Under the pieces are notes generated by a model that searched no databases, was not told the origin of the DNA, and was given only the letters and a program-made list of their open reading frames with translations. A stretch of DNA of 64,000 nucleotides from the NCBI GenBank assembly GCA_035479015.1, contig DATIJC010000002.1, positions 9,777 through 73,776 of the forward strand, read 5' to 3'. This DNA comes from Patescibacteria group bacterium. Lineage in GTDB: Bacteria > Patescibacteriota > Microgenomatia > UBA1400 > UBA12028. Each line of letters begins with the position of its first letter. Within the stretch, counting starts at the first letter, position 1. Positions 1 to 64,000 of the stretch are shown here, piece after piece. Both the position numbers and the translations under genes were made by a program.

Positions 1-1898
1 TTCCCGATGTTCTTAGTATCCCAGAGCATATTGACCTCGTCATTATCGTCACTCCCGCACAGACAGTAGAGGCAATTTGTGATCAATGTATCGATAAAAA
101 AGTAAAAGCAATCATTATTGTTTCAGCAGGCTTTGCAGAGACCTCTAAAGCGGGAAGAGAAATTCAAGACCGCATTGCTAGCAAACTCGCACACAATAAT
201 ATTGTGCTTCTCGGGCCCAACTGTCTCGGTGCTCTAAACCCACATCACAAGCTGAATGCAAGTTTTGCACCTGCGATAATTTCTAAGGGCGGTATAGCAT
301 TGATTAGCCAATCGGGCGCAATCTTGACATCGATATTCTCTTCGTTTGCCGGGCGGCAAGTCGGCTGTTCCTTTGCACTAAGTCTGGGAAATAGTGCTGG
401 AGTCAACGTAACAGACGCACTGGAATATGCCCTCTTTGACCCACATACGAAAGTGGTCGGTGTATACGTAGAATCTTTGCCGCAAATGCGTGAGTTTTTT
501 GCTTTGTGTAAACAATTGAGCAACACCAAACCCGTGATACTGCTGAAAGGTGGCACTACCACAGCCGGCCAGACTGCTTCCCTTTCCCATACTGCAGCGC
601 TGGCAACAGATAGTTCATTGCTTCATGACGCTTCCTATCAGGCGGGGTTTGTGTATACACAGACGATTGAACAATTTGTAGAAACATTGGTATTTATAGA
701 TACACTCTACACACAGCATGAGTCACTCCCAAATAACCTGATGATCCTTACCAATGCCGGCGGACCCGGAGTGAATTCGGTTGATTTTGCATCGCAAAAC
801 AATGTGCCTTTAGCTGCTTGGAGCAAGGCTTCAACTGAACGGTTTGGTAGATTGTTACCCCGTGTGCACCCAAATAACCCTACAGATTTAATAGGTGATG
901 CATCGGTGGCAGATTTTGAAGCAGCGCTGGCTATCGCAGATGAGGCAGATGAGGTCGGAAGCATTTTACTCATAATTACAGAACAGGCGGTGACTGACGT
1001 TCCAGGACTTACTAAGCTATTGGTAGAGCGTGCAAAGAAAAAAAAGAACAAGCCACTGATTGTCGCGCTGATGGGAGGAGAATCATTGCATAAATATAGG
1101 AAAATCTTGCGCGAGGAAAAAATTACGGTCGTTGAGTATGCAAACGAGGGCGTTGAGATATTTGCCTATACTGAGCACGCGAGACTAGCTCAGTTTGTTG
1201 ATCGTAGCGCACAAATACTTTCAAAACTTGAAAAAAAGTTGCCCAGTGTTCCTATTTCTCGATTAGCATTCCCCCTACAAAATCTCAACATCGCTGGTGT
1301 ACTCACGCTGCTTGAAAATTATGGTTTCACTTTACCCCGTACAGCAATTGTCACAGATGAATTACAGTTACAGGAGTTAGAAAAATTACGCCCCGAAAAT
1401 GTTTTCCCACTGATAGCAAAGACTGGAAATTTAGGACTCAAACACAAGGCAGCCGTTGGAGCCCTCGTAAAAGATATCTCAAATATTGAAGAAACAAAAA
1501 AGGCATACCAAGACTTACAAAAATTTGGTAATCAGCTTGTCTTGCAAGAAACCATTGAAAATGCCCAGGAAGTAATTCTTGGTGGTAAAAGGAATAACAC
1601 CTATGGTACATTTATTGCCATTGGTTCAGGTGGAAGTCTGACCAATATTATCGCTGACCGCGCGTATATTTTCTTGCCGGCTTCGCAGCGGGAAATCCGC
1701 AAAGCTTTTGCGCGGACGAAGATCATTTCCGAGCTTTCAAATGAACAACAGCAGCTTGTATTGCTCGCTATCGAACATTTGATCAAACTTTTCAATGAAC
1801 ATCAGGAAATTGCAGAACTAGAAATCAATCCATTGATGGTTACCGCGGACACCGCCTACGCGGCAGATGTGAAGGTAGAACTTACTGGTACTCTTTAA
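1..1898 (+). CDS. Acetyl-CoA synthetase (ADP-forming), fused CoA-binding and ATP-grasp domains; the 5' end lies upstream of the window
   Basis: The reading frame is open from nt 3 (the track ORF starts at 204 but upstream codons continue without a stop). It carries succinyl-CoA-synthetase-alpha-like CoA-binding motifs (LGPNCLG, ISQSGAI) followed by an ATP-grasp half. It is convergent with the 2-oxoacid:ferredoxin oxidoreductase genes. Confidence 0.7.
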   Translation, partial: PDVLSIPEHIDLVIIVTPAQTVEAICDQCIDKKVKAIIIVSAGFAETSKAGREIQDRIASKLAHNNIVLLGPNCLGALNPHHKLNASFAPAIISKGGIALISQSGAILTSIFSSFAGRQVGCSFALSLGNSAGVNVTDALEYALFDPHTKVVGVYVESLPQMREFFALCKQLSNTKPVILLKGGTTTAGQTASLSHTAALATDSSLLHDASYQAGFVYTQTIEQFVETLVFIDTLYTQHESLPNNLMILTNAGGPGVNSVDFASQNNVPLAAWSKASTERFGRLLPRVHPNNPTDLIGDASVADFEAALAIADEADEVGSILLIITEQAVTDVPGLTKLLVERAKKKKNKPLIVALMGGESLHKYRKILREEKITVVEYANEGVEIFAYTEHARLAQFVDRSAQILSKLEKKLPSVPISRLAFPLQNLNIAGVLTLLENYGFTLPRTAIVTDELQLQELEKLRPENVFPLIAKTGNLGLKHKAAVGALVKDISNIEETKKAYQDLQKFGNQLVLQETIENAQEVILGGKRNNTYGTFIAIGSGGSLTNIIADRAYIFLPASQREIRKAFARTKIISELSNEQQQLVLLAIEHLIKLFNEHQEIAELEINPLMVTADTAYAADVKVELTGTL

Positions 1899-2745
1899 AA
1901 TTTTCCGCAAGAGAAACCGTCGAAGGAAACTGCGTGGTCAGTGGACCCTTAGCCAATAAAGGCACATCTTCGTGGTATGCATGTTGCGTTACGTCTTCAT
2001 AGAAGACGCCCAGTGGCAACTTTTCAATTTCCCAAGATTTAGTCCATGCTTGATCGCGCTTCGTCGCATCATAGTTTGCGGGATCAAGTTGGTAGACGCG
2101 CTCGTTATACCACACATGCGTATTCTCATGATTGAATGTGACACATGGTTGGAACACATCGACAAGCGCAAAACCTTTATGTGCAATTCCTTTTTTAATT
2201 AATTCAGTCGTATAGGGGATATTGCCGGCAAATCCGCGGGCGACAAATGATGCGCCGGTCGTTACCGCTAGTGCGATTGGATTGACTGGCACCTCTATCT
2301 GACCGGTCGGCGTAGATTTTGTCTCTCTTCCTTTTGGCGTTGTCGGTGCCGCCTGCCCTGTGGTCAGACCATATACTTGGTTATCGTGCACAATCAATGT
2401 GATGTCGTGGTTGCCGCGGCACGCTGCGATAAAGTGACCCATCCCCTCGCCGTATGTGTCACCGTCACCAGCAATTACCACTACCTTTAATCCGTGATTA
2501 GCGAGTTTAATTGCTTCAGCATTAGGAAGTGCTCTCCCGTGCAGTGCATGAAATCCATAACAGCGCAAGAAGTCAGCCATGTTGCCAGAACATCCGACGC
2601 CAAACACCACTACCAATTGCTCTTCCGGAATATTACACTCTACAAGTGCTTTTTTAATTGCGCCCCAAATGCCATAGTCACCACATCCCGGGCACCAGGT
2701 AGGAAAGATTGGAGACTTCAATGTGACATCTGATGTAGTACTCAT
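1882..2745 (-). CDS. 2-oxoacid:ferredoxin oxidoreductase beta subunit (TPP-binding, PorB/KorB-like)
   Basis: 287 aa protein with a WCPGCGDYG motif and a GDGD TPP-binding signature. It overlaps the alpha-subunit gene by 4 nt. Confidence 0.8.
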   Translation of the reverse strand: MSTTSDVTLKSPIFPTWCPGCGDYGIWGAIKKALVECNIPEEQLVVVFGVGCSGNMADFLRCYGFHALHGRALPNAEAIKLANHGLKVVVIAGDGDTYGEGMGHFIAACRGNHDITLIVHDNQVYGLTTGQAAPTTPKGRETKSTPTGQIEVPVNPIALAVTTGASFVARGFAGNIPYTTELIKKGIAHKGFALVDVFQPCVTFNHENTHVWYNERVYQLDPANYDATKRDQAWTKSWEIEKLPLGVFYEDVTQHAYHEDVPLLAKGPLTTQFPSTVSLAENFKEYQ

Positions 2746-4472
2746 AGATTCTCTAATTCTTTTACAATGTCTTCTGCATAAAACGGTCTGCCGTCATACC
2801 TATTAATACGGTGTTCAAAGGTAATGCCAGTTTGCTCCCGAATAAGCAACTCGCCTTGCCTCCCAATATTTTCTTCAACCATAACAAGCTTCTTGGCTTT
2901 GCCAGCAAGAGCTGCAAACACATCTTTATGAAATGGCATGGCAGTCATAATGTGAATGAAGTTAGCTCTTGTTGCTCCATTTTGATTTACCTGTCGCAGT
3001 ACTTCTTCCAAGACCAGGCGAGTGCTTCCCCAGCACACAAAAGTAATTTCAGCTTCTGCAGGGCCAACTACAATTGGAGCAGGAACTTCTTTGATAATTC
3101 CATCTAATTTCCGCATCCGCTTCTCTACCATTTTTTTCGTCATTAGAGCATCTTCCGTCGCGTATCCATATTCATCGTGCTCATACGAGTTAGTCAATTG
3201 CAAACCATGTGCCTGTCCCGGGACAGAGCGCGGTGAGTATCCTTCGGGTGTATCGATAAATCTTCGGAATGAATTATCTTCTGGCAGAGGATCTTGCGCC
3301 ATGGAGAGTCGAGTATTAGTAAATTCGGTGGGAATGACAGAGGCATCAACTGTCATTCGTGACTCAAGCAGTAATTTATCCGAAATGATATAGCATTGTG
3401 TGTGGTATTTTTCAGCCAGCAAGAAAGCTAAGTGAGTAATCTTAAAAGATTCTTCTAAATTGCCCGGTGTGAACACAACTTTAGGAAATTCACCATGCCC
3501 AGCATGAATAACGTACTGCAAATCAGTCTGTGATGTCCACGTAGGTAGTCCAGTTGCAGGCCCAGGCCGTCCACCCACCACCGCTACGAGTGGAAGTTCG
3601 GTTACACCGGCAAGCGACACACCCTCTACCATGAGCGCAAATCCGCCACCAGCGGTACCCGTCATTGAGCGTACTCCTGAGAAACTTGCTCCCAATGCAC
3701 CGTTGATTGCGCTGATCTCGTCTTCTGCGTGTTTGACTACGACCGGAAATTTTGCTTGCGCAGCGGCCATAAAATGCATGAGGTTACTCGTAGGTGTCAT
3801 GGGGTACGCACTGTAATACTGCACGCCTGCGGATAGTGCACCGAATCCGATTGCTTCTGCACCAGTCCAAAACAATGTTTTTGAAGCAGTTGGATTTTGG
3901 AATTTGGAATTTGGAATTTGTAAATTTTCCTGTGAAAATTTGAGTCCAGCATCGGCGGCTTTGACATTCTCGTCTATAACCGTCTGTCCCTTTTTCTTAA
4001 AAAAATCAGAAATTACTTGTTGTAATACAGAGTGATCTAACCCAAACAGATAACATGTCACCGCTAGAGCTACCATATTTGATGCCAAGCTCTTCCCAGT
4101 CTGTTCACGGGAAATTTGCACCATGGGTACAGCTACTAATTGTTCCGGTTTTATTGACGGATATTTAGTGAAATCAATCTTATCGTCTTGTGTATCGACG
4201 AGTAGCTTGGTGTGTTCGTCAAATTCGTCCAAATGCAGTCGCACAGTATCTTCATTCATGACGACTATCAGATCAACATGTTTTTGCTGACACGATACTG
4301 CATCACCTGCTTTCACCTGACCACTGGTGTGACCACCACGAATGAGGGAAGGATACTCGCTGTATTCAAAAACCTGCAAACCCGCCCGCTGGCAGATTTT
4401 ACTCATGAGAAAACTGGTGACTGCAATTCCTTCGCCTGCTTTCCCACCGATTTTCCAATTTAACGAAGCCAT
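2742..4472 (-). CDS. 2-oxoacid:ferredoxin oxidoreductase alpha subunit (KorA/PorA-like)
   Basis: 576 aa protein in the two-subunit OFOR arrangement with the downstream beta subunit. It carries an in-frame heptamer repeat at 3891-3920. Confidence 0.8.
   Translation of the reverse strand: MASLNWKIGGKAGEGIAVTSFLMSKICQRAGLQVFEYSEYPSLIRGGHTSGQVKAGDAVSCQQKHVDLIVVMNEDTVRLHLDEFDEHTKLLVDTQDDKIDFTKYPSIKPEQLVAVPMVQISREQTGKSLASNMVALAVTCYLFGLDHSVLQQVISDFFKKKGQTVIDENVKAADAGLKFSQENLQIPNSKFQNPTASKTLFWTGAEAIGFGALSAGVQYYSAYPMTPTSNLMHFMAAAQAKFPVVVKHAEDEISAINGALGASFSGVRSMTGTAGGGFALMVEGVSLAGVTELPLVAVVGGRPGPATGLPTWTSQTDLQYVIHAGHGEFPKVVFTPGNLEESFKITHLAFLLAEKYHTQCYIISDKLLLESRMTVDASVIPTEFTNTRLSMAQDPLPEDNSFRRFIDTPEGYSPRSVPGQAHGLQLTNSYEHDEYGYATEDALMTKKMVEKRMRKLDGIIKEVPAPIVVGPAEAEITFVCWGSTRLVLEEVLRQVNQNGATRANFIHIMTAMPFHKDVFAALAGKAKKLVMVEENIGRQGELLIREQTGITFEHRINRYDGRPFYAEDIVKELENL
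3891..3920. repeat. Tandem heptanucleotide repeat (AAATTCC/AAAATCC on the coding strand), in frame within the korA-like gene
   Basis: The plus strand reads tggattttggaatttggaatttggaatttg. On the coding strand it encodes QIPNSKFQNP in the linker between the N-terminal and core domains. Confidence 0.6.
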
Positions 4473-4484
4473 AGTGAGATTATC

Positions 4485-5102
4485 CTACACTATATCCCGC
4501 GGATCAACTTGTTTTCCACCCCGCATATGCAGCACGGCTGGAATAAGTGATATAACCACAATCAGAGCGATGATGGGCAATAAATATTTATCTACGTTTG
4601 GGATCACACGACCCAAGAAATAGCCACCGACTGTCATTCCAGTCGCCCAGAGTGCGCCACCAATAATATTATTAAAAAAGAAACTATTGTAATGCATGTC
4701 AGCGATGCCTGCTGCAATGGGCGCAAACGTTCGCACCGCTGGTACAAAGCGAGCGAGAATTAGTGCCTGAGCACCATGTTTGGTATAAAATCGTTGCGCC
4801 TCCGTCAAATATTTTTTCTTGAAAAAGAATGAATCTTTTTGCTTCAGGAGCCATCCGCCCAGTTTTTTACCGGTCCAGAAACCGGCGTTATCACCAAGCA
4901 CCGCACCGAGAATTAGAATAGGTACCAAGACCCAAATCGAAAATAATCCTTGCGAAGCAAGTAGACCGGCTGTAAATAACAAACTGTCACCCGGCAAGAA
5001 GAAGCCGAAAAACAAACCCGATTCGGCAAACACCATGCAGAACAATCCTACATATCCGATTGTCTTGATAAGTTCTTCCAAATCAAAGTGGGGAATGATC
5101 AT
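4485..5102 (-). CDS. DedA/SNARE-associated family membrane protein
   Basis: 205 aa polytopic membrane protein with a GLFFGFFLPGDSLLFTAGLLA motif typical of DedA. Confidence 0.7.
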   Translation of the reverse strand: MIIPHFDLEELIKTIGYVGLFCMVFAESGLFFGFFLPGDSLLFTAGLLASQGLFSIWVLVPILILGAVLGDNAGFWTGKKLGGWLLKQKDSFFFKKKYLTEAQRFYTKHGAQALILARFVPAVRTFAPIAAGIADMHYNSFFFNNIIGGALWATGMTVGGYFLGRVIPNVDKYLLPIIALIVVISLIPAVLHMRGGKQVDPRDIV

Positions 5103-5112
5103 AGAGACAAGA

Positions 5113-6321
5113 TTATACAGGTACTGATACAGTTTTATCTAATTCTTTGACGTTTGAAGCTGACATCGTCTGTACTTTACTCAATTTTCCTTCAATCGTC
5201 CGCGTCTTTTTGGCTGCATCTTCAATCGTATTGCCGGCTTCTTGTATTTTCTTGTGTGTTTTCTCCAATAAGTCCCCAAATGTCCCGAAATCCTTCTTCA
5301 CATTCCCAAGCAGTTCCCAAACCTCACTGGAGCGCTTCTGGATTGAGAGTGTGCGGAATCCCATTTGCAAACCATTTAAGATGACTTGCATTGTTGTAGG
5401 ACCAGCAATAGTTACCTTGAACTCCCGGCGCACTTGTTCCACTAAACCGGGACGGCGTAGAATTTCCGCAAAGAGACTTTCTACTGGAACAAATAAAATG
5501 CCAAAATCGGTGGTGTTGGGAGGATCAAGATATTTATCGTGGATATCTTTGGCTTCAGACTTCACACGCATGTCTAGGCTGTGTCGAAGCTGTTCTATCA
5601 AAGGTAGATCAGCTTTTTCCTGTGCTTCCACCAGTCTCTGATAATCCTCAAGCGGGAATTTAGAGTCTATCGGCAGCCACAATTGTTTTAAAGTTTCGCT
5701 CCCAGGAAGTTTAACGGCAAACTCTACCATCTCCGAACTGTTTTTCTTTATTCTCACGTTCTTCTCATATTGATCTGGAGTCAAAATCTCCTCTAATAAA
5801 TTTCCCAGTTGTGCTTCACCCCAAGTACCACGGGATTTGACATTTCCCAATACTTTTTTCAAATCTCCCACACCTACGGCCAGTACCTGCATCTCACCTA
5901 AACCTTTATGCACGGCATCTAATCTGTCACTGACTACTTTGAATGATTCACCGAAGCGTTTTTCCAAAGTAGCATGTAATTTTTCGTCCACTGTCACGCG
6001 CATGGCCTCTAATTTTTCGCCGTTATCTTTTTGAATCGAATCTAATCTTCTTTCCACCGTCTCGCGTATCTTATCCATGCGGTCCGAGATTTCCTCACGA
6101 AGCCCTTTTTGCAAATCAGCAGCTTCTTTGCGGGAGAGTGACATTTCTTCACGCAGTCTCCTCTCGTTCTTGTCAAAGTATTTACCTAATACATCTGTAT
6201 CTGTAGATTCTTTTGGTTTATACAGTAGGTAGATGATTGCACCTATCCCGATCAAATTTAAAAGCAGTAAAAGTGTAACGAACATGACACTTACAATACC
6301 AGAAAATACCTCTAACGCCAA
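5113..6321 (-). CDS. rmuC: DNA recombination protein RmuC family
   Basis: 402 aa protein with an N-terminal TM helix, a long coiled-coil and a C-terminal RmuC-like region. Confidence 0.6.
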   Translation of the reverse strand: MALEVFSGIVSVMFVTLLLLLNLIGIGAIIYLLYKPKESTDTDVLGKYFDKNERRLREEMSLSRKEAADLQKGLREEISDRMDKIRETVERRLDSIQKDNGEKLEAMRVTVDEKLHATLEKRFGESFKVVSDRLDAVHKGLGEMQVLAVGVGDLKKVLGNVKSRGTWGEAQLGNLLEEILTPDQYEKNVRIKKNSSEMVEFAVKLPGSETLKQLWLPIDSKFPLEDYQRLVEAQEKADLPLIEQLRHSLDMRVKSEAKDIHDKYLDPPNTTDFGILFVPVESLFAEILRRPGLVEQVRREFKVTIAGPTTMQVILNGLQMGFRTLSIQKRSSEVWELLGNVKKDFGTFGDLLEKTHKKIQEAGNTIEDAAKKTRTIEGKLSKVQTMSASNVKELDKTVSVPV

Positions 6322-6322
6322 A

Positions 6323-6544
6323 TTACTTCACGAAGATAAAACGTGGGACGGTTTTTCCATCAATAATTACGTCTTCTTGAAACATTTTAAGTGGCCGGAC
6401 CCACAGCTTACTTAACTCGTTTTCGTACAAACATTCATAGACCACCAAGTCTTCTTTTGTCTCACTATGTTTAGCTACGCCAATAACATGGTACAAATTT
6501 CCAGTCTTTGAATGTTTATAAATTCCTAATTTCAATTGGCTCAT
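6323..6544 (-). CDS. DUF1653 family small protein (the track ORF extends to 6715 by a GTG start, which would overlap the RNase P RNA)
   Basis: A C-terminal GIYKHSKTGNLYHVIGVAKHSETKEDLVVYECLY...WVRPL block matches DUF1653. The ATG at 6544 gives a 74 aa product; the long form starts with GTG and runs through the rnpB sequence. Confidence 0.5.
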   Translation of the reverse strand: MSQLKLGIYKHSKTGNLYHVIGVAKHSETKEDLVVYECLYENELSKLWVRPLKMFQEDVIIDGKTVPRFIFVK

Positions 6545-6551
6545 ATTTTTT

Positions 6552-6862
6552 GTGCTTGGGTATCTGTAAGCCAGATTCTGTATTTGTGCAATCATTTCTC
6601 TAATGCCTGCATCATTATCACCTTCATCCCCGCTTGCGCGAGAAATCTCGGGGAAGCATCCAATGTGGTGAAGTTCGTCAGTTGCAGCGGGGAGGATTGC
6701 CCGTTTCACTCCCACTAAAGGGATTCGTCACTGTTGCTCTTACTGTCCCCCGACTTTCGTCAAGGTCCTCCGTATTAATAGGAGCACCCTGCTTCCTGCT
6801 GTCTGGACTTTCCTCCCCACGTCGCATAAAGCTATGTGGGGCGATTGCCCGATACCCAAGCC
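6552..6862 (-). ncRNA. rnpB: RNase P RNA (bacterial type, reduced)
   Basis: The minus-strand RNA shows a P1 helix (GGCUUGGGUAUC paired with GAUACCCAAGC), a P2 helix (GCAAUCG with UGAUUGC), a P3 hairpin (CCCCAC...GUGGGG), a P4 5' strand AGGAAAGUCCAGAC and a P4 3' strand ACAGAAUCUGGCUUA, and a GUGAAACGGG motif. Confidence 0.7.
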
Positions 6863-6899
6863 TTTGTATTATACCGCCTATTCGTCTACAATAGACCAT

Positions 6900-7586
6900 A
6901 TGGATCAATTCTTTGTACCCGTCCTCTCCCAGACGGTAAACCCCTTCTTGTTGTCCCTGACCGCCTTTGCACCCAGGCTATTGGTAGCCTTGGTTGTACT
7001 GTTTGTAGGTATCATCATCGCCAAGAGCGTGCGCAGCATTCTTATCAAGTTCTTGGAGCGCCTCAAACTCTCTCATTCCCTGGAAAACACACCACTCATG
7101 TCATTCGTGAAGAATGCCGATGTCACCAATACAATTGAATCAGTAATTGGAAAAACTGCCTACTGGCTGATCATGTTAGTCGTAATTGAGATCGTGGTAT
7201 CCCTACTTGGTATTACTGCAGCTGCCGATCTGCTCAATAAGATCCTCTCATTTGTACCAAACGTATTCTCGGCAATCTTTATTTTGTTCCTAGGTACGTT
7301 CCTGGCGGGAATCGCTGAATCAGTTGTCAAAGGTGCTGTGCGCACTATTGACGGGCATAGTTCACTGTTTCTTGGTAAGGCAACCAGTTATCTCATTTTG
7401 ATCCTCGCCACTATGATTGCCATCAGCGAACTTGGCATCGCGGCGCAATTTATCACTACTCTGTTTACCGGCTTTGTCATCGCGCTAGCATTGGCCTTTG
7501 GCCTAGCGTTTGGACTGGGCAGTAAAGACACTGTCAACCGTCTCATGACTGACTGGTATGATCGCATGAAGCGGGAAGAAAAATAA
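6900..7586 (+). CDS. Polytopic membrane protein of unknown function (the track ORF starts at 6834, but that start overlaps rnpB)
   Basis: 228 aa protein from the ATG at 6900, with multiple hydrophobic helices and no recognised catalytic motif. Confidence 0.5.
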   Translation: MDQFFVPVLSQTVNPFLLSLTAFAPRLLVALVVLFVGIIIAKSVRSILIKFLERLKLSHSLENTPLMSFVKNADVTNTIESVIGKTAYWLIMLVVIEIVVSLLGITAAADLLNKILSFVPNVFSAIFILFLGTFLAGIAESVVKGAVRTIDGHSSLFLGKATSYLILILATMIAISELGIAAQFITTLFTGFVIALALAFGLAFGLGSKDTVNRLMTDWYDRMKREEK

Positions 7587-7589
7587 GTT

Positions 7590-8009
7590 TTATTCACGCG
7601 GAATGTGTATCGCTTCCAGCCAAAATGTTAGTTTTGGTTCCAAAGGAACAGACTGTAAAACTTCGGCAATTTCCACTTCACACTTTTTGATTGTCTCTTC
7701 GACAAATTCAGGAACAGAAAAGCCGGGAGAGCTTATTAGGATACGAGCATGGGGGTATTGATCATCCGCGGGAAAAAAACGTACATCTTCAGTTTCATCA
7801 AAGTATTCACTATCGCTGAGCAAGTTGTCATCATCACTACCCAAATCAAACTGAGTCTGCAGCCAGAGAAAAAAGGTATAAAAATCCTGATCTAATTTCA
7901 ACCAAGAAAACGGATAGTCTAGGATGTCTTTTGGTTTTAAAAATCCATTTTCGGTACCGCTAAAAAGCAAAGAGATCATTAGTCTTTTGCTACGATGCTC
8001 TGGATCCAT
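7590..8009 (-). CDS. Hypothetical acidic protein immediately downstream of lexA (likely co-transcribed)
   Basis: 139 aa protein rich in Asp and Glu, 2 bp downstream of the lexA stop on the same strand. Confidence 0.45.
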   Translation of the reverse strand: MDPEHRSKRLMISLLFSGTENGFLKPKDILDYPFSWLKLDQDFYTFFLWLQTQFDLGSDDDNLLSDSEYFDETEDVRFFPADDQYPHARILISSPGFSVPEFVEETIKKCEVEIAEVLQSVPLEPKLTFWLEAIHIPRE

Positions 8010-8010
8010 A

Positions 8011-8631
8011 TTAATTCCCGAATTTGCGGATCAAGCCCACACAGCGGCCTTGAATGGTCACCTTGGTCGCAAAGATCGGCTGCATCTTAGAATTGGCTGG
8101 CTCCAAGCGGATGCGGGTAGCCTCTTTGTAGAATTTCTTGAGAGTCGCTAATCCGTTGTCCAAAAGGGCGACCACGATATCGCCATTCATCACCTCCGGC
8201 TGTTCTTCAATGACTACATAATCTCCATCAAGGATTCCTTCTTCGATCATACTGTCGCCCTTCACTTTGAGTACAAAGGCGCGCTTCTTCCCAGAGACCA
8301 ACTCAGGTGAAACTTTAAACGTCGCATTCGGGTCTGTGTACGGCATGATTGGCTGCCCGGCGGCGATAAAACCCAGGAGCGGCAAGTCTACTGCATCAGT
8401 GAGGCGTAGGAAGGTACGGTCGATCAATTCCAAGCCCCGGACTGTCCCTTCATATTTGCGGATTACCTTCTTCCTGACCAATGCCTGCAGATGTTCATGC
8501 ACTGTAGCTAGAGAGCTCACACCTATAGCCGTGGCTATCTCCTGCAGTGTCGGGGAGTACCCGTTTTTTTGGATAAATTGTGCAATGAAGTCAACAATTT
8601 GGCGCTGGCGCTTATATAATGTCATTGGCAT
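8011..8631 (-). CDS. lexA: LexA repressor (S24 peptidase with N-terminal winged HTH)
   Basis: Contains the S24 peptidase Ser/Lys dyad region (GDSM...VVALLDNGLATLKKF) and an N-terminal LexA DNA-binding domain. The ATG at 8631 follows a GGGAAAG ribosome-binding site; the track ORF extends to 8697. Confidence 0.8.
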   Translation of the reverse strand: MPMTLYKRQRQIVDFIAQFIQKNGYSPTLQEIATAIGVSSLATVHEHLQALVRKKVIRKYEGTVRGLELIDRTFLRLTDAVDLPLLGFIAAGQPIMPYTDPNATFKVSPELVSGKKRAFVLKVKGDSMIEEGILDGDYVVIEEQPEVMNGDIVVALLDNGLATLKKFYKEATRIRLEPANSKMQPIFATKVTIQGRCVGLIRKFGN

Positions 8632-8705
8632 ACTTTCCCTTTCTTTCGTGCAAAGATTGTCCTGCACAAAGTCTCGTTTTCCGAAGATTACATTCAAGTT
8701 ACCCG

Positions 8706-8719
8706 AAAGTAGAGGGTAC
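8706..8719 (+). promoter_or_regulatory. Candidate operator motif AAAGTAGAGGGTAC in the lexA-uvrB divergent intergenic region
   Basis: It lies inside the palindrome TTACCCGAAAGTAGAGGGTAC (8699-8719). A near-identical motif lies upstream of uvrA (45916-45930) and a weaker one upstream of tRNA-Pro. Confidence 0.3.
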
Positions 8720-8780
8720 GGTCAAGCGGATACTAGTGGATCAATAGCTATCACTATGCATAATGTGGGATAATAGATGC

Positions 8781-10895
8781 ATGGGAAAGTTCCAACTCAA
8801 AGCTCCATACACCCCAATGGGTGATCAGCCGCAGTGCATAAATGCACTCACAGCTGGATTTTCTGGTGGAGTGAAAGATCAAGTACTCTTGGGCGTCACT
8901 GGTAGCGGCAAGACATACACCGTGGCCAATGTCATCCAAAACTTACAAAAACCCACCCTAGTGATTGCCCACAACAAGACGCTCGCAGCACAGCTCTACC
9001 AAGAATTCCGTGATTTTTTCCCTGACAACGCGGTCAGTTACTTCGTCTCGTATTACGATTACTATCAGCCGGAAAGTTATATCCCCAGCACAGACACATA
9101 TATTGAAAAAGAGACACAGATCAACGATGAGATCGACAAACTCAGGCTAAGTGCCACAACTAATTTGTTAACACGTCCAGACTGCATTGTGGTGGCTTCC
9201 GTATCATGTATCTATAACCTTGGTTCTCCCGTAGAGTATGGCAAAAATATTTTAGAACTTGTTGAAGGAGAACTACTTTCCCGCCAGAGCATCCTCACGC
9301 AATTAACCAATTTGCAATATGTGCGCAATGACATGGATTTAGCGCGAGGGACATTCAGAGTTCGTGGAGAAAATATTCAAATTTGGCCAGCTTATCAAGA
9401 TAACGCGCTAACTCTACAAATGCTAGGCAACCAGATTGAGAAGATCAAGACTATCGACCCAACTAGCGGCAACACGATAGAGAATGAAAATCCTTCCAAG
9501 CGCTTTGTACTATATCCGGCCAAACATTACACTACAAATCCTCTAACCCAAGAAGAATCCATTGCGCAGATAGAAACGGATTTAAAAATTCGCACAGAGA
9601 CTTTACGCAGTGCAGGAAAAGTGCTTGAGGCATATAGACTGGAGCAGAAAGTTCACTACGACCTCGACATGATACGGGAATTAGGGTTTGTAAATGGTAT
9701 AGAAAATTACTCACGCTACTTCGATGGTAGGAATCCCGGTGATCCACCCTTTACTCTATTGGATTACTTTGCCGAAAACGCAAAGATCTTTCATTCAGGA
9801 TCCTTTTTGACTGTGGTTGATGAAAGTCATATTACTATTCCACAGGTCCGCGGCATGTATAACGGAGATCAATCACGCAAATCCACTCTTATTGATTACG
9901 GTTTCCGCTTGCCATCAGCACTGGATAACCGCCCATTAAAATTTGATGAATTTTTGAGGAACGTTGACCAGACTCTATTTGTCAGCGCTACACCGTCGCC
10001 TTGGGAAGTATCGATGAGCGATGGTCATGTTGTAGAGCAACTTATACGCCCTACGGGCGTGATTGAGCCAATAATCGAGGTCCGCGGCAGCGAAGGACAG
10101 ATTGATAATCTAATCAAAGAAATTATGGCTCGCAAAGCCTTGGGGCAACGTGTTCTGGTCACCACAATTACAAAACGGATGGCAGAAGTACTCACAGATT
10201 ATCTAAATGACGAAAAGAAAGTGACACAGGCTGCAAGCCGTGTCATCCCAGAACCTGGCGTGCAACGCCAAGTATCCGGGATCCAGCTCCTAAAGGTTGC
10301 ATATTTGCACTCTGATATAGAGACTCTAGACCGATTGGATATTTTGGCTGATCTGCGTAGTGGTGTATATGACGTGCTGGTGGGCATAAATCTTCTGCGT
10401 GAAGGCTTAGATTTACCCGAGGTCACACTGGTGGCGATCTTGGATGCAGATAAAGAAGGGTTCTTGCGTTCTGCTCCCTCTTTAATTCAAATCATGGGTC
10501 GAGCAGCACGTCATCAGGATGGCAAAGTGATCTTATATGCTGACCGGGTTACTGGTTCTATGCAAGTTGCCATGGATGAAATTTTCCGCCGGCGCGAAAT
10601 ACAACTCGCCTACAACGAAAAACACAACATTACACCAATCACGATCATCAAGCCGATCCGCAAAGAATTAATCACCCGCAAGAAAGAAGAGACCGAAGAC
10701 TCACCGACGCGAGGAAGAATTCAGTTGGATAAACATACGAAGATAGATCTTGATCAAGTCGACCCCGAAAGCATGACGCCGCAGGATAAAGAAAAGTTAA
10801 AGAAGCAACTCACCCGGAAAATGAATGATGCAGCACGGCTCTGGAACTTCGAGCTAGCTGCAAGGCTGCGCGATACAATCACTACCCTTTCATAA
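8781..10895 (+). CDS. uvrB: Excinuclease ABC subunit B
   Basis: Contains a GDQP motif, helicase motifs (GVTGSGKT) and a UVR domain. The ATG at 8781 gives the typical UvrB N-terminus; the track ORF starts at 8763. Confidence 0.9.
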   Translation: MGKFQLKAPYTPMGDQPQCINALTAGFSGGVKDQVLLGVTGSGKTYTVANVIQNLQKPTLVIAHNKTLAAQLYQEFRDFFPDNAVSYFVSYYDYYQPESYIPSTDTYIEKETQINDEIDKLRLSATTNLLTRPDCIVVASVSCIYNLGSPVEYGKNILELVEGELLSRQSILTQLTNLQYVRNDMDLARGTFRVRGENIQIWPAYQDNALTLQMLGNQIEKIKTIDPTSGNTIENENPSKRFVLYPAKHYTTNPLTQEESIAQIETDLKIRTETLRSAGKVLEAYRLEQKVHYDLDMIRELGFVNGIENYSRYFDGRNPGDPPFTLLDYFAENAKIFHSGSFLTVVDESHITIPQVRGMYNGDQSRKSTLIDYGFRLPSALDNRPLKFDEFLRNVDQTLFVSATPSPWEVSMSDGHVVEQLIRPTGVIEPIIEVRGSEGQIDNLIKEIMARKALGQRVLVTTITKRMAEVLTDYLNDEKKVTQAASRVIPEPGVQRQVSGIQLLKVAYLHSDIETLDRLDILADLRSGVYDVLVGINLLREGLDLPEVTLVAILDADKEGFLRSAPSLIQIMGRAARHQDGKVILYADRVTGSMQVAMDEIFRRREIQLAYNEKHNITPITIIKPIRKELITRKKEETEDSPTRGRIQLDKHTKIDLDQVDPESMTPQDKEKLKKQLTRKMNDAARLWNFELAARLRDTITTLS

Positions 10896-11928
10896 GTCGG
10901 TCAAGCTCCGGTGATAGCTCACGTGCCAATGCACGCAATACGATGAAGACTGGTACCGCCAACAGCGCACCTATTGCACCACCAAATCTCGCACCTCCAA
11001 GGAGTAATACTATTGATATTAATGGACTGATTCCGACTGCGTTACGCATGACTTGTGGGACTATGATGTGATTCTCTAATTGTTGTACCAATATATACAA
11101 AACCAAGGTAACTACACCCATTATTGGAGAAACCAAGAATGACGCCACGAGTATGGCGGGGATCGCTGAAAGCGTTGGCCCGATATTTGGCAGTGCTTCC
11201 AAAATTCCCGCAAGGATAGAAAGCGGCAATGCATACGGAATATTTAAGACTGTCAAACCAATAAATGTCATTATTCCGATCGTTAACATCAAAATGAACT
11301 CTCCGCGTACCCATCCACCTAAGTCTTTTTCAATTTGCGCAACCAACTTCCTTCCCCGTTCTTCTTTATCATCAGTGCGAAATAGTATCATCGCGTACCT
11401 ATAGAGACGGTCCCGCTCTACTAAGAAATAGAGCGACATAACAAGTACCGTAAATAAAGAGAAAATAACAGAGAATGTCGATTGCACAAAATGCAGAACG
11501 GCACCAAGTGATGCTCCATATTGTGAGACCAATCCAGTAAGCTCAGTAGCTGTCAATTGTAAATGTGTCAGTGCTTTCAAGAATGACAAATTCGGCAAGT
11601 CAAATTGTGAGAATAGCCGGATCGTTTGATCCGCGAGCGGCGGTATGAGCGTAGCCCCCATCACCACAAAGAAGCCTACTAAGATCACATACACTACGAG
11701 AATTGCAGCGATACGTGAGAATCGAAGCCGCTGAAGACGGGACACCAAGGGTTCCAGTGCAGTCATTAGCACAAATGCGATCATGAGCAGGATCACGATG
11801 TCGATAGCACGCAAGAATATATACACTGCTGCGATAAATAGACCGATAGAAAACAGGGTCTTCAGTGAGATATCAATACGAAGGTTTTTCATGACTTTAA
11901 TTGTAGCAGTCAATCCATTCAATTTCAC
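10882..11928 (-). CDS. AI-2E family transporter (UPF0118/PerM-like)
   Basis: 348 aa polytopic membrane protein with AI-2E family topology. Confidence 0.65.
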   Translation of the reverse strand: MKLNGLTATIKVMKNLRIDISLKTLFSIGLFIAAVYIFLRAIDIVILLMIAFVLMTALEPLVSRLQRLRFSRIAAILVVYVILVGFFVVMGATLIPPLADQTIRLFSQFDLPNLSFLKALTHLQLTATELTGLVSQYGASLGAVLHFVQSTFSVIFSLFTVLVMSLYFLVERDRLYRYAMILFRTDDKEERGRKLVAQIEKDLGGWVRGEFILMLTIGIMTFIGLTVLNIPYALPLSILAGILEALPNIGPTLSAIPAILVASFLVSPIMGVVTLVLYILVQQLENHIIVPQVMRNAVGISPLISIVLLLGGARFGGAIGALLAVPVFIVLRALARELSPELDRLMKG

Positions 11929-12766
11929 TTCTTGTTTTCCACCACGTCATTTGTCGCTTTGCATACTGCGCTTCATGCAGGGTCCACAATTGGACTAGAC
12001 CGACTTTATCGATTTTTCCCTTTACAAATTCTTCAAGTTCCTTGTACCCCAGTGCGCTCTTTGCCTCTAGCGTCCAGTTGGGATATTTTTCTAGCAGTTT
12101 TTTATACTCTTCTATGGCTCCTTGCTCTAGCCTTTTTATCACCCTGTCTCGGATTCGTTTCTCAAGATCTTCTTTATCTACTCGTAAACCAATCCACACT
12201 GGATCCCGGATAAGGCTAGAAGACGCCTTTACCGGGATGACAGCTGAAGCTGTCACTTCGATCGCTCTGATTAACCGGCGTGGATTATTTCTGTCCGAAT
12301 TGTTCATTAACTGAAATCTCTCGGGATTCAGTTTTTTTAGTCTTTCTTGTAAATCAATTACAGAAAGTTTTTCGAGCACTCCGCGTAGTTCTTGATTTGG
12401 TTTTACGCCTACAGATTCCGGAGTATCTAGTAGTGACAAAAAGTACTGTGGTGTACCGACGACAATAAGTAGTTGATGATCTTCTTCCTCTGACTTTATT
12501 ATTACATTTCGAGCATATTCCACAAACTGTGCCACTGACCACTGTTCATCAGGATCTACCAAATCAACTCCAAAAATTTGGATTTTGGATTTTGGAATTT
12601 GGAATTTATCCAGGTCTTTTCCAGTGACAATATTTTGTCCCCGATACACTTGTTTCGAATCAACTACCAAAATATCTACAGGATTTTTACTCTGACTCGC
12701 GAGCTTTATCGCATAATCAGTTTTCCCTGATGCTGTTGGACCAACTATAACTATTGGAGTGCTCAT
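11897..12766 (-). CDS. miaA: tRNA dimethylallyltransferase
   Basis: Contains the P-loop GPTASGKT and conserved MiaA core. It carries an in-frame heptamer repeat at 12574-12607. Confidence 0.85.
   Translation of the reverse strand: MSTPIVIVGPTASGKTDYAIKLASQSKNPVDILVVDSKQVYRGQNIVTGKDLDKFQIPKSKIQIFGVDLVDPDEQWSVAQFVEYARNVIIKSEEEDHQLLIVVGTPQYFLSLLDTPESVGVKPNQELRGVLEKLSVIDLQERLKKLNPERFQLMNNSDRNNPRRLIRAIEVTASAVIPVKASSSLIRDPVWIGLRVDKEDLEKRIRDRVIKRLEQGAIEEYKKLLEKYPNWTLEAKSALGYKELEEFVKGKIDKVGLVQLWTLHEAQYAKRQMTWWKTRSEIEWIDCYN
12574..12607. repeat. Tandem heptanucleotide repeat (AAATTCC/AAAATCC), in frame within miaA
   Basis: The plus strand reads aaatttggattttggattttggaatttggaattt. On the coding strand it encodes DKFQIPKSKIQIFG. 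Confidence 0.6.
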
Positions 12767-12846
12767 ATTTTAAGGCCGGAGCAGTGATAATTTTTGGACG
12801 CGCAGTCATGTGAAACGCGCGAGCATCCAAAAATGCACTGCGAGGC

Positions 12847-14034
12847 CTACACTACCTTAGGTCTCATGGATAAATTATCTTTATTAATTATTTGATCCAA
12901 GATCTCCCAGCGCCGCTTCTTTTCCTTTTGCGGTACATCATCGGCGTACAATCTAAAACCTGCTGTGCCAGGCCGAGGGCTGTACTGTGCTACAAATCCT
13001 AACTTCCAATCCATCTCTTTAGCAAATTCCACTGTCTCCTCAAATTCACTTACTGTCTCACCAGAGAAACCGACAATGATATCGGAGCCAATCACTACAT
13101 CGGGAACTTTACTTCGAAGTTTTCGAATCAATTCCCGGTAATGTTCTTTTGTGTACCCGCGGTTCATGCGGTAGAGCACGCTGTTACTTCCCGACTGGAC
13201 CGGTAAATGAATGAAGCGATCAATTTTAGGATTGTTTGCGATCTCGCAAATAAGACTATCCGGGAAATCCCAAGGATTACTGGTCAGGAACCTGATAACT
13301 TTGATTTGAGGAAACTTTGAAACCTCCCGCAGCAAATCTACAAACGGAGGCACCCCATCTGCTTTCTCATACTGACTGCTGTTATCCGGAATCTCTTCGC
13401 GGGATAACTGTTCCTGATTCTCCCGCATTAGCATCTTGCGCATTCCTATACCTTCTTTTTCCAATCCCCAGGAGTTCACATTTTGCCCCAGTAGGGTTAC
13501 CTCACTAAAGCCGGAATTTGCCAACCGTTCTACCTCTTCCAAGATACTTTCCATGGAGCGCGACTGTTCACGCCCCCGTGAATACGGAACTATGCAGTAG
13601 GTGCAGAACGAATTACATCCTGCACTTATAGGAACCCAGGCGTGCTTTTTGTCCTTGCGGACTGCAGCCTGATTAAATCCAACCTCGTTAATGGGTAAAA
13701 TTTCATCCACCATGGGGAGAATTTCATAGAGCTTGGTAGCTCCATGATGCGTCATACATCCGGTCAGGATAATTTTGGGACGTTTTTTCCCTGTCAGCGT
13801 GAAATACTTGACTACATTAAGTAGAAACCCTTTGACTCGGTCTTCGGCAGATTGGCGGATTGCACAGGTGTTGACAATAATCTCATCCGCTTTATGCCAG
13901 TCTAGAGTTGCCACAAATCCGCGGGCTTCATAGTCTCCAGCCACTCGCTCAGAATCTGACTTGTTGCTCTGGCACCCGAACGTGTGAATGAAATAGGTTC
14001 TTGAACTCATATCCCTGCCTGCCCTCCAAAACAA
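12847..14034 (-). CDS. miaB: tRNA methylthiotransferase, radical SAM MiaB/RimO family
   Basis: Contains an N-terminal MTTase cysteine motif (FGCQSN...C...C) and a radical SAM CxxxCxxC motif (AGCNSFCTYC). The alternative start M9 at 14010 is likely. Confidence 0.75.
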   Translation of the reverse strand: MFWRAGRDMSSRTYFIHTFGCQSNKSDSERVAGDYEARGFVATLDWHKADEIIVNTCAIRQSAEDRVKGFLLNVVKYFTLTGKKRPKIILTGCMTHHGATKLYEILPMVDEILPINEVGFNQAAVRKDKKHAWVPISAGCNSFCTYCIVPYSRGREQSRSMESILEEVERLANSGFSEVTLLGQNVNSWGLEKEGIGMRKMLMRENQEQLSREEIPDNSSQYEKADGVPPFVDLLREVSKFPQIKVIRFLTSNPWDFPDSLICEIANNPKIDRFIHLPVQSGSNSVLYRMNRGYTKEHYRELIRKLRSKVPDVVIGSDIIVGFSGETVSEFEETVEFAKEMDWKLGFVAQYSPRPGTAGFRLYADDVPQKEKKRRWEILDQIINKDNLSMRPKVV

Positions 14035-14108
14035 TCAGATTGCAATACGGCTGAATAAGCCGTTAGTGTAACATCTGATGTGTAGGAGGGTATTTTAACA
14101 GAGTTGTC

Positions 14109-14714
14109 CTATTTCCCACCGGAAAGCTGACGGTAGATGCTAGCATTGGTGAGGAGCACGACCGGGATGGCTACAAATACGCCTACACCCAGAGCCAACG
14201 CTCCAAGCAACATGATGCCCCAATAGACAATTATCAAGCCCAACAAGTGCAGTACGTTTCCACTCGTGGCTGCCCAACTGGCTTTCAGTGCATCTACTGG
14301 TCCTAGCTTTCTGTCTACCACATAGAATGTCGTCAGACTCAGGCGCAATGCAATATATATACCTGGCAAAACGAGAGCAATGAACCCTAAAAACACACAT
14401 AAACCCATAAGCAGCACAGCGACGAAGTAATTAATAAACAGATCATAGTGCGTATAGAGTTCCTTCCAAACAGGTTTCCTACCGTCAAGAAGCTTTAAGG
14501 CAATGACAATCATGCCAATACCGACGATGAGCTGATATACAAAAGAAAGCAGCATCATACCTGGCTGGGCGAACCTTGGTGTCCCCGCCAACACAATTCT
14601 CGGCACAAAAAATGCGAGGAACTCTACCCCCAGCAGGAACCAAATATTTTTTTTGGTGATCTCCCAAGCCTTGTTTACCGAATCACCTATAGTAAATGAG
14701 CGTGTATTTGCCAT
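14109..14714 (-). CDS. Hypothetical integral membrane protein
   Basis: 201 aa protein with four to five predicted TM helices. Confidence 0.45.
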   Translation of the reverse strand: MANTRSFTIGDSVNKAWEITKKNIWFLLGVEFLAFFVPRIVLAGTPRFAQPGMMLLSFVYQLIVGIGMIVIALKLLDGRKPVWKELYTHYDLFINYFVAVLLMGLCVFLGFIALVLPGIYIALRLSLTTFYVVDRKLGPVDALKASWAATSGNVLHLLGLIIVYWGIMLLGALALGVGVFVAIPVVLLTNASIYRQLSGGK

Positions 14715-14749
14715 ATCTGAATGCCTCCTGAAATAAGAATAGCAAGTCT

Positions 14750-15964
14750 TTATTCGTAGCGCAAGGCCTCTATGGGAGAGAGTTTACTGGCCCGGCGGGC
14801 TGGTATCGCGCCAAAAATAATCCCTATCGCAGCAGATACCCCAAATGCTAGAGCGACTGCCCCAGGAGTCACTACTGCGGGTATAAATTTATTCACGGCA
14901 AGAGTTAATAAATATGCAAGAAGTGTACCAATTGCTCCACCAAACAAAGAGAGAGTAGCCGCTTCAATCACAAATTGCGTGAGAATGACGTTTGGTGTAG
15001 CACCAAGAGCTTTTCGCAGTCCTATTTCGCGCGTCCTCTCAATGACCGAGACCAGCATTATATTCAATATCCCTATACCACCCACTACTAGAGAGATGGC
15101 CGCGATCCCACCCAAGCCAACTGTGAGCACGCCCAGGACTTGATTGATCGTAGACAGAATTTGCGTCTGGTCGACGACAGAGAAATCATCTTTTTTATAT
15201 CTTTTCAAGAGTTCTTTTTTGATTGCGTCAATTGCCTCCGGCATTTTCTCCCGTGAAACTGCTTGTATCGTAATCTGGGTGATATGCGTCCCGTTTGAGG
15301 TTCGCATCAAGAGATCAATAGGCACGTACACGATGGTATCGAAGCTGGGACCACCCAGGCCCCCACTGCCGCGTGACTCAGTCACACCAATAATTTGATA
15401 CGAGACAGATCCAATGCGAATTTTCTTCCCAATCGGATCTGCTTGACCAAATAGCGTCTTGGCGATCTCTGGACCAACTACCGCCACTCTTGCACCCGTC
15501 TTATTTTGCTCATCAGTGAAAAACGTGCCTTTTGTAATCTTTGTGCTGGTTATAGTTTGAAAAGCTTTGGTAGTCCCGTAGATTGTAGTTTTTTTAGAGT
15601 TATTTCCATATGTGACACTGGAAAAAGCAGTAAACTCTGGCGTGGCGTCAACAACAAATTCGCGTAAACGTAAGATTGAATCAACATCGCGCAGCACTAA
15701 TTTATTCGTAGCGATTGCCGACTGTTGACTTTGTGGATTGAAACCGCCACCACCGAAAATATCTCCTGGCAACACATAAATATTCGTCGCACCAAATGAA
15801 TTAAACTGTTTCGTAATGTAGGCTTGGATTCCATTTCCAATTGCGGTGAGTAGTATGACGGAAGCGACGCCAATGATGATCCCGAGCATCGTGAGAAACG
15901 AGCGTGTCTTATTGGTAAAGATCGCATGTATCGCAATTGCGAATGCACTAGTAAATGATTCCAT
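14750..15964 (-). CDS. ABC transporter permease, FtsX/MacB-type
   Basis: 404 aa protein with an N-terminal TM helix, a large periplasmic domain and a C-terminal FtsX TM bundle. Confidence 0.75.
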   Translation of the reverse strand: MESFTSAFAIAIHAIFTNKTRSFLTMLGIIIGVASVILLTAIGNGIQAYITKQFNSFGATNIYVLPGDIFGGGGFNPQSQQSAIATNKLVLRDVDSILRLREFVVDATPEFTAFSSVTYGNNSKKTTIYGTTKAFQTITSTKITKGTFFTDEQNKTGARVAVVGPEIAKTLFGQADPIGKKIRIGSVSYQIIGVTESRGSGGLGGPSFDTIVYVPIDLLMRTSNGTHITQITIQAVSREKMPEAIDAIKKELLKRYKKDDFSVVDQTQILSTINQVLGVLTVGLGGIAAISLVVGGIGILNIMLVSVIERTREIGLRKALGATPNVILTQFVIEAATLSLFGGAIGTLLAYLLTLAVNKFIPAVVTPGAVALAFGVSAAIGIIFGAIPARRASKLSPIEALRYE

Positions 15965-15976
15965 AGTATTTTTGTT

Positions 15977-16008
15977 GTCATTCCTGCGAAGGCAGGAATC
16001 CAGTCAAC
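15977..16008. repeat. Palindromic REP/MITE-like element, copy A (GTCATTCCTGCGAAGGCAGGAATCCAGTCAAC)
   Basis: Perfect hairpin with an 8-11 bp stem and a GAAG loop; it is intergenic. The consensus recurs at 16698, 38254, 47821, 58609 and 58668. Confidence 0.7.
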
Positions 16009-16018
16009 AAAGATCCAA

Positions 16019-16684
16019 TTATGCTATCTGTTTTAAGATATTCTTTCTTGTATATTCGACATCCCTGGATTTAGTCGCCAAATCGAGCATGATATTTACA
16101 CCATCTATTATTCCTAACCTGTTACGCACGATATACGCAACCCCATCAATTGCAATGGAAAATGGTTTTATTTCTTCTCCAAAAATTGATGCTACAATCT
16201 TTTTTATTTCGTTCTCCGAAAGAGTGGTGTCTATATCAATTTGAACATGTGGTAACCAATATTCAGCTCGCTGATCACTTGTTTTTTCAATCGGAACCAT
16301 TTCAATCATCGGATCTTTCCAATTGCTAGTATCACCTACGAAAAACCATAACCCTTCATCATTGGATGGTTCAATATATAAATGAAGTTTAGGATTAATG
16401 GACCGAATTAGTCTTTCTTGTTCCAACTTTTGTGATTCAACTTTGTAACAAAAGCCTACGTGGTTCAATCTAACGATAGCTTTTTTTTGAGTCAATTCAC
16501 GTATAAGTTGTTTGACACGTTTTATTTCAACAAACTGATCTTTAAGAATACTTTTATGAGCCAATAACAACGGCATGATTTCACCAACTGGCTTAAGATT
16601 TTGTTCGTCAATAAAATTCGCCAAATTAGTAGTGGGAAGCTCTTCTGAAATTTCGTTTAACATCCTTGTTAATTTCGATTGCAT
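16019..16684 (-). CDS. Hypothetical protein inserted between the ABC ATPase and FtsX permease genes
   Basis: 221 aa soluble protein with no recognised motif. It is flanked on both sides by inverted copies of the palindromic element. Confidence 0.5.
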   Translation of the reverse strand: MQSKLTRMLNEISEELPTTNLANFIDEQNLKPVGEIMPLLLAHKSILKDQFVEIKRVKQLIRELTQKKAIVRLNHVGFCYKVESQKLEQERLIRSINPKLHLYIEPSNDEGLWFFVGDTSNWKDPMIEMVPIEKTSDQRAEYWLPHVQIDIDTTLSENEIKKIVASIFGEEIKPFSIAIDGVAYIVRNRLGIIDGVNIMLDLATKSRDVEYTRKNILKQIA

Positions 16685-16697
16685 ATTGAGTTACTTA

Positions 16698-16728
16698 TTG
16701 TCTGGATCCCTGCCTTCGCAGGGATGAC
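16698..16728. repeat. Palindromic REP/MITE-like element, copy B (inverted orientation, compensatory variant)
   Basis: The plus strand reads ttgtctggatccctgccttcgcagggatgac. Stem changes T to C and A to G are paired, so the hairpin is conserved. Confidence 0.7.
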
Positions 16729-16737
16729 AGACATAAA

Positions 16738-17430
16738 TTATTTTATTTTCTTGTGTTTTGAGTCCGAAAGGATTTTTCCATCTCTCACGATAATCTGACG
16801 CTTGGCGTGCTGGGCGATCTCCTGTTCATGTGTTACCAGCACAATGGTTGCGCCTTCATCTTTGTGCAGTTTGCCAAAGAGCTCGATAATCTCATCGCTA
16901 GATTTACTATCCAGATTCCCCGTCGGTTCGTCAGCAAAAATGATAGCAGGCTTAGTGACTAGTGCTCTAGCAATGGCGACACGCTGTTGTTGACCGCCGG
17001 AGAGCTGCGAGCGGGTGTTATGTATCCGATCTCCCAAGCCTACACGCTCTAATTCTTCCCGCGCCCGGCGTTCACGCTCCGCCGCAGAGACATTGCCATA
17101 CAAAAGGGGAAGTGCAACATTCTCTAGTGCTGATACTTTTGGGAGTAAATTAAATTGCTGGAAGACAAAACCGATCTCTCTATTTCGAAGACCCGCTAAT
17201 TGCGTTTCATTATATTTTTGCACTTGTTTATCTTTGAGCCAGACTTCACCCACTGTTGGGACATCTAACATACTCATAATATGAAGCAGCGTGGACTTGC
17301 CCGATCCCGAAGGTCCCATGATACTTACATACTCTCCGGCATCAATATCCAAGCTCAAGTCATCCAGGGCATTAATTTGTTGATCACCAAGACTATAGAT
17401 CTTGGAAACATGAACGAGGCGAAGAAGCAT
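16738..17430 (-). CDS. ABC transporter ATP-binding protein (MacB/LolD-like)
   Basis: Contains Walker A (GPSGSGKST), the ABC signature (LSGGQQQRVAIARAL) and Walker B. Confidence 0.85.
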   Translation of the reverse strand: MLLRLVHVSKIYSLGDQQINALDDLSLDIDAGEYVSIMGPSGSGKSTLLHIMSMLDVPTVGEVWLKDKQVQKYNETQLAGLRNREIGFVFQQFNLLPKVSALENVALPLLYGNVSAAERERRAREELERVGLGDRIHNTRSQLSGGQQQRVAIARALVTKPAIIFADEPTGNLDSKSSDEIIELFGKLHKDEGATIVLVTHEQEIAQHAKRQIIVRDGKILSDSKHKKIK

Positions 17431-17438
17431 ATATGATC

Positions 17439-18473
17439 CTATTTAGGAATTGCAATCGAATCGGATTGTGAAATTCCGGAAAGTATCTCAATCGCGGTGT
17501 CGCCTTCCAGACCAATTTGAACCTCTTGTTCTTTTGGCTTGTTTGGATCAGATGTTTGTACTCGCACATATGTTTTCCCGTCATGGGAAACCGTAGCGTC
17601 AGCGGGAACTGTCAATACATTGCTTTTTTTGGCAACCTCAATATGCATGCTGCCTGTAAGACCTAGGCGGAACATTCGGACATCCTCACCCAGCACCGGC
17701 GCACGGACAACAAAGACTGTTCCCCCACTCGTATCCGACGAAATGCTTGCAACGTAGGCAATTTTTCCCAAAGTCGTAGTAAAATCTTTCTCCTGATATG
17801 CATCAAGCTTCACCGTCACTGGCATACCAGACGAGACAGATCCAATATCAGATTCATCTACTTCGCCGACGAACTCTAGTGACATTGGGTCCACGATCGT
17901 AAATGTGTCCGCAGCAGTGACATACTCACCAGCTACAGTGACAGGAGATTTTACTAAGATCCCATCTATCGGAGACACCAGTGAACTATTTTTTATTGCA
18001 ATGCTTTGAAGCTGTACTCCTATGACAGCATTATCTAAAGATAGTTGCTGCGTTTTTGCCAGCGTCTCTAGCGTACTGGTGATCGCGCTATCTTTTCTAT
18101 CTTTCAGTCCTTGCTCAAAGGACAACCGGTTCGTCATGTAGTCATTTAATGATTTCTGCAAACTCGCCCGCAGGTCTGCCGTATCGATTGTTGCAATACG
18201 CTGTCCCTTTTTGACGCTGTCACCTTCTTGTGCTCCCACCCAAACGATTTTCCCCCCGCCCAAAAACTTCAAGTCACTTGTACGCGCGGCGCTGACACGT
18301 GCCGTCACATCCAAGGTCTTTACCACATCCTGACGGATTGGATTTTGATATGCAAAGAGTACCTCTGGCTTTTTCCGCAATCTGCCCATCACAATAACGA
18401 GCAGAATAAGTGCAATTAGTACAAGGTACCAGCGTTTTTTTAAGAGCGAAACAATCTTTGAAAAAATTGCCAT
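17439..18473 (-). CDS. Efflux transporter periplasmic adaptor subunit (HlyD/MacA family)
   Basis: 344 aa protein with an N-terminal TM anchor followed by coiled-coil, lipoyl and beta-barrel adaptor architecture. It sits in an operon with the ABC ATPase. Confidence 0.7.
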   Translation of the reverse strand: MAIFSKIVSLLKKRWYLVLIALILLVIVMGRLRKKPEVLFAYQNPIRQDVVKTLDVTARVSAARTSDLKFLGGGKIVWVGAQEGDSVKKGQRIATIDTADLRASLQKSLNDYMTNRLSFEQGLKDRKDSAITSTLETLAKTQQLSLDNAVIGVQLQSIAIKNSSLVSPIDGILVKSPVTVAGEYVTAADTFTIVDPMSLEFVGEVDESDIGSVSSGMPVTVKLDAYQEKDFTTTLGKIAYVASISSDTSGGTVFVVRAPVLGEDVRMFRLGLTGSMHIEVAKKSNVLTVPADATVSHDGKTYVRVQTSDPNKPKEQEVQIGLEGDTAIEILSGISQSDSIAIPK

Positions 18474-18491
18474 AACGCGTTATTATACCTC

Positions 18492-18800
18492 GTGACCAAG
18501 TTTAGCGCATACTACCAACAGATGTGGGAAGAGAACGAAACCGCCTTGCGGAAATTTCAAGATGCCCACGATACCTACAAAGCGAACCAGCGTAATACTG
18601 GGGCCAAAACTGCCTTTGATACTGTAGGTAAAGAAGTTCTTGAATTGATTCACACCTGGGACCAGCGCTTGTGTACACAAATGGAACGAGGTAAAAATGG
18701 GGTCTTCTCTTCTAAAGTCTCCGAGAAATTCTGGGCCGAAGTAAAGAAAGATTTCCCTCTTATTGATCTCGTCGGCGTCGAGGTTTCATTCGCGCAGTAA
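18492..18800 (+). CDS. Hypothetical protein
   Basis: 102 aa ORF with no motif. It overlaps a convergent membrane-protein gene by about 40 nt. Confidence 0.35.
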   Translation: MTKFSAYYQQMWEENETALRKFQDAHDTYKANQRNTGAKTAFDTVGKEVLELIHTWDQRLCTQMERGKNGVFSSKVSEKFWAEVKKDFPLIDLVGVEVSFAQ

Positions 18801-19833
18801 CAAAAAATAACAGCAGTGCAGCCCAGTAGTAATGTGATGCGAGAACGCCATTCCAAAACGTGTGTGGCGCAATCTGAAGATATGGAAATTGGATATACCA
18901 CAAAATAAAAGACAGTACGCAGGCAGCAGTACGCAGTGAAAAGACATTTTTTCTCAATTCAAAAAAAATAAGAACATATATTGGAAAGAGCATGACGAAA
19001 TAGTGCTGCCATAGAACCGGTGAGAACAAAAAGATTGCCAACACCCACAGCTTCTTACCCTTTTTCAAAAATGCGACTGCTATAAATAAAAGCGAGACTA
19101 AAGATGATAGATATGGAAAAGCAATATGTAACCGGCACAGAGTACTTCGCAGTGACTGGTTGTAGTAATCCAAATTTGATGCACAGGAGTTTGTACTAAA
19201 CAGCGGGATGAATGTATTCCGGACGAAATACTCATACCAACTGATTTTCATAAAGGCAAACGTTAGGACAGTTATCAACAAGCTAAAAAATATAAACTGG
19301 ATGAACACTTTTGGTTTCGATAAGAAAAAAATGCCCAACGGAAAAAAGAAAGTCTTCAGGATCCCCAAACCAACTACGGATAAAACTGACAGTGTTTGAT
19401 TTTCAAACAGCAAAAATACTGTCACCAACAGTGCACCAAGCAGTGCAGGTTGCCCCATCAGTAGACTAAATCGGGTTACAAACGCACTAAAAAGAATAGT
19501 TGCTGACAGCAATATCCATTTCTTACTTAAAAGTAAGCAGATCAAATACCCGGCTGCAATATTTATGATTAAAAATGTCAACTGAGCAGAAGGCAATTTT
19601 AAAAAGGAGAACGGCAGATACAGTAAAAATGTGGACGGTGCACCCAGTGTCGCCGTACTGTTAGTGCTATAGGGATTTTGACCAGCACGGATAGACCCAA
19701 CTAACTGTATGTAGCTATCAAAGTCCTGTAAATTTCTCGAACCGGAAAAAAAATGTAGTCTGGAGATAAGAATCCCCATCACTATCACATGGAGAATAAA
19801 CAACGATACTACGAACCTATTGGCCACTCGCAT
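18760..19833 (-). CDS. Polytopic membrane protein (possible glycosyltransferase-like or DUF2029-like)
   Basis: 357 aa protein with many TM helices and an N-terminal loop. Confidence 0.5.
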   Translation of the reverse strand: MRVANRFVVSLFILHVIVMGILISRLHFFSGSRNLQDFDSYIQLVGSIRAGQNPYSTNSTATLGAPSTFLLYLPFSFLKLPSAQLTFLIINIAAGYLICLLLSKKWILLSATILFSAFVTRFSLLMGQPALLGALLVTVFLLFENQTLSVLSVVGLGILKTFFFPLGIFFLSKPKVFIQFIFFSLLITVLTFAFMKISWYEYFVRNTFIPLFSTNSCASNLDYYNQSLRSTLCRLHIAFPYLSSLVSLLFIAVAFLKKGKKLWVLAIFLFSPVLWQHYFVMLFPIYVLIFFELRKNVFSLRTAACVLSFILWYIQFPYLQIAPHTFWNGVLASHYYWAALLLFFVTARMKPRRRRDQ

Positions 19834-19969
19834 ACGTGCTTTTTATTTCCTTTGGGTGTGCGGTTAACCACACACTTATAAAAGCACCTGAGAGTAAAAG
19901 CAAGAGTGAGACCACCGAAGCAATCACAATGAGGTACTCACCTAAGAAATCAACTGGAATCCTCTTCAT
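19817..19969 (-). CDS. Small single-TM protein, translationally coupled to the S53 peptidase gene (ATGA overlap)
   Basis: Reads MKRIPVDFLGEYLIVIASVVSLLLLLSGAFISVWLTAHPKEIK. Its start overlaps the peptidase stop codon. Confidence 0.3.
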   Translation of the reverse strand: MKRIPVDFLGEYLIVIASVVSLLLLLSGAFISVWLTAHPKEIKSTYASGQ

Positions 19970-21117
19970 GGCGTACCTACTCCGGTAGGTCCATCGTAAC
20001 CCACTACGCCAGTGCATAACAGGGAACCACCACAACTTCCATTGCTACCACTTATCACATCGTGAAAAGTGATCGCATTGGCGTACAGCGAAGTCCTACT
20101 ATCAGTTGGAACACCGTTAACTCCATACCACCCGGCCACCAGCGGTGCCGCTAGACTTGTGCCACCGACTTGGAACCAGCCTGCGCGACCCTGATAGCGG
20201 ACACTGTCATACACAGCAGCACCTGTGTTGGGATCCGCATCCGCGGAGACATCTGCGACAACTCTGTTTGTGCAAGTGCTAGTCAAGAAATTCTGAAACC
20301 CGGGCTGTGATTCGAATGCACTGCAACCACTTCCAGCTCCATTCCATACCGATTCGCTGCTATATGCGCTACCCGACAAGAATAGGCTAGTTCCACCCAC
20401 AGCAGTCACATAGCGTGAGGCTGCAGGATACTGCACTCCATACCCACTATCACCGCTGCTAAAGAGAAATGCTGTAGTCGTATTATCCTGGAAATGAACA
20501 TCAAAGCTTCCCTCTCCGGAAAATTCACTTGAACCGTAAGAATTTGAGATTACCCGTGCACCCAAATTTTTTGCGGTGTCTACGGCAGTCATGAGATCGC
20601 TGTAGCTGGCGCTATTTGCCTCAACTAAAATAAGCTTGCAAGTCGGACACATCGCATGTGCTACTTCTACGTCCAGTGAAATTTCTAGTGCCCAACCTGG
20701 ATTGCTTTTCGGATAGTTACCCACCTGTCCATTTTGATTCACTTTTAGGAAAGTTGGATCAGGTAAACTAAATTGTCTATCATATGTTGCCAGATCTGAT
20801 GCAATCTTTGGATCATCATATGCATCGACGACAGCAATGATGTTATTTTGTGATCCTACTCCAGCAACTCCATAAGCATTCTGAAATTGAGCTGGCGATA
20901 ATCCACTTGGGATATTTTGGATTGCCGGTTGGCCAGTCCTATCTACCACCACCCGTGCATTACAGCGAACATCTCCAGGTACTGCTGCACCGCAGACAGG
21001 AAGGTGCGACAGACCGAAATCTGAATTACCTGGACCATTTGCTGAAACTGTATGCACAGCAACAGATGATAAGAGAGCAAGTAACAACACCGCAAACAAG
21101 GATTTCAGTTTATTCAT
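19966..21117 (-). CDS. Secreted peptidase S53 (sedolisin/kumamolisin-like)
   Basis: Has a signal peptide from the ATG at 21117, a propeptide, and a catalytic Ser motif GGTSLAAP. The track ORF extends to 21240. Confidence 0.65.
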   Translation of the reverse strand: MNKLKSLFAVLLLALLSSVAVHTVSANGPGNSDFGLSHLPVCGAAVPGDVRCNARVVVDRTGQPAIQNIPSGLSPAQFQNAYGVAGVGSQNNIIAVVDAYDDPKIASDLATYDRQFSLPDPTFLKVNQNGQVGNYPKSNPGWALEISLDVEVAHAMCPTCKLILVEANSASYSDLMTAVDTAKNLGARVISNSYGSSEFSGEGSFDVHFQDNTTTAFLFSSGDSGYGVQYPAASRYVTAVGGTSLFLSGSAYSSESVWNGAGSGCSAFESQPGFQNFLTSTCTNRVVADVSADADPNTGAAVYDSVRYQGRAGWFQVGGTSLAAPLVAGWYGVNGVPTDSRTSLYANAITFHDVISGSNGSCGGSLLCTGVVGYDGPTGVGTP

Positions 21118-21174
21118 ATTATGTTCATTGTATCGAACGTAGTTACAACTAGTCAAATGGAATAGAATGGAGCT

Positions 21175-22935
21175 ATGTTTAAGCTGCCGCTCTTCGTTCT
21201 CAGCTGTGGAATACTCGCACTTGTGAGCACACTTCTTCACAGTGAGCTGATGACAGATTCTATTCTTCTTCTTGGCATTCTTTTGGGCAGTTTTCCGCTA
21301 CTAAAAGATACATGGATCTCACTGACTCATAAAAGCATCGCACTCGATTACATCGCCATCCTTGCTATCATCACCGGACTATTAACACGAGAATTTGCTG
21401 TATCACTTGTCATCGTACTAATGATGAGCAGTGGAAAAGCGCTAGAGGACTATGCCAATGAGCGGGCGCGCTTTGCCCTGAAAGCGCTGGCAAATCGTAT
21501 TCCCCATGCTGTGGAGGTGATCGATGCAAATGGGGATCAGCACACACAACCGATCGAACACGTAGAGATAGGGACACACATATTGGTGCGTAAAGGCGAG
21601 GTTGTTCCACTTGATGGTGTATTAAAAAGTACGGAAGGTTCATTTGATGAATCAAGCCTCACAGGTGAGCCGTATCCCGATGTAAAAAAACAACATGAAG
21701 TTGTCCACAGCGGTACCGTCAACGTCGGTGAGAGTGTTGAGATCATTACGACAGTTCGCGATGCACAGTCTACATATAGAAATATCATCCGCCTCGTCGA
21801 TCAAGCGGAAAAAGAAAAAGCACCTTTTATCCGTTTAGCGGATAAATTAAGCCTAGGTTTCACGCTCATCACCATACTGCTCGCCGCAATCGCCTATATA
21901 ATCTCGCACGATCCTTCACGAATTCTCGCGGTGCTTGTTATCGCAACTCCCTGCCCACTTTTGCTTGCTACACCCATTGCCTTTATAGGTGGCGTGAATC
22001 TCTCTGCCAAAAACCGTATTATTTGCAAACGACTATCGGGATTAGAAGTGTTATCAGCAGTGAAGGCAATTATTTTTGATAAGACAGGCACACTGACTTT
22101 TGGAATCCCGCAGTTGGCTCACATCACCACTCAAGGCAAGTTATCAGAGACCAAAGTCTTGGAAATTGCAGCAGGCATCGAGCGCAACTCACTACATCCT
22201 TTTGCAAAAGCGATTGTTGCTGCTGCCAAAGAGAAAAAAGTAGAAGTTTCGAAGTTCGACTCCGTCCACGAAGAAATTGGAAAGGGCCTTGTCGCCAGTA
22301 TCGGGAACCAAACGTATACGTTGATAAAAGATGGCACAGCCGCAAAACCATCGGTTGTACTTTCGCAAGGCGGTCATCAACTAGCAAGCTTTACCTTCCG
22401 CGAGGAATTGCGCCCGAATGCAATCGCGACGCTTCAAAAACTTGAGTCAGCAGGAAGAAAATTGGTGGTGTGCACAGGAGATAAACTGGCAAACGCGAGA
22501 GAGACATTGCGCAATTTGCCTGAAAGTATCCGCTTGCGGGCCGATTGCACACCAGAAGATAAGCGGGAAGTGATACTTGCCTTCAGGTCAAAAAAAATAA
22601 CGACTGCGATGGTGGGTGACGGGATAAATGACGCACCAGCTCTAGCACTTGCAGACGTTGGTCTCGTGTTTAGTCATGACGAACATACTGCTGCCTCCGA
22701 AGCTGCTGATATTGTGCTCCTCGGCGGAAATATCGGCGATATCGAGAAAGCGATAGGTATTGCCAAACGGACAATGAGAATTGCTAAAGAAAGCATGTAT
22801 GTAGGCGTTGGTCTAAGTATCGCCGGCATGCTGCTCGCCACAACCGGTCACCTTCCTCCAATATACGGGGCCATTGCGCAAGAAGTCATTGATGTTTGTG
22901 TCATCTTAAATGCTCTGCGTGCTTCAAAACTTTAA
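21175..22935 (+). CDS. Cation-transporting P-type ATPase (P1B-like with CPx motif, no N-terminal metal-binding domain)
   Basis: Contains DKTGTLT and GDGINDAPAL motifs and a TPCPLL motif in the TM region. Confidence 0.8.
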   Translation: MFKLPLFVLSCGILALVSTLLHSELMTDSILLLGILLGSFPLLKDTWISLTHKSIALDYIAILAIITGLLTREFAVSLVIVLMMSSGKALEDYANERARFALKALANRIPHAVEVIDANGDQHTQPIEHVEIGTHILVRKGEVVPLDGVLKSTEGSFDESSLTGEPYPDVKKQHEVVHSGTVNVGESVEIITTVRDAQSTYRNIIRLVDQAEKEKAPFIRLADKLSLGFTLITILLAAIAYIISHDPSRILAVLVIATPCPLLLATPIAFIGGVNLSAKNRIICKRLSGLEVLSAVKAIIFDKTGTLTFGIPQLAHITTQGKLSETKVLEIAAGIERNSLHPFAKAIVAAAKEKKVEVSKFDSVHEEIGKGLVASIGNQTYTLIKDGTAAKPSVVLSQGGHQLASFTFREELRPNAIATLQKLESAGRKLVVCTGDKLANARETLRNLPESIRLRADCTPEDKREVILAFRSKKITTAMVGDGINDAPALALADVGLVFSHDEHTAASEAADIVLLGGNIGDIEKAIGIAKRTMRIAKESMYVGVGLSIAGMLLATTGHLPPIYGAIAQEVIDVCVILNALRASKL

Positions 22936-23124
22936 TAGACCTAGCACTTTGTAGATTAGTAGTGCTGGCCAGACACAGGCTTTAAAGACTCCGATAATTC
23001 CATCCGTAAGTGATCCCGCATGCTGGACAAAGTACACCAGTGCACCGATGAATCCTAGTCCGTAGACTGCTCCGCCTCCGCCCCGCCAATTTTTGGGATT
23101 TTTCATATATAAAAAGTCTAGCAC
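22924..23124 (-). CDS. Small Gly-rich membrane protein, hypothetical
   Basis: 66 aa protein with a GGGGAVYGLGFIGALVYF stretch. Confidence 0.3.
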   Translation of the reverse strand: MLDFLYMKNPKNWRGGGGAVYGLGFIGALVYFVQHAGSLTDGIIGVFKACVWPALLIYKVLGLLKF

Positions 23125-23969
23125 TACTCAAAAACTTTAGCTTGAATGAAGTAATTTGCTAGCTGATCTTCTATCAGATTTACACCCAACTGCGATGGGT
23201 GAATATGATATTGAGGCTCAATATATTTTAGTAAACCACTCCCATTTCTATCCTTTGTCAAATGATAGACATCCACCAACGGTATGTTGTGATCCTTGGC
23301 AAATTTAATATGGTTCTCAATATAGAGGTCCCGTTCAGTAGCCCATTCATTTCGTTGTGCGGGAGTGAGTTTTACTTCTCCCACTCCGTACATCGTGTGT
23401 GACGGAGCTATGGTCGCCAAAAAAACTATTAGACTATTCGGCCGCTCACGCACCAATATTCTCATGGCAGTCTTCAAAGACTCATTGGCTTTGTCTATCC
23501 CTTCTGTGGTTCCCAAATATGAAAGTGGGTTATATCCAAATGATTCAATGACGATAATGTCGAATGATTTGGAGAGTACCGCATCATACAGTGCTCCCGA
23601 CTCTGTACTCTTAGAGAGTAGACGGTCCTGTAAACTAGCGACATTTGATGCCGGCGCACTTTCATTCCGGACAATTAGTCCAACATCTAGGTATTTATCT
23701 TCTATATCTTTGCGAAACAGATCAGTATATGGACCCAGTGCGGCGGTCATAGAGTCGCCCAAAAAAACTACTGTGTAATCATGCTTCTTGGGTAACTTTG
23801 GCGCTGTATATAGCACGAAGGGTAGCTCCGGCTTTGGCGCGGGCGTGACGGATGGTACAGGGATATCAGTTTGGACACTCGGTCCTGGATATGTTCGTGG
23901 CTGTCTGAGTAACAGAACCACCGCAGCCAAACTAACTATGACAATCGTAAGAACGGTGTATCTTCGCAC
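23124..23969 (-). CDS. SGNH/GDSL-type hydrolase, secreted
   Basis: Has an N-terminal TM/signal segment and a GDSM block (VVFLGDSMTAALG). Confidence 0.6.
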   Translation of the reverse strand: MRRYTVLTIVIVSLAAVVLLLRQPRTYPGPSVQTDIPVPSVTPAPKPELPFVLYTAPKLPKKHDYTVVFLGDSMTAALGPYTDLFRKDIEDKYLDVGLIVRNESAPASNVASLQDRLLSKSTESGALYDAVLSKSFDIIVIESFGYNPLSYLGTTEGIDKANESLKTAMRILVRERPNSLIVFLATIAPSHTMYGVGEVKLTPAQRNEWATERDLYIENHIKFAKDHNIPLVDVYHLTKDRNGSGLLKYIEPQYHIHPSQLGVNLIEDQLANYFIQAKVFE

Positions 23970-24139
23970 AGAATAAGACTATCATGCTCGATATGCGGTT
24001 GCCAGACTTGTGCTCTGATCGGGAACATTTGTTCTCGATCGAGTATTTCCGCTTTGCTCCCTAGATTCGTGCGAGCAGCTAAATTCAAATCTATGACAGG
24101 ATAGAAGAAAATCGAGCAGTGCTCGCCTTTTTCAACATG

Positions 24140-24210
24140 TTGCCAGACTTGGATTCGAACCAAGATAATATCCTTCAGAGGGATATGTCCTACCATTAGA
24201 CGATCTGGCA
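24140..24210 (-). tRNA. tRNA-Gln (CTG)
   Basis: Manual fold gives acceptor UGCCAGA/UCUGGCA (U1-A72), anticodon stem UAUCC/GGAUA with loop CUCUGAA, and T-loop GGUUCGAAUCC. There is no encoded CCA. Confidence 0.8.
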
Positions 24211-24558
24211 TCAAATTTTAATTAGACCTGCATGTATTTTTCTGTGGCAATTTGCGCAAACCACAATACATTTGTCTATCTCAGTTTTAATTCTTTCTAT
24301 CCCCCAGCCCTTTTGCCAAAACATTGATACGCTAATTATCTTTGTTTCCTTATTTCGGTGGTGAAAATCAAGACACGCAGTTGTACTTTCACCACAGATT
24401 TCGCAAGACAATGTTGATCTATATTCTTTTAGCCAAGCAGCTATCTTGTCTCTCCTGCCCCAGATTCTCCTCTTTTCCTCTTCAGTATGTTCTTTATAGT
24501 GTCGCTTATTCCAAAGAGTTTTGTATTCTTTCTCTCTTTTTGGATCAGAGTATGGCAT
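24211..24558 (-). CDS. HNH endonuclease
   Basis: Contains CEICGE...HHRN...CANCHRKIH (HNH motif with zinc ligands). It abuts the 5' end of tRNA-Gln. Confidence 0.6.
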   Translation of the reverse strand: MPYSDPKREKEYKTLWNKRHYKEHTEEEKRRIWGRRDKIAAWLKEYRSTLSCEICGESTTACLDFHHRNKETKIISVSMFWQKGWGIERIKTEIDKCIVVCANCHRKIHAGLIKI

Positions 24559-24668
24559 TAGTCAAGTGTAGTAGGTTCTGGACATTTAATCAATTCCAGA
24601 CACCCGACAATTTACTCTTGATGTTCCGCTCCCACTATTTTACCAGAGAATCTGGTAGTATCGAGGAC

Positions 24669-24935
24669 ATGCCGTTTATCGTCTATATCCTGAGGACTAG
24701 CAGGGACACCCTCTACACCGGACAGACAAATGATCTCAAGAAGCGGATGGAAGAACACCGAAGTAAAACCTCCAAGTCATCCAAGTACATGCGCGCCTTT
24801 GGACCATTTGAGCTTGTTCACAGCGAAGAGTTTGCAACACGCAGTGAAGCTATGCAGCGCGAGGCAGAAATTAAAAAACTGACGAAGATTCAAAAAGAGA
24901 ATTTGATTAGTAACGAAAAATATTTGTTACAATAA
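24669..24935 (+). CDS. GIY-YIG nuclease family protein (UPF0213-like)
   Basis: Contains FIVYILRTSRDTLYTGQTNDLKKRMEEH, matching the GIY-YIG core. The ATG at 24669 lies within the longer track ORF 24342-24935. Confidence 0.65.
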   Translation: MPFIVYILRTSRDTLYTGQTNDLKKRMEEHRSKTSKSSKYMRAFGPFELVHSEEFATRSEAMQREAEIKKLTKIQKENLISNEKYLLQ

Positions 24936-24938
24936 TGT

Positions 24939-25334
24939 ATGGCAGATAAGGTGGAGAAAGCTCTCATTCTTACTTCAATCGCTGGTGGCGCTCTTGAGAG
25001 CATTGTCTTCTGGCAGTTACTCAAATACGCGTTTGCTTTGACTCCAGACTTACAGATAAATGGGGCACAGATCGCTGCCACAATCATAGGCGGGTTAATC
25101 TTTTATATTGGCCAAGCTGCCAGCGAAGGTTCTCATGGTTTTGGCATGGAATTTTCCACGGGCTTTTTCTTAGGTTCTTCAATTCAAATATCTCATGACA
25201 TAGGTGTGGTATCAGCCGCGTTTCCATACCTACTCACACTTATAACCGGATATGGTCCATTCAAAAGATTTACCGGGAGTTCAGATTTTTTGAACAAAGA
25301 AACTAGCGATGAGTCCGACAACAAAAAGGAGTGA
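24939..25334 (+). CDS. Hypothetical small membrane protein
   Basis: 131 aa protein with two to three hydrophobic helices. Confidence 0.35.
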   Translation: MADKVEKALILTSIAGGALESIVFWQLLKYAFALTPDLQINGAQIAATIIGGLIFYIGQAASEGSHGFGMEFSTGFFLGSSIQISHDIGVVSAAFPYLLTLITGYGPFKRFTGSSDFLNKETSDESDNKKE

Positions 25335-26288
25335 TTGGAATGCGATATTTGGCAGAGAAGTATCTCTATAGGTCGCCGAGAAAATAATACGCAACAGCAA
25401 CGTGTGACAGAGATAAATAAGATACGACTGCTCTCCCAAAAACTCTAAAACATGCCTTACAGTACTTTGAATTTTCAGCAACTGTGCTCGCACTGCGATA
25501 GACACTCCTATAAATCCCGACGCATACAAAACTATTGGGAAACGTGTAAAACGCAGAGCATTAATCGTGTCGTATCCTCTGCCAACTAGTACGAATCCAC
25601 TGATGACACACAGAGTCAAACCAACCAAAGTTTTCAAGCCAAAAAAACCAATGTGAAACTTAGGCATACCCTTCTCCAATGAAAGTCGCATTCCCAAGCC
25701 AAAGTAAAAAATCCAACTAAAAGAAAAGAGGTACTGGTAATTATTACGCAAGGCAGCTATCCATCCACCAGCTCCTGCCATAAATGGCGAATACAAAAAT
25801 AGCGTGACGAGTTGAACTATTAAGAGACATATAAGAAACAGATTTTTATTTTTTAACATGCCAAAACGAAGTATCGGAAATAATAGATAGAGTTGAATAA
25901 TCATTGGCACAAAGTAGAGTTGATAGTCGCCGTAGCCAAGTAACAATTTGTTTAACAAATCAAAATGAAGCGTATGACCAATTGCAACACTGAGCACTAC
26001 AGTCCACAAAATATAGAGCGGCAGCAAACGCATTACTCGGCGCCAAAAAAATGAACTGAGAGTAAGTTTGTCCGCGTACTTACTCATCAGCGCATACCCT
26101 GAGAGCGCGATAAACAGTGGCACACAAAACCGGGCAGCCTGATCAGCGACCACCAACCAGAAATTACCTGTATATATGGTGGCGTACAGATTATGGACGC
26201 TAGATAGTGTATGAAGGAAGATAACACCCAGGATCGCAATGCCTTTTAAAATTGTCGTTGTGCGAATGTCATCTTTGAGCGCTAGCAT
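25281..26288 (-). CDS. Acyltransferase family 3 (OatA-like) membrane protein
   Basis: 335 aa protein with about 10 TM helices and acyltransferase_3 topology. Confidence 0.65.
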   Translation of the reverse strand: MLALKDDIRTTTILKGIAILGVIFLHTLSSVHNLYATIYTGNFWLVVADQAARFCVPLFIALSGYALMSKYADKLTLSSFFWRRVMRLLPLYILWTVVLSVAIGHTLHFDLLNKLLLGYGDYQLYFVPMIIQLYLLFPILRFGMLKNKNLFLICLLIVQLVTLFLYSPFMAGAGGWIAALRNNYQYLFSFSWIFYFGLGMRLSLEKGMPKFHIGFFGLKTLVGLTLCVISGFVLVGRGYDTINALRFTRFPIVLYASGFIGVSIAVRAQLLKIQSTVRHVLEFLGEQSYLIYLCHTLLLRIIFSATYRDTSLPNIAFQSLLFVVGLIASFFVQKI

Positions 26289-27667
26289 AATGTGATTGCA
26301 GCCTTCACACGGGATAGTGTCAATTGTTTACCCAACACTCTAATCGTGTCAAATAAAGGGGGTGAAACTGTCCTACCTGTGACCGCCACGCGAAGCGTAG
26401 TAAAGAAGGCACCACGGTTCCAGCCTTTGCTATCTACCATCGCCAGCATCTCAGTTTCTTCAAAAGATTTTTCTAATGTACTCAGAGCTGCTTCTAAATA
26501 CTTTTTGGCTTCACTCATACTGGATTTTTTACCCATCAATTCTTCTACAGTTGGATGAATATCATGGTAGAAAAATTCGGTCAGCGGACCGATATCATGC
26601 AGCGTCACGAGACGCTCACGTACCAGTGGCAAAATCTTTGGCAATAAATCCTGAGGAAAGTCATCTGGTAAAAATGGAAAGAGGGCGGTCTCTACTTCAT
26701 CTGTCTTCAATACCTCACGGATATACTTCCCATTCATCCAGTCCAATTTTTTGACATCAAAGATCGGCCCAGTAGTTTGCATCCTGGAAAATGAAAACAC
26801 CTTGATAAATTCCTGCAGTGCAAAGATATCTTTTTCATCTGGATGCGACCAACCCATGAGACACAAATAGTTTCTAAGAGCCTGCGGCAGATACCCTTTC
26901 TCTTTATAGCTTGGGATCGAAACATCATTCTTGCGCTTACTCATTTTGGTTTTGTCCACGTTGCGCAACAGTGGCATGTGCGCAAATACAGGCAGCTGCC
27001 AACCAAAGTAGCGATAGAGCAAAATGTGTTTGGGTGTGCTGCTAATCCACTCTTCTCCACGGATAACGTGAGAGATTTGCATTCGGTTGTCGTCCACCAC
27101 AACAGCTAGATGATATGTCGGAAATCCATCCGACTTCATCAGGACCTGATCATCCAGTTCTTTGGTGTTTATCGAAATAGTGCCACGAACGAGATCATCC
27201 CAACTGATCATCTCATTATCTGGCATTTTCATACGGATCACGTGGCGCTCCCCACTATCGAGCCTCTTCTGGACCTCTTCTTTTGGTAGATGCGTACATA
27301 AGCGGTCATAGCGAGGAATTTCTTTGCGGGCTTGTTGTTCTTTACGCATAGTTTCCAAGCGCTCGGGCGTGCAGAAACAGTAGTAGGCGTGACCTTTTTG
27401 AATAAGTGTCTGCACGGCAGCACTGTAATCTTCTAAATGCTCGGACTGCCGAAAAGTTTTGGTATACGGGATCTCAAGCCAGTCGAGTGAATCATAGATC
27501 ACTTGTTCTGCACCTTCCACGAAGCGTGCCCTATCCGTATCTTCTATGCGAACTAAAAATTCACCATCATTCTGACGCGCAAACGCGTAATTAAATAGTG
27601 CCATGTAGGCAGTGCCGATATGCGCAATACCGGTCGGAGATGGAGCAATTCTAGTTCGTACAGTCAT
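26282..27667 (-). CDS. gltX: Glutamyl-tRNA synthetase
   Basis: Contains the HIGH motif (HIGTAYMALFNYAF) and the KMSKS motif (KMSKR). Confidence 0.9.
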   Translation of the reverse strand: MTVRTRIAPSPTGIAHIGTAYMALFNYAFARQNDGEFLVRIEDTDRARFVEGAEQVIYDSLDWLEIPYTKTFRQSEHLEDYSAAVQTLIQKGHAYYCFCTPERLETMRKEQQARKEIPRYDRLCTHLPKEEVQKRLDSGERHVIRMKMPDNEMISWDDLVRGTISINTKELDDQVLMKSDGFPTYHLAVVVDDNRMQISHVIRGEEWISSTPKHILLYRYFGWQLPVFAHMPLLRNVDKTKMSKRKNDVSIPSYKEKGYLPQALRNYLCLMGWSHPDEKDIFALQEFIKVFSFSRMQTTGPIFDVKKLDWMNGKYIREVLKTDEVETALFPFLPDDFPQDLLPKILPLVRERLVTLHDIGPLTEFFYHDIHPTVEELMGKKSSMSEAKKYLEAALSTLEKSFEETEMLAMVDSKGWNRGAFFTTLRVAVTGRTVSPPLFDTIRVLGKQLTLSRVKAAITLC

Positions 27668-27705
27668 CGGATGATTATACCTCGAATTCTTGTATACTAT
27701 TTACT

Positions 27706-28782
27706 ATGCCCGCAGCGAAACCAGCTTCACCACTTACACTCACTCAAGTTGCTTCATTCATGCGGAAGTTCATAGCGATCGCAGGTGTAACTCTTGCGGT
27801 GATGATAGTCGGCCGTGTGTTCTTAGAAAGCGCAGTAGGATATTGGAAGGCTACTCACCCCGCACCACCGCCTCCACCTACTGCTGTCTTTGGTTTATTA
27901 CCTAGGCTGAAGTTTCCGACAAGCGTCGGAACTGCGACCTCGCTCAAGTTGGAAATCCCTCCCTCCAGACTCCGACCTGTGTCTGACCGCGCAACGGTGT
28001 ACTTTATCCGCTCTAAACGTCCAAGCTTACTAGCCTTGGACAAAGCCAAAGAGCAAGCCGCTACGCTGGGATTTTTATTTGAACCTGATCGCATAGATAC
28101 ACAGACGTATAGATGGAGGAGGACACAGCCGCTGACGTCAGTCCTTGATTACGACATTATTACAGGAATGTTTACCATGAGCTTAGATTGGCAGTCAGAT
28201 CCAAATTTCCTGCAAAATAGTAAACTTCCTATTGAAGATGAAGCTATCTTGAATGTTCGAAGCAGCCTATCGACAGCCGGCCTCCTTGAAAAAGACATCG
28301 CAACGGGCAGCGCACAAGTTTCATACCTTAAATCATCCGGTGGCACATACGAACCCACTGTGAGTTTCTCTGAAGCAGACTTCCTGCAAATAGATCTCTA
28401 CCGCACTCCGGTGAATGGTCAATATCAAGTAGTCACGGAGGAACCAGGTCACGGAACAATACGTGCAATCATTACAGGTTCAAGTGATAAATCTAATTTC
28501 TTTGCCAAATTGGAATACTATTATTTGCCAATCGAGTACGGAATATCTGCTACATATCCCATTATCACCCCCACCAGAGCGTTTCAATTACTATCTGAGG
28601 GGTCAGGATATACTGCCGCGATGCCTACCACAGGCAAAGATGTGATCGTGCGCAATATAAATCTTGCATACTATGATTCAAAAGCCGAACAGCAATACCT
28701 TCAGCCGGTCTATGTCTTAACTGGAGACGGGGGATATGTAGGGTACGTTAGTGCAATTGACCCGCGATACGTAGTACAATAA
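27706..28782 (+). CDS. Hypothetical membrane-anchored or secreted protein, Pro-rich linker
   Basis: 358 aa protein with an N-terminal TM helix followed by a PPPPPP stretch. Confidence 0.5.
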   Translation: MPAAKPASPLTLTQVASFMRKFIAIAGVTLAVMIVGRVFLESAVGYWKATHPAPPPPPTAVFGLLPRLKFPTSVGTATSLKLEIPPSRLRPVSDRATVYFIRSKRPSLLALDKAKEQAATLGFLFEPDRIDTQTYRWRRTQPLTSVLDYDIITGMFTMSLDWQSDPNFLQNSKLPIEDEAILNVRSSLSTAGLLEKDIATGSAQVSYLKSSGGTYEPTVSFSEADFLQIDLYRTPVNGQYQVVTEEPGHGTIRAIITGSSDKSNFFAKLEYYYLPIEYGISATYPIITPTRAFQLLSEGSGYTAAMPTTGKDVIVRNINLAYYDSKAEQQYLQPVYVLTGDGGYVGYVSAIDPRYVVQ

Positions 28783-28789
28783 AACAATT

Positions 28790-29071
28790 ATGTTTGAAAA
28801 TATCGGTGGACAACTTGATAAGTGGATCCGTGAAAGCATGCGACGGGAAGATAAATCAGGTATTGCTTTTGGTGATCATGTCCAATTCCGCGATAGCCAC
28901 ATTGCCGAAAAATATGGATTCACCGCAGGGCAAACTTTAATAGCTGGTGGCACTGATGTTAGCGTGGGAAGTGATTTGAGCATTACCATCCTGGACGGCG
29001 ATCATTACTACAATAAGGTACCAGCCCGTTTACTTGAAAAAACTAAGGATCCTGCAGAATCTAGGCATTAA
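28790..29071 (+). CDS. Hypothetical protein
   Basis: 93 aa ORF. The sequence TGTAGGGTACGT, about 45 bp upstream, resembles the shared AAGTAGGGTAC motif. Confidence 0.35.
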   Translation: MFENIGGQLDKWIRESMRREDKSGIAFGDHVQFRDSHIAEKYGFTAGQTLIAGGTDVSVGSDLSITILDGDHYYNKVPARLLEKTKDPAESRH

Positions 29072-29988
29072 TTTGTAGTCCAGTCCACAAGTGTTTTGGT
29101 CTCCGAAGTGAAATTATTAAATCCCCAATCTAGGAGTTTGCGCGTCTCGCCAAAACGGTCTGTACTATTCAAGACTACTGTTAATAACGTCTGATTACCC
29201 CGCACCGCTTCGCTGACAAAACACTCACCCGCCTCGTCAGTCCAACCCGTCTTGATACCTACCATTCCGGGATATACTCCTAACAATTCATTTGTTGTCA
29301 TCAATTGATGAACAAATCGTCCATCGCTGCTCCTCACTGTTTTCCCTCTTTGGTTCACAATATTTTTCAGCGTTTCATCCTTCATTACTTCCCGTGCCAA
29401 TATGCCTAGATCCCGTACAGTGGTCACGTGTTGGCTGTCTTCCAATCCCGCAGGATTGGTAAAATGCGTTTGACTCATTCCCAACTGTACTGCCTTCTTA
29501 TTCACATCACTCATAAAAGCATCGATCCCCCCTGGATAACTATCTGCCAGTGCAAATGCTGCATCGTTAGCCGAATGAATGAGCAGTCCACTGAGTAGAT
29601 CACGGACACGTATCTGCTCGCCCGGAACAAGTTTCATCGTACGCGTATCAGAAAAATCATGTGAAACTACAGTAACAATGTGATTAGGATCGAAAAACTC
29701 ACTTGCTACAATTGCTGTCAACATCTTTGTCGTAGATGCCGGAAATAATTGTTTATCGATGTCTTTTTGAGCTAGTATTTCTCCGGAATTTACATCAAGC
29801 AAGATGTAGCTCGTGGCACTGAGATCTGGGAATTGAGCAAACGTTGGGTTTTTTACAGACAAGGTAATATCAGGAGGTATTTGCAGCGATTGAGCACGAA
29901 CCAATAGCGGGGTTGCCTGCTTTCCGTATAACAGCGCGTGAACAAGGAGAAACAGTGCAAGCAATTGATGAGCCAAGTTGAGAAGCAT
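29068..29988 (-). CDS. D-alanyl-D-alanine carboxypeptidase (peptidase S11, DacA-like)
   Basis: Contains the SxxK motif (ASTTKML) and the SxN motif (HSANDAA). Confidence 0.75.
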   Translation of the reverse strand: MLLNLAHQLLALFLLVHALLYGKQATPLLVRAQSLQIPPDITLSVKNPTFAQFPDLSATSYILLDVNSGEILAQKDIDKQLFPASTTKMLTAIVASEFFDPNHIVTVVSHDFSDTRTMKLVPGEQIRVRDLLSGLLIHSANDAAFALADSYPGGIDAFMSDVNKKAVQLGMSQTHFTNPAGLEDSQHVTTVRDLGILAREVMKDETLKNIVNQRGKTVRSSDGRFVHQLMTTNELLGVYPGMVGIKTGWTDEAGECFVSEAVRGNQTLLTVVLNSTDRFGETRKLLDWGFNNFTSETKTLVDWTTN

Positions 29989-30006
29989 ACGGTTAATGGT
30001 AACAAA

Positions 30007-30867
30007 TTATTGAAAAGAAGGTGGATAGTAAACGCTTGTCGGGTGGAAATGTTCTTTGTGGACGCTAAACCCCTTCCATTTTAAATTCTCCGTCCCGAAG
30101 CGCTCGTCATATGCGCTGCATAAATCCAATATGTCACACCCCAGAAATTTTGCTAATTTTACAGTTTGATACGCTAATCCACTGGGTACATACAAACTTT
30201 GTCTACCTTTTTGACTTGTGTACTGATAAAAATACATTGCTACCCCGTGGTGGTGGAGGAAATAGAGCGCTCCATGAAGGGTTTTTCCCTCATAGGCAAG
30301 AATCATTGATCCTTCTTTCTGCATTTCCTGCCAAAGTATTCGCAAAAAATTATTTGGATACCCAGATACTTTTTTTTCAGTTTCCCACTCAGAATGCAGT
30401 TTTACTATTTCGGTTTTTGTTTCTTCCGTTAAATTGACAAAAGCAACTACTTTGTAAGAAACACCCATCCGCAAACTTCGAAGCATTTGATATTTGAGTG
30501 TCTTGGAAAAAGATGCCAGGATTTTTTCCTCACTGCCATGCAGATTACAAATGAACGTCTTGGTATACGCGTGATGATTTTTAGTTTCTTTCAAACCATT
30601 GGATCGCAGGATTTCCAGATCCAAGGATAAACCCGGATCTATATATGTTTTAACTAACGGAAGTCGTTTTTGCAGCTTCTTTAAGTTGGAAAAATCAATC
30701 GATTGTGGTCGCTGAAATTTCGCAATAGATATTGGACCAATGCGGCGAACAAAAAGATACTGACCGTTCATTGGTATCACATCCCAACCTATCCGTTCCA
30801 TCACACGCGCATATGCAGGCAATTGATGATAGTCCGGACGCGATACAAAACGAGAAAGTAAATCCAT
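30007..30867 (-). CDS. Hypothetical protein, possibly FemAB-family-like (peptidoglycan bridge formation)
   Basis: 286 aa protein adjacent to the dacA-like gene. The similarity is only by general pattern. Confidence 0.4.
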   Translation of the reverse strand: MDLLSRFVSRPDYHQLPAYARVMERIGWDVIPMNGQYLFVRRIGPISIAKFQRPQSIDFSNLKKLQKRLPLVKTYIDPGLSLDLEILRSNGLKETKNHHAYTKTFICNLHGSEEKILASFSKTLKYQMLRSLRMGVSYKVVAFVNLTEETKTEIVKLHSEWETEKKVSGYPNNFLRILWQEMQKEGSMILAYEGKTLHGALYFLHHHGVAMYFYQYTSQKGRQSLYVPSGLAYQTVKLAKFLGCDILDLCSAYDERFGTENLKWKGFSVHKEHFHPTSVYYPPSFQ

Positions 30868-30954
30868 ATAAAATGGTTCGCAATCAAATTTTTTGCGCGC
30901 AGATATTCCGAGTGTTGCGGAGACGCGAGCACAAAAAATTTAGTTTGTGAAGCA

Positions 30955-32301
30955 TTATTCCTCACTCTTTAATCTAAAGTCGATCCGTTCCATATCGCGT
31001 GGGAACATACTAGCCTCTCTCACGTTGGCGAGCTTGAGTATTTGCATGGTGATCCGTTCTGCACCAAAGGCAAAACCCCCTTCGGGCGGCGCACCATAAC
31101 GGAACGCTTCCAAAAACATTTCAATTTTGGCTGGATCCATTTTCCACTCCTCCACTTGGTGAAGCAACTGATCATAATCACTTACACGCCGTCCGCCCGA
31201 CAACCACTCTACACCGCGGCAAAGTAAGTCCATTCCTTCGTTGTATTCAGGATCTTGCGGGTTTGGATAGACATAGAAAGGTTTCTTTTTCGTAGGATAG
31301 CCATACACAAAGATAAAGTCAGATCCAGTTTCTTCTTTGATAATGCTACAGATTTCCCGCTCATCCTCAGGATTCAAGTCTTTTTCCCCGCGCACATCCC
31401 TGCCATTTTTATCAAAGATTTTTTGCTGTACTTCACGTAAGCTCAGCGTCGGAGTTTTTTCAATCATTTCCGGTAAACTTGCTCCCAGTAATTCCAATTC
31501 CTTCGCGCAATCTTTTGCAACGCGCTTCAAGATGTGGCGCACAGTGCTTTCAGCCATATCTCGTACTTCTTCCCAGCCTTCGATAAATCCCATCTCTGCA
31601 TCGAGAGAGACAATTTCCGTCAAATGACGGGTCGTCACACTCGGTTCGGCACGGAAAACTTTATTGACACTAAAGACTCGCTCAAAGGCCGTCATGACAA
31701 TTTGCTTATACAACTGTGGACTCTGCGTGAGATAGGCTTCGTGCTCAAAATAGTCAACTTTAAATACGTCGGCTCCGCCTTCGGCAACTGCAGGCGTGAT
31801 ACAGGGGGCTTGAAACTCGAAGAAATCTTCTTGCTTCATGAACTCACGGAATCCATCAATAACTGCTTCTTGGACTTTAAAAATTGCCTGTACTTTGGGA
31901 TGACGCAGCGTCAGTGCCCGATGATCTAACAAAGTAGGCAATTCCACATTTAGTGTTTCCGCACCCATATCAAATGGAAGTGTGGCGGCCCTTGCCAAAA
32001 TAGTTAGTTTGAGTGCTTCCAGTTCAACGCTTCCCGTACTCATTTTTGGATTCACTAGCCGCTCTGGTCGTGCATTTACCTTCCCCTCTATTTCCACTAC
32101 AAACTCACTGCGCAGCTCTCCAGCCATTTCATGCGCTGTGGCAGAAGACTGGGGTAAAAATACTACCTGCAGCAGTCCGGAACGGTCACGCAGGTCGATG
32201 AAGATGAGTTTGCCGTGATCCCGGCGCACATGCACCCAGCCCTTGACGAGTACTGTCTTGCCAACATGTTCCACCGTCTGCGAAATTAGTGTTCTTTTCA
32301 T
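30955..32301 (-). CDS. aspS: Aspartyl-tRNA synthetase (short archaeal/eukaryal-type form, 448 aa)
   Basis: Contains class II aaRS motifs (FRAEPS, GGFAFGAERI) and an N-terminal OB anticodon-binding domain. Confidence 0.9.
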   Translation of the reverse strand: MKRTLISQTVEHVGKTVLVKGWVHVRRDHGKLIFIDLRDRSGLLQVVFLPQSSATAHEMAGELRSEFVVEIEGKVNARPERLVNPKMSTGSVELEALKLTILARAATLPFDMGAETLNVELPTLLDHRALTLRHPKVQAIFKVQEAVIDGFREFMKQEDFFEFQAPCITPAVAEGGADVFKVDYFEHEAYLTQSPQLYKQIVMTAFERVFSVNKVFRAEPSVTTRHLTEIVSLDAEMGFIEGWEEVRDMAESTVRHILKRVAKDCAKELELLGASLPEMIEKTPTLSLREVQQKIFDKNGRDVRGEKDLNPEDEREICSIIKEETGSDFIFVYGYPTKKKPFYVYPNPQDPEYNEGMDLLCRGVEWLSGGRRVSDYDQLLHQVEEWKMDPAKIEMFLEAFRYGAPPEGGFAFGAERITMQILKLANVREASMFPRDMERIDFRLKSEE

Positions 32302-32600
32302 AAAAAAACCACGTACTAGTTGTCCGCTAAAGGACGTCTAAGACGTGGTGCCACCTTTATTACTTCTCTGTAAGCTGTTCGGGCTTTCCCGGGAATGCTC
32401 GCAATTTGTCAAACTGCTCAGACGCTTTCCAATTAAGTATTATTGTACGCCAAAGCGGCATATTGACAAGCGCCCAATCGAAATTTATACTTCCCCTGTC
32501 CTATGAGTTGTAAACACCTTATTACTATTCAAATGCTTCGCGTCCTTTTTGGACGGGGAGGTTTGGTGGAATAAGATGTAAATATTAATTAATCTGAAAC
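32302..32600 (-). promoter_or_regulatory. Candidate T-box riboswitch leader of aspS (tRNA-Asp responsive)
   Basis: The minus strand reads AUAAAGGUGGCACCACGUC, matching the T-box consensus AGGGUGGNACCGCG, with a UGGC bulge complementary to GCCA (tRNA-Asp discriminator G73). It overlaps a terminator hairpin ACCACGU...ACGUGGU followed by a 7-U run ending at the ATG. Confidence 0.45.
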
Positions 32601-32661
32601 CCAAAGACCTCCCACTAAACAAGGGAGGTTTTTTTATGAGTTTCATAAAGAAAGGAGTTCT

Positions 32662-32856
32662 ATGGCTAGACCAGAAGAACCAAGCGCTATGAAAGAGATG
32701 ACTTATGCATCAGCATATGCGATGCTTCTTAGTGCACTAGGAGGAGATGAAAAACTTGCTGAAAAGTTTGCACACAGTTGGACAGACGAGGGTGAGACGG
32801 ATCCTCTCAAGTTAGTTACGAAGGCACTCAATAACACCCGTGATTGGGATGATTAA
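32662..32856 (+). CDS. Hypothetical small protein
   Basis: 64 aa ORF with a strong AAAGGAG ribosome-binding site 7 nt upstream. Confidence 0.3.
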   Translation: MARPEEPSAMKEMTYASAYAMLLSALGGDEKLAEKFAHSWTDEGETDPLKLVTKALNNTRDWDD

Positions 32857-33109
32857 TGGAAAGGAAAATATGGATAATGAAACACGAACGAGAATTCTAA
32901 AGGCAGCTGAAAAACTCGAGACAGATTCTAAAAAAATAGGAGGTGATAAGGACACTGCAACGAATCACAGACATATTGCAGGAATCCTAAGAAAATACAC
33001 AAAAAGTGAAAACTGGTTTAAAACGATGTATCCCCTCGCAGAATCAGATTCACTTATGCATAGTGCAAAAGCTATCATCGATTCGATTGAATCGGGCAGC
33101 AGAGTTTAA
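32840..33109 (+). CDS. Hypothetical small protein
   Basis: 89 aa ORF overlapping the previous ORF by 17 nt. Confidence 0.3.
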   Translation: MIGMINGKENMDNETRTRILKAAEKLETDSKKIGGDKDTATNHRHIAGILRKYTKSENWFKTMYPLAESDSLMHSAKAIIDSIESGSRV

Positions 33110-34752
33110 TGAATGTCTTTGACAATTATCTGAAGACTTTTTGACCCATTCCAATGGTTCACCTGCAGGTGACCAATCAATGACACGGTGGGGGAATTTG
33201 AAAAGTGTTCAAGTTCCCTCCCGTGTCCAAACCAAAGCAGATCACAGTCCGCAGTGCGCAGTTTTAAGTGTTTTCCTTCTTTTCCGATAATTTTTGCACT
33301 GTCGATTTTGACTTTATCCATTTGAAATAGTGGTTCGCGGTTACCGGGACCAAACGGCTGCATGACCGTCAATCCTTGCGCCACTTCCATCGTTTGGAGA
33401 GTTGTTGGCAATACAGAATCCACATCAATCAATGCTGTCAGCAGTGATACATCAATTGTGTTTTTGGCATGTTGGCGCAATTTTTGCGAAAAGACTTCAA
33501 TCTGTGCAGTTTGCAACTTCAATCCAGCCGCCATCGGATGGCCTCCGATTTCCATAAGATCAGACTTTACTTCACGCAGCAGATTTGTGATATGTACACC
33601 TGCGACACTTCTGGCTGATCCTTTCGCTGTTTCACCTGAGATCGCCAACACTATCGAGGGTTTATAAAACATTTCAGTGAGACGACTGGCGATCAGTCCT
33701 ATCACGCCCTCATGAAATTGATCGCTGGCTACGATGATCACACTCTCCTCTTTCCACGTCTGTCGCTTTGCAAGTGCAATCTCATACATCTGTGTGGTCA
33801 GATCCTGACGGGTGATGTTGGTATCGTGCAATTTCCCAATTAGAACCGCCGCTTTACTTCTATCCTTCGTACACAGTGCCCGCAGAGCATCCAGTGCATT
33901 TCCCAGACGCCCCATCGCATTAATGCGCGGAGCAATAGCAAAATTGACTGCGTACGTATCAACCGGTTTTCCTTTTAACCCGGCAGCCTCTATCAGCAAT
34001 TGCAAACCAATCCGCCTCGTTTTCTGCAACTGTTCTAAACCAAATTTAACAAATGATCTATTCGCGTCCGTGAGAATTACTTGGTCAGCAATCGTCGCAA
34101 TCGCACAAAGATCGAGTAAATCTTCAATATTTTTTGATGCTTGGATTTTGGATTTTGGAATTTTAGCAAGTTCTCTTGCTAACATCCACGCTACAGTTGT
34201 GCCACAGAGCTTGGTCGTATGAATAATGCAATCAGCGGGTGGCAGTTTATCCTCAGGTTCGTGATGGTCAGTGAGTATTGTGAAGACCCCAACATCGGCA
34301 AGCCTCTGCCACTGCGCCTCAGCTACGATCCCATTGTCTACTGAGATTAAAATAGAAGGCTTATTCTTTGCCAGAATTTCATCTAAAGCTTTTGTAGACA
34401 AACCATAACCATGCTCTTTACGGTCAGGAATAAACGGTAACACACTAAAGCCGATGTTGTGCATCGTTTCCCACAGTACCGTGGTCGCACATACGCCGTC
34501 ACAATCATAATCACCAAAGATAATTATTTTTTCTTTGTTTTCCAAAGCCTCTTTTAGCCGCTCTACTGCTTTGTTAACTTGTTCTTTATCGATGCCAACA
34601 TCCTCTAGAGTCAAATCTATCGGATCTTTTGGGTGCAAAAAACTTTCTTTATCAGTAATGCCCCTATTTTTTAATAGGATGGAGAGTATTTCTTCATTAG
34701 TTTTTGGCTCTTTTTTTGAAAGCAGATTCCAGTTCATACAAGATGCTATCAT
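33106..34752 (-). CDS. recJ: Single-stranded-DNA-specific exonuclease RecJ
   Basis: Contains DHH (IIFGDYDCDGV...DHH) and DHHA1 motifs (GGHPMAAG). It carries an in-frame heptamer repeat at 34141-34164. Confidence 0.85.
   Translation of the reverse strand: MIASCMNWNLLSKKEPKTNEEILSILLKNRGITDKESFLHPKDPIDLTLEDVGIDKEQVNKAVERLKEALENKEKIIIFGDYDCDGVCATTVLWETMHNIGFSVLPFIPDRKEHGYGLSTKALDEILAKNKPSILISVDNGIVAEAQWQRLADVGVFTILTDHHEPEDKLPPADCIIHTTKLCGTTVAWMLARELAKIPKSKIQASKNIEDLLDLCAIATIADQVILTDANRSFVKFGLEQLQKTRRIGLQLLIEAAGLKGKPVDTYAVNFAIAPRINAMGRLGNALDALRALCTKDRSKAAVLIGKLHDTNITRQDLTTQMYEIALAKRQTWKEESVIIVASDQFHEGVIGLIASRLTEMFYKPSIVLAISGETAKGSARSVAGVHITNLLREVKSDLMEIGGHPMAAGLKLQTAQIEVFSQKLRQHAKNTIDVSLLTALIDVDSVLPTTLQTMEVAQGLTVMQPFGPGNREPLFQMDKVKIDSAKIIGKEGKHLKLRTADCDLLWFGHGRELEHFSNSPTVSLIGHLQVNHWNGSKSLQIIVKDIH
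34141..34164. repeat. Tandem heptanucleotide repeat (AAAATCC/AAATTCC), in frame within recJ
   Basis: The plus strand reads ttggattttggattttggaatttt. On the coding strand it encodes LAKIPKSKIQAS. Confidence 0.6.
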
Positions 34753-34758
34753 ACCCGT

Positions 34759-36111
34759 ATGAACGCAAATCTACCTACACCAGTTTTAAAAATCATTCGG
34801 ACCTTAACCAGTGCCAACTTCACTTGTGAAATCGTCGGCGGGGCTGTCCGTGACCTAGTCTTAGGCATCCCCACGAATGATTGGGATTTCACTACAAACG
34901 CTACACCGCAACAAATTATGCCCCTATTTCCGGATAGTTTTTATGAAAACACATATGGGACCGTCATGATCGCACAGAAGCATCTAAACCCTGACCCCTC
35001 GCTCCTAGACCCTGATTTAATTTACGACATCACTACATATCGAAGTGACGGAACCTACCGCAATCACCGCCAGCCAGAAACTGTCACATGGGGGAAAACA
35101 ATAGAAGAAGATTTACAGCGTCGTGACTTCACGATCAACGCCATGGCACTGCGTGGCAGTGAAATCATTGATCCATATGAGGGCCAAAAAGATCTGCGGA
35201 ATAAAGTCATCCGTACAGTGGGAAATCCTCAAGACCGATTTGAAGAAGATGCGCTGCGGATGCTACGCGCGGTGCGTTTTTCCGTCCAACTTGGATTTGA
35301 GATTGAGGGTGAAACCAAAAAAGCCATAAGCGCAAAAGCGTCTCTGTTATCAGAAATAAGTTGGGAGCGTATTGGGACTGAGACCATGAAAATCCTTGGC
35401 TCACCAGAACCGAAGCGGGGAATCTTATTGCTAGACGAATTGGGACTTCTGCCGTTCATTTTGCCAGAACTTGTAGAAGCTAAAAACGTCCGTCAGTCCG
35501 GTCACCATATTTACGATGTCTGGGATCATAGTCTCAACGCTTTAGCTGCGTGTGAATCCAGTGATCCAGTGGTGAGACTAGCTACGTTGCTTCATGACAT
35601 TGGCAAGCCGGTCACTGCCAAAGAAACTAGTAGTGGAACCGTCACTTTTTATAGCCACGAGGTTTTAGGAGCCAGAACCGCGAAAGCGATAGCTAAACGG
35701 CTGCAACTAGGCAGCAGTGACTGTAACCGCATATTTACGCTGGTGCGTTGGCATATGTTCACCTATGACAAAGACGTCACCGATGCCTATATCCGCCGCT
35801 TTATCCGCCGTGTCGGTGTGGAACACATTAATGACATGATTACTCTGCGCATTGCCGATAGAGTCGGTAGTGGGAGTAAACGAAGTAGTTGGAGACTGGA
35901 AGAATTGCAGCAGCGCGTCTATGAACAATTACACCAACCACTGAGCTTAAAGGATATGGCCATCGACGGCCATGACGTGATGGAAGCCATGCACATCAAA
36001 CCAGGACCGGAAATCGGCAAGATTTTAAGCAACCTATTTGAAGACGTGTTAGAGAACCCAGAACACAATACCAGAGAGTATCTCCTCAGCCAAATTACTG
36101 CGTCGGAGTGA
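34759..36111 (+). CDS. cca: CCA-adding tRNA nucleotidyltransferase with HD domain
   Basis: Has a Pol-beta-type NTase head (GGAVRD...DWDF) and an HD motif (LLHDIGK). Confidence 0.8.
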   Translation: MNANLPTPVLKIIRTLTSANFTCEIVGGAVRDLVLGIPTNDWDFTTNATPQQIMPLFPDSFYENTYGTVMIAQKHLNPDPSLLDPDLIYDITTYRSDGTYRNHRQPETVTWGKTIEEDLQRRDFTINAMALRGSEIIDPYEGQKDLRNKVIRTVGNPQDRFEEDALRMLRAVRFSVQLGFEIEGETKKAISAKASLLSEISWERIGTETMKILGSPEPKRGILLLDELGLLPFILPELVEAKNVRQSGHHIYDVWDHSLNALAACESSDPVVRLATLLHDIGKPVTAKETSSGTVTFYSHEVLGARTAKAIAKRLQLGSSDCNRIFTLVRWHMFTYDKDVTDAYIRRFIRRVGVEHINDMITLRIADRVGSGSKRSSWRLEELQQRVYEQLHQPLSLKDMAIDGHDVMEAMHIKPGPEIGKILSNLFEDVLENPEHNTREYLLSQITASE

Positions 36112-36808
36112 CGTTAACTCCTGGTAGTAACACTTGGATCTTCGCATTCTTCTTTAGTTCAGTGATCCAAGTCTGTACAGCGCTCTGGAATTTCTGACTC
36201 TGCAGTTGATCTTTGATCGTCTGCATTGCCTGCGCCTGCGGCACTGTCTTGAAGAAATCTTTATTCTTTTTGTATGCATCTTCTACTTCAGTGTCAGTCA
36301 CTGCGATTTTATCTTTGAGAATTTGCTTCACAGCCAGTTGCAAACTAATCTGATCACGGAAGTCATTTTCTGTGATGCGCTGGGCTGCTAAAACAGCCTT
36401 TAGACCACCCGATGCGCTGGCTTGTTTATCCGCTTTATCTACTTCTGCTTGGATGTCGGCCGGGGCAACTGTTATATGTTGCTTGGCAATTTCCTGTTTA
36501 ACTAATTCTTGCGTAGTCAGTGAGTTTATTACATCAGCACCATAGAATTGGTTGAGGTCATGCAGGTATTCCCAAACAAAAATTGGTTTGCCGTTGACAC
36601 GGGCTGGGATTAATAAATATTGAAACTTATAGGCAGCAAGTGCGAGTATGACGATAATGCCGGCAATCAGCACCCATTTATTTCTTGACTTCGACATCAT
36701 AGATGTTTCTCCAGTTTCCATTGTCTCCATTGGATCTTCCATTACATCCTCCATCGATTCGGACGCATTGAGTTTTTTGTTTGTTCGTTTGGTTTTTGTT
36801 TTTGCCAT
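36095..36808 (-). CDS. Membrane-anchored SurA-N-like/PpiC-type chaperone-like protein
   Basis: 237 aa protein with an N-terminal basic tail, one TM helix and a SurA N-terminal-domain-like region. Confidence 0.4.
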   Translation of the reverse strand: MAKTKTKRTNKKLNASESMEDVMEDPMETMETGETSMMSKSRNKWVLIAGIIVILALAAYKFQYLLIPARVNGKPIFVWEYLHDLNQFYGADVINSLTTQELVKQEIAKQHITVAPADIQAEVDKADKQASASGGLKAVLAAQRITENDFRDQISLQLAVKQILKDKIAVTDTEVEDAYKKNKDFFKTVPQAQAMQTIKDQLQSQKFQSAVQTWITELKKNAKIQVLLPGVNVTPTQ

Positions 36809-36874
36809 ATGCGCAGTAGAGTAACAGAGGGGAAAGAAAAATACAACGGGGTTATTTGATAATTCCGCGATTAT

Positions 36875-37120
36875 TTAAATCACTTCAGCTACCGATTTCA
36901 AAACACCAACAATTGCAACATATGTCGTTAATTGCGTGCCATCCTTGGCAAAAGCTGTATCAATGACTCTAAAAGACTCGTACTTTCCTGTTCTCATGCG
37001 CATTTGGACTTCATCGTCCACTGTTGGGACATCTTCAGCAGAGATACCAAACCGAGGGGGCCATGTAAGCGTATCCTCTATCTTCGTTAGGTCCTTTCGT
37101 ATTTTCAAGAAAAATTTCAT
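36875..37120 (-). CDS. Hypothetical protein
   Basis: 81 aa ORF. Confidence 0.3.
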   Translation of the reverse strand: MKFFLKIRKDLTKIEDTLTWPPRFGISAEDVPTVDDEVQMRMRTGKYESFRVIDTAFAKDGTQLTTYVAIVGVLKSVAEVI

Positions 37121-37292
37121 CCTCTCTCATAAATTCACGTAGTTTCTCTTGACCCAAGTCTTGTTCATGACCTAACATAGATACTCCTCCTAATATGTTC
37201 TGATATTACCACATCCGCTTATTGCGGTAACTCACCCGGAACGATTTTTAGTGAAAGACGAGAGCGTGCAGTGAATCGACAATATCAACTTA

Positions 37293-37682
37293 TCATTCAC
37301 GAAATATTTTGCTGCTCTCTTGCTTTGCTCGCTCTAGCGTTGAATTTATCGCTTGAACAATTGAAGCGGCTGCTTCAGGCGAGAATGAAACAATGTCACC
37401 CTTCTCATCTTTGTCAGGGACAATAAGATATTTTCGCCTCCCGTCTTTCTCTTCTCCCTCTTCTGCAGCCGGTAATGCTTGTATTAGACTTCCATATCCC
37501 AAAAGTACTGCGGCATGATATGTGCAAAGGTAGTCATTAAATTCCTGCTCATTTCCAGCACCTGTAAGACGTCCCACTTCAACTAGAACTGTGTCCGGAA
37601 ACTCAACTACTTCTTCTCCATTATGATAGTAGACTACTCCTGTAAAAACTTTAGCTTCTTTAGCTGCTGCGTTGTTTGACAT
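37293..37682 (-). CDS. Hypothetical protein
   Basis: 129 aa ORF with no motif. Confidence 0.4.
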   Translation of the reverse strand: MSNNAAAKEAKVFTGVVYYHNGEEVVEFPDTVLVEVGRLTGAGNEQEFNDYLCTYHAAVLLGYGSLIQALPAAEEGEEKDGRRKYLIVPDKDEKGDIVSFSPEAAASIVQAINSTLERAKQESSKIFRE

Positions 37683-37759
37683 AGTTACCTTTCAACTTTA
37701 TGAATATTCATGGGTATTTATACACCCACATTCCATGTAGTCAATAAAGAAAGTCTCAA

Positions 37760-38152
37760 TTAAACAATTCCACGATTTTTTAAGTCTACTTCCGATTCAA
37801 ATTCTAAATAGTTTTGCGTTAATTCCTCTCCACTTTGAATGTCTCTAGTTGCCACCAGGTATGCTTCAGTATGTGTAAGCACCTGAGTTAAAGTGGCGTT
37901 TTCCTCATGGTTAATAAATTTTGAAACATCAAAGTCTACATGCCAAAGCTGTGATGGCTTGTCAAAAAATCCCCACCACCGAATTTCCTGTCTCTCTTCG
38001 TTGAGTAGAGAATCAAATTGTTTTTGAGAAATATTTAAGTCGAGGAGAGGACTCGCTGTATATACAACTTGTCCTTTTTCTATACTTTGGTCCGCAAATA
38101 ATCCAATACCATGCAGTGGAGATTTATCCAATTTGTATTTGACATGGATCAT
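37760..38152 (-). CDS. SET domain protein (putative lysine methyltransferase)
   Basis: Contains GIGLFA...KGQVV, INHEENATL (in place of NHSCxPN) and TRDIQSGEELTQNY, matching the SET fold signature. Confidence 0.55.
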   Translation of the reverse strand: MIHVKYKLDKSPLHGIGLFADQSIEKGQVVYTASPLLDLNISQKQFDSLLNEERQEIRWWGFFDKPSQLWHVDFDVSKFINHEENATLTQVLTHTEAYLVATRDIQSGEELTQNYLEFESEVDLKNRGIV

Positions 38153-38174
38153 ATGCTGTCTAGCGAAAAATTTG

Positions 38175-38245
38175 AGCGGGCAGGGGGAATCGAACCCCCG
38201 CTTAAAGATTGGAAATCTTTAGTTCTACCATTAAACTATGCCCGC
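38175..38245 (-). tRNA. tRNA-Gly (TCC)
   Basis: Manual fold gives acceptor GCGGGCA/UGCCCGC and anticodon loop UUUCCAA between AAAGA and UCUUU stems, with a GGUUCGAUUCC T-arm. Confidence 0.8.
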
Positions 38246-38253
38246 ACTTTGCT

Positions 38254-38273
38254 GTCATTCCTGCGAAGGCAGG
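38254..38273. repeat. Palindromic element, truncated left half (copy C)
   Basis: Reads gtcattcctgcgaaggcagg then diverges. A second degenerate piece, ctggatcc...cgggatgac, lies at 38324-38370. Confidence 0.5.
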
Positions 38274-38439
38274 TTTACGAATACCCTCGCGGTAAATCCA
38301 TGCAATAAATATTCAATTCGTTTCTGGATCCTGGACAAGGCTCCTAATCGCCGCCTTTACCGGGATGACACACAACAACACAGTATTGTACCAAATCAAT
38401 ATAGATCGACCATCTTTCGACTTTGCTCAAGATAATTGA

Positions 38440-39633
38440 CTACAAGTCAATTACGTGGTTTCCCTGCTCGCGCGCTACGATCATGATCATGAAGAACATA
38501 AGAACCAAGATACCGGCAGCGGCAAAAAACGAGGATGAAACAGAGTGAACTGCGAGAGCCCCACCGACAAGTGGTCCGATAATGTTGGCTAGACTCGCAT
38601 AGGACTGATTAATACCCAAAATACCTCCCTGATCTTCCTTGCGTGCATGTTTAGAAAGCAGCGCAGTCAGCAGCGGCAAGAGGAAGGAGTTCCCGATAGC
38701 CATAACAATCGAAGCAAAAATGAACATGTGGAAGGTGTGAGAGAAACCCATGATGACAAAGCTCAGTGTGGTAATTATGACGCCAGCGATAAGCAGCGGA
38801 ATTTCACCAAATTTTTTAACTAACTTCCCTACGCCAAATCCCTGCATGATGAGTCCGATCACTCCAAAGATGACAAATAAGAGGGAAATGTTACTCGGTG
38901 ATAACAACAAAATGTCATTGGTAAATTTCTGGAACGCCAGAATGAAAATTGAGAAAGCGAATGTTGCGATAAAGCTTGAAATGAGTAGCAGTCCAATGAA
39001 TGGCTCAAACAATGCATCCACGAGATGGCGCAAATTAAACATAGCAGCGATTGCTTTGTGTTCTATGTTTTCTTTCACAAGTGACTCTTTCAAAACAAAC
39101 GCAGATAAGAGTGCACAGACTAGAGAAATCGCTGCAGCGAAATAAAATGGAGCTGCTAGTGAGATGTTACTTAATACTCCGCCAATGGCTGGACCAAAGA
39201 CGAAACCAAATCCAAATGAAGCTCCTAAGATGCCAAACCATTTAGCCCGCTCCTGCGGAGTGGTCAAATCACTCATGACAGCTTGCGCAACAGAGATGTT
39301 CCCGCCTGAAATACCGTCTAAGATCCGTGCTAAGAAAACTATTGGAGCGCTCTGAGCAATCGCCATGAGAAAGAAGGAGACTGCAGTTCCAAGAACGCTA
39401 TAGACAAGCATTGGCTTCCGGCCGAACCTGTCTGATAGACGGCCGATGATGGGCGTAGAGATGAATTGTGCCAATGAGAACGCTGAGAAAAGTACTCCAA
39501 TCAAAAAAGTATTGATGCCAAACCTGGCCACATATGAGTACTGCAATGGAATAATAATCCCATACCCTAGGGCGTTGACCACGGCTACTAGAGAAATGAT
39601 CCAGAGAGAGCGCTGTTTTGATGCATTATCCAT
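38440..39633 (-). CDS. MFS transporter
   Basis: 12-TM MFS topology with a GRLSDRFGRK motif. The ATG at 39633 avoids overlap with rmlD; the track ORF extends to 39780. Confidence 0.75.
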   Translation of the reverse strand: MDNASKQRSLWIISLVAVVNALGYGIIIPLQYSYVARFGINTFLIGVLFSAFSLAQFISTPIIGRLSDRFGRKPMLVYSVLGTAVSFFLMAIAQSAPIVFLARILDGISGGNISVAQAVMSDLTTPQERAKWFGILGASFGFGFVFGPAIGGVLSNISLAAPFYFAAAISLVCALLSAFVLKESLVKENIEHKAIAAMFNLRHLVDALFEPFIGLLLISSFIATFAFSIFILAFQKFTNDILLLSPSNISLLFVIFGVIGLIMQGFGVGKLVKKFGEIPLLIAGVIITTLSFVIMGFSHTFHMFIFASIVMAIGNSFLLPLLTALLSKHARKEDQGGILGINQSYASLANIIGPLVGGALAVHSVSSSFFAAAGILVLMFFMIMIVAREQGNHVIDL

Positions 39634-39641
39634 AAGACTCT

Positions 39642-40472
39642 CTATTTTGTCATGAGAGAGCGAAGTTTGGAAGTGTCTAATGCGGTATTGCGCTGATATG
39701 GCCGCTGGCTGGTCTTGAGATATTCCGTGAGACTTCCTTCGCTGACTAGGCCCGCCAAACTGAACTTTTCTTTTACCCACAGGGCAAAAGTGTAATCAGA
39801 AAAAATCGGCTCGGTAGTCGCATGGAAAATACCATTTGGAGCATTTTGAACACAAAAGTGCAAAATGTCAGCAAATTTTTCAATTGATGTTGGAGTCCAA
39901 CTAGTATCACTAAATTGCGGCGGCAGTGAATTTGTTTCCAATTTCCCTTTTACTTTATGCAAGATGTCGGGCTTCGGGAATTCATCCAGCCGATATGGGC
40001 GGTCAATGCGCAAGATCGAATACCTCTCACAAATTTTTTGCACTTCCTCTTCTGCCCAAGCTTTAGTTTGCCCATACCATTCGATCGGGTGTGTCTGATC
40101 ATCTTCTACGTACGGTGTCTGTTTTTGTCCATCAAATACATATGCCGTAGAAATGTGAACCAAATGTTTGCCAAATTCTTTCGCTGCTTTGGCAATATTT
40201 TGTGTACCGACGACATTTACTTGGTATGTCAAACCTTCTTTATTCCCATTCTCTTCAAACGCTTTACCAACATCGGTAAAGGCAGCAAAATGGACAATCA
40301 CCGGACTCTTACTTTTCTCTACCGCACTGTGAACTTGTGCCTCGTTGAGAATATTTACACCAGTAGAAAGATCTAAGTTTTCAAACTCATATGTATCTGA
40401 ATACATTTCGACAAATTTCGATCCCACCAGACCAGAAAGCCCTGTACCTAAAAGGGGAATTTTATTTGCCAT
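39642..40472 (-). CDS. rfbD: dTDP-4-dehydrorhamnose reductase
   Basis: Rossmann N-terminus (LLGTGLSGLVGS) and a YGQTK catalytic motif. The start at 40472 overlaps rfbB by 11 nt. Confidence 0.7.
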   Translation of the reverse strand: MANKIPLLGTGLSGLVGSKFVEMYSDTYEFENLDLSTGVNILNEAQVHSAVEKSKSPVIVHFAAFTDVGKAFEENGNKEGLTYQVNVVGTQNIAKAAKEFGKHLVHISTAYVFDGQKQTPYVEDDQTHPIEWYGQTKAWAEEEVQKICERYSILRIDRPYRLDEFPKPDILHKVKGKLETNSLPPQFSDTSWTPTSIEKFADILHFCVQNAPNGIFHATTEPIFSDYTFALWVKEKFSLAGLVSEGSLTEYLKTSQRPYQRNTALDTSKLRSLMTK

Positions 40473-41472
40473 ACTGTTTTTTGTAATACGCGTCAAACTG
40501 CGCGCCCTTGAGTGGTTTCCACCAAGCTTCATTTGTTTTATACCAATCAATTGTTTTTTGCAGACCTTGTTCTAGCGTCACTGATGGTGACCAACTTAAT
40601 TCGTTATGAATTTTTGTCCAATCGATTGCATAACGCACGTCATGACCAGGACGGTCTTTGACATACTCAATGCTTGACTCATCTTTGCCCATGAGCTTTA
40701 AGATCATCTTTATCGCTTCGACATTTGGCACATCTTGGTTCATGCCACCTACGCAGTAGGTACTGTTTTCTTTTCCTTGCAAGATTACTTTTTCGATCGC
40801 ACTACAGTGATCTTCTACAAACAACCAATCACGCACTTGCAGACCATCGCCATAGACCGGCACTTTCTTTCCTTCTAAAATGTTGGTGATAGCGAGAGGG
40901 ATAAGTTTCTCTGGATAATGATATGGGCCATAATTATTACTACAATTCGTGATCGAATAGGGAAGACCATAGGTATCACCAAAAGCCCGCACAAAATGAT
41001 CCGAAGATGCTTTTGACGCACTATACGGTGAGTGCGGCATATACGGTGTGGCTTCATTAAATTTATTCGCTGAACCTTGCTCTAAACTTCCAAATACTTC
41101 ATCAGTACTAATGTGGTGAAATCGTTTTACTTTTGCATCTCGGGCGGCCTCAAGCAGTGTATATGTACCAATTACATTTGTTTGGATAAATGCACCCGGA
41201 TCCATGATCGAACGATCTACGTGTGATTCGGCGGCGAAATGTACCACGATATCTACGCCTTCCATCACTTTGGCAACCAGTTCTTTATCACAGATATTTC
41301 CTTCTACAAAAGAATAATTCGGATTATTTTCCAAATCAGTAAGACTTGCCTTGTTTCCTGCATACGTTAAAAAATCCAAATTCGTGATGTGGTCATCAGG
41401 ATGATTCTTCAACCAATAATGGATAAAGTTCGAGCCGATAAATCCAGCCCCGCCGGTAACAAGTAGGTTCAT
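40462..41472 (-). CDS. rfbB: dTDP-glucose 4,6-dehydratase
   Basis: Contains TGGAGFIGSNF and a YSASK catalytic motif. Confidence 0.9.
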   Translation of the reverse strand: MNLLVTGGAGFIGSNFIHYWLKNHPDDHITNLDFLTYAGNKASLTDLENNPNYSFVEGNICDKELVAKVMEGVDIVVHFAAESHVDRSIMDPGAFIQTNVIGTYTLLEAARDAKVKRFHHISTDEVFGSLEQGSANKFNEATPYMPHSPYSASKASSDHFVRAFGDTYGLPYSITNCSNNYGPYHYPEKLIPLAITNILEGKKVPVYGDGLQVRDWLFVEDHCSAIEKVILQGKENSTYCVGGMNQDVPNVEAIKMILKLMGKDESSIEYVKDRPGHDVRYAIDWTKIHNELSWSPSVTLEQGLQKTIDWYKTNEAWWKPLKGAQFDAYYKKQYGK

Positions 41473-41614
41473 AGTTTTTTTATTCTACACTCACCGCTCA
41501 AACCTTGAGTAATACAGCGGCCACGTAGCGTGCGGAATTCCTCGTAATACAGACCCGCAATAATACTTGCAACAACGAGTAAGACGAAAAGAATTTGACT
41601 GAGAGTTTTTTGCT

Positions 41615-41857
41615 TCATTCAATGATGACGGTTTTTGCTTCAAACCGCTCTCCTCTTGTTAAGGATAACTTGGATACTGGCAAGCGTAAATGGTGAGCCA
41701 ATAATTTCAATCCCTCTTTTGCAGCGCGCCCTTTATCAGGCGGAGCCTTTGTGTGCACCTCAAACGTAGTTTCATCCAAAGCAATTACCTCATCACGGCT
41801 CGATCTAGATTTCAAATTCATCGTTAGCACTTGCATATTATTTGAACCAATCGCCAA
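41615..41857 (-). CDS. DUF167 (YggU-like) family protein
   Basis: 80 aa protein with a pattern of EVHTKAPPDKGRAAKEGLKLLAHHLRLP...L.RGE.F.AKTV. Confidence 0.5.
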   Translation of the reverse strand: MAIGSNNMQVLTMNLKSRSSRDEVIALDETTFEVHTKAPPDKGRAAKEGLKLLAHHLRLPVSKLSLTRGERFEAKTVIIE

Positions 41858-42953
41858 CCTGTTTTTGTATTGTCTTCCATGTAGGATCTACTGGTAGATA
41901 CACCCAGGCACCCCCGGCAAACCTGTCCGGGTGAACGAACACTCCTGAGGAATACTTTGTTTGGATCATAAATTGATGCGTAGTTAGACTGGGAAAAACT
42001 CCCTTCTTGGCAAACTGGAGTCCCAAATTTTCGGCCTCACCAAAAGGGAAGTACCCATCAATATTTTCGAGATAAAATCTCAACAGGTTTCCCATCCGTT
42101 CCGGATAGCGGACATTTGTAGGATTTTTCAGTGAGGAAAGCAGAGCTTCTAAAACTAATTGTTGGCGATGTACACGAGCATCGTCTGTCCCCTCAATCGG
42201 ATCACTGCTGTGCCGCGAGCGCATGTACTGCAATGCCCTAGTTCCACTCATGTGTTCGGTTCCTTGGACAAAGGTAACAGTTTCATACAATAATTTAGGG
42301 TCTTTGACTACACGCACATCCACGTCCGTGCGTGGGAACTGCGTATCAGTAAAAGACCGCTCCACATGAACATCGATACCACCCAAGGCATCTATCATCT
42401 TCCCGACCGCTTCGATATCGATTGGGATCACGTAGTGGATAGGCAGCCCAGAAATTTGTTCAACAGAATCCTTAATAAGTTTTGCACCTCCTAATTGATA
42501 GAGTGCGTTGATTTTCGTTTTGTCTTGGACAAGATAGAGATCGCGCGGGAAAGAAAAAGTCGTGACCGATCCTGAGTTAGAGTTTACGGACACTACCATA
42601 ATTGTGTCCGTTAAAATAGTATTTTCGTCACGGTTAGACAGTTTATCCAAACCTAAAAGCAAGATGTTTGTTCTCCCCGCTGTCTGTTTAACTTGTGCTT
42701 CCCGCCCACTCAATACTGTCTGTACTAATCTAGGGAAGGGGAGATTCGCACCATTGGAAACTTTTTGCACATAATATGCGCTGACACCGCCAATAATAAG
42801 TGAGATCAGCAGTACCCCACCAATAATAACCGCTGCTACTCCAGCAAGCAGTGTAGTGATTATGCGAAGTGTGTGAAATAAAACGTGATCTACTGGATGA
42901 GCCTTAGCAGGCAAATGCGGTTCACTAGTTACGCGCTTTTTTTTCTTTGGCAT
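41838..42953 (-). CDS. LytR-CpsA-Psr (LCP) family protein
   Basis: Has an N-terminal TM helix and an LCP core (NILLLGLDKLSNRD...TDTIMVVSVN...SFPRDLYL). Confidence 0.75.
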   Translation of the reverse strand: MPKKKKRVTSEPHLPAKAHPVDHVLFHTLRIITTLLAGVAAVIIGGVLLISLIIGGVSAYYVQKVSNGANLPFPRLVQTVLSGREAQVKQTAGRTNILLLGLDKLSNRDENTILTDTIMVVSVNSNSGSVTTFSFPRDLYLVQDKTKINALYQLGGAKLIKDSVEQISGLPIHYVIPIDIEAVGKMIDALGGIDVHVERSFTDTQFPRTDVDVRVVKDPKLLYETVTFVQGTEHMSGTRALQYMRSRHSSDPIEGTDDARVHRQQLVLEALLSSLKNPTNVRYPERMGNLLRFYLENIDGYFPFGEAENLGLQFAKKGVFPSLTTHQFMIQTKYSSGVFVHPDRFAGGAWVYLPVDPTWKTIQKQVGDWFK

Positions 42954-42957
42954 AGAC

Positions 42958-45906
42958 TTATCTTAGTTCTTTGGCCAAAAATTGACCAGTGAGGGATTCG
43001 GGATTCCCGGCAACCTCACTTGGAGTACCAATTGTCACGACCTCACCGCCAGCATCACCGCCTTCAGGTCCTAAATCAATGATCCAATCTGCATTCTTGA
43101 TCACGTCTAAGTTATGTTCAATGACCACTACTGTATTGCCGCTGTCGACGAGACGGCGGAGCACTAAGAGCAGATTTTGAATATCTTCAAAGTGTAAACC
43201 AGTTGTCGGCTCATCAAGTAAGTACATCACATGCTCCTGACTTCGAAGTGATAACTCCCGCGCTAGTTTGACACGCTGCGCTTCACCACCAGAGAGTGTT
43301 GGTGCACTTTGACCCAAGGTCATGTATCCAAGTCCTACGTCCTGCAAAGTTAGTAACTTATGCTGAATGGACCCATGATGTGCAAAGAAATTGACTGCCT
43401 CATCAATACTCATCGCCAATACTTGGGCAATATTTTTCTCTTTATATAACACATCTAACGTCTCTGCGTTGTAGCGAGTGCCTTTACAAATATCACAAGT
43501 TACATAGACATCCGGCAAAAATTGCATCTCTATTTTCACTTGCCCCTCTCCCTGACACGCCTCACACCGGCCGCCCTTGACATTGAAACTAAATCTGCCG
43601 GCTCCAAATCCCCGCGCGTGTGCATCTTGAGTGCTGGCATATACCGTGCGTATTAGATCAAATACCTTTGTGTACGTAGCGGGATTACTGCGGGGCGTCT
43701 TGCCGATCGGACTTTGATCAATCAAGGAAATCCGTTTTAGCGCTGGATCTGCCTGCAGACTATCGATCTGGCCAAGCGGTTCATGAACAATGTACCCCAA
43801 CTCTTTTGCTAGATTTCGATATAACGTCTCGTGCAAAAGCGTAGATTTACCCGATCCAGACACACCTGTAATACAGATAAATTTTGACAAGGGGAATGAG
43901 ACATCTATACTTTTGAGGTTATGAGCCCGGGCTCCGGTAATATCTACATTACCATCCACAATTTTAGTGGCTTCGCGTTTTTCAGGTAACTTCACTTTTT
44001 TCTTACCACAAAGGTATTTACCAGTCAGTGATGCTGGATTTTTAATCAGATCCTCTACTTTGCCTGCCGCTACTACTTCACCGCCGTTTTTTCCTGCCCG
44101 CGGGCCAAAGTCCACTACCCAGTCTGCTGCCTCAATAGTCTCACGATCATGTTCGACAACAATCACAGAGTTGCCTAGATCGCGCAGTCTGTGTAGCGTA
44201 GCAATCAAACGCTCATTGTCGCGCGGATGCAATCCAATCGTCGGTTCATCCAGAACGTAAAGCACGCCCGTAAGACCCGTACCAATCTGTGATGCCAAAC
44301 GGATACGCTGGGCCTCACCACCTGCGAGTGTGCCCGCTTCGCGCGATAGTGAAAGATACGTGAGTCCGACTGAATCCAAAAACTCCAACCGTTCTTGGAT
44401 CTCTTTCAAAATACTGGCAGCGATGAAGTTTTCTTTTTCTGTCACCAACCCTTTGGTCAAACCGCTCTTTTTCAAGTTTTGTATCCAAACTTTTGCATGG
44501 CTGATAGGGAAGTCACACACGGCAGCAATGCTCAGTCCATCTACATGAACTGCGAGGCTTTCTGGTTTTAGACGCTTACCATTACAGGCTGGACAAATTT
44601 GCCGCTCCATAAAGCGCTCAATTTCCGCCCGCATAAATTCAGACTCGGATTCAGTGTACTTGCGCTCTAAGTATGAGACAAATCCCTCAAACTTCTCTTC
44701 TATCTGCGTCTCATTGCCGAATCGATTAGTTCCAAACACTCTGTGTAATTTTGGCGCATCACCTGATAACAGCACATTTTTTACGGTGTCAGAAAGTTTT
44801 TCCCAAGGTGTTCGCAAGTTTCCACCGTATTCGGATACTACTTGCGTCACAAGACGGGAAAACCAAGAGTCGCCGCTCATCACCCGTTCGAAAGGAATCA
44901 CCGCTCCTTCCGCTAACGTGAGGGAAGACGCAATTAATTTTTCCGGGATCACTTTGAGCAGCGACCCTAAACCATTACAGGTCTCGCACGCACCATGTGG
45001 CGTATTGAAAGAAAAGATCCGTGGTTCTATCTCAGGGAGTGAAGTTCCATCAAATGGGCACAGGAATTTCTCCGAATACAAGACATCTTCCATGTTTTTG
45101 GGTTTATCAGGAAATGAGAGAGAGGCATCAGTTACAAAACTAACCACGGTTAGTCCATCAGCTAACTTCAATGAGATTTCAATATCAGCTGCTAGTCTGG
45201 AGCGGAAGTCCTTGCGCTCGCTGTCATCACGTAGCATCTTACGGTCAATCACCAACCGGTCGATAACCGCGCTGATGGTGTGTTTGTTATTCTTTAGTAA
45301 GAGAAAGTCCTCATCTACTTCAAAGACTGTTCCGTCCACCCGGACCCGGGAAAACCCCTTCTTCTTGAGGTTTTCAAACAGCGAGGTAAACTCCCCTTTG
45401 CGGTCACGAACCACAGGGGAGAGGATCATAAGCCGTACACCAGAGGTAATCTCACTACGGCCTTCAATTTTTTCCATGACCGCATTAACGATTTCATCGA
45501 TTGAGCTGCGTTTGATTTCACGGCCGCATGTCGGACAATGTGGGCGACCTATGCGGGCATAGAGTAACCGCAAGTAATCATATATTTCGGTTATCGTCCC
45601 CACTGTCGATCGTGGATTGTGCGACGTGGTCTTCTGATCGATAGAAATAGCGGGGGAGAGTCCACCGATAAAGTCGACATCTGGCTTACCCATTACCCCA
45701 AGAAATTGACGTGCATAGGACGAGAGGCTCTCTACGTACCTGCGTTGTCCCTCGGCATAGATCGTGTCAAACGCGAGGGATGACTTCCCACTACCTGACA
45801 TCCCGGTGAGTACTACGAGCTTGTTTTTAGGTAGATCAAGATCAACATTCTTGAGATTATGTTGTCGTGCTCCTCGAATAGAAATGAAGTCTTGGTTGCC
45901 AGTCAT
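42958..45906 (-). CDS. uvrA: Excinuclease ABC subunit A
   Basis: 982 aa protein with two ABC modules (GMSGSGKSSL and GVSGSGKSTL) and zinc-finger cysteine clusters. Confidence 0.95.
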   Translation of the reverse strand: MTGNQDFISIRGARQHNLKNVDLDLPKNKLVVLTGMSGSGKSSLAFDTIYAEGQRRYVESLSSYARQFLGVMGKPDVDFIGGLSPAISIDQKTTSHNPRSTVGTITEIYDYLRLLYARIGRPHCPTCGREIKRSSIDEIVNAVMEKIEGRSEITSGVRLMILSPVVRDRKGEFTSLFENLKKKGFSRVRVDGTVFEVDEDFLLLKNNKHTISAVIDRLVIDRKMLRDDSERKDFRSRLAADIEISLKLADGLTVVSFVTDASLSFPDKPKNMEDVLYSEKFLCPFDGTSLPEIEPRIFSFNTPHGACETCNGLGSLLKVIPEKLIASSLTLAEGAVIPFERVMSGDSWFSRLVTQVVSEYGGNLRTPWEKLSDTVKNVLLSGDAPKLHRVFGTNRFGNETQIEEKFEGFVSYLERKYTESESEFMRAEIERFMERQICPACNGKRLKPESLAVHVDGLSIAAVCDFPISHAKVWIQNLKKSGLTKGLVTEKENFIAASILKEIQERLEFLDSVGLTYLSLSREAGTLAGGEAQRIRLASQIGTGLTGVLYVLDEPTIGLHPRDNERLIATLHRLRDLGNSVIVVEHDRETIEAADWVVDFGPRAGKNGGEVVAAGKVEDLIKNPASLTGKYLCGKKKVKLPEKREATKIVDGNVDITGARAHNLKSIDVSFPLSKFICITGVSGSGKSTLLHETLYRNLAKELGYIVHEPLGQIDSLQADPALKRISLIDQSPIGKTPRSNPATYTKVFDLIRTVYASTQDAHARGFGAGRFSFNVKGGRCEACQGEGQVKIEMQFLPDVYVTCDICKGTRYNAETLDVLYKEKNIAQVLAMSIDEAVNFFAHHGSIQHKLLTLQDVGLGYMTLGQSAPTLSGGEAQRVKLARELSLRSQEHVMYLLDEPTTGLHFEDIQNLLLVLRRLVDSGNTVVVIEHNLDVIKNADWIIDLGPEGGDAGGEVVTIGTPSEVAGNPESLTGQFLAKELR

Positions 45907-45915
45907 GAATTGGTT

Positions 45916-45930
45916 ATTGTACCCTACTTT
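45916..45930 (-). promoter_or_regulatory. Candidate operator/promoter motif AAAGTAGGGTACAAT upstream of uvrA
   Basis: The minus strand reads AAAGTAGGGTACAAT, 9 nt before the uvrA ATG. It lies inside the inverted repeat TTGTAC-N16-GTACAA and resembles the lexA/uvrB motif. Confidence 0.3.
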
Positions 45931-46006
45931 TCTCTCGAGTACAATACAGTCAAGTTACTTCCCTATTGTGTATATATTTATTGCATCTTGAGCGGGAAAG
46001 GAATGC

Positions 46007-46249
46007 ATGGACAAATCAGAACGAAATCCCAATATCCTTGCATATCAGGCTGACTTAGTGGCTGGTTTGTTTGACGATTGTATGGATTGTTTCATTTTGT
46101 ATAAATTGGGCGATTTAGTTGGCATGTTCAGTTCCCAAAAAGAAGCAGCTTCGCATAACGAAGAAGGAATTGACTCATTTATACGTCGCCCAAGCGATGA
46201 TGTTGTAGATGTGCCAACTCCGCTTTGGATTGGAGATAAAGATGAGTAA
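46007..46249 (+). CDS. Hypothetical small protein, translationally coupled to metG
   Basis: 80 aa ORF whose stop codon overlaps the metG ATG. Confidence 0.4.
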   Translation: MDKSERNPNILAYQADLVAGLFDDCMDCFILYKLGDLVGMFSSQKEAASHNEEGIDSFIRRPSDDVVDVPTPLWIGDKDE

Positions 46250-47657
46250 GTTTTATATCACCACAGCTATACCGTACGTCAACGGCAAACCGCACATCGG
46301 CCACACGCTGGAATTTGTGCAAACAGACACGATTGCCCGGTTTCACAAACTTATGGGTGATGAGGTTACCCTACTTACCGGCTCTGATGAGAATTCGCTA
46401 AAAAATGTCCGCGCTGCAGAAAAAGAAAACATCTCTACAAAAGAACTGTTGGACAAATACACAGCTGTATGGAAAGAGTTTAGTCAATCGCTGGATATCG
46501 AAGTCGATGTATTCCAGCGCAGCTTCAATCCTAAAACTCACTTCCCTGGCGTGCAAAAATTATGGAAACTCTGTGCTGAGAGCGGAGATTTTTATAAGAA
46601 AAAATACCAAGGACTCTACTGCGTCGGCTGTGAACAATTTTATAAACCAGAAGATCTAGTGGACGGTAAATGCCCACTTCATCTCACCTACCCCGATCAA
46701 ATCGATGAAGAGAACTATTTTTTCAAACTCAGTAAGTATCAAGATCAAATTCGCCAATTGATTGAATCAGACACAGTCCATGTAGTTCCAGAAAAGATGA
46801 AACGTGAAGTTCTCACATTCATCGATAATGGACTGGAAGACTTCTCCGTTTCCCGTTCGCTCGAACGTGCCCGTGGGGTGGGCGTACCAGTACCTAATGA
46901 TGCCACCCAAGTCATGTATGTGTGGTTTGACGCGTTGGCAGTGTACATGACCGGCATCGGCTATGGCTGGGATGAGAAAAATTGGGAGAAGTTATGGCCG
47001 GCTGATGTCCACGTCATCGGAAAAGATATTGTCCGCTTCCATGCAATTTACTGGATCGGCATGTTACTCTCTGCAAAACTTCCCTTGCCAAAAACTATTA
47101 TGGTTCACGGTCATATAACTAGCGGTGGAGCCAAGATGAGCAAGAGCATTGGCAATGTGATCGACCCATATGAAGTGATCGCTAAATATGGCAAGGACTT
47201 TACACGTTTCTACTTGTTGTTTGAAGTTCCCACCTTGGATGACGGTGATTTTACCCTCAGCCGTGCTGATGAACTCTATTCATCAGAGTTTGTGAATGGC
47301 ATAGGCAATCTTGCGTCACGCGTAGCAGCATTGTGCGAGAAAAGCAGTAAAAGATTTCCGCCCATGGCGGATCAGCCTTGGGCTGACAAGTCAAAAATAC
47401 ATAACTATGATCTGCGAGAATCACTGCGAGGTGTTTGGCAAAACATGTGGCAGCTTAACAAACAATTGAGCGATGATGAGCCATGGAAGATGGAGACGGA
47501 TAAATTGGGCGAATACTTAGTGCCGGTAGTACAAAATTTGCGGCAAATTGCTTTTGACCTCTCCCCGTTTACACCGTCATTATCTGCAAAATTGCTCTCG
47601 CATTTTGGACAGGATAAAATCACAAAAATTGCTCCCCTGTTTCCAAAATTGCAATGA
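46242..47657 (+). CDS. metG: Methionyl-tRNA synthetase (short form)
   Basis: Contains the HIGH motif (HIGHTLEF), the KMSKS motif, and zinc knuckle cysteines. The ATG at 46242 follows the upstream ORF's stop codon. Confidence 0.9.
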   Translation: MSKFYITTAIPYVNGKPHIGHTLEFVQTDTIARFHKLMGDEVTLLTGSDENSLKNVRAAEKENISTKELLDKYTAVWKEFSQSLDIEVDVFQRSFNPKTHFPGVQKLWKLCAESGDFYKKKYQGLYCVGCEQFYKPEDLVDGKCPLHLTYPDQIDEENYFFKLSKYQDQIRQLIESDTVHVVPEKMKREVLTFIDNGLEDFSVSRSLERARGVGVPVPNDATQVMYVWFDALAVYMTGIGYGWDEKNWEKLWPADVHVIGKDIVRFHAIYWIGMLLSAKLPLPKTIMVHGHITSGGAKMSKSIGNVIDPYEVIAKYGKDFTRFYLLFEVPTLDDGDFTLSRADELYSSEFVNGIGNLASRVAALCEKSSKRFPPMADQPWADKSKIHNYDLRESLRGVWQNMWQLNKQLSDDEPWKMETDKLGEYLVPVVQNLRQIAFDLSPFTPSLSAKLLSHFGQDKITKIAPLFPKLQ

Positions 47658-48715
47658 AGTTTTTAACTCAGACTTTTCTTTTCTTGTGGATATTTTTTAT
47701 CCCTTCTTCCCTTGCCTACCACTACAATGTACAGACCGGATTAGTACACGGAATTTTGGTGGATTATCGAATCCCTATCATTAGTGCGGATGTACTATTT
47801 TTTATTGCGTTTTTAGCATTGTCATTCCTGCGAAGGCAGGAATCCAGTCAACTAAAAAAACTTCTTGTGTTTTCTATCGGTTTTACAATGATCTTTCAGT
47901 TTTGCCTTGCTCTTTTTCAAACTATCTTTCAGCGCTCTTTATTTGGTTATCTTCCCTTTGGTGAAGTGGATTATCACTCACCCGCCATCGCTAAAGGCGT
48001 ATTCAACGGTTTCATTTATAAACTTCCATATGGGACAACCGTTCATCCAAATATTCTTGCCGGCTTCTTTGTAGTGTGTTTTCTGGTTCTAGCAACATAC
48101 AAAACAAAGTTTCTTAAGTACTTTTTTTTAATGACACTATTAATCATCTTTCTCACACAATCCTTATCTGCACTTATCGCACTGCTAGCGGGAATACTTG
48201 TTTTCTTAATCAATAAAAAATATCTAAAACTTGCGAAGATTCTTGTAATTTTATTTGGATTAGGAGTTGTGTTTGTTTTATCCAATATTCGATATACCAA
48301 ATACGATATACCCTCGCTCGCTCGCCGTGCGCAGTTGGAACAATTGGCCTTTAGCATGATTCATGATCATCCGCTAACCGGGGTCGGCTGGAACAACTTT
48401 ACGCTAGAGATGGATAACTACGGCTATGTGCGTGGAAATGTACGTTTCCTACAGCCTGTGCACAATATGTTCCTATTATTGATTAGTGAGCTGGGGATTT
48501 TCGGCATAGTGCTCGTGGCAATTTGGATCAAACTTATTTGGAAAGCGAATCAAATCACACTTGTGTTTTTGAGCGCCTTTACCGTGCTTAGCAGTTTTGA
48601 CCATTACCTGCTCACGCTCACCACGGGCCGCATGTTACTTATCCTGAGCCTCGTCGTGATAAAATTAGTCTCGTCTCGCCCCCATAGTTCAATGGATAAA
48701 ACAGGAGACTTCTAA
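47654..48715 (+). CDS. O-antigen ligase-like (Wzy_C) polytopic membrane protein
   Basis: About 10 TM helices and a large loop containing RRAQLEQLAFSMIHDHPLTGVGWNNF. It contains an in-frame palindromic element at 47821-47852, and its 3' end overlaps tRNA-Arg. Confidence 0.55.
   Translation: MKFLTQTFLFLWIFFIPSSLAYHYNVQTGLVHGILVDYRIPIISADVLFFIAFLALSFLRRQESSQLKKLLVFSIGFTMIFQFCLALFQTIFQRSLFGYLPFGEVDYHSPAIAKGVFNGFIYKLPYGTTVHPNILAGFFVVCFLVLATYKTKFLKYFFLMTLLIIFLTQSLSALIALLAGILVFLINKKYLKLAKILVILFGLGVVFVLSNIRYTKYDIPSLARRAQLEQLAFSMIHDHPLTGVGWNNFTLEMDNYGYVRGNVRFLQPVHNMFLLLISELGIFGIVLVAIWIKLIWKANQITLVFLSAFTVLSSFDHYLLTLTTGRMLLILSLVVIKLVSSRPHSSMDKTGDF
47821..47852. repeat. Palindromic REP/MITE-like element, copy D, in frame inside a CDS
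   Basis: Identical 32-mer gtcattcctgcgaaggcaggaatccagtcaac. It is translated as LSFLRRQESSQL. Confidence 0.7.
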
Positions 48716-48749
48716 TCTCTTACTCGTGGTTCGATTCCACGTGGGGGCA
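48678..48749 (+). tRNA. tRNA-Arg (TCT)
   Basis: Manual fold gives acceptor GCCCCCA/UGGGGGC, anticodon stem GGAGA/UCUCU with loop CUUCUAA, and T-arm CGUGGUUCGAUUCCACG. Confidence 0.8.
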
Positions 48750-48860
48750 CTTCGACAAGCTCAGTGCAAGCACTTTTTGCTCTTTCTTCTACTTGCATTC
48801 AAACGCAAAATCTTTCACACTCTTATCAGAGCCAAATTATATTGTAAAAAGGAGAAAAAT

Positions 48861-49088
48861 ATGGCGAAGAAATCAGGAATGGGAGTAGGCGCAATACTGG
48901 GCGCCGTGGTCGGCACAATAGCTGGGGCCGTAGGTATGTTTTTGTCTGATGAAGACAACCGCAAGAAAGTGGTGAAGGAAGCCAAACACGTAGAACATAT
49001 GATGGAAGCCGATGTGAAGAAAGCACGCCGTGGTGTAAAGCGAGTAGTTAGTAAGGCCAAGAAAACTACCAAGCGCCGCAGCCGCTAA
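48861..49088 (+). CDS. Small Gly-zipper membrane protein with basic C-terminus, hypothetical
   Basis: A GGAG ribosome-binding site precedes the ATG at 48861. It has a GAILGAVVGTIAGAVG glycine zipper, and a strong terminator follows. The track ORF starts at a GTG inside tRNA-Arg. Confidence 0.45.
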   Translation: MAKKSGMGVGAILGAVVGTIAGAVGMFLSDEDNRKKVVKEAKHVEHMMEADVKKARRGVKRVVSKAKKTTKRRSR

Positions 49089-49105
49089 TTTGGAATTTGA
49101 ATATG

Positions 49106-49137
49106 AAAAAGCCCTGCGTATGCGGGGCTTTTTTTAT
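49106..49137 (+). terminator. Rho-independent terminator
   Basis: Hairpin AAAAAGCCCUGCGUAUGCGGGGCUUUUUUU: a GC-rich stem followed by a 7-U run. Confidence 0.6.
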
Positions 49138-49156
49138 CTGGTAAAATAAGGATATT

Positions 49157-49234
49157 GGTGGATGTAGCTCAACTGGTTAGAGCATCAGATTGTGGATCTG
49201 ACGGTTGCGGGTTCGAATCCCGTCTTCCACCCCA
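49157..49234 (+). tRNA. tRNA-His (GTG) with G-1 and encoded CCA
   Basis: An extra 5' G pairs with discriminator C. Anticodon loop UUGUGGA, T-arm GCGGGUUCGAAUCCCGU, and a 3' CCA are present. Confidence 0.8.
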
Positions 49235-49238
49235 AAAA

Positions 49239-49964
49239 TTATTCTTCCGGGGGCGTGCCGTAGATGATCACTTGTGTACCAGGGTTATCCTTGGTAGCAC
49301 TGATGGAGGTTTTATCCCCAAGCACTGGGTCAGCCCAGTAGAAAAGGGTCCCCGCATCTTCAGTACGCATGTTCACACAGCCATGGCTCATAGGATGACC
49401 AAAGTTATCATGCCAATACGTGCCGTGGAAACTAAATCCTGCCGAAGCGGGTATCTGGCTGTTACCAAAAAACATCACGTAAGGCACATTCGGGAGATTG
49501 TACGCATCTGCCCCACTGCCGCCACTCATGCCAATATAGCGGAACTTGTTGGCGATCGTGAACGTTCCGGTAGGTGTCTTTCCCCATTTACCTGTTGATA
49601 TTCTAAATTCAAAAACCTGCCGGTCTCCCTCAAAGGCATAGAGGCGCTGAGCCGCCAGATCCACATTAATGTGCTTCGGCTGACTCGAGTCACCCAGGAC
49701 TGCTTTGGAGGCATAATCAGGCACCTTGGCGGAGATAAATTGCTTTCCTAAGAAAGTACCCACAGTCTGGCTGCTGTCATATGTTCCACTTTGTGTTAGA
49801 TTGACTGGGTTTGGGCCTCTAGAAGACCTTGCAAGGCCCTGAAAGCCTGTCAAAACTACGAGCAACCCTCCTACTAGGAGCGAAAGAATAACGAAGCCAA
49901 AACCTTGCTTAGAACGTGCCATCCCTCTAGTATGAGGGACTAAAAAGGCACTTGCAAGTGCCAT
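49239..49964 (-). CDS. L,D-transpeptidase (YkuD domain)
   Basis: Has an N-terminal TM anchor and the catalytic motif HGCVNM. Confidence 0.75.
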   Translation of the reverse strand: MALASAFLVPHTRGMARSKQGFGFVILSLLVGGLLVVLTGFQGLARSSRGPNPVNLTQSGTYDSSQTVGTFLGKQFISAKVPDYASKAVLGDSSQPKHINVDLAAQRLYAFEGDRQVFEFRISTGKWGKTPTGTFTIANKFRYIGMSGGSGADAYNLPNVPYVMFFGNSQIPASAGFSFHGTYWHDNFGHPMSHGCVNMRTEDAGTLFYWADPVLGDKTSISATKDNPGTQVIIYGTPPEE

Positions 49965-50057
49965 CTGGATTTCGCTGTTTAAATTGATTTATCAATATAA
50001 ATAATCATCACTGGTACTTGCTATTGAGCCTATAGTTTAGTATACTCGGCCGTTCAT

Positions 50058-50699
50058 ATGATGAACTTACCTGCTCTCATCGCCTCCGTCTTTCTGGCAT
50101 TTAATGTCGCCAGCGGTTCCGCCGTCCCAAGCCAAAAAATCTTGGGATCGCGTGAGTTTTCGCTCAACGACCGCTACAAAGTAGCCAGCGTCAACGAAGT
50201 GTTTAAAAAGAACATTCTACTCAACATGGCATACCTGCGTGGTAGCGTGACCCAAAAGAAGGATATTGATTGGGCTACAGTTGAAAGCCCATTCACCTAT
50301 TCCTTCACGCTACGCCAAGGTGAATCCTTCGCCTTCCATGATAGTGTCTTGCCTGAGTATCAAGGGAAGGTCGTCAAGACTACGAATGCGCATTTTAACT
50401 CTACCGAAGGGTTTGTCTCCGATGGATATCTAGTAGGAGACGGTGTTTGCCATCTTGCTTCCCTAATCAACTGGGCTGCCCAAGATGCAGGACTTACTAT
50501 CTTAGTCACCAAGAACCATGACTTTGCCAAAATTGAGGAAGTACCTAAAGAGTATGGTGTGTCCATCTATGTCAGTCCCACTACGGGCGCTGGTACACGC
50601 AACAACCTCTACATCACGAATAACCAAAATCAGGATGTAACCTTTTCCTTCAGCTTTGACGGTACCGAGCTCAAGGTCGATGTGATAGCATCTAAATAA
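50058..50699 (+). CDS. VanW-like domain protein, secreted
   Basis: Has a signal peptide and a GDGVCHLASLINWAAQDAGL block resembling the VanW GGGVCQ motif. Confidence 0.5.
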   Translation: MMNLPALIASVFLAFNVASGSAVPSQKILGSREFSLNDRYKVASVNEVFKKNILLNMAYLRGSVTQKKDIDWATVESPFTYSFTLRQGESFAFHDSVLPEYQGKVVKTTNAHFNSTEGFVSDGYLVGDGVCHLASLINWAAQDAGLTILVTKNHDFAKIEEVPKEYGVSIYVSPTTGAGTRNNLYITNNQNQDVTFSFSFDGTELKVDVIASK

Positions 50700-51058
50700 T
50701 GCAGTTTAATCCACTCACTCCCGAAGAAAAGCACGTGATAGAAGACAAAGGAACAGAGGCTCCTTTCACCGGCGAATACGATGACTTCTTTGTTCCTGGA
50801 ACCTATGTTTGCAGGCGCTGCAATGCCCCCCTGTATCGGTCTGAAGATAAATTCAACGCCCACTGCGGATGGCCTGCTTTTGATCAAGAAGTTCCCGGCG
50901 CGGTAAAGCACATGCCTTTTAAAGGCTGGGATTGGCAAGAAATCCAATGTGCCAATTGTGGCGCCCACCTAGGACACGTGTTCAAGGGTGAAGGTTTTAC
51001 AAAAACAGATACACGCCATTGCGTTAACTCTATTTCGATGAGATTTATACCGAAATGA
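50699..51058 (+). CDS. msrB: Peptide-methionine (R)-S-oxide reductase
   Basis: Contains CxxC pairs, HCGWPAF and RHCVNS motifs. Confidence 0.85.
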   Translation: MQFNPLTPEEKHVIEDKGTEAPFTGEYDDFFVPGTYVCRRCNAPLYRSEDKFNAHCGWPAFDQEVPGAVKHMPFKGWDWQEIQCANCGAHLGHVFKGEGFTKTDTRHCVNSISMRFIPK

Positions 51059-51135
51059 TTTTTGATCCTCTCCAAAAATTTGGAGAGGACATCTGGTGAG
51101 GCGAAGCGAATCCAGATAGGTGAGGTGTGAAGAAT

Positions 51136-51666
51136 ATGACTGATTTTGCGTACTTCGGCGGTGGCTGCTTCTGGTGCACGGAAGCTATCTTCCAGCGCCT
51201 GCGTGGTGTGGTCTCTGTAATTCCCGGTTATGCTGGAGGCGACATGGACAACCCAAATTATGAAGCGGTTTCTGATGGCGACACGGGGCACGCTGAGATG
51301 ATCCGCATTGAATTTGACCCATCGGTCATTTCTTATGAACAACTTTTAGATGTCTTCTGGCATACACATGATCCGACGACGAGGAACCAGCAAGGGGCTG
51401 ATATCGGAGAACAGTACCGCTCAGTTGTACTTTTTGCCAATGAAGAACAAAAACGAGCTGCAGAAAAATCAAAGCAAGATCTTGCCAATTCCGGTGAATA
51501 TGAAAAACCAATTGTGACTGAAATCAGACCATTTGAAAAATTCTTTGAAGCAGAAAACTATCACCATGACTACTACGAAAAACACAAAGAGGCGCCTTAC
51601 TGTCAGATTGTCATCAATCCAAAATTAGAAAAGTTTAAGAAACGCTACAAAGAGTTACTCAAGTAA
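51136..51666 (+). CDS. msrA: Peptide-methionine (S)-S-oxide reductase
   Basis: Contains the GGGCFWC active site. The ATG at 51136 follows a GAGGTG ribosome-binding site; the track ORF starts at a GTG at 51127. Confidence 0.85.
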   Translation: MTDFAYFGGGCFWCTEAIFQRLRGVVSVIPGYAGGDMDNPNYEAVSDGDTGHAEMIRIEFDPSVISYEQLLDVFWHTHDPTTRNQQGADIGEQYRSVVLFANEEQKRAAEKSKQDLANSGEYEKPIVTEIRPFEKFFEAENYHHDYYEKHKEAPYCQIVINPKLEKFKKRYKELLK

Positions 51667-52293
51667 ATGGGCATGGTCGTTAAAAGTCAGGATTTCCCAT
51701 CGCTTGTCTTCTCTATAAGAGCAGACTGTTATCCCTGTATTCGTTGTCTGCAGTCCTTCTACTAGTAGATCAAATTGTCTGGATGAAAATTCCGGACCAA
51801 AAAGCATTAGACCCAGTAAGGCTCGGATAACATGACCATGGCTCACGAGCACGATATTTTCTTGATTCCTCATTTCGATCTGTCTGAGTTGTTGGGCGAT
51901 ACGCTTGATAAAGTCCCAAGTATTTTCTTCATTACTGTAGTGCCAATCGGGATCATCGCTGTGTTTTGCAATCGCTTTCCAAATATGATGGACATCAATG
52001 TGTTTTTTCCCAGCAGTTTCAGACGGGCCCTGCTTCTCAATCAGTTTTTCATTGAACTCGATTTCTTTACTAACCGCTGCTGAAATCTCTTTAGCTGTCT
52101 GCTCGGCCCGCATTGCAGTACTGGAGATAATCAAATCCACAGGGGTGTGTAGAAAACGCCCCGCTACTTTTTTTGCCTGTGATAATCCAGAGGGACTGAG
52201 TGGCATTTCATTCGTTTGATGAACACGCGCCGCGTTCCCCTCACTCTCTCCATGGCGAACTATGTATAAGGTCATAATGTATGGATCCCACAT
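51655..52293 (-). CDS. Histidine phosphatase family protein (phosphoglycerate mutase-like)
   Basis: Contains an RHGESEGN motif (LYIVRHGESEGN). Confidence 0.65.
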   Translation of the reverse strand: MWDPYIMTLYIVRHGESEGNAARVHQTNEMPLSPSGLSQAKKVAGRFLHTPVDLIISSTAMRAEQTAKEISAAVSKEIEFNEKLIEKQGPSETAGKKHIDVHHIWKAIAKHSDDPDWHYSNEENTWDFIKRIAQQLRQIEMRNQENIVLVSHGHVIRALLGLMLFGPEFSSRQFDLLVEGLQTTNTGITVCSYREDKRWEILTFNDHAHLLE

Positions 52294-52342
52294 ACTTGAG
52301 ATTGCATCTCAGGTTTTGGGATGACACTGCCTGCGGCTAGTG

Positions 52343-53911
52343 TCACTTTGCAATATCAACAGCCCGCATCTCACGTATAACTGTCACCGTGACTGTACCT
52401 GGATAGGTAACTTCATCTTTGATACGATCCTTGATCTGATGCGAGAGCACTACTGCATCCTCATCACTGGATTTCTCGGCATTGAGGATCACGCGGATCT
52501 CACGTCCAGCTTGGATCGCGAAGGCTTCACGGACTTTGTCAGATGACTTGGCGATCTCTTCTAACTTGGTCAAACGCTTTACGTACTCTTCGTAGTTCTC
52601 GTAACGTGCACCAGGACGTGCTCCAGAAATCGCATCTGATATATAGACAATCATTGCTTCTTTACTTGAAAATGGCTTGTCTTCATGGTGCTGCTCTACA
52701 CAATCAATGACTGCCTCTGGCATGTGATATTTTCGAAGCAGGTTCACACCCAATTCAATATGGCTGCCTTCTTCATCCATAACCACCTTACCAATATCGT
52801 GCAGTAAACATCCTAGGCGGACAGTGTCCACGTTGGCACCAATTTCTTTAGCAATCGCGATACCGATTTTTGTCTCTTCTAGAGTGTGTGCAATCATGTT
52901 CTGGCCATATGAGAAGCGGTATTTAAACCGTCCCAGCATTTGCACTAAATCATGAGGCATATTAAATACACCTACCATGTGGCAGAGTTTCTTGCCTTCC
53001 TCGAACATGATCTTATCGAGCTCTTCAGCGACTTTTTTCACCACCTCTTCAATACGTGACGGCTGAATACGGCCATCCTTTACTAACCGTTCAAGGGCGA
53101 TGCGGGCAATTTCACGCCTCACTGGATCAAAACATGATAGGCGGACTGTGCCTGGTTGATCATCGAGGTCGACGTCTACACCAGTCACCTGTTCAAAGGA
53201 GCGGATGTTGCGGCCGTCTTTACCGATGATCTTGCCTTTGACATCTTCACTGGGCAATTCAACGACCGAGACAGTGTACTCACTCACATAACTCGTAGCG
53301 CCGTGCTTCATAGCGTCAACCAAGATCTCCTTGGCCTGTTCATCAGCCTCTTCTTTGGCTTTATTGACCTTCTCCTGGATCATCTCTGCCATTTCACGCC
53401 CCAAGCTCCTCTCCAAGTTCTCTAAAACCTGAGTCTTTGCAGCCTCGCGGGTAAGCCCTGCAACCTGCTCAAGCTTGGTAATCAAACCCTTGCGTTGTTC
53501 ATCCAATTGGGTTGAGCGGTGATCAAGATCACCTTTGCGCTTTTGCAGTTCTTTGTCGCGGTCATCCAACGTGCGCAGTCTTGTCTCTACGCTAGCGAGT
53601 TTTTGATCAATTGATCGCTGAGCCTGGGCTACTTCCTCGCGGACCGATTTCATCTCACGTTCTGCCGATTCACGGATAGTGAGGGCTTCTGCTTTGGCTT
53701 CGACAATGATCTCGCGGGAGCGGGCTTGGGCTTCACGGGCTGCCGCATCATTCATTGCGGCTTGTGCTTGTGGGTCCACTTTTGGCGCTACGACCAGCTT
53801 CACTTGAGTCGAAACGGGCTTTGAAGGTCGAACTGGCGGAAGTGTTTTTCCATCGGTTGCTGGTCCCAATAGACTTGAAAGTCTGGTAAAAAATGACATA
53901 AATCCTTTCAA
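52343..53911 (-). CDS. rny: Ribonuclease Y
   Basis: 522 aa protein with an N-terminal TM helix, a coiled-coil, a KH domain and an HD domain (LLHDIGK). Confidence 0.9.
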   Translation of the reverse strand: MKGFMSFFTRLSSLLGPATDGKTLPPVRPSKPVSTQVKLVVAPKVDPQAQAAMNDAAAREAQARSREIIVEAKAEALTIRESAEREMKSVREEVAQAQRSIDQKLASVETRLRTLDDRDKELQKRKGDLDHRSTQLDEQRKGLITKLEQVAGLTREAAKTQVLENLERSLGREMAEMIQEKVNKAKEEADEQAKEILVDAMKHGATSYVSEYTVSVVELPSEDVKGKIIGKDGRNIRSFEQVTGVDVDLDDQPGTVRLSCFDPVRREIARIALERLVKDGRIQPSRIEEVVKKVAEELDKIMFEEGKKLCHMVGVFNMPHDLVQMLGRFKYRFSYGQNMIAHTLEETKIGIAIAKEIGANVDTVRLGCLLHDIGKVVMDEEGSHIELGVNLLRKYHMPEAVIDCVEQHHEDKPFSSKEAMIVYISDAISGARPGARYENYEEYVKRLTKLEEIAKSSDKVREAFAIQAGREIRVILNAEKSSDEDAVVLSHQIKDRIKDEVTYPGTVTVTVIREMRAVDIAK

Positions 53912-54091
53912 ACGATTACGAATAGTAATCTTTGAAGTGACGGGAAAATGAAGGCAAAAATGGCACTACTAAACCCTAGGAAATTACTGAGAATTTCGCG
54001 GGGTCGATTCCGATTGGAATGGAGTACGATTTTGCATAAAGAAATGATCCTTCAAATTTTTAGCGTCTTTTTTCAAAGATTGACCCTGATC

Positions 54092-54565
54092 TTACCTTTT
54101 TTTAGCTGTTTCGTCAAGGAAACGGCTAATCTCACTTGAGGAGAAACCAGAGGAGAACAGAACCTGGTATGTCTTTGCCCGCTGCAGGTTGGACGGTTGT
54201 TTTGCAATCCTGCCTTTCGCCTTTTGTAAGCGTTTTTCCATAGCCGCAAACAAATCTTCTTCACTAACCTCTCTGAGAGCATTCGAGATATCTTCTTTAG
54301 AAATGCCGAGACTAGAAAGTTTGGCTTTGATATATGCCTGCCCCTTCGCTTTGGAGGAAATCAGAGAATGGACGAAGCTGGCTGCTGTGCGAGAGTCATC
54401 TATATAGCCAAGACGTTTATATTTTTCCACCAGCACATCAATGATATTTTCGTCTTCACCGTCATGAAGTTTTCGCTGTAAGTATCGGCGCACTTCTAGC
54501 TCGCTTCGGTCACGGATCGAAATATATCTACCAAGTAAGTTTTCCAAACGGACTATTTCACTCAT
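54092..54565 (-). CDS. recX: Regulatory protein RecX
   Basis: 157 aa helical-repeat protein immediately downstream of recA with a 4-nt overlap. Confidence 0.65.
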
Positions 54566-55683
54566 TCTTCTTTTGGACTTTCGGACTCTTTGATTTCCAT
54601 CGGCGCCCCGGCCTTGCCATCTTTTATACGCTGGCGGATGAGCGCGTCCAACTCGTTCATGAGCGCCTGATTTGCTTCTAATTCAAGCTTCAATGCATCA
54701 CGACCCTGTGCCAAAGTTTTGTCCTTGTACTTATAGAAACTCCCGCTTTTTTGTAAAATTCCCATCTCTACGGCGACGTCTACGATACCACCACTCTTAC
54801 TTATTCCCCCTACGTTCATGATATCAAACTCTGCCATACGGAATGGCGGTGCCATTTTATTTTTCACTACTTTGCCACGATGCCGTCCGCCGATCACCAC
54901 TTCACCTTCTGTTATGTTACCAATCTTGCGCATATCTACACGGGCCGATGCATAGAATTTCAATGCCTGTCCACCAGTAGTCGTTTCCGGATTACCAAAC
55001 ATGACGCCAATTTTCATGCGGATTTGGTTGGTAAAGATAAGTAAGGTCTTACTTTTGTTGATTGCTGCAGTGAGCTTGCGCATCGCTTGACTCATCAAAC
55101 GAGCCTGTGCACCCATGACGGCATCTCCCATCTCGCCTTCGATTTCTGCCTTTGGTGTAAGTGCTGCGACGGAGTCGACAACGATGACATCCAAACCACC
55201 GGATCGAACCAGCATCTCTGTGATCTCCAGTGCTTGTTCACCGTTATCAGGTTGAGAAATTAATAAATTATCTAAATTCACACCGATCGCTTTAGCGCGC
55301 ATCGGATCCAGTGCGTGTTCAGCATCAATAAAGGCTGCCGTGCCACCTTTTTTCTGTGCCTCAGCGATCACATGCAGACACACTGTGGTTTTTCCTGATG
55401 CTTCAGGTCCATATACTTCTACGATACGTCCGCGCGGGAAACCGCCGATACCAAGTGCAAGATCTAACGCTATAGAACCAGTGGAGATAGCGGGAACCAG
55501 TTGCTCCGCCTGCATCTGCTCACCCAATTTCATGATGGATCCCTTGCCGTACTGTTTTTCAATCTGCTGCATGGCAATGCGTACAGCCTCCATACGTTCA
55601 CTGTTTACATTAGAAACTGGCTGCCTGTTTTGTGTTGGTTGCGGCGCTGGCATAGAAACCTTTCTCTTTATGTTCGGGCTCAT
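54562..55683 (-). CDS. recA: Recombinase RecA
   Basis: Contains Walker A (GPEASGKTT), [15 protein letters not shown] and the L1/L2 loops. Confidence 0.95.
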
Positions 55684-55707
55684 CTAAACACAGAAAGAAA
55701 TTACTGA

Positions 55708-55723
55708 CAAGTAGCGGTATAAT
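55708..55723 (+). promoter_or_regulatory. Motif CAAGTAGCGGTATAAT (likely tRNA-Pro promoter -10; resembles the shared AAGTAG..GGTA motif)
   Basis: TATAAT lies 52 nt before tRNA-Pro. The motif sits in the recA divergent intergenic region. Confidence 0.25.
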
Positions 55724-55775
55724 CTCATTCTTGCCAATGCGGAAGCGGGCTTGCCCGCCGAAGTCTTGACGCAGG

Positions 55776-55846
55776 CGGGGTATAGTTTAATGGTAGAATT
55801 CGTGGCTGGGGGTCATGAGGCGAAAGTTCGATTCTTTCTACCCCGA
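55776..55846 (+). tRNA. tRNA-Pro (GGG)
   Basis: Manual fold gives C1-G72 acceptor (CGGGGUA/UACCCCG), anticodon stem CGUGG/UCAUG (two G-U pairs), loop CUGGGGG with G37, and T-arm GAAAGUUCGAUUCUUUC. Confidence 0.75.
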
Positions 55847-55850
55847 CTTA

Positions 55851-56120
55851 TTATCGGCGCACTGGCCGAAGCAACTGTAGTGCTATCGTGCATGCAAAAT
55901 CGCGGATATCCAATAATTCTTTCTCACTCATGTTTTTTCCCAAGCGATCTATTACATCCTTAACTTGACTACTATATTCAAGATTAAACAATCTTCCTTC
56001 TTCACCTTGCTGGTCAAGAGAATCCTGGAAAAATTGGAGTAGTTGCTCCTTGGTTACTGACTCGCCACCTGCAACATGTTTAACGAGCTCTTCACCTGTA
56101 AAAATTTGGTTCATATTCAA
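55851..56120 (-). CDS. Hypothetical protein
   Basis: 89 aa ORF. Confidence 0.3.
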   Translation of the reverse strand: MNMNQIFTGEELVKHVAGGESVTKEQLLQFFQDSLDQQGEEGRLFNLEYSSQVKDVIDRLGKNMSEKELLDIRDFACTIALQLLRPVRR

Positions 56121-56148
56121 TAACGAGAACGATTTGCAACACCTCTTC

Positions 56149-56334
56149 TTATCCTCTCACGGCGCCAAGACTCAATACAGATCCTTTTCCATATTTTCTT
56201 TCCAAATCAGATCTAACCGCATCTTTCGCGTCCACAGCTTTTCTAGCTTCTACTGGAAAAGTCGACACATGTTCTTTTCCATTAATTTTATACTTTGCGG
56301 CAATAATAAAGTTTACTCTTTCTTCAGAAGACAT
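56149..56334 (-). CDS. Hypothetical small protein
   Basis: 61 aa ORF. Confidence 0.3.
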   Translation of the reverse strand: MSSEERVNFIIAAKYKINGKEHVSTFPVEARKAVDAKDAVRSDLERKYGKGSVLSLGAVRG

Positions 56335-56343
56335 ACTTTCCTT

Positions 56344-57522
56344 TCATGCCCAAGTTTTAATGAGTGTTGCTACTGACTGAGATTGTAACGTATACGCCCC
56401 GGTACTTGCAGGAATAAAGATAGACGCACCCTTTTCAGCATGCAGCGAAAGATCACCAACGATTAGATCAATACTGCCATCTTTGACAAACAAATGATGG
56501 AAACTGTCATCTGTATTCGTATCCGCTTCTACTCCCCTATACTCCTTACCTATTTGCAGCAGCGATGATTTGTAATACAAAGAATTAAAAAGCCTGGCTT
56601 TTTCCAATCCACCACTGCTTATTTCTTCCATTTTACGGACCAGCGTGGCGGGATCATTGTGAGTAGTCTCAGCATCCAGTGCTGCAAAATAATCATCAAT
56701 ATGGATCGGCCGGATTGTGCCATCGTCTGCGATCTTACCTTTATCAAAAGACCGTAGCGTACAGTCTTTATCCATGACGTTTAGTTGTACTTCGTAGACA
56801 ATATTCCCGTCGGGGATATCTGCTCCTTCTTCCCACGAATGATGTGTTCCCCCATCGGATAAATCTATTAACGTATCTGCTTCTATATTTATCTCGTTTA
56901 CAAATTGATAAGGACTGTTTTCTTGAATTGTTTTGGCAAGCTGCGCTCTTGCATCAACAACTGCGTACTGCGCACTGCGGACTTTCTCACTAAGTTCTAA
57001 AGCTACGGTTTCTATAGATTTACATACTTGTCTATATTTTTCCAAATCAGATCCAGTTTTTAATCCTAGCGTTGCTTTTCCTTTTTCAAAAAAGTACCAA
57101 CTCTCAGGTTTTGGCTTCCAATTCGCTGTAGTATTGCCCGGTCGCACATGCACCTGAAATGAGTTCCCCTTTGCTTGCGTAAACTTGATAAGCACGCGCA
57201 TCCGGTTGCCAAAACTTTCTGCGTTTCTCTTCCCCAAAACTTTTTCCGGATCACTATCGATAAGTGATTGCAGCGAGAAAAGAGCGTGTGAGTTGCCAAA
57301 AATTTCCTGTGTCAGGCCATCACTTGCATTGCCCAATTCAATCGGCAACTCATTAGAGTTAGTAATGGATGACAAACTGGAATCCTGTGCCAATTCATAT
57401 GATTGTCCAATTGTTAAACTTTGCAAATTTGCAGGCAAGTTCTTAAATCCAGCGATATACTTTCCACCCCAGGTAGGTTGAGGAATTAGTTTTGGAACAA
57501 TAAGGTATGGTTGAATTTGCAT
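56344..57522 (-). CDS. manA: Mannose-6-phosphate isomerase, class I-like
   Basis: 392 aa protein. Its N-terminal Y..WGGK pattern and SFQVHV block resemble ManA (YAWGSK, LSIQVHP). It sits in a hexose-phosphate gene cluster. Confidence 0.5.
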   Translation of the reverse strand: MQIQPYLIVPKLIPQPTWGGKYIAGFKNLPANLQSLTIGQSYELAQDSSLSSITNSNELPIELGNASDGLTQEIFGNSHALFSLQSLIDSDPEKVLGKRNAESFGNRMRVLIKFTQAKGNSFQVHVRPGNTTANWKPKPESWYFFEKGKATLGLKTGSDLEKYRQVCKSIETVALELSEKVRSAQYAVVDARAQLAKTIQENSPYQFVNEINIEADTLIDLSDGGTHHSWEEGADIPDGNIVYEVQLNVMDKDCTLRSFDKGKIADDGTIRPIHIDDYFAALDAETTHNDPATLVRKMEEISSGGLEKARLFNSLYYKSSLLQIGKEYRGVEADTNTDDSFHHLFVKDGSIDLIVGDLSLHAEKGASIFIPASTGAYTLQSQSVATLIKTWA

Positions 57523-57523
57523 G

Positions 57524-58594
57524 TTACTTCTTTAACTCTGCTTTGAACCAATCGACCCACAGATTGGGCGTTGGGTTTTGACCATTGAGTAGTGCCAGGT
57601 AAAACGTCGTGTATGCACCAAATGCCATCAGCTCAAAAACTTGCGACAACTTTGTCTTTGACTTTAATACAAGTTCTCGTGACTCACATTTGTTCTGCTC
57701 GATTACCTGCGCGGTGAGTTTCATCCGCTTACTGTTACCAACTGCGTATAGTGATGAATTTACCAGCAGGAAAAGTAAGTTAACATCGTTTGATTTGGGG
57801 AAAGCTAAACCTTCCATTAAATGATGATTCATTTCCGGAACCACTCTGTATTCTGAATATACTTTGGCGGTTTCGTTAAAGGCGTTGGCTACGACATGTG
57901 ACGCACCTTCCAGATGCTCTGCCGCCGTAATAATGGGTAAGCGCTCTACGGATTCAAAGGCCAACAATTTTGCTAGATTTTTATCCTGAGCGATCTCCAC
58001 ATTATTTTCTAACTGAACCTGAGCCACTACCTGTAAGACTTCTTCAAAATCTGTTCGCGATAGTGAGAGTAAACCTGTGCGCTCAAGCAGTGCGATTTGA
58101 CCAAACACAGAGTACCCAAGTGCATAACGCGGCACATTGCATGGGTTAAAAGTAGCCGTGTAGATATACCCGGGATAATTATTTGTTTTCAAAAAGTCTG
58201 CTAGCTTTCCGCCCGATGCGAGCCCGGTAATCTGAGCACCTTTCTTCTTGGCATCTTCACCAGCCGAAAGAGTTTCTTCTGTGTTACCAGAATAACTGGA
58301 CAGCACTACCAAAGTTTCACTGTTTACCCATGCAGGGAGTGTGTAATCGGGCACGCTAAAAACCGGAACTTTTAGCTCGTCTTTAAACAGTGTTTGAATA
58401 ACATGTGTTCCGTACGCAGATCCACCCATACCCGCTACCACGACATTTTTAACGATCTTGTAGGTTTCGGGAAATTTAATCCCGCGCGTCTCATCCCATG
58501 CTTGTTTAATTTGACTGCCCAATTCTTCTATAGATCTCAGTCCATTATTGGTATCCAGTTTTTTGATCTCATCACGATCGTCTAATATGCTCAT
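57524..58594 (-). CDS. Bifunctional phosphoglucose/phosphomannose isomerase (SIS domain)
   Basis: 356 aa protein with tandem SIS domains of the archaeal-type PGI/PMI pattern. Confidence 0.65.
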   Translation of the reverse strand: MSILDDRDEIKKLDTNNGLRSIEELGSQIKQAWDETRGIKFPETYKIVKNVVVAGMGGSAYGTHVIQTLFKDELKVPVFSVPDYTLPAWVNSETLVVLSSYSGNTEETLSAGEDAKKKGAQITGLASGGKLADFLKTNNYPGYIYTATFNPCNVPRYALGYSVFGQIALLERTGLLSLSRTDFEEVLQVVAQVQLENNVEIAQDKNLAKLLAFESVERLPIITAAEHLEGASHVVANAFNETAKVYSEYRVVPEMNHHLMEGLAFPKSNDVNLLFLLVNSSLYAVGNSKRMKLTAQVIEQNKCESRELVLKSKTKLSQVFELMAFGAYTTFYLALLNGQNPTPNLWVDWFKAELKK

Positions 58595-58608
58595 AAGTCT
58601 CCTTCTGT

Positions 58609-58639
58609 GTCATCCTTGCGTAGGCAAGGATCCAGACAA
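58609..58639. repeat. Palindromic REP/MITE-like element, copy E (compensatory variant gtcatccttgcGTAGgcaaggat)
   Basis: The hairpin is retained through paired substitutions. Confidence 0.65.
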
Positions 58640-58667
58640 TAAGTAACTCACTATTGTATTTTATTTG

Positions 58668-58698
58668 TTGCATGGATTCCTGCCTTCGCAGGAATGAC
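58668..58698. repeat. Palindromic REP/MITE-like element, copy F (inverted relative to E)
   Basis: The plus strand reads gttgcatggattcctgccttcgcaggaatgac. Confidence 0.65.
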
Positions 58699-58701
58699 AG
58701 G

Positions 58702-59487
58702 CTAAATATTTTTTTCAATCCATTTTGCAACGCCGTCATGGTCACAATCCTGCGTCATTTCATCTGCAATTGCTTTAATATCGTCGGTAGCATTTCCTAC
58801 AGCTACACTATGTCCGACTGCTAGCAAAAATTCCGCATCGTTACTACTATCACCAAATCCGACAATTTCTTCTTTCTCAATTCCCTGCAATGCACACCAT
58901 TTATTCAAGCCAAACACTTTCGTCACTCCCTGTGCAGTCACATCGGTATACTGTTTGCCATCATAGTTAGCCAGTACTTTATGTTCCACAGGCAGCTTTC
59001 CCAATGCGGTAGTAAAATCTGCATTTACCTGTGAGATGGTAACCAAAGGTACCGACTTGTCTGACAATTCGCTTAAGTCTCGCACGGGGGATTCTTTTTG
59101 TCCTGACAGAAAGTAGACAGACCTGTGTGCGCGAGCCTTTGCATTGCCATACATCTCTCTCCCCTTTTGGATCAAGATTCTGCACTCATATTTTTCGCTC
59201 AGTTCTATTATCCGCCTAACTATCACATCATCTATGAGTTTCTCGAATACCATCTCACCGTCATTTTTGAGAATCTGCCCGCCACCTGCCACCACGTGCA
59301 AATCCCTCTCAGAAAAAACTAATTCAAGCATTCCTCCGATAGTTGCAAGACACCGCCCCGTACAGACGCCAACTAGCAAACCAGATCGTGTGGCAGAGAT
59401 TATCGCAGCCTTGGTCCGCGGACTTACCTGCTTATGTGAATCCGTGAGTGTCTTGTCGACATCAAAGAGAAATGCTTTATACATCAT
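58702..59487 (-). CDS. HAD-IIB (Cof-like) sugar phosphatase
   Basis: Contains a DxD motif (FLFDVDKTLTD) and a C-terminal GDSSNDAEF motif. Confidence 0.7.
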   Translation of the reverse strand: MMYKAFLFDVDKTLTDSHKQVSPRTKAAIISATRSGLLVGVCTGRCLATIGGMLELVFSERDLHVVAGGGQILKNDGEMVFEKLIDDVIVRRIIELSEKYECRILIQKGREMYGNAKARAHRSVYFLSGQKESPVRDLSELSDKSVPLVTISQVNADFTTALGKLPVEHKVLANYDGKQYTDVTAQGVTKVFGLNKWCALQGIEKEEIVGFGDSSNDAEFLLAVGHSVAVGNATDDIKAIADEMTQDCDHDGVAKWIEKNI

Positions 59488-60728
59488 TGCCTGAGTGTAC
59501 CATCATGTGGAACGTGCGCAAAGATTGTCAGTGATGGGTAGACAGTCGCGTTTGCACCAATAAATTTACCCGGCATTGTACTCACACGCACGCCTATTCG
59601 CGCATTGTCTCCTATAATTGTTCCAAGCGCCTGCCGGCCGGTATCTGTCTTTTTTCCTTTTACATCGACAAAAATATTTCGTCGGTCGATCCGTTTGTTG
59701 GAGGAAATAAAACCTGCACCAATCGTTACACCGGTGCCAACTATAGAGTCCCCTAAGTATCCGTTGTGCATACTTGAGTGCTCTAAAATTATTGACCGTG
59801 CAACTTCGCTATGAGAACCAACTGAAGAGCCCTCTTCCAAACTGCTCCCCCGAATGAGTGAAAAGTCTCCGATGAAAACATCTTTACCGATGTAACACGG
59901 ACCTACTATCCGGCTCGCATGTCCGACATGTGCGCCGTTTTCGATATACACAGGACCGTTGTCGCTATCGATGACTGCAGTTTTTTCAACTGTTGCATAT
60001 GGTGACGTATAGTTCGGCATCTCTTCAAACAGATGGGACTGGAAATCAAACAAATGCCAAGGGAATTTCAATGACGGCAAAGGATCGGCGAGTTCTACCG
60101 CATGAACTGGGGATTTTGGAAAGTATTTATTTAGCGCTGCCTCAAAACTATACTCTTGCTTCTCCTCATCTTCCAAAACCTGTATGTAGTTTGGAGATAA
60201 ATAATACATGCCTTGAGCCATGAGATTTGAATTTTCTGTGCCTTGCTTTGGTTTCTCCACTATTCCGTTTATCCTCTTTCCATCCAAGGTAACGATTCCA
60301 TATAGCCATGGTTCTTGTGTGTATGTAACAGCAATTGCTCCACCGTTACCTGACTCCTCCACAAGTTGTAAAATCACCGTCCCTACATCAACCGATGAAG
60401 GAAATGTCACCGCAAACGGATCTTTACAATACTCGCGTGCATGCAAAACTGCATCGCCCATCCCCAGCGCTTCTGGCTGGAGAACGTAGTCTATGCGCAG
60501 TTTGAAATTATAGTCAGCTAAGAAACCCGAGAGGCCTTTACCCCCATAATCTTTAGGCGAGACTATCAACACTACTTGGTCAAAACCATTGTCTTGCAAG
60601 TTTTCGAGCGTTCGCACGACAATTGGCTTACCCAGAAGCGTCACTCCACCCTTGTGAGTCTGCGTGTTTAGTGGGAAAAACCGGCTATTTTCACCTGCAG
60701 CCAGGATAATGACGGTTGGAAGTTTCAT
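59484..60728 (-). CDS. Sugar-1-phosphate nucleotidylyltransferase with C-terminal left-handed beta-helix domain
   Basis: Has an N-terminal NTP-transferase motif (LAAGENSRFFPL...K) and C-terminal hexapeptide repeats. Confidence 0.7.
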   Translation of the reverse strand: MKLPTVIILAAGENSRFFPLNTQTHKGGVTLLGKPIVVRTLENLQDNGFDQVVLIVSPKDYGGKGLSGFLADYNFKLRIDYVLQPEALGMGDAVLHAREYCKDPFAVTFPSSVDVGTVILQLVEESGNGGAIAVTYTQEPWLYGIVTLDGKRINGIVEKPKQGTENSNLMAQGMYYLSPNYIQVLEDEEKQEYSFEAALNKYFPKSPVHAVELADPLPSLKFPWHLFDFQSHLFEEMPNYTSPYATVEKTAVIDSDNGPVYIENGAHVGHASRIVGPCYIGKDVFIGDFSLIRGSSLEEGSSVGSHSEVARSIILEHSSMHNGYLGDSIVGTGVTIGAGFISSNKRIDRRNIFVDVKGKKTDTGRQALGTIIGDNARIGVRVSTMPGKFIGANATVYPSLTIFAHVPHDGTLRQ

Positions 60729-60750
60729 GCCTTCATTCTAGCACGGCAAC

Positions 60751-62202
60751 TTACTCAAGAGCGTGGGTATTCACGCCCTTGGTCCAGTCGATCTCTGGAT
60801 GAGAGCTCAAGATCTCTTTGAGCGTCTTTTTCATCTCGTCGTAGACTGCTTGGGTTTTCCCTTCAAATTTGACCGTAATATACGGACCATTTTGTGACGC
60901 ACGGCAGATCGCCATACGATCGGGTAGATCAGCACGGACACCATCAATAGTCACGTATTTTGCGTCGGGCCAATGGGTTTTGAAATCACCTGCTATTACC
61001 GTTTCAATAAACTTGAACTTTATGTCATCGGCAAGACCAAACTTAATCTCCGGACTGCTTACATACACTGACAACTGCGAAGCTGCTTGTGAAAGCATTT
61101 CGTTTTTACGCTCAAGATATGAGAGCAATCGCAAACTTGCATATGCCGCATCATCATGACCGTAGTAGTTCTCCGTAAAGTAGATGTGTCCTGATAACTC
61201 GCCACCAAACGGGGCGCTCTCGGCCTTAACTTTGGCTTTAATAAACGAGTGACCGGTGATCCACATCACAGGCTTCCCACCTGCTGACTCAATGGCGTCG
61301 GTTACCTGCCTACTACACAGCGTGTTGTAAATTATCGAGCTTCCTGGCAAAAAGTCCAAGACATCTTTAGCAAACAACGCAACGATCGTATCCATCCACA
61401 ATGTGTTACCGTGTTCGTCTACGACAGCCATGCGGTCACCATCTGGATCATATGCAAAGCCAAGGTCTGCTCCTGCTGTCTTTACTCCCTCACCCAAACG
61501 CTTCAATACTTCTACTTCAGTTGGATCTGGGACACCAAGTGGGAAGTTTCCATCAAGCGTGCAGTTTTGTTCTATTACTTCACATCCAGCTTCCCGTAAA
61601 ATTTCCGGATAGAACTTCCCTGACGTTGTATTGCTTGCATCGATGACTACTTTCCATTTTTTTCCGAGGTGGAAATGTTTAAGTAAGTTTTTCTTGTAGG
61701 ATGGGAAAATATCTACCAGCGTATTTGTCCCATGCCCTTCGACGAATTTCTTGCCATCAACGAGCGCGCGAAACGCCAGGATATCTTCTGTCACCATTGT
61801 TTCGGAATATCCGGTACTAAGTTTCAATCCATTAAATTCTTTTGGATTGTGTGAAGCGGAAATCATCGCTCCACCCTTAGTTTTGAATTCGTATGAAGAG
61901 AAATAGACTATCTGTGATAGAGAGAGACCGAGGTCAAATGTGTTTATTCCACCTTCATTTAATCCTTGAATAAAAGCTTTTGAGTATGCATCACTGGTTA
62001 GACGGTTGTCCCGGCCAACAGATGCCTCGCCGATGCGGCGTGCCGATAAATATGTCGCATAGGCTCTGCCGAGGGTATACATCACATCCTCAGACAACTC
62101 TTTGTCCACCAATCCGCGAATGTCATAACCACGGAAAATAACCGGATTTACATCAACAACTTGCATACTATTTCCTTTCCAAGACTTATTAGAGTACACC
62201 AA
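60751..62202 (-). CDS. Phosphomannomutase/phosphoglucomutase
   Basis: Contains the active-site serine loop ISASHNPKEFNG and the Mg-binding motif DPDGDR. Confidence 0.8.
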   Translation of the reverse strand: MVYSNKSWKGNSMQVVDVNPVIFRGYDIRGLVDKELSEDVMYTLGRAYATYLSARRIGEASVGRDNRLTSDAYSKAFIQGLNEGGINTFDLGLSLSQIVYFSSYEFKTKGGAMISASHNPKEFNGLKLSTGYSETMVTEDILAFRALVDGKKFVEGHGTNTLVDIFPSYKKNLLKHFHLGKKWKVVIDASNTTSGKFYPEILREAGCEVIEQNCTLDGNFPLGVPDPTEVEVLKRLGEGVKTAGADLGFAYDPDGDRMAVVDEHGNTLWMDTIVALFAKDVLDFLPGSSIIYNTLCSRQVTDAIESAGGKPVMWITGHSFIKAKVKAESAPFGGELSGHIYFTENYYGHDDAAYASLRLLSYLERKNEMLSQAASQLSVYVSSPEIKFGLADDIKFKFIETVIAGDFKTHWPDAKYVTIDGVRADLPDRMAICRASQNGPYITVKFEGKTQAVYDEMKKTLKEILSSHPEIDWTKGVNTHALE

Positions 62203-62238
62203 ACGTGTTTAATAGGCCTGACAAACACCTGACCCATG

Positions 62239-62916
62239 CTACAACTCACTTACCCAAAGCGCAATTGCGCCAGACAGCGACAGAGCACTTGTCGAGGTCT
62301 TCTGCTGGCGGTCGATTTGTAGTAATTTTTCGTGCAGAGTCAGGAGCCGCTCCTGCGAGAAGTGCTTAGCTTGAGAGCGAAGTTTTTGAATCATAAACGG
62401 AGCACCAACTAATTTCCCGCCGGAGATAGCCAACAATAGTTGACGAACTTGTCGAATTAACATGGCAAATACCAACCCATCCTCGGACACAGACAACACT
62501 TTTTGTAAATCTTGAAGCGATCTCTCCTTCGGAATTGATCCAAGTTGTTCCAGCCATGAGAAAAGCAGCGCTGGTAGACGGAAAAGTTCAACCCTGGCCT
62601 TTGGGAATTTCTTCAGCTGAGGAATTGTGGCAATCTTTTTTTCGACACAGACAATTTCAGTTGTCGATCCAGCTACTAAATCCAATAATTCATCCTTGGC
62701 TTTTGATTTTGGCAAACCTAATAACCCATCTATTACCACAATCCTCTCTGTAGCAAAAAGTTGATCGGTACCAAGTAGGCTTTCAAGTTCTGGAAAATTT
62801 GTCCGTTTCGCATCTACCCGTTCAATTTGAACATGACGCGAAGTGGCATCAGAAAGTATCACCGAAAGCGCGCTGTGAATTTTTACCTCGTCATCGCCAT
62901 GCAAGATCCGGATCAT
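62239..62916 (-). CDS. holA: DNA polymerase III delta subunit-like (short form)
   Basis: 225 aa protein with weak HolA-like pattern (IRILHGDD...). The call is uncertain. Confidence 0.4.
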   Translation of the reverse strand: MIRILHGDDEVKIHSALSVILSDATSRHVQIERVDAKRTNFPELESLLGTDQLFATERIVVIDGLLGLPKSKAKDELLDLVAGSTTEIVCVEKKIATIPQLKKFPKARVELFRLPALLFSWLEQLGSIPKERSLQDLQKVLSVSEDGLVFAMLIRQVRQLLLAISGGKLVGAPFMIQKLRSQAKHFSQERLLTLHEKLLQIDRQQKTSTSALSLSGAIALWVSEL

Positions 62917-63619
62917 GAGCGTAGTTTACCTCATTATCGGTTACTTCTTCTTTTTCTTTTTTTATCAAGCTGGAGAGCACAGCTTCTACCGTCTTTTTTT
63001 TGTCAGCCTTGGAAATAAGTCCAGGCACTTCTATCACTACAGCGCTATCTGCAATGCCAGATTGTACTGACCAAGTCTCGATCGAGTGGTCACTCGGCTT
63101 ACTAAAAGACCACTTACAGTAACCATTCTTTACACGATAGCCAAGTGCCAAATCATCTGAATCATCAATACCTGTGAACAAGGGAATCTTTTGCACGGTG
63201 AGTTCGGTATGAAGGTTATTCCATACTTCGGCCGTGAGTCCACCGTGCGCGTCGTAAAGATAAAACGCGCTATTATCAGGATCCTCATGAAACGAGAGGA
63301 ATTGATCAAAGGAAAAGTCCGAGAGGAATTTGATAATGGCCCGAGATTCCTCACACCTGCCCTCGCCAATAAACGACCTGTTTACGTCCAACCCTTCACT
63401 ATTTTGGCGGGTTTTGTGGGCTGCGGCAGTAGGACTAAGCGACGGGATGTAAATAAAATCTGGCAATTTCTCTTCGTGCTTTTCCAAGTACGCTGTTATG
63501 AACGGAATACTTTCATACTCATTGCCATGAATACCGCTCCCGATGAGTAGTCGCGGATGTGTACCAGAGATGAAATATTCCAAATTTGTACGATCGCTCG
63601 TAAAGGTCTTGGTGACCAT
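62891..63619 (-). CDS. Succinylglutamate desuccinylase/aspartoacylase (M14-like) family protein
   Basis: Contains the zinc-binding motif GIHGNEYES and a downstream H/E pattern. Confidence 0.5.
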   Translation of the reverse strand: MVTKTFTSDRTNLEYFISGTHPRLLIGSGIHGNEYESIPFITAYLEKHEEKLPDFIYIPSLSPTAAAHKTRQNSEGLDVNRSFIGEGRCEESRAIIKFLSDFSFDQFLSFHEDPDNSAFYLYDAHGGLTAEVWNNLHTELTVQKIPLFTGIDDSDDLALGYRVKNGYCKWSFSKPSDHSIETWSVQSGIADSAVVIEVPGLISKADKKKTVEAVLSSLIKKEKEEVTDNEVNYAHDPDLAWR

Positions 63620-63716
63620 ATGTCCTCTCTTATCCCTCGTAGTCCCGCCTTGGCGGGACGAAGTGGGACTCTTCCCCTAACCATGAATCAATTGAGATTT
63701 GTGGCTACTTTCTTTA

Positions 63717-64000
63717 GGGAGTGGGAGGACTTTGACGGGGAGAATAATTTAAACGCGCCGACCCACACCCAAACGTTTGGAGTCGGGCAAAGGGCTAGCG
63801 CCACAATCAGACTGAGTCTGGGTGCGGGCAGCTACAAATAGTCGGTTGTATGAGCGTCTAACGTACATATCTAGAGGTAGTATAACAAAATTTGAAGTCT
63901 TTGTCATTTATGAACGGGACCGAGCATTCTTAAACGCTTGAACAAACTGGCTCCAAACGTCACTCCCCTCGCCCGCTTCCCAAGAATGTACTTCATTGGT
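63717..64000 (+). ncRNA. ssrA: Candidate tmRNA (ssrA), 5' portion, continuing beyond the window end
   Basis: GGGAGUGGGAGGACUUUGACGGGGAG resembles the tmRNA 5' end GGGGCUGAUUCUGGAUUCGACGGGA. AAAUAGUC followed by a short ORF-like stretch ending in UAA resembles a resume-codon region. The 3' tRNA-like end is not in the window. Confidence 0.3.

Follow-up and report, generated by a model that had tools for sequence, protein, structure and literature searches.

Three short tandem arrays of one heptanucleotide, AAATTCC/AAAATCC, lie in frame within three unrelated enzymes of an uncultured Patescibacteria genome, and we consider it probable (roughly two chances in three) that they represent a single simple-sequence repeat (SSR), of the form (AAATTCC)1-3(AAAATCC)1-2, which would have been born by slippage, filtered for reading frame and maintained as near-neutral sequence in loops or in a linker. 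Most likely they are passengers that supply linker sequence, and not switches; we infer both that they are near-neutral and that slippage generated them. They belong to the heptanucleotide SSR class already known (PMC4679880, PMC4692102), which abounds in many bacterial phyla, and are not a new insertion system.

The window (the whole stretch of 64,000 nucleotides that was analysed) contains the features collected in Table 1.

Table 1. Heptamer arrays and the genes that carry them, in window coordinates.
Feature	Position	Strand	Composition on the coding strand, or product size	Encoded segment, or name and domains
Heptamer array 1	3890..3926	(-)	(AATTTAC) AAATTCC x3, AAAATCC, AA; core 3890-3920, degenerate unit on the 5' (coding) side up to 3926	LQIPNSKFQNP, linker between POR gamma and alpha domains
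Heptamer array 2	12575..12607	(-)	AAATTCC x2, AAAATCC x2, AAA(TT)	KFQIPKSKIQ(IF), variable MiaA loop following the TGKD motif
Heptamer array 3	34141..34163	(-)	AAATTCC, AAAATCC x2, AA	KIPKSKIQ, variable loop of the RecJ DHH domain
Host gene 1, fused 2-oxoacid:ferredoxin oxidoreductase gamma + alpha (korA-like)	2742..4472	(-)	576 aa	Pfam POR gamma + POR_N alpha; NCBI name '2-oxoacid:acceptor oxidoreductase subunit alpha'
Host gene 2, tRNA dimethylallyltransferase MiaA	11897..12766	(-)	289 aa	Pfam IPPT
Host gene 3, single-stranded-DNA-specific exonuclease RecJ	33106..34752	(-)	548 aa (543 aa, alternative start)	Pfam DHH/DHHA1/RecJ_OB

All three arrays share the unit TTGGAWT (AAATTCC or AAAATCC on the coding strand) and are in frame inside long minus-strand ORFs. 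Tandem Repeats Finder recovers them as period-7 arrays of 4.4 copies at 3890-3920 (95% matches), 4.7 copies at 12575-12607 (92%) and 3.3 copies at 34141-34163 (93%), in agreement with the sequence-only reading, which had placed three heptamer arrays correctly to within 1-3 nt; read with its degenerate unit, array 1 is a 37-nt run. No other exact tandem run of period 6-12 in the window extends to two units plus 3 nt (0-0.2 expected per period), and exact runs with a period of 4 or 5 do not exceed chance. The eight matches of the two-unit pattern TTGGAWTTTGGAWTT all fall within the three arrays (shuffles expect 0.05). The fourth partial unit proposed at 49088-49102 is present, but at chance level: the 11-mer GGAWTTTGGAW, with at most one mismatch, has 10 matches outside the three arrays, versus 7.1 +/- 2.3 expected for the window as a whole.

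That three enzymes share near-identical peptides is a matter of arithmetic: 7 and 3 are coprime, so that any reading frame of a heptamer array is translated into one cyclic heptapeptide, K-(I/F)-Q-(N/I)-P-(K/N)-S. The peptides were confirmed as QIPNSKFQNP (KorA 185-194), KFQIPKSKIQIF (MiaA 54-65) and KIPKSKIQAS (RecJ 197-206), and their likeness needs no special explanation. The K-F/I-Q-I-P-K-S-K motif, once read as the signature of an unknown mechanism, reduces to the three-frame translation of the heptamer, and the view that the likeness lies in the DNA and is not protein homology stands, given that the hosts are unrelated and the peptides follow from the unit. AAAWTCC has no stop codon on either strand, and its sense peptide KIQNPKS has a Kyte-Doolittle hydropathy of -1.81, versus +1.3 for the antisense GFWILDF. 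Coding sequence takes up about 92% of the window, which makes location inside a gene uninformative, and the keeping of the reading frame is survivorship.

The arrays had been thought to sit in tolerant inter-domain linkers, which is the case in KorA, where residues 185-194 fall between the two Pfam domains (POR 12-177, POR_N 211-443); in MiaA and RecJ the alignments place the array segments instead in intra-domain loops of variable length. In the AlphaFold models of MiaA and RecJ (mean pLDDT 92 and 94) the array segments coincide with the lowest-pLDDT blocks, residues 51-60 in MiaA (69) and, as the lowest internal block, 201-210 in RecJ (65), with RecJ residues 196-205 modelled as coil. Alignments of the three proteins reveal no lengthening of the array-bearing loops relative to the nearest orthologs. 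At 27 aa, the KorA linker equals the median of about 40 homologs, which rules out a simple net insertion there, and minus its array it would be shorter than any of theirs; the MiaA and RecJ loops are equal in length to a loop class that relatives already have, and for these two a simple net insertion would still be admissible on the alignments. The nearest orthologs of RecJ and KorA carry a segment of equal length and unrelated sequence. Three orthologs have KFQ at the corresponding place in MiaA, its codons AAATTCCAA being common to MiaA orthologs. Distant orthologs with a matching peptide at the matching position would have pointed to ancestral protein sequence, and such a match is seen in part: one MiaA ortholog (P0031) has KSKFQN and one RecJ ortholog has QNLKSKIL within the same loop. 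The relatives P0031, P0114 and P0137 bear the AAAWTCC family in frame, in the same or other loops, and in one relative the orthologous RecJ loop carries a different heptamer array, (AGACTRC)n.

If slippage is the generator, slipped-strand mispairing or unequal recombination would give birth to arrays and resize them in 7-nt steps. Within ORFs the survivors would be limited to frame-keeping outcomes, such as the gain or loss of three units (21 nt, 7 aa), that are also stop-free and encode a hydrophilic, proline-containing coil; we propose that the arrays lie in permissive loops and in sense orientation because no other outcomes survive. An analogous case of frame-preserving slippage is the natural length variant of a Dolichospermum MnmE without exactly 7 aa (three units) inside its SKIQNPKSKI segment. 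As there is no net lengthening with respect to orthologs, an expansion by three units needs a paired loss of older sequence, or else conversion, and copying could have proceeded by ectopic gene conversion or by template switching, the targets being loops with pre-existing repeat-like sequence. Later on, arrays would evolve as ordinary loop sequence or be homogenised. Generic slippage, however, should leave arrays of differing age and with more than one type of unit, whereas a scan of 82 kb of the source contig revealed no decayed copies of the heptamer and no second heptamer family.

The three arrays are all compound, (AAATTCC)n(AAAATCC)m, with one polarity. Such mixed-unit arrays amount to 3/3 in the window versus 8/185 elsewhere (Fisher p = 1.5e-4), and a 16-nt core, AAATTCCAAAATCCAA, is common to the three and recurs at a different position in the RecJ of a relative. 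Because they have this rare compound structure in common, the arrays are probably related by copying between sites and not by three independent births. Of the spreading insertion envisaged by the sequence-only reading, it is the spreading that the compound structure supports to some extent, and the insertion that the lack of net lengthening, target-site duplication, shared flank and hairpin leaves unsupported.

The repeat is also found beyond the window, often in frame inside enzymes. Over 120 stretches from GTDB genomes contain arrays of three or more GGAWTTT units; they come from Cyanobacteria, Acidobacteriota, Chloroflexota, Verrucomicrobiota, Planctomycetota, Bacteroidota and several Patescibacteria; those stretches (860 kb) contain 641 period-7 arrays of many unit types. 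Deep locations in long ORFs account for 45 of 129 arrays, with AAAWTCC as the sense strand in 37 of the 45 (p = 1.5e-5), and each of the ten array hosts that were checked belongs to a genuine Pfam family (Mur ligase, GT2, XerC/D-type integrase, TrmD, PrmC twice, dihydroorotase, TonB-dependent receptor, PyrB and HgmA). Many arrays in other phyla lie in sense orientation at the start of a long ORF or 0-12 codons upstream of it. The length of GGAWTTT arrays has a mode at 31-34 nt (83/185, versus 29/170 for three control heptamers). In Nostocales, the array-encoded SKIQNPKSKI is common to about 110 MnmE orthologs, and the DNA of the array stays near-perfect among genera that share 85% amino-acid identity, with identical codons at 29/33 positions versus 691/1157 in the rest of the gene (pooled, non-independent pairs). 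The length mode and this codon conservation hint at a constraint on the DNA that would go beyond a passive model.

Such a constraint would be expected if selection kept arrays of about 4.5 GGAWTTT units for a function at the level of DNA or RNA, as structural signals or binding sites that coding loops merely accommodate, and this is the least improbable of the alternatives, although a minor one. Examples of such roles would be a regulator site, replication or recombination, or a weak G-tract structure. It is consistent with a length mode far stronger than in control heptamers, with the near-perfect MnmE array, with the near-perfection of all three window arrays and the lack of decayed copies, and with the sense arrays at or near long-ORF starts in other phyla, a placement like that of TAACTGA repeats (PMC4679880); GGGNATC repeats are likewise reported to favour four units (PMC4692102). 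Yet neither secondary structure nor G-quadruplex is predicted for GGAWTTT arrays on either strand, no promoter-like or terminator-like signal common to the three sites was found, the positions of the arrays within the three genes have no common feature, no partner protein is known, and viral contigs hold the heptamer no more often (52 stretches) than compositionally similar control heptamers (67, 40 and 53).

Doubtful, and second to it, is a dedicated mini-insertion or templated copying, in which a preformed element of about 16-33 nt would be pasted into new sites. The compound structure and the 16-nt core shared by all three arrays, the same core elsewhere in a relative's RecJ and the freshness of every copy, with no intermediates, would fit such an element, as would the length of the array-less KorA linker, below that of all homologs, which argues for replacement rather than simple slippage. 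However, the arrays have no target-site duplication, common flanks, terminal inverted repeats or hairpin, the copies are of unequal length (23, 33 and 31-37 nt), net insertion relative to orthologs was not seen, the neighbourhood of the arrays yielded no candidate enzyme, and the agreement in polarity is not significant by itself.

It is unlikely, more so than either of these, that the arrays are contingency (phase-variable) loci, in which an array growing or shrinking by one or two units would throw korA, miaA or recJ out of frame and so act as a reversible off-switch. A unit length that is not a multiple of 3 does turn single-unit slippage into a frameshift, mutation or recombination phenotypes change in model bacteria that lose miaA or recJ, and the HMW adhesins of Haemophilus switch via heptanucleotide tracts. 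But the tracts here, of 3.3-4.7 units, are much shorter than known switches, their hosts are housekeeping genes and not surface or restriction-modification genes, and the analogous MnmE array is fixed throughout a cyanobacterial order. Also, no length variants occur in the 90%-identity protein clusters, and MiaA is identical across three sequencing runs and two NCBI assemblies, all available contigs being from one study and one population with identical proteins. Most improbable of all is an ancestral or convergently selected K/Q/N/P/S-rich peptide with the DNA repeat as secondary, for in spite of the protein-level conservation of SKIQNPKSKI over Nostocales MnmE, and of the KFQ and KSKFQN of the MiaA orthologs, the three hosts have no relationship, their peptides are cyclic permutations from two codon phases of one DNA unit, the nearest orthologs carry unrelated sequence of equal length, and the predicted models are least ordered at these segments.

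Slippage-born SSRs, our preferred reading, have close counterparts. Among long SSRs (LSSRs), those with heptanucleotide units form the most abundant class, and the sites at which they persist are shaped by constraints of translation (PMC4679880, PMC4692102). The LSSRs described there (Mrazek et al., 2007, via PMC4679880 and PMC4692102) resemble our arrays in their few to several tandem 7-nt units at many loci, their over-representation and the slippage proposed as their generator; the earlier surveys, however, emphasised large, often GC-rich genomes and mostly intergenic repeats, whereas here 3/3 are in frame in enzymes of a small Patescibacteria genome. TAACTGA repeats (MacGregor, 2015, PMC4679880) consist of one heptamer spread across Beggiatoaceae, Cyanobacteria and Bacteroidetes, as AAAWTCC is across distant phyla, in arrays of 2-6 copies, some of them inside ORFs outside assigned functional domains, with translation (stops and encoded peptide) as the main filter on persistence, as for the arrays here. 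They differ in having forward stops and in lying mostly just upstream of start codons, whereas AAAWTCC is stop-free and gene-internal in the window. Xanthomonas and Nostoc have quadruplex-forming GGGNATC and GGGGAYT repeats (Rehm et al., 2015, PMC4692102), which likewise strongly prefer about four units and have a G-tract on one strand. By contrast, GGAWTTT has only GG tracts, no predicted G4 and a coding location here.

SSR contingency loci of host-adapted pathogens share with our arrays an in-ORF unit length that is not a multiple of three, but their long tracts, copy-number polymorphism and surface or restriction-modification hosts are not seen here. In heterocystous cyanobacteria, short tandemly repeated repetitive (STRR) sequences are reportedly heptamer arrays scattered over the genome and mainly intergenic; the classical STRR1-3 units are CCCCAGT, TTGGTCA and CAACAGT. 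Genome-scattered heptamer arrays are found in both cases, but the unit is different, the host here is not a cyanobacterium and the copies here are coding. Nostoc has miniature mobile repeats, among them the small dispersed repeats (SDR), that are, like our arrays, very short repeated elements; SDR are said to be 21-27 nt long, to occur within or beside heptamer arrays and at times inside genes, and to have a defined length and predicted secondary structure, neither of which the arrays here have. In many of the Nostocales among the GTDB matches, GGATTTT arrays adjoin other heptamer arrays.

Three heptamer arrays built of the unit AAAWTCC (AAATTCC or AAAATCC on the coding strand, GGAWTTT on the opposite one) lie in the genes of KorA (a fused 2-oxoacid:ferredoxin oxidoreductase gamma/alpha subunit), MiaA and RecJ. 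The sequence-only reading had pointed to these three sites, and both the sequence itself and Tandem Repeats Finder agree with it, with 92-95% matches within the arrays. The observation is solid. Arranged head to tail in at least about three copies of high identity, and well above chance, they are a further case of the heptanucleotide simple sequence repeats (SSRs; LSSR class), a class already known and, according to Mrazek 2007, which PMC4679880 and PMC4692102 summarise, the most abundant class of long SSRs in many prokaryotes. The two-unit pattern TTGGAWTTTGGAWTT occurs eight times in the window versus 0.05 expected, every time inside one of the arrays; the four exact period-7 runs (0.1 expected) all belong to the AAAWTCC family; a degenerate (AAAWTCC)4 profile reaches 75% identity or more only at the three arrays; and regions scoring at least 22 of 28 positions number three, versus none in shuffles. 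The same profile scan found no decayed older AAAWTCC arrays in the window. Exact tandem runs of period 6-12, with at least two units plus 3 nt, were absent from the window outside the AAAWTCC arrays, and runs of period 4 and 5 were at chance level. No further arrays appeared in the roughly 18 kb (about 8 kb and 9.6 kb) of the source contig beyond the window, and the count is three in 82 kb, all coding. Coding sequence fills about 92% of the window, with 72% of its bases on the minus strand, so the location of an array in a gene or on that strand says little; its in-frame state is survivorship.

Repeat arrays and neighbouring features, with coordinates in the window unless a locus is named
Feature	Position	Gene or frame	Repeat structure	Encoded segment
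Array 1	3890-3920	minus-strand ORF, KorA	period 7, 4.4 copies	residues 185-194, between the two Pfam domains
Array 2	12575-12607	minus-strand ORF, MiaA	period 7, 4.7 copies	residues 54-65, hypervariable loop between TGKD and R(I/L)FG
Array 3	34141-34163	minus-strand ORF, RecJ	period 7, 3.3 copies	residues 197-206
Supposed fourth unit	49088-49102			
Terminator-like hairpin	49107-49136	directly after the stop of ORF 48726-49088		
ACTGCGC run	56960-56983	inside ORF 56344-57522	period 7, 3.4 imperfect copies	
RecJ loop array of a relative	L126 (GCA_964509365.1), 10577-10615	RecJ, loop orthologous to array 3	degenerate (AGACTRC)n, ~5.5 units	RLQTTDQRLQTTE
GGATTTT higher-order repeat	L061 (Anaerolineae), 4316-4431	inside a long open frame	three 32-nt arrays, 10-nt spacers, period 42	
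mnmE array	L023, 560-592 of the reverse complement; also L130, L131, L132	mnmE, in frame	perfect 33-nt (AAAATCC) array, ~4.5 units	SKIQNPKSKI, after the NKxD motif

A fourth, partial unit had also been proposed. The sequence is present, but at chance level, near-matches to an 11-mer outside the arrays numbering 10, where 7.1 +/- 2.3 were expected over the whole window. Next to it, a GC-rich hairpin and the T-run after it resemble an intrinsic terminator. The sole other period-7 signal that Tandem Repeats Finder returned in the window is the weak ACTGCGC run, with a low score of 34.

The likeness of the encoded peptides, which had been taken as a K-F/I-Q-I-P-K-S-K signature of some mechanism, is the plain translation of the heptamer and as a signature is trivial. 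The arrays fall into two codon phases, and their translations are cyclic permutations of one heptapeptide (KIQNPKS from AAAATCC, KFQIPNS from AAATTCC), because three units, or 21 nt, run through all three frames. One peptide in three unrelated enzymes is thus explained by arithmetic and a known repeat class. The view that the likeness resides in the DNA and is not protein homology holds up well: the hosts share no similarity outside the arrays, the loops of most orthologs are unrelated in sequence, and the array peptides show neither similarity beyond the repeat residues nor general occurrence among orthologs. The unit has no stops on either strand, a property of 50% of heptamers. In sense it encodes a hydrophilic peptide (Kyte-Doolittle -1.81, 15th percentile), in antisense the hydrophobic GFWILDF (+1.3).

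How the three arrays relate to one another is better judged from their composition than from their orientation. Each is a compound array of the form (AAATTCC)n(AAAATCC)m, a mixed structure found in 3/3 arrays of the window versus 8/185 elsewhere among the matches listed (Fisher p = 1.5e-4). Shared polarity alone, considered as proof of common origin, is not significant, both polarities occurring elsewhere; how seldom arrays mix the two units is better evidence. Such rarity favours copying or homogenisation between the sites over three independent births. That much of the earlier idea of a spreading repeat survives; its insertion reading is unsupported.

The host loops of KorA, MiaA and RecJ are no longer than in their nearest orthologs. 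These are only 55-59% identical, from searches of about 5.8 billion non-redundant proteins for MiaA and RecJ and of 1.8 billion cluster representatives for KorA; the host is a Patescibacteria metagenome-assembled genome, and the window was matched to GCA_964572785.1, contig CAZNEY010000001.1. In KorA (POR gamma domain at 12-177, POR_N alpha domain at 211-443) the linker, whose sequence varies across about 40 homologs, is 27 aa long; homologs range over 24-31 aa, the closest having 26 aa. Without its 10-12 array-encoded residues the KorA linker would be shorter than in any homolog, and a simple net insertion at KorA is excluded. The MiaA loop (IPPT domain at 39-278) has 12 aa, as in the homologs P0007, P0011 and P0036, four more than the commonest short form. 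RecJ (DHH at 75-220, DHHA1, RecJ_OB) has a loop with long and short forms among relatives, and here carries the long form of most of its closest relatives, 9-10 aa longer than the short one. The arrays thus sit in loops of ordinary length; in MiaA and RecJ a simple net insertion may have occurred. AlphaFold models from the homolog alignments are of high overall confidence (mean pLDDT 92.3 for MiaA and 94.0 for RecJ) and have their lowest internal blocks exactly at the array peptides, with 69 at MiaA 51-60 and 65 at RecJ 201-210, and RecJ residues 196-205 are modelled as coil. A miniature mobile insertion of the MITE or SDR type finds neither defined ends nor a net insertion of constant length: the flanks of the three arrays have no common sequence, target-site duplication or inverted repeat, and the array lengths are unequal (23, 33 and 31-37 nt). 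To gauge net insertion length from solved structures, PyrB from the GTDB locus L076 was set against PDB chains, but these homologs were too distant and had several gaps in the region.

Phase variation, also raised by the sequence-only reading, is unsupported. As at contingency loci, the unit (7 nt) is not a multiple of 3 and lies inside ORFs; the tracts are 3.3-4.7 units long and their hosts an oxidoreductase, MiaA and RecJ, not long tracts in surface, virulence or restriction-modification genes. The copies assembled from SRR9179561-63 and two NCBI assemblies, which represent one population, are identical. Exact-protein and 90% cluster look-ups returned no length variants of the host proteins, only identical sequences from one study, with no JGI source. 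A promoter or terminator role finds no consistent signal across the three sites. A structural role in the nucleic acid fares no better, neither a hairpin inside the repeat nor a G-quadruplex being predicted on either strand; folding energies of the arrays, each taken with 4-5 nt of sequence to either side, range from 0 to -5.3 kcal/mol, and such stems as form join flank bases to array ends.

Homologs of the three hosts carry array-like sequences too. We scanned all the fetched KorA, MiaA and RecJ homologs for array-type 5-mers. The MiaA homolog P0031 has KSKFQN in the loop corresponding to array 2, and its DNA there looks like a decayed array. In P0114 (locus L127) a degenerate AAATCYC array of about 54 nt occupies a different MiaA loop, and in P0137 (locus L126) the series AAATCCC-AAATTCC-AAAATCC occupies a loop of the RecJ OB domain. 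The RecJ ortholog P0124 shows QNLKSKIL in the loop of array 3, and two KorA homologs also gave matches. P0031 and P0011 share with the window a K-F-Q (AAATTCCAA in the window) at one MiaA position, which suggests a resident seed. The RecJ loop orthologous to array 3 contains in one relative an array of another heptamer, (AGACTRC)n, with autocorrelation of 0.41-0.53 at lags 7, 14 and 21 and a mean of about 0.24 (range 0.10-0.35) at other lags. One RecJ loop thus hosts a different heptamer array in each of two lineages, and these loops are recurrent sites of heptamer arrays in the clade. In-frame heptanucleotide arrays are documented here in core enzymes of Patescibacteria with ultra-small genomes.

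The heptamer is far from private to this clade. Searching GTDB, one genome per species, for three units of the heptamer gave at least 120 stretches, and the matches listed include Cyanobacteria, Acidobacteriota, Chloroflexota, Verrucomicrobiota, Planctomycetota, Bacteroidota and several Patescibacteria. The listed loci are rich in heptamer arrays generally, their combined 860 kb containing 641 arrays of period 7 with many kinds of unit. Among the matches listed, 45/129 arrays lie deep inside long ORFs, 37 of these 45 in sense orientation (p = 1.5e-5). Ten hosts were tested, and each proved to be a genuine enzyme or receptor. Unrelated PrmC/HemK methyltransferases of Udaeobacter (L060) and Chitinophagaceae (L093) carry an array in the corresponding loop, immediately before motif I, (I/L)LD(V/I)GTGSG. 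Permissive loops, such as those of RecJ in two lineages and PrmC in two genes, are thereby recurrent landing sites. Many other arrays in these phyla have AAAATCC in sense and lie close to where a long ORF starts, either right there or up to 12 codons upstream (L007, L010, L016, L019, L029, L044, L053, L056, L072, L073, L091 and others). Some Patescibacteria loci are dense in arrays of many unit types, with 12 in L069 (Moraniibacteriota) and 7 in L030 (Saccharimonadales) in 8 kb each; the genome of the window, by contrast, shows a single heptamer family at low density. The Anaerolineae locus L061 holds a higher-order repeat of the GGATTTT array.

Wide distribution alone does not mark the heptamer as special, since viral contigs held 52 stretches of it versus 67, 40 and 53 for three control heptamers of similar composition, and these numbers weaken any claim that the spread across phyla is peculiar to GGAWTTT. 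Length is another matter: GGAWTTT arrays cluster sharply at 31-34 nt, or about 4.5 units. This length mode holds 83/185 arrays among the matches listed (62/129 in GTDB loci and 21/56 in viral contigs) versus 29/170 for the three controls, where it is weak or absent. This mode, and the single family of fresh copies in the window, are the two features left unexplained, a modest residue of regularity. Conceivably, GGAWTTT arrays of about 32 nt are written or maintained in many bacterial phyla by a sequence-specific process, either a dedicated enzyme or selection on DNA or RNA, also inside ORFs; heptamer arrays would then be a recurrent source of loops and linkers whose dispersed copies evolve in concert, and the arrays of the window recent products rather than debris of passive slippage. 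We give this reading about one chance in ten. If the DNA-level constraints, namely the length mode and the codon conservation of mnmE described below, are true, heptamer arrays would be a general and partly directed source of linkers.

Comparable systems exist. PMC4679880 describes TAACTGA arrays as common to distant phyla, mostly before start codons and occasionally within ORFs, outside assigned functional domains, with translation as the main filter; the start-proximal AAAATCC arrays of other phyla resemble these Beggiatoaceae repeats. GGGNATC arrays show a preference for four units, according to PMC4692102. In the literature searched, the unit (GGATTTTGGATTTT and variants) did not appear as a bacterial repeat, its matches being unrelated primers or sequences, and no paper linked Patescibacteria/CPR with heptamer repeats. 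STRR sequences, in the sense of Mazel 1990, are reportedly found in heterocyst-forming cyanobacteria as units STRR1-3, in many dispersed and predominantly intergenic copies. Unlike them, the arrays of the window belong to a Patescibacteria genome, are built of AAAWTCC, and over the 82 kb covered are few and confined to coding sequence.

The fate of such an array over long times can be followed in mnmE of Dolichospermum sp. LEGE 00240 (L023). Its decapeptide is conserved in about 110 Nostocales MnmE orthologs (84-98% identity, nearly all of 464 aa), its codons are conserved at the DNA level above the rest of the gene, and one ortholog lacks exactly 7 aa, that is, three units. Array-derived loops can thus be ancient and fixed, here for a whole order, and frame-preserving changes of three units do occur. 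The orthologs P0470, P0491, P0497, P0442 and P0448 have other insertions in this loop, for instance TETQRTQR-rich ones; these look repeat-derived, and the MnmE loop appears to be a hotspot.

Follow-up and report, generated by a model that had tools for sequence, protein, structure and literature searches.

A predicted direct-repeat LexA operator at the lexA promoter of an uncultured Patescibacteria genome

In a 64,000-nucleotide stretch of an uncultured Patescibacteria genome (contig DATIJC010000002.1; hereafter, the window), the region between lexA and uvrB appears to contain a lexA promoter that is overlapped by a direct-repeat LexA operator, and the element AAAGTAG(N0-2)GGTAC, proposed for that role in the first-pass annotation, is not the operator. 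We give this reading a probability of about 0.7. The likely LexA site is a direct repeat of a kind known from earlier work on these bacteria, and the finding is in this respect mostly an ordinary one. Within the Patescibacteria, the genome belongs to the Microgenomates and is Woesebacteria/Pacebacteria-like. The coordinates of the features are listed in Table 1.

Table 1. Positions of genes, promoter elements, and repeats in the window.
Feature	Position	Strand	Description
Orphan ORF (139 aa)	7590..8009	-	directly 3' of lexA, 1-nt gap
lexA	8011..8631	-	start ATGCCAATG, in agreement with the ATGCC start of relatives; Pfam LexA_DNA_bind and Peptidase_S24
GTGCA-N10-TGCAC	8648..8667	-	predicted lexA 5' UTR; fold energy -12.8 kcal/mol, z = -2.2
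Further TTCGG, possible third repeat	8681..8685	-	two repeat units (22 nt) 3' of the first half-site
Predicted LexA operator TTTCGGGTAACTTGAATGTA	8689..8708	-	covers the lexA -10; positional homologue of the motif of relatives
lexA -10 TAACTT (predicted)	8696..8701	-	within the operator; 18 nt separate it from the -35
AAAGTAGAGGGTAC at lexA	8706..8719	+	reverse complement of the lexA -35/-10 spacer (GTACCCTCTACTTT); spacer unconserved in the 8 closest genomes
lexA -35 TTGACC (predicted)	8720..8725	-	TTGAC unchanged in all 8 closest relatives; found in nearly all of the 81 upstream regions
uvrB extended -10 TGTGgGATAAT	8764..8774	+	6 nt before ATG 8781; inside ATGCAT...ATGCAT
uvrB	8781..10895	+	Pfam
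uvrA promoter (predicted)	45916..45944	-	-35 TTGTAC (45939-45944), 17-nt spacer, -10 TACAAT (45916-45921); AAAGTAGGGTACAAT = spacer and -10
recA promoter (predicted)	55682..55710	-	-35 TTGTCA (55705-55710), N17, TGTGtTTAGAT, -10 at 55682-55687
TATAAT facing tRNA-Pro	55718..55723	+	probable tRNA promoter -10
tRNA-Pro	55776-55847		ARAGORN; faced by TATAAT at 55718..55723 (+)

SOS genes of the window

The classic SOS genes lexA, uvrB, uvrA, and recA (recA-recX in our analysis) had been correctly identified, as judged from Pfam matches, and the tRNA-Pro gene was recognized by ARAGORN. The true start of recA is likely position 55653. The window LexA is intact, with both Pfam domains and a conserved HTH, and its recognition region (GVSSLATVHEHLQAL) is identical to that of relatives with strong sites. 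The divergent arrangement of uvrB and lexA is found in 50 of 80 related loci. The orphan ORF that follows lexA is probably co-transcribed with it; this ORF has no Pfam match, its sole database match is itself, and it is missing from all of the 80 related lexA loci examined (80/80).

A family-wide direct repeat at lexA

When 81 lexA upstream regions were subjected to EM motif discovery, the consensus TTYGGGTAnTnTTTGGTAA emerged; the regions have in common a direct repeat, TTYGGGTA-N3-TTTGGTAA, whose register is 11 bp. A site scoring >14 bits is present in 74 of the 81 regions, and the promoter is overlapped in 74 of 81. The two halves of the motif correlate best with each other at offsets of 10-11 nt (r = 0.61-0.66). 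Measured from TTGAC (-35), the motif lies either 5-9 nt (61 loci) or 17-18 nt (18 loci) away, indicating that its place with respect to the promoter changes by one repeat unit, and yet it always overlaps a -10. Arrays of three repeats occur in L009-L011 and in 4-7 of 37 loci overall; a general third repeat at +22 was therefore rejected, as it is confined to a minority of loci.

The same direct repeat recurs at uvrB, uvrA, and sometimes recA of other Microgenomates, with 10 matches of >14 bits outside lexA upstream DNA, compared with 2.5 in shuffled sequences. It was found 5' of uvrB in L029, L032, L065, and L078 (by eye also in L020 and L074), 5' of uvrA in L046, L053, and L072 and in the metagenome loci L091 and L121, and 5' of recA in L176 (18.3 bits) and L175 (14.8 bits), the site of L175 being on the opposite strand. 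Loci L044-L073 are from Collierbacteria. This recurrence, which includes the opposite strand, indicates that the motif is regulon-associated and orientation-independent. The recA promoters of six relatives (L161, L162, L163, L171, L173, and L174) are devoid of the direct repeat, and no direct-repeat sites were found at uvrA, uvrB, or recA in L161 and L173, as in the window. Taken at the level of sequence, the conservation of the motif at lexA and its recurrence at SOS genes in relatives suggest that the direct repeat is bound by LexA.

Both half-sites resemble extended -10 boxes, each reading GGG or TGG followed by TAnnnT, like a generic G-rich extended -10, and one half always coincides with the predicted -10; part of the conservation could thus reflect the promoter itself. 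The direct repeat might accordingly be a composite promoter element (tandem extended -10s), or the site of another DNA-repair regulator, instead of a LexA operator, but we regard this as unlikely. The shift of one repeat unit relative to the -35 argues against this reading. So do uvrA of L053 and L072, where the repeat precedes a -10 that is separate from it, the opposite-strand copies of L091, L102, and L175, and the absence of the repeat from most other promoters of the window. Moreover, a motif that is near-universal at lexA and otherwise occurs at uvrA, uvrB, and recA bears the signature of an autoregulated LexA, and a direct-repeat motif for Patescibacteria LexA is cited in the literature (PMC7739468).

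The predicted lexA operator and promoter in the window

A LexA operator is thus the preferred reading of the direct repeat, and its counterpart in the window is the predicted operator of Table 1. The first half (TTCGGGTA, 8700-8707) matches TTYGGGTA perfectly, but the second half (TGAATGTA) is degenerate, which explains the low PWM score of 4.9 bits as against 20-31 bits in most relatives. The site ranks approximately 10th among the 128,000 positions of the window (empirical p 8e-5). The TTGAC and TTTnGnGTA columns are invariant in the 8 closest genomes, in which the spacer columns are not conserved, and the geometry TTGAC-N18-TAnnnT is common to the window, L001-L014, L025, L027, L029, and L034. 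A simple sigma-70 consensus scan did not report this predicted lexA promoter because its -10 matches the consensus at only 3 of 6 positions. At the position of the possible third repeat, CGGA/TTGG is conserved in the 8 closest relatives.

The first-pass annotation had placed a candidate operator within 8648-8782, and a candidate does lie there: its core GGGTAA corresponds to TTACCC, which forms the left arm of a palindrome (TTACCC...GGGTAC) described between lexA and uvrB. That palindrome is present but imperfect (5/6), and the AAAGTAG..GGTAC element associated with it is not the operator. Two other palindromes had been suggested as alternatives. GTGCA-N10-TGCAC exists, but it is not conserved in L001-L007 and may form a weak or modest RNA hairpin in the 5' UTR. 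ATGCAT...ATGCAT (8756-8782) is likewise present, with a gap of 15 nt, not 16, and with arms that are not conserved in L001-L007.

In the proposed mechanism, lexA would be transcribed on the minus strand from a -35 (TTGACC) and a -10 (TAACTT) separated by an 18-nt spacer, with the operator (TTYGGGTA-N3-TTTGGTAA, approximately 11-bp register) overlapping this promoter at 8689-8708. A LexA dimer on the operator would lie across both the -10 and the transcription start and would repress lexA together with the co-transcribed orphan ORF. RecA-stimulated self-cleavage would then remove LexA and end the repression. Both the promoter elements and the repression by LexA are predictions of our analysis.

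Scanning the 64-kb window with the family PWM revealed, besides lexA, only matches of 6-10 bits in coding regions. The uvrA, uvrB, and recA promoters of the window contain no credible match (their scores are reached by about one random position in every 700 to 1,200), and no other intergenic site in the window supports a regulon in this genome. In the window, the family-wide LexA motif is not one that lexA has in common with uvrA or recA.

The low score with its degenerate second half, the similarly decayed lexA sites of L004 and L005 (7-10 bits), and the lack of sites at uvrA, uvrB, and recA in the window, L161, and L173 would also fit a decayed relic, with LexA binding its own promoter weakly or no longer and nothing in the window being SOS-regulated. 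We consider this quite unlikely: neither the first half-site nor the -35 varies among the 8 closest genomes, in which the spacer is scrambled, LexA retains both domains and its HTH, and a further TTCGG is present at +22. A tentative and rather doubtful reading is that the SOS regulon of the Woesebacteria-like clade (the window, L004/L005, L161, and L173) has shrunk to lexA and a genome-specific orphan gene; constitutive promoters with a short leader or none would then drive recA, uvrA, and uvrB. Equally tentatively, and as a separate point, the strictly conserved uvrA block TATTGTAC-TCGAG-N10-GGTACAAT could hide the operator of another regulator.

Predicted promoters of uvrB, uvrA, recA, and tRNA-Pro

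The extended -10 of uvrB lies so close to the ATG that the mRNA would be leaderless or nearly so, and the arrangement TGTGnGATAAT followed 7-9 nt later by a start codon is conserved in L001-L007. AGTAG also occurs near the uvrB -10 in L004 and L007. The sequence TGTGGGATAAT at uvrB was considered as a LexA half-site and rejected; its score of -4.1 bits and the presence of TGTGAGATAAT in its place in relatives identify it as an extended -10.

At uvrA, TATTGTACTCGAG...GGTACAAT is conserved in the window, L161, and L173, and the promoter was missed by the simple scan because its -35 matches at 3 of 6 positions. The recA promoter is conserved in L161 and L162. Upstream of tRNA-Pro, relatives carry GATGTATAAT or GATGTATACT, and AAGTAGCGG is not conserved.

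Three further candidates were discarded. TTCGGG in the recA 5' region (55673-55678, + strand), considered as an inverted half-site, lacks PWM support and falls in the -10/+1 region, although L161 and L162 conserve it as TYGGGC. GGGTAnnnT as a lineage-wide promoter signature gave 19 matches on both strands, mostly coding, as against approximately 30 expected from a base-composition estimate, and thus shows no enrichment. The sequence GGGTATGAT at 34750-34756, considered as a promoter, contains the recJ start codon.

In Gram-positive bacteria, sigma-70-type promoters with an extended -10 carry TGn or a TRTG '-16 region'. The promoters of the window are similar in that TACAAT or TATAAT at uvrA and tRNA-Pro has G at -13/-14, that uvrA has a TTG-type -35 17 nt upstream, and that uvrB and recA have TGTGn before the -10. 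They differ in their weak -35 hexamers, which cause the simple consensus scan to miss them, and in the short distance, 6-9 nt, between the -10 and the start codon of uvrA and uvrB.

The proposed box AAAGTAG(N0-2)GGTAC

All of the sequences on which the proposed box was built exist: AAAGTAGAGGGTAC at lexA, AAAGTAGGGTACAAT (45916-45930, - strand) 9 nt before the uvrA ATG at 45906, the inverted repeat TTGTAC-N16-GTACAA around it (45917-45944), CAAGTAGCGGTATAAT at 55708-55723 (+ strand), and the similar TGTAGGGTACGT at about 28737-28748. Their likeness is, however, explained by a generic G-rich extended -10 (GGTAnnAT); G precedes TAnAAT at -14 and -13 in 38 and 33% of upstream cases, respectively, as against 17 and 14% in coding DNA. 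The box at uvrA is the variable spacer plus the -10 TACAAT, and the one beside recA is the reverse of the recA -35, whose reverse complement overlaps CAAGTAG, plus the TATAAT facing tRNA-Pro. AAAGTAG..GGTAC is thus ordinary promoter DNA and not an SOS operator.

The box is not conserved in the orthologous lexA, uvrA, and tRNA-Pro/recA promoters of close relatives. At uvrA, AAAGTAG is replaced by AAAGAAGGTACAAT in L161 and by TTTTGCGGTACAAT in L173, and AAGTAG is likewise unconserved at tRNA-Pro (L161 and L162) and in the lexA spacer (L001-L007). Among upstream regions of relatives, AAAGTAG..GGTAC occurs in none of 50 for uvrB, none of 80 for uvrA, and 1 of 80 for lexA. Neither is it specific to SOS genes, as GGTATAAT and GGTAAAAT also precede a class Ic (Glu/Gln-family) tRNA synthetase gene (26282-27667) and tRNA-His. 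Absence from relatives and a generic -10 character, which the first-pass annotation itself had listed as speaking against the box, were thus both found.

It is very unlikely, in our estimation, that AAAGTAG(N0-2)GGTAC is nevertheless a real element of uvrA, lexA/uvrB, and recA-adjacent DNA, recognized by LexA or another factor and peculiar to this genome. The loosened form AGTAG-N0-2-GGTA has 4 matches compared with 0.47 in shuffled sequences, 3 of the 4 being intergenic beside SOS genes, and the AGTAG of L004 and L007 near uvrB is in keeping with such an element. This pattern is, however, post hoc, having been fitted to three of its own four instances, and the fourth lies inside metG (46367-46375). 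The strict form, AAGTAGGGTA with at most one mismatch, is at chance level with 3 matches (2.4 expected); AGTAGNNNGTAC has 1 (0.25 expected). Between AGTAG and the -10 there are anywhere from 2 to 6 nt, and a new specificity is not expected because the LexA recognition helix is unchanged.

Comparison with known LexA boxes

The first-pass annotation was right in that the LexA box of this lineage appears to be unlike CTGT-N8-ACAG or GAAC-N4-GTTC. The window contains no CTGT-N8-ACAG, one GAAC-N4-GTTC, and no cyanobacterial RGTAC-N3-DGTWCB, none of them near lexA, uvrA, uvrB, or recA; the single GAAC-N4-GTTC (24023) is not beside any SOS gene and does not exceed chance expectation. The Microgenomates motif is not a palindrome, unlike the boxes of E. 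coli, Gram-positive bacteria, and cyanobacteria, but the protein belongs to the same family (LexA_DNA_bind and Peptidase_S24) and the same mechanism of RecA-stimulated autocleavage is expected.

Direct-repeat LexA boxes are known in Alphaproteobacteria (GTTC-N7-GTTC; PMC8565304) and Balneolaeota (TTACACATATTTTWTACATA; PMC7739468). The motif described here shares with these the tandem arrangement, a spacing of about one helical turn between half-sites, the location over SOS promoters, and a predicted autoregulation of lexA; it differs in its unrelated half-site, TTYGGGTA, and in the phylum. A closer parallel is the Patescibacteria LexA-binding motif (Sanchez-Osuna, Barbe & Erill 2017, Environ Microbiol 19:3465, doi 10.1111/1462-2920.13826), cited among direct-repeat cases in PMC7739468 and cited also in PMC8565304. 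Phylum, regulator, and direct-repeat type agree, the likeness being drawn from the description in PMC7739468; compared with that type, the instance in the window is unusually weak in its second half.

Implications

A probable LexA operator has been located in an uncultured member of the Patescibacteria, which in itself has little import beyond annotation, and a plausible-looking shared motif has turned out to be promoter DNA. For Microgenomates, TTYGGGTA-N3-TTTGGTAA provides a usable consensus. Judging from the distribution of its sites, uvrA, uvrB, and recA appear to belong to the LexA regulon in some lineages of this reduced-genome group and not in others, and such lineage-variable membership bears on how minimal SOS networks can become.

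Direct-repeat motif upstream of lexA

EM motif discovery in the lexA upstream regions of the window and 80 related loci (L001–L080) from species-representative genomes recovered TTYGGGTAnTnTTTGGTAA, and 74 of the 81 regions contain a site exceeding 14 bits. Since the halves of this family motif are most alike at an offset of 10–11 nt, it is a direct repeat. Its overlap with the lexA promoter is constant, with two registers: counted from the first base of the -35 TTGAC, the motif starts 5–9 nt downstream in 61 loci, where the second half supplies the -10, and 17–18 nt downstream in 18 loci, among them the window, where GGG plus TAnnnT of the first half does so. The half-sites both resemble extended -10 boxes, suggesting that promoter constraint contributes to their conservation. 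In many Microgenomates, one or two TTGATC/TTGATA boxes (e.g. ATTGATCCAGTTGAC) lie directly upstream of the lexA -35 (L003, L006, L007, L012, L014, L016, L045, L051, L074, and L078; 8735–8742 in the window); these may constitute an additional promoter or a further binding site.

Outside the lexA upstream DNA, the 80 loci contain 10 matches above 14 bits, compared with 2.5 in shuffles. Such matches occur upstream of uvrB (L029, L032, L065, and L078) and uvrA (L046, L053, and L072), with a separate -10 downstream of the motif at uvrA of L053 and L072. Further matches were found at the metagenome uvrA loci L091 and L121. Among the recA promoters sampled, those of L176 (18.3 bits) and L175 (14.8 bits, on the opposite strand) carry the motif, and those of L161, L162, L163, L171, L173, and L174 lack it. 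Near-universal at lexA, recurrent at repair genes, and free in position and strand, the motif is for these reasons the predicted operator to which the sequences point for an autoregulated LexA. A passage in PMC7739468 counts a study of the SOS response in Patescibacteria among the cases of direct-repeat-recognising LexA. The locus with the closest metagenomic UvrA (L081; 68% identity) has two copies of GGGTTAAGGRTA, one per strand, on either side of the uvrA start region; neither fits the family matrix.

Candidate LexA operator in the window

LexA homologues 80–100% identical to that of the window carry the labels Patescibacteria, Pacebacteria, Cerribacteria, or Woesebacteria, which places the window in a CPR genome of the Microgenomates type, with ~44% GC. 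The divergent lexA/uvrB pair is kept in 50 of the 80 related loci, and uvrA lies <3 kb from lexA in 10, forming a compact repair cluster. An orphan ORF directly 3' of lexA (1-nt gap) is probably co-transcribed with it; this ORF has no Pfam match, matches only itself among 5.8 billion proteins, and was not found in any of the 80 related lexA loci.

On the minus strand, the lexA upstream region reads CTTGACC-GTACCCTCTACTTTCGGG-TAACTT-GAATGTAATCTTCGGAAAAC. The predicted homologue of the family operator, TTTCGGGTAACTTGAATGTA, has a perfect first half and a degenerate second half; it scores 4.9 bits, approximately the tenth best of the 128,000 window positions scanned with the family matrix. When the window was aligned with the seven closest genomes (LexA 88–91% identical), TTGAC and TTTnGnGTA were invariant and the spacer between them was scrambled. 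Genomes with strong sites and the window have the same LexA recognition region, GVSSLATVHEHLQAL, and altered LexA specificity is therefore not expected. The probable LexA operator does lie in the interval highlighted in the first-pass annotation, with a sequence other than the one proposed. Neither of the predicted promoters at lexA and uvrA was flagged by a simple sigma-70 scan.

Features of the window
Feature	Position	Strand	Basis or remark
lexA	8011–8631	-	Pfam
uvrB	8781–10895	+	Pfam
uvrA	42958–45906	-	Pfam
recA (ORF call)	54562–55683	-	Pfam
recX	54092–54565	-	Pfam
tRNA-Pro	55776–55847		ARAGORN
Orphan ORF (139 aa)	7590–8009	-	3' of lexA
lexA -35 TTGACC	8720–8725	-	Inferred from conservation and geometry
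lexA -10 TAACTT	8696–8701	-	Inferred from conservation and geometry
Predicted operator homologue	8689–8708	-	Family matrix
uvrA block	45916–45948	-	L161, about 11030–11065; L173, about 10160–10195
GTCATTCCTGCGAAGGCAGGAAT copies	15977–15999, 16706–16728, 38254–38276, 47821–47843, 58676–58698		REP-like

The motif proposed as a shared LexA box

The sequences from which AAAGTAG(N0-2)GGTAC had been proposed as a LexA box common to uvrA, lexA/uvrB, and recA are all present where reported, but the motif has little statistical support: allowing one mismatch at most, AAGTAGGGTA has 3 matches against 2.4 expected, and the loosened AGTAG-N0-2-GGTA has 4 against 0.47, the pattern having been fitted to three of them and the fourth lying inside metG. 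Inside metG, 461 nt before the start of uvrA and in the same orientation as that gene, a second exact AAGTAGGGTA (46367–46375, minus strand) is probably due to chance.

At lexA, AAAGTAGAGGGTAC (8706–8719) is the reverse complement of the scrambled promoter spacer and overlaps the candidate operator by only 3 nt. At uvrA, AAAGTAG is replaced by AAAGAAG in L161 and by TTTTGCG in L173. Near recA, CAAGTAG partly coincides with the recA -35 TTGTCA (55705–55710) read in reverse complement, and the adjacent TATAAT faces tRNA-Pro, where relatives show GATGTATAAT or GATGTATACT. The motif was found in 0 of 50 uvrB, 0 of 80 uvrA, and 1 of 80 lexA upstream regions of relatives. Its GG before the -10 is generic, G being enriched before upstream TAnAAT (38% at -14 and 33% at -13, versus 17 and 14% in coding DNA), and it is not specific to SOS genes: GGTATAAT and GGTAAAAT precede a Glu/Gln-family tRNA synthetase gene (26282–27667) and tRNA-His. 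Neither uvrA nor recA of the window shares the candidate operator of lexA.

Two palindromes suggested as alternatives were also rejected. GTGCA-N10-TGCAC, in the predicted lexA 5' UTR, forms a modest fold (z = -2.2) and is not conserved in relatives. The ATGCAT repeat is located as described, with arms 15 rather than 16 nt apart; these arms are not conserved, although the uvrB extended -10 that they bracket (TGTGgGATAAT) is kept in relatives. No canonical SOS box is present at the lexA, uvrB, uvrA, or recA promoters of the window.

The REP-like palindromic element GTCATTCCTGCGAAGGCAGGAAT occurs in five copies in the window (0 expected), four of them intergenic in the ORF-based gene model and that at 47821 within ORF 47654–48715. 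Similar elements are found in intergenic DNA of relatives, e.g. L024 and L076.

Predicted promoters of uvrA, uvrB, and recA

From conservation and geometry, the uvrA promoter is predicted to be TTGTAC-N17-TACAAT, and the repeat previously described as TTGTAC-N16-GTACAA would be its -35 and -10. The block TATTGTACTCGAG ... GGTACAAT is conserved in L161, L173, and the window; across these three lineages, TATTGTACTCGAG-N10/11-GGTACAAT, including a CTCGAG palindrome, is kept and the adjoining spacer bases vary. The block could be merely the -35/-10 or an extra operator.

Only 6–9 nt separate the inferred -10 from the start codon at uvrB (8764–8783) and uvrA (45904–45921), and neither gene has a Shine-Dalgarno sequence in the window, which together suggest leaderless or near-leaderless mRNAs. 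The same short gap without a Shine-Dalgarno sequence is seen at uvrB of many relatives, including L001–L007. The longest recA ORF starts at 55683, within the inferred -10 (region 55651–55710, minus strand). A start at 55653 (ATGCCAGCG), matching L161 and L162, is instead suggested by the RBS GAAAGG and by the conserved promoter TTGTCA-N17-TGTGtTTAGAT.

Within the 64 kb of this genome scanned, the family matrix gave no credible match upstream of uvrA, uvrB, or recA, and none was found at uvrA of L161 and L173 or recA of L161 and L162; LexA control in this clade is thus visible only at lexA and the downstream orphan ORF. The candidate operator there is of a type known from earlier work, the direct-repeat LexA boxes of Patescibacteria.

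Follow-up and report, generated by a model that had tools for sequence, protein, structure and literature searches.

Repeat copies in the 64-kb window

The window, that is, the whole analysed stretch of 64,000 nucleotides from an uncultured Patescibacteria (CPR) MAG, contained ten copies of an oriented palindromic repeat, comprising six short forms and four long-hairpin relatives. The copies are listed below, together with a cargo gene (orf221) lying inside an inverted pair of hairpins and a GIY-YIG gene considered as a possible source of the cognate nuclease; bit scores and E values are those of the covariance model described in the next section.

10221-10286 (+): two-hairpin long form of type A (66 nt), in frame in uvrB
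12199-12256 (-): two-hairpin long form of type B (58 nt), in frame in miaA; 15.7 bits
15977-16003 (+): short form matching the consensus, left end of the cassette; 49.5 bits, E 2e-11
16019-16684 (-): orf221, cargo gene, 221 aa, structure predicted with pLDDT 91.5
16702-16728 (-): short form, compensated variant ATCCCTGC/GCAGGGAT, right end of the cassette; 50.7 bits, E 9e-12
24669-24935 (+): 88-aa single-domain GIY-YIG gene matching UPF0213 proteins
38254-38299 (+): short form, interrupted, left half of a dimer; partial covariance match at 38260-38273
38324-38369 (-): long-hairpin form, type B (GTCATCCCGG TAAAGGC...GCCTT..CCAGGATCCAG), right half of the dimer
47821-47847 (+): short form identical to the 15977 copy, in frame in a wzy-like ORF
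52281-52346 (-): long form of type A (66 nt), in the spacer separating the rny stop codon from a histidine-phosphatase gene
58609-58635 (+): short form, doubly compensated ATCCTTGC/GCAAGGAT, loop GTAG, left half of a dimer; 44.2 bits
58672-58698 (-): short form with tail CCAT, right half of the dimer; 39.6 bits

The window scan matched the consensus 32-mer exactly at 15977 (+) and 47821 (+) and with two mismatches at 58667-58698 (-), while no match was obtained in shuffled sequence. The stem pattern ATYCYTGC-N4-GCARGRAT was found at five window sites, compared with 0.02 expected. The six short copies reported by an earlier, sequence-only reading are thus real and far above the chance level. 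That list was incomplete, as three further copies were found in uvrB, in miaA, and downstream of rny (10221-10286, 12199-12256, and 52281-52346). The copy at 38254, described as truncated, is instead interrupted by approximately 21 nt (38274-38294) within its 3' arm, and the supposed degenerate piece at 38324-38370 is a member of the long-hairpin subfamily with the same termini.

The short-form unit consists of a TGTC tag, the stem ATTCCTGC/GCAGGAAT, the loop GAAG, and the tail CCAG. The stem had been given as 8-11 bp, of which 8 bp belong to the unit and any longer pairing is supplied by the flanks of individual copies. The tag reads TGTCAT... in every intact window copy. The 3' tail is CCAG in four short and three long copies and CCAT at 38297-38300, 58672-58675, and 52281-52284. 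All four long forms share the short-form ends GTCATCCC...GGGATCCAG.

Of the ten copies, seven are intergenic; each of these sits in a very short spacer, and the genes on its two sides are co-directional. The earlier description placed most copies intergenically between convergent or tandem genes; no copy lies between convergent genes, and three lie within genes. The copy at 15977 is located 12 nt upstream of the start codon of a macB-like gene, and on its other side the stop codon of orf221 is 15 nt away; the one at 16702 sits between the stop codon of an ABC-ATPase gene and the orf221 start codon. The dimer at 38254 adjoins tRNA-Gly. The copies at 58609 and 58672 form a 90-nt dimer with tails facing, and its 36-nt spacer has ACAATAAGTAACTCA in common with the inner flank of the 16702 copy. 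The window thus holds two dimers and one gene-flanking inverted pair.

The repeats tolerate translation, and the three intragenic copies are in frame within protein loops. The uvrB copy encodes VTQAASRVIPEPGVQRQVSGIQ in the hypervariable linker preceding the KVAYLHS motif, and a near-identical copy occupies the same uvrB site at locus L129. The miaA copy encodes VTASAVIPVKASSSLIRDP; the linker it fills is variable, and the protein is not lengthened overall. The 47821 copy encodes the loop LSFLRRQESSQL between predicted transmembrane helices 2 and 3 of the wzy-like protein, a member of the O-antigen-ligase family.

Orientation and covariation of the hairpins

The window stems read ATTCCT...AGGAAT or ATCCCT...AGGGAT, with C:G replacing T:A at the second stem position in two copies and a T:A pair at position 6. 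The compensatory substitutions noted earlier were confirmed, the variants at 16702-16728 and 58609-58635 being fully compensated. In addition, three compensated pairs distinguish the inner stem of the 52281 copy from its counterpart in uvrB (TGGCG/CGCCA and TGAGA/TCTCA, respectively).

A covariance model trained solely on copies from other genomes was run on the window and recovered the five intact copies with E values of 1e-8 to 1e-11. The scores were strand-specific (40-51 bits on one strand and 10-12 bits on the opposite strand), and the tag and tail together define the orientation of the repeat. Among 95 copies taken from other genomes, almost all have C or T immediately before GTCA.

Covariation was tested on copies anchored solely on the unpaired tag and tail. 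Cells changed on both sides of the stem numbered 74, compared with 20.7 ± 3.8 in 500 shuffles, none of which reached 74, and 86.7% of the cells were paired, compared with 24-45% when the partners were slid. At the two stem positions left free in the genome scan, 13 of 17 non-consensus copies were compensated, three had a G.T wobble, and one had a mismatch. The covariation is strong both in the window and across genomes and supports the view, already put forward by the sequence-only reading, that these dispersed palindromic repeats are under selection for the hairpin.

Distribution across bacteria and gain in the lineage

The family extends well beyond the window. The 27-mer was found almost unchanged at over 120 loci, which belong to more than 20 phyla, including Nitrospirota, Chloroflexota, Planctomycetota, Desulfobacterota, Rickettsia, Xanthomonadales, CPR lineages, and others, and a genome- or lineage-specific REP was rejected on this basis. 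Single units are common; the other modes of occurrence are tails-facing dimers and a pair flanking one gene. As in the window dimers, the tails face each other in 66 of 81 close pairs. Its members keep a defined orientation and a constrained structure, and they differ very little in sequence over a large number of phyla.

Within the window, the copies at 15977 and 16702 bound a hairpin-orf221-hairpin cassette inserted between two ABC-transporter genes. In a syntenic relative (L130), macB and the ABC-ATPase gene are adjacent, 4 bp apart; orf221 is absent, and there are no hairpins within 22 kb. The uvrB and miaA copies were likewise missing from the closest homologues. As all copies in the comparable part of the window are absent from the syntenic relative, they were gained in this lineage. 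No Pfam family was matched by orf221, and a VOC/glyoxalase/methylmalonyl-CoA-epimerase-like fold is predicted for its C-terminal ~150 residues; an assignment as a nuclease or transposase was rejected.

The cassette, being an insertion relative to the syntenic locus and a pair enclosing a gene, might suggest a classical MITE, that is, a deletion derivative of a DDE-transposase IS moved by cut-and-paste through terminal inverted repeats, and the dimer ends are indeed inverted (GTCAT.../...ATGAC). Target-site duplications, which the sequence-only reading had raised, were sought at 66 dimers, but direct repeats of 2-6 nt were not in excess at any offset, and flush dinucleotides matched in 5 of 66 cases, compared with approximately 4 expected. 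The dimer spacers vary in both length (7 to 124 nt) and sequence, single units are common, the stems covary in a way that a conserved protein-binding inverted repeat would not, and the gene between the paired repeats codes for a VOC fold, not for a transposase. We regard a classical MITE as highly improbable.

Comparison with described repeat families

The window repeats fit the published family of CGTC-1 tagged REPs (Di Nocera, De Gregorio, and Rocco 2013, BMC Genomics 14:522; PMC3733652). CGTC-1 repeats and the window copies have in common an unpaired CGTC/TGTC tag (CGTC, or TGTC/CCTC, in the class), a stem of 8 bp whose first pair is A:T, a loop of 4 nt, and the 3-nt tail CCA. The first and second stem pairs of the class are A:T and T:A; at the second, for which the paper states 'almost invariably', C:G is present in two of the window copies. 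In both sets, inverted dimers predominate and there is no dedicated transposase, most units lie between co-directional genes, and some are in frame in genes including uvrB. The published class was described from five phyla, mainly Alphaproteobacteria, whereas the window belongs to a CPR genome, and its stem of 8-9 bp and loop of 4-5 nt do not accommodate the long two-hairpin forms.

The same paper places dRS3 in the CGTC-1 family and equates RPE-6 and RPE-4 with CGTC-1 and CGTC-4, respectively (PMC3733652). The Neisseria NTS consensus CGTCATTCCCGCGMAVGCGGGAATCYRG agrees with the window consensus at 25 of 28 positions, and two of the three differences form one compensatory pair. The resemblance to dRS3, previously called superficial, is thus real and amounts to a homology of design: tag, tail, orientation, the repeat-gene-inverted repeat arrangement, and a wide distribution are common to NTS/dRS3 and the window. 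However, stem position 6 is C:G in NTS/dRS3 and T:A in the window, and no window copy contains the literal dRS3 motif ATTCCC-N8-GGGAAT, one compensated stem pair being changed. The Neisseria arrangement encloses ssnA, whereas the window pair encloses the VOC-fold gene. In Rickettsia, the 27-mer GTCATTCCTGCGAAAGCAGGAATCCAG, which is one loop base off the window consensus, was found at five loci (L017, L029, L066, L100, and L110). RPE-6 is inserted in frame into coding genes including uvrB, as in the window, but its host phylum differs and the window intragenic copies add little or no protein length.

Because dRS3 serves as a precedent for target use by Neisseria filamentous prophages (cited in PMC11893778) and the ATTCC...GGAAT arms resemble core sites, the repeats could be sites targeted by a site-specific recombinase or by an IS110-type element. 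Pfam scans of the window, however, retrieved no integrase, IS110 element, or prophage. The compensatory changes favor selection on a hairpin over two protein-binding half-sites, and use as a target would leave the multiplication of the repeats unexplained; we consider this reading scarcely credible.

A role at the RNA level, as mRNA 3'-end stabilizers, attenuators, or small-RNA parts, has been proposed for many REPs, and Di Nocera et al. argued for the transcription of REPs (PMC3733652). It is consistent with the very short spacers that all seven intergenic copies occupy between co-directional genes and with some G.T pairs in the stems. Moreover, the Rfam family FtrB (Francisella small RNA B, RF02748) contains the hairpin GUCAUUCCCGCGUAGGCGGGAAUC in its model consensus; ahead of it stands a small hairpin with a 3' arm that overlaps the GUC tag, like the long forms in the window. 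The window copies match FtrB weakly (22-28 bits, where the gathering score is 66) and through the hairpin module alone, and were rejected as FtrB genes; only tRNA families reached the gathering score in the window. Against an RNA-level role, the copies occur in equal numbers in both orientations relative to transcription, no U-tract follows the hairpin, and three copies are translated in frame. The most conserved positions are the asymmetric tag and tail, which SsnA needs on ssDNA, and SsnA binds no RNA (PMC11893778). An RNA-level function is unlikely to be the primary explanation; it is compatible with recognition as ssDNA, and the two are not mutually exclusive.

Possible recognition by Ssn-type nucleases

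Small GIY-YIG nucleases, SsnA and Ssn, recognize and cut such hairpins, termed NTS or Ssn-related motifs (SRM), as ssDNA in Neisseria and Wolbachia, and an NTS-ssnA-NTS architecture was reported in Neisseria (Chenal et al. 2025, Nat Commun 16:2388; PMC11893778). SsnA activity was abolished when the palindrome was changed with the hairpin kept (PMC11893778). The window repeats are genuine, yet they are largely explained by this already described pan-bacterial family of oriented hairpins. We consider it likely that they are CGTC-1 class tagged palindromic hairpins, with Ssn-type recognition of ssDNA inferred from Neisseria and Wolbachia.

Each unit of the class is an oriented hairpin in which an 8-bp stem, opening with an A:T pair, closes on a 4-nt loop (mostly GNAR); its two ends are unpaired, with the tag YGTCA on the 5' side and the tail CCAG on the 3' side. 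By analogy with the published work on Neisseria and Wolbachia (PMC11893778), when the DNA becomes single-stranded during replication, repair, or DNA uptake, the hairpin, tag, and tail may be bound by a small GIY-YIG nuclease of the Ssn type. This enzyme would nick a few nucleotides 5' of the tag. Such nicking would restrict the recombination of incoming motif-bearing ssDNA and could plausibly drive the spread of the repeats, alone or as repeat-gene-repeat units.

When the 64-kb window was translated in six frames, no match to an Ssn-type (cd10448-like) gene was obtained, and the cognate enzyme of this CPR genome would be encoded outside the window. The GIY-YIG gene at 24669-24935 is probably not the nuclease of the system, as it is UPF0213-like and has no flanking hairpins; no hairpins were found in 128 kb of flanks around its 29 metagenomic relatives.

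An alternative source of mobility is a RAYT, a domesticated IS200/IS605-type Y1 transposase, which spreads REPs and REPINs. GTAG REPs/REPINs are similar in design, being short oriented palindromes, often inverted dimers, that form ssDNA hairpins for a small nuclease, and the inverted dimers of ~90-120 nt are REPIN-like. GTAG REPs, however, have a GTAG tag, an HUH/Y1 enzyme, and RAYT genes flanked by their own REPs, none of which was seen in the window: the window tag is TGTC, that of the family (C/T)GTC, and no Y1_Tnp match was obtained among the ~60 window ORFs scanned. ORF domain scans found no transposase in the 64-kb window. According to Di Nocera et al., no CGTC-flanked RAYT gene occurs in any species (PMC3733652). 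Near the 120 loci, the only recurrent hairpin-adjacent protein family was the Ssn-like GIY-YIG family, with genes ~100 bp or less from hairpins at three loci (L035, on both sides, L069, and L104); this independently reproduces the published association of Ssn genes with hairpins. RAYT mobilization is disfavored and, in our judgment, very improbable. The earlier REP/MITE interpretation is accordingly not retained in the sense of a lineage-specific REP, a classical MITE, or a RAYT-type (GTAG) REP.

The published SRM search sequence HGTCWYN(0-2)YYVSBRHN(0-5)WNVSBRGN(0-2)RNCYNB matched none of the ten window copies, and its single window match (0.23 expected) was at an unrelated site, 23822-23850. 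The window copies escape the pattern because their sixth stem base is T, and a cognate enzyme would need a specificity fitting the T:A-containing stem. This stem, the CPR MAG host, and the VOC-fold cargo between an inverted pair are particular to this window.

Hairpin units in the window

The sequence-only reading had claimed a dispersed family of hairpin repeats, and this family proved to be real. The exact 32-mer was present at 15977 and 47821, and a copy with two mismatches was found at 58667-58698 on the minus strand, while shuffled window sequence gave no matches. For the stem-only pattern ATYCYTGC-N4-GCARGRAT, five sites were found in the window against 0.02 expected. When folded as ssDNA, the units were predicted to form a hairpin with an 8-bp stem and a 4-nt loop (z-scores of -3.7 to -6.3). 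Two variant stems, ATCCCTGC/GCAGGGAT at 16702-16728 and ATCCTTGC/GCAAGGAT at 58609-58635, read as fully compensated. The T:A-stem variant has the sequence GTCATTCCTGCGARRGCAGGAATCCAG; its hairpin unit as an oligonucleotide is TGTCATTCCTGCGAAGGCAGGAATCCAG, and the Neisseria counterpart is the C:G version.

Repeat finding and short-word searches recovered four further units that had been overlooked. They share the ends TGTCATCCC...GGGATCCAG and have a longer, variable inner hairpin and an additional small hairpin upstream, with the TGTCA tag lying within the 3' arm of the latter.

Long-form hairpin units in the window
10221-10286, plus strand, long form type A
52281-52346, minus strand, long form type A
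12199-12256, minus strand, long form type B
38324-38369, minus strand, long form type B

Between the two type A copies, the inner stem shows three differences, each a compensated pair. The last unit listed had been taken for a degenerate piece (38324-38370), and the copy at 38254 had been called truncated; its 3' arm is instead interrupted by about 21 nt. In total, the window held 10 units in 64 kb, arranged as two tails-facing dimers (38254-38369 and 58609-58698), one inverted pair around a single gene (15977-16728), and four singles. The interrupting segment (38274-38294) is TTTACGAATACCCTCGCGGTA, in the 3' arm of the hairpin beside tRNA-Gly. A gene for a 130-aa SET-domain protein (37760-38152, minus strand) adjoins tRNA-Gly.

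Identification as CGTC-1 repeats

Prokaryotic REPs have been divided into two super-families, GTAG- and CGTC-tagged (Di Nocera et al. 2013, PMC3733652). CGTC-1 members have a CGTC or TGTC tag, an 8-bp stem opening with A:T and then T:A, a 4-nt loop, and a CCA tail, occur mostly as inverted dimers without a dedicated transposase, and include Neisseria dRS3 and Rickettsia RPE-6; among the genes with intragenic copies, those for replication and repair stand out, Rickettsia uvrB being one of them (PMC3733652). About half of the dRS3 copies are a longer, oriented form, the NTS (CGTCATTCCCGCGMAVGCGGGAATCYRG), and NTS-like hairpins carrying the Ssn-related motif (SRM) flank genes of small GIY-YIG proteins (SsnA, cd10448) in many phyla (Chenal et al. 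2025, PMC11893778). Only the single-stranded form of the hairpin is bound by SsnA, which cuts the DNA a few nucleotides upstream of it, and transformation by NTS-carrying DNA is thereby reduced (PMC11893778).

The likeness to dRS3 proposed from the sequence was right: the window consensus differs from the Neisseria NTS at three positions, two of which form one compensatory pair. A model derived from copies in other genomes gave the window copies scores of 40-51 bits in one orientation only. However, the literal dRS3 motif did not match the window copies, and the published degenerate SRM search string matched 0 of 10, because stem position 6 is T. The element is of the CGTC-1 kind, already described and recently explained, and the window reveals no new kind of element; what is new is the CPR host and the T:A stem variant. 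The finding owes its worth to how broad the family is, to the failure of the published search motif to detect it, to the inserted cassette, and to the copies lying in frame. It extends to Patescibacteria/CPR, bacteria with tiny genomes and a presumed dependence on DNA uptake, a hairpin-repeat system for which recent biochemistry has shown recognition by Ssn ssDNA nucleases.

Among the matches listed from other genomes, Ssn-like GIY-YIG genes adjoined hairpins in three loci (L035, on both sides; L069; L104), which independently reproduces the published association. All-against-all clustering of 3,923 ORFs from loci among the matches listed tied no protein family to the hairpins, save this small Ssn-like GIY-YIG cluster. 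No Ssn-like gene is present in the window. The only GIY-YIG gene there (24669-24935, plus strand) encodes a single-domain protein of 88 aa, adjoins tRNA-Gln, and is not flanked by hairpins. This gene was rejected as an unlikely cognate Ssn: its best matches were the UPF0213 proteins BH0048 and EF2693, it was not matched by Ssn-like queries, and no hairpins were found in 128 kb of flanks around 29 metagenomic relatives. A cognate enzyme, if there is any, is encoded outside the window. The NCBIfam RPE domain models gave no match to a translated Rickettsia copy.

Distribution and stem covariation across bacteria

One genome per species was scanned with the pattern GTCATYCYTGC-N4-GCARGRATCCAG, in which two stem positions were left free per side. 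At least 120 loci matched, and those listed covered Nitrospirota, Chloroflexota, Planctomycetota, Desulfobacterota, Hydrogenedentota, Omnitrophota, Binatia, Alpha- and Gammaproteobacteria (including Rickettsia and Xanthomonadales), and several CPR lineages, so the repeat is not a lineage-specific REP. A near-invariant 27-mer was common to more than 20 phyla yet missed by the published motif, which makes the family larger than catalogued. In 926 kb of loci among the matches listed, 260 hairpins of this type were found, against one in the reversed-sequence control. The tails-facing dimer was the commonest arrangement there (66 of 81 close pairs), as in the window.

The pattern was also found in 18 stretches on 14 contigs among 2.9 million viral contigs, a figure whose density is not comparable with that of the at least 120 genome loci; the family is not obviously phage-borne. 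One viral contig of 44.9 kb (IMGVR_UViG_3300036760_001528) held eight copies, nearly all others having none; it could represent either a prophage region or bacterial sequence misclassified as viral. Half copies of the 5' arm (GTCATTCCYGC) were also seen in many other phyla, each 15-20 nt upstream of a full hairpin (L021, L041, L046, L053, L066, L086, L090, L108, and L111); they may be a trace left when the elements are cut or copied.

Compensatory substitution in the stem was examined in two ways. Among the matches listed, 116 of 133 copies carried the consensus, and the remaining 17 comprised 13 fully compensated stems, three with a G.T wobble, and one with a mismatch. The second test was anchored solely on the unpaired tag and tail (GTCA-N18-TCCAG), with chance matches kept in, and gave 63 distinct sequences with many different yet paired stems. 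Cells changing on both sides numbered 74, compared with 20.7 ± 3.8 in shuffles (none of 500 reached 74), and 86.7% of cells were paired, compared with 24-45% when the partners were slid. The compensated stems of the window and this covariation across bacterial genomes together confirm the claim of compensatory substitution.

A cassette gained in this lineage

A syntenic relative (L130, UvrB 74% identical) has the gene order uvrB, AI-2E transporter, miaA, radical-SAM gene, macB, ABC ATPase, and membrane-fusion protein, and no hairpins in 22 kb. The gap between macB and the ABC-ATPase gene is 4 bp in this relative and 773 bp in the window, where it holds a hairpin, orf221 (a 221-aa gene at 16019-16684, minus strand), and an inverted hairpin; the cassette is thus an insertion. 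By this comparison, the copies in the shared part of the window were gained in its own lineage.

The orf221 product matched no Pfam family. Its homologues (about 230 aa) occur in CPR and other metagenomes, often near AbiEii, Fic, WYL, and GIY-YIG genes, and no hairpins were found near them in seven other loci. The predicted structure (pLDDT 91.5) has a VOC/glyoxalase/methylmalonyl-CoA-epimerase-like fold. A role as the transposase or nuclease of the repeat was rejected on the basis of this fold and of the hairpin-free neighborhoods of the homologues, and orf221 is cargo rather than a mobility enzyme. The family is unannotated; its invariant residues include H75, E128, and D150, with H146 nearly invariant, and in CPR it occupies defence-island-like neighborhoods (L122-L128), where it usually comes second in a gene pair.

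Gene context and in-frame copies

The window is a core housekeeping region that includes uvrA, uvrB, recA, recX, recJ, lexA, rmuC, and aminoacyl-tRNA synthetase genes. The copies had been described as mostly intergenic, which held for seven of 10, located in very short spacers between co-directional genes, but not for the other three, which lie in frame inside genes. For a histidine-phosphatase gene (51655-52293, minus strand), the mechanical ORF start at 52293 falls inside a hairpin unit; the ATG at 52275 (MTLYIVRHGESE) is the more likely start and makes the unit at 52281-52346 fully intergenic.

In uvrB, the 66-nt unit encodes VTQAASRVIPEPGVQRQVSGIQ, and 22 aa from the unit replace a native linker of 13 aa that is hypervariable among CPR UvrBs. 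The unit was not present in the closest UvrB homologues; the nearest (73-74% identity) are from Woesebacteria-like genomes. In miaA, the product of the 58-nt unit (12199-12256) is VTASAVIPVKASSSLIRDP; the linker it occupies is variable and overall no longer or shorter than in two relatives, whose DNA had no hairpin at this site. In a wzy-like gene, the short unit (47821-47847) encodes the loop between transmembrane helices 2 and 3, with no added length relative to homologues. The intragenic units thus look more like replacement than simple insertion, although the homologues compared are distant (43-74% identity). Translation of the unit is tolerated partly because five of its six reading frames are open.

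The 66-nt unit of uvrB recurred at the same linker site in a Cerribacteria MAG (L129, 11481-11545), with 65 of 68 nt identical. The two uvrB genes are only 68% identical at the DNA level, the MAG belongs to a non-sister lineage, and its uvrB is not the closest relative. This suggests that either the unit was acquired twice, independently, at a single tolerated site or the segment was transferred. In CPR UvrBs, the segment between 'YLND' and 'KVAYLHS' is a hypervariable insert, about 10-80 aa long (homologues P0060-P0179, around window positions 10190-10300), and only about three residues stand there in Bacillus UvrB; a long version of about 60 aa is common to many of the CPR proteins.

Alternative readings and mode of spread

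An RNA-level role for the hairpins is possible and compatible with identification as CGTC-1 repeats. Copies lie between co-directional genes, and the Rfam model of FtrB, a Francisella small RNA, includes the CGTC-1 hairpin in its own consensus. However, copy orientation is unrelated to transcription, a U-tract is absent, and the conserved asymmetric tag and tail fit the requirements of the ssDNA enzyme. Nothing in Rfam reached the gathering score for the repeats; FtrB was matched below threshold only, at 22-28 bits against a gathering score of 66 (15955-16023, 58587-58664, and 58638-58722). Readings as CRISPR, integron attC, and intrinsic terminators were dropped on anatomy, the units being single and dispersed, with no arrays, R-box, or T-tract, and the RAYT-REP, classical MITE, and integration-site readings each failed on a defining feature.

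No transposase or integrase domain was found in the approximately 60 window ORFs scanned. Flanking direct repeats had been proposed as a check; at 66 dimers, no target-site duplication was found. The window provides clean natural experiments on CGTC spread, namely an inserted cassette whose site is empty in a relative, copies lying in frame in uvrB, miaA, and the wzy-like gene, and absent target-site duplications. We consider it improbable that the T:A-stem variant is a separate pan-bacterial specificity class, with a nuclease that is perhaps not cd10448 Ssn, spreading by short-patch template-directed replacement rather than insertion. Such replacement would explain the absent target-site duplications, the miaA and wzy-like loops overwritten without length gain, the 66-nt unit at one uvrB site in two non-sister CPR lineages, and the VOC-fold gene carried between two repeats into an operon. 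With the element read as CGTC-1, the misfits (the unmatched SRM and dRS3 motifs, a window lacking an Ssn-like gene, the absent target-site duplications, and the unit shared with uvrB of the Cerribacteria MAG) bear on how CGTC repeats spread, and no new mechanism is established.

Tandem repeats of 7 nt (TTTGGAA/TTGGATT, three to five copies) were also observed at 3890-3920, 12575-12607, and 34141-34163, in one orientation, in three minus-strand genes (a pyruvate:ferredoxin oxidoreductase gene, miaA, and a recJ-like gene). Those in miaA encode KFQIPKSKIQ, with no insertion relative to the two relatives.
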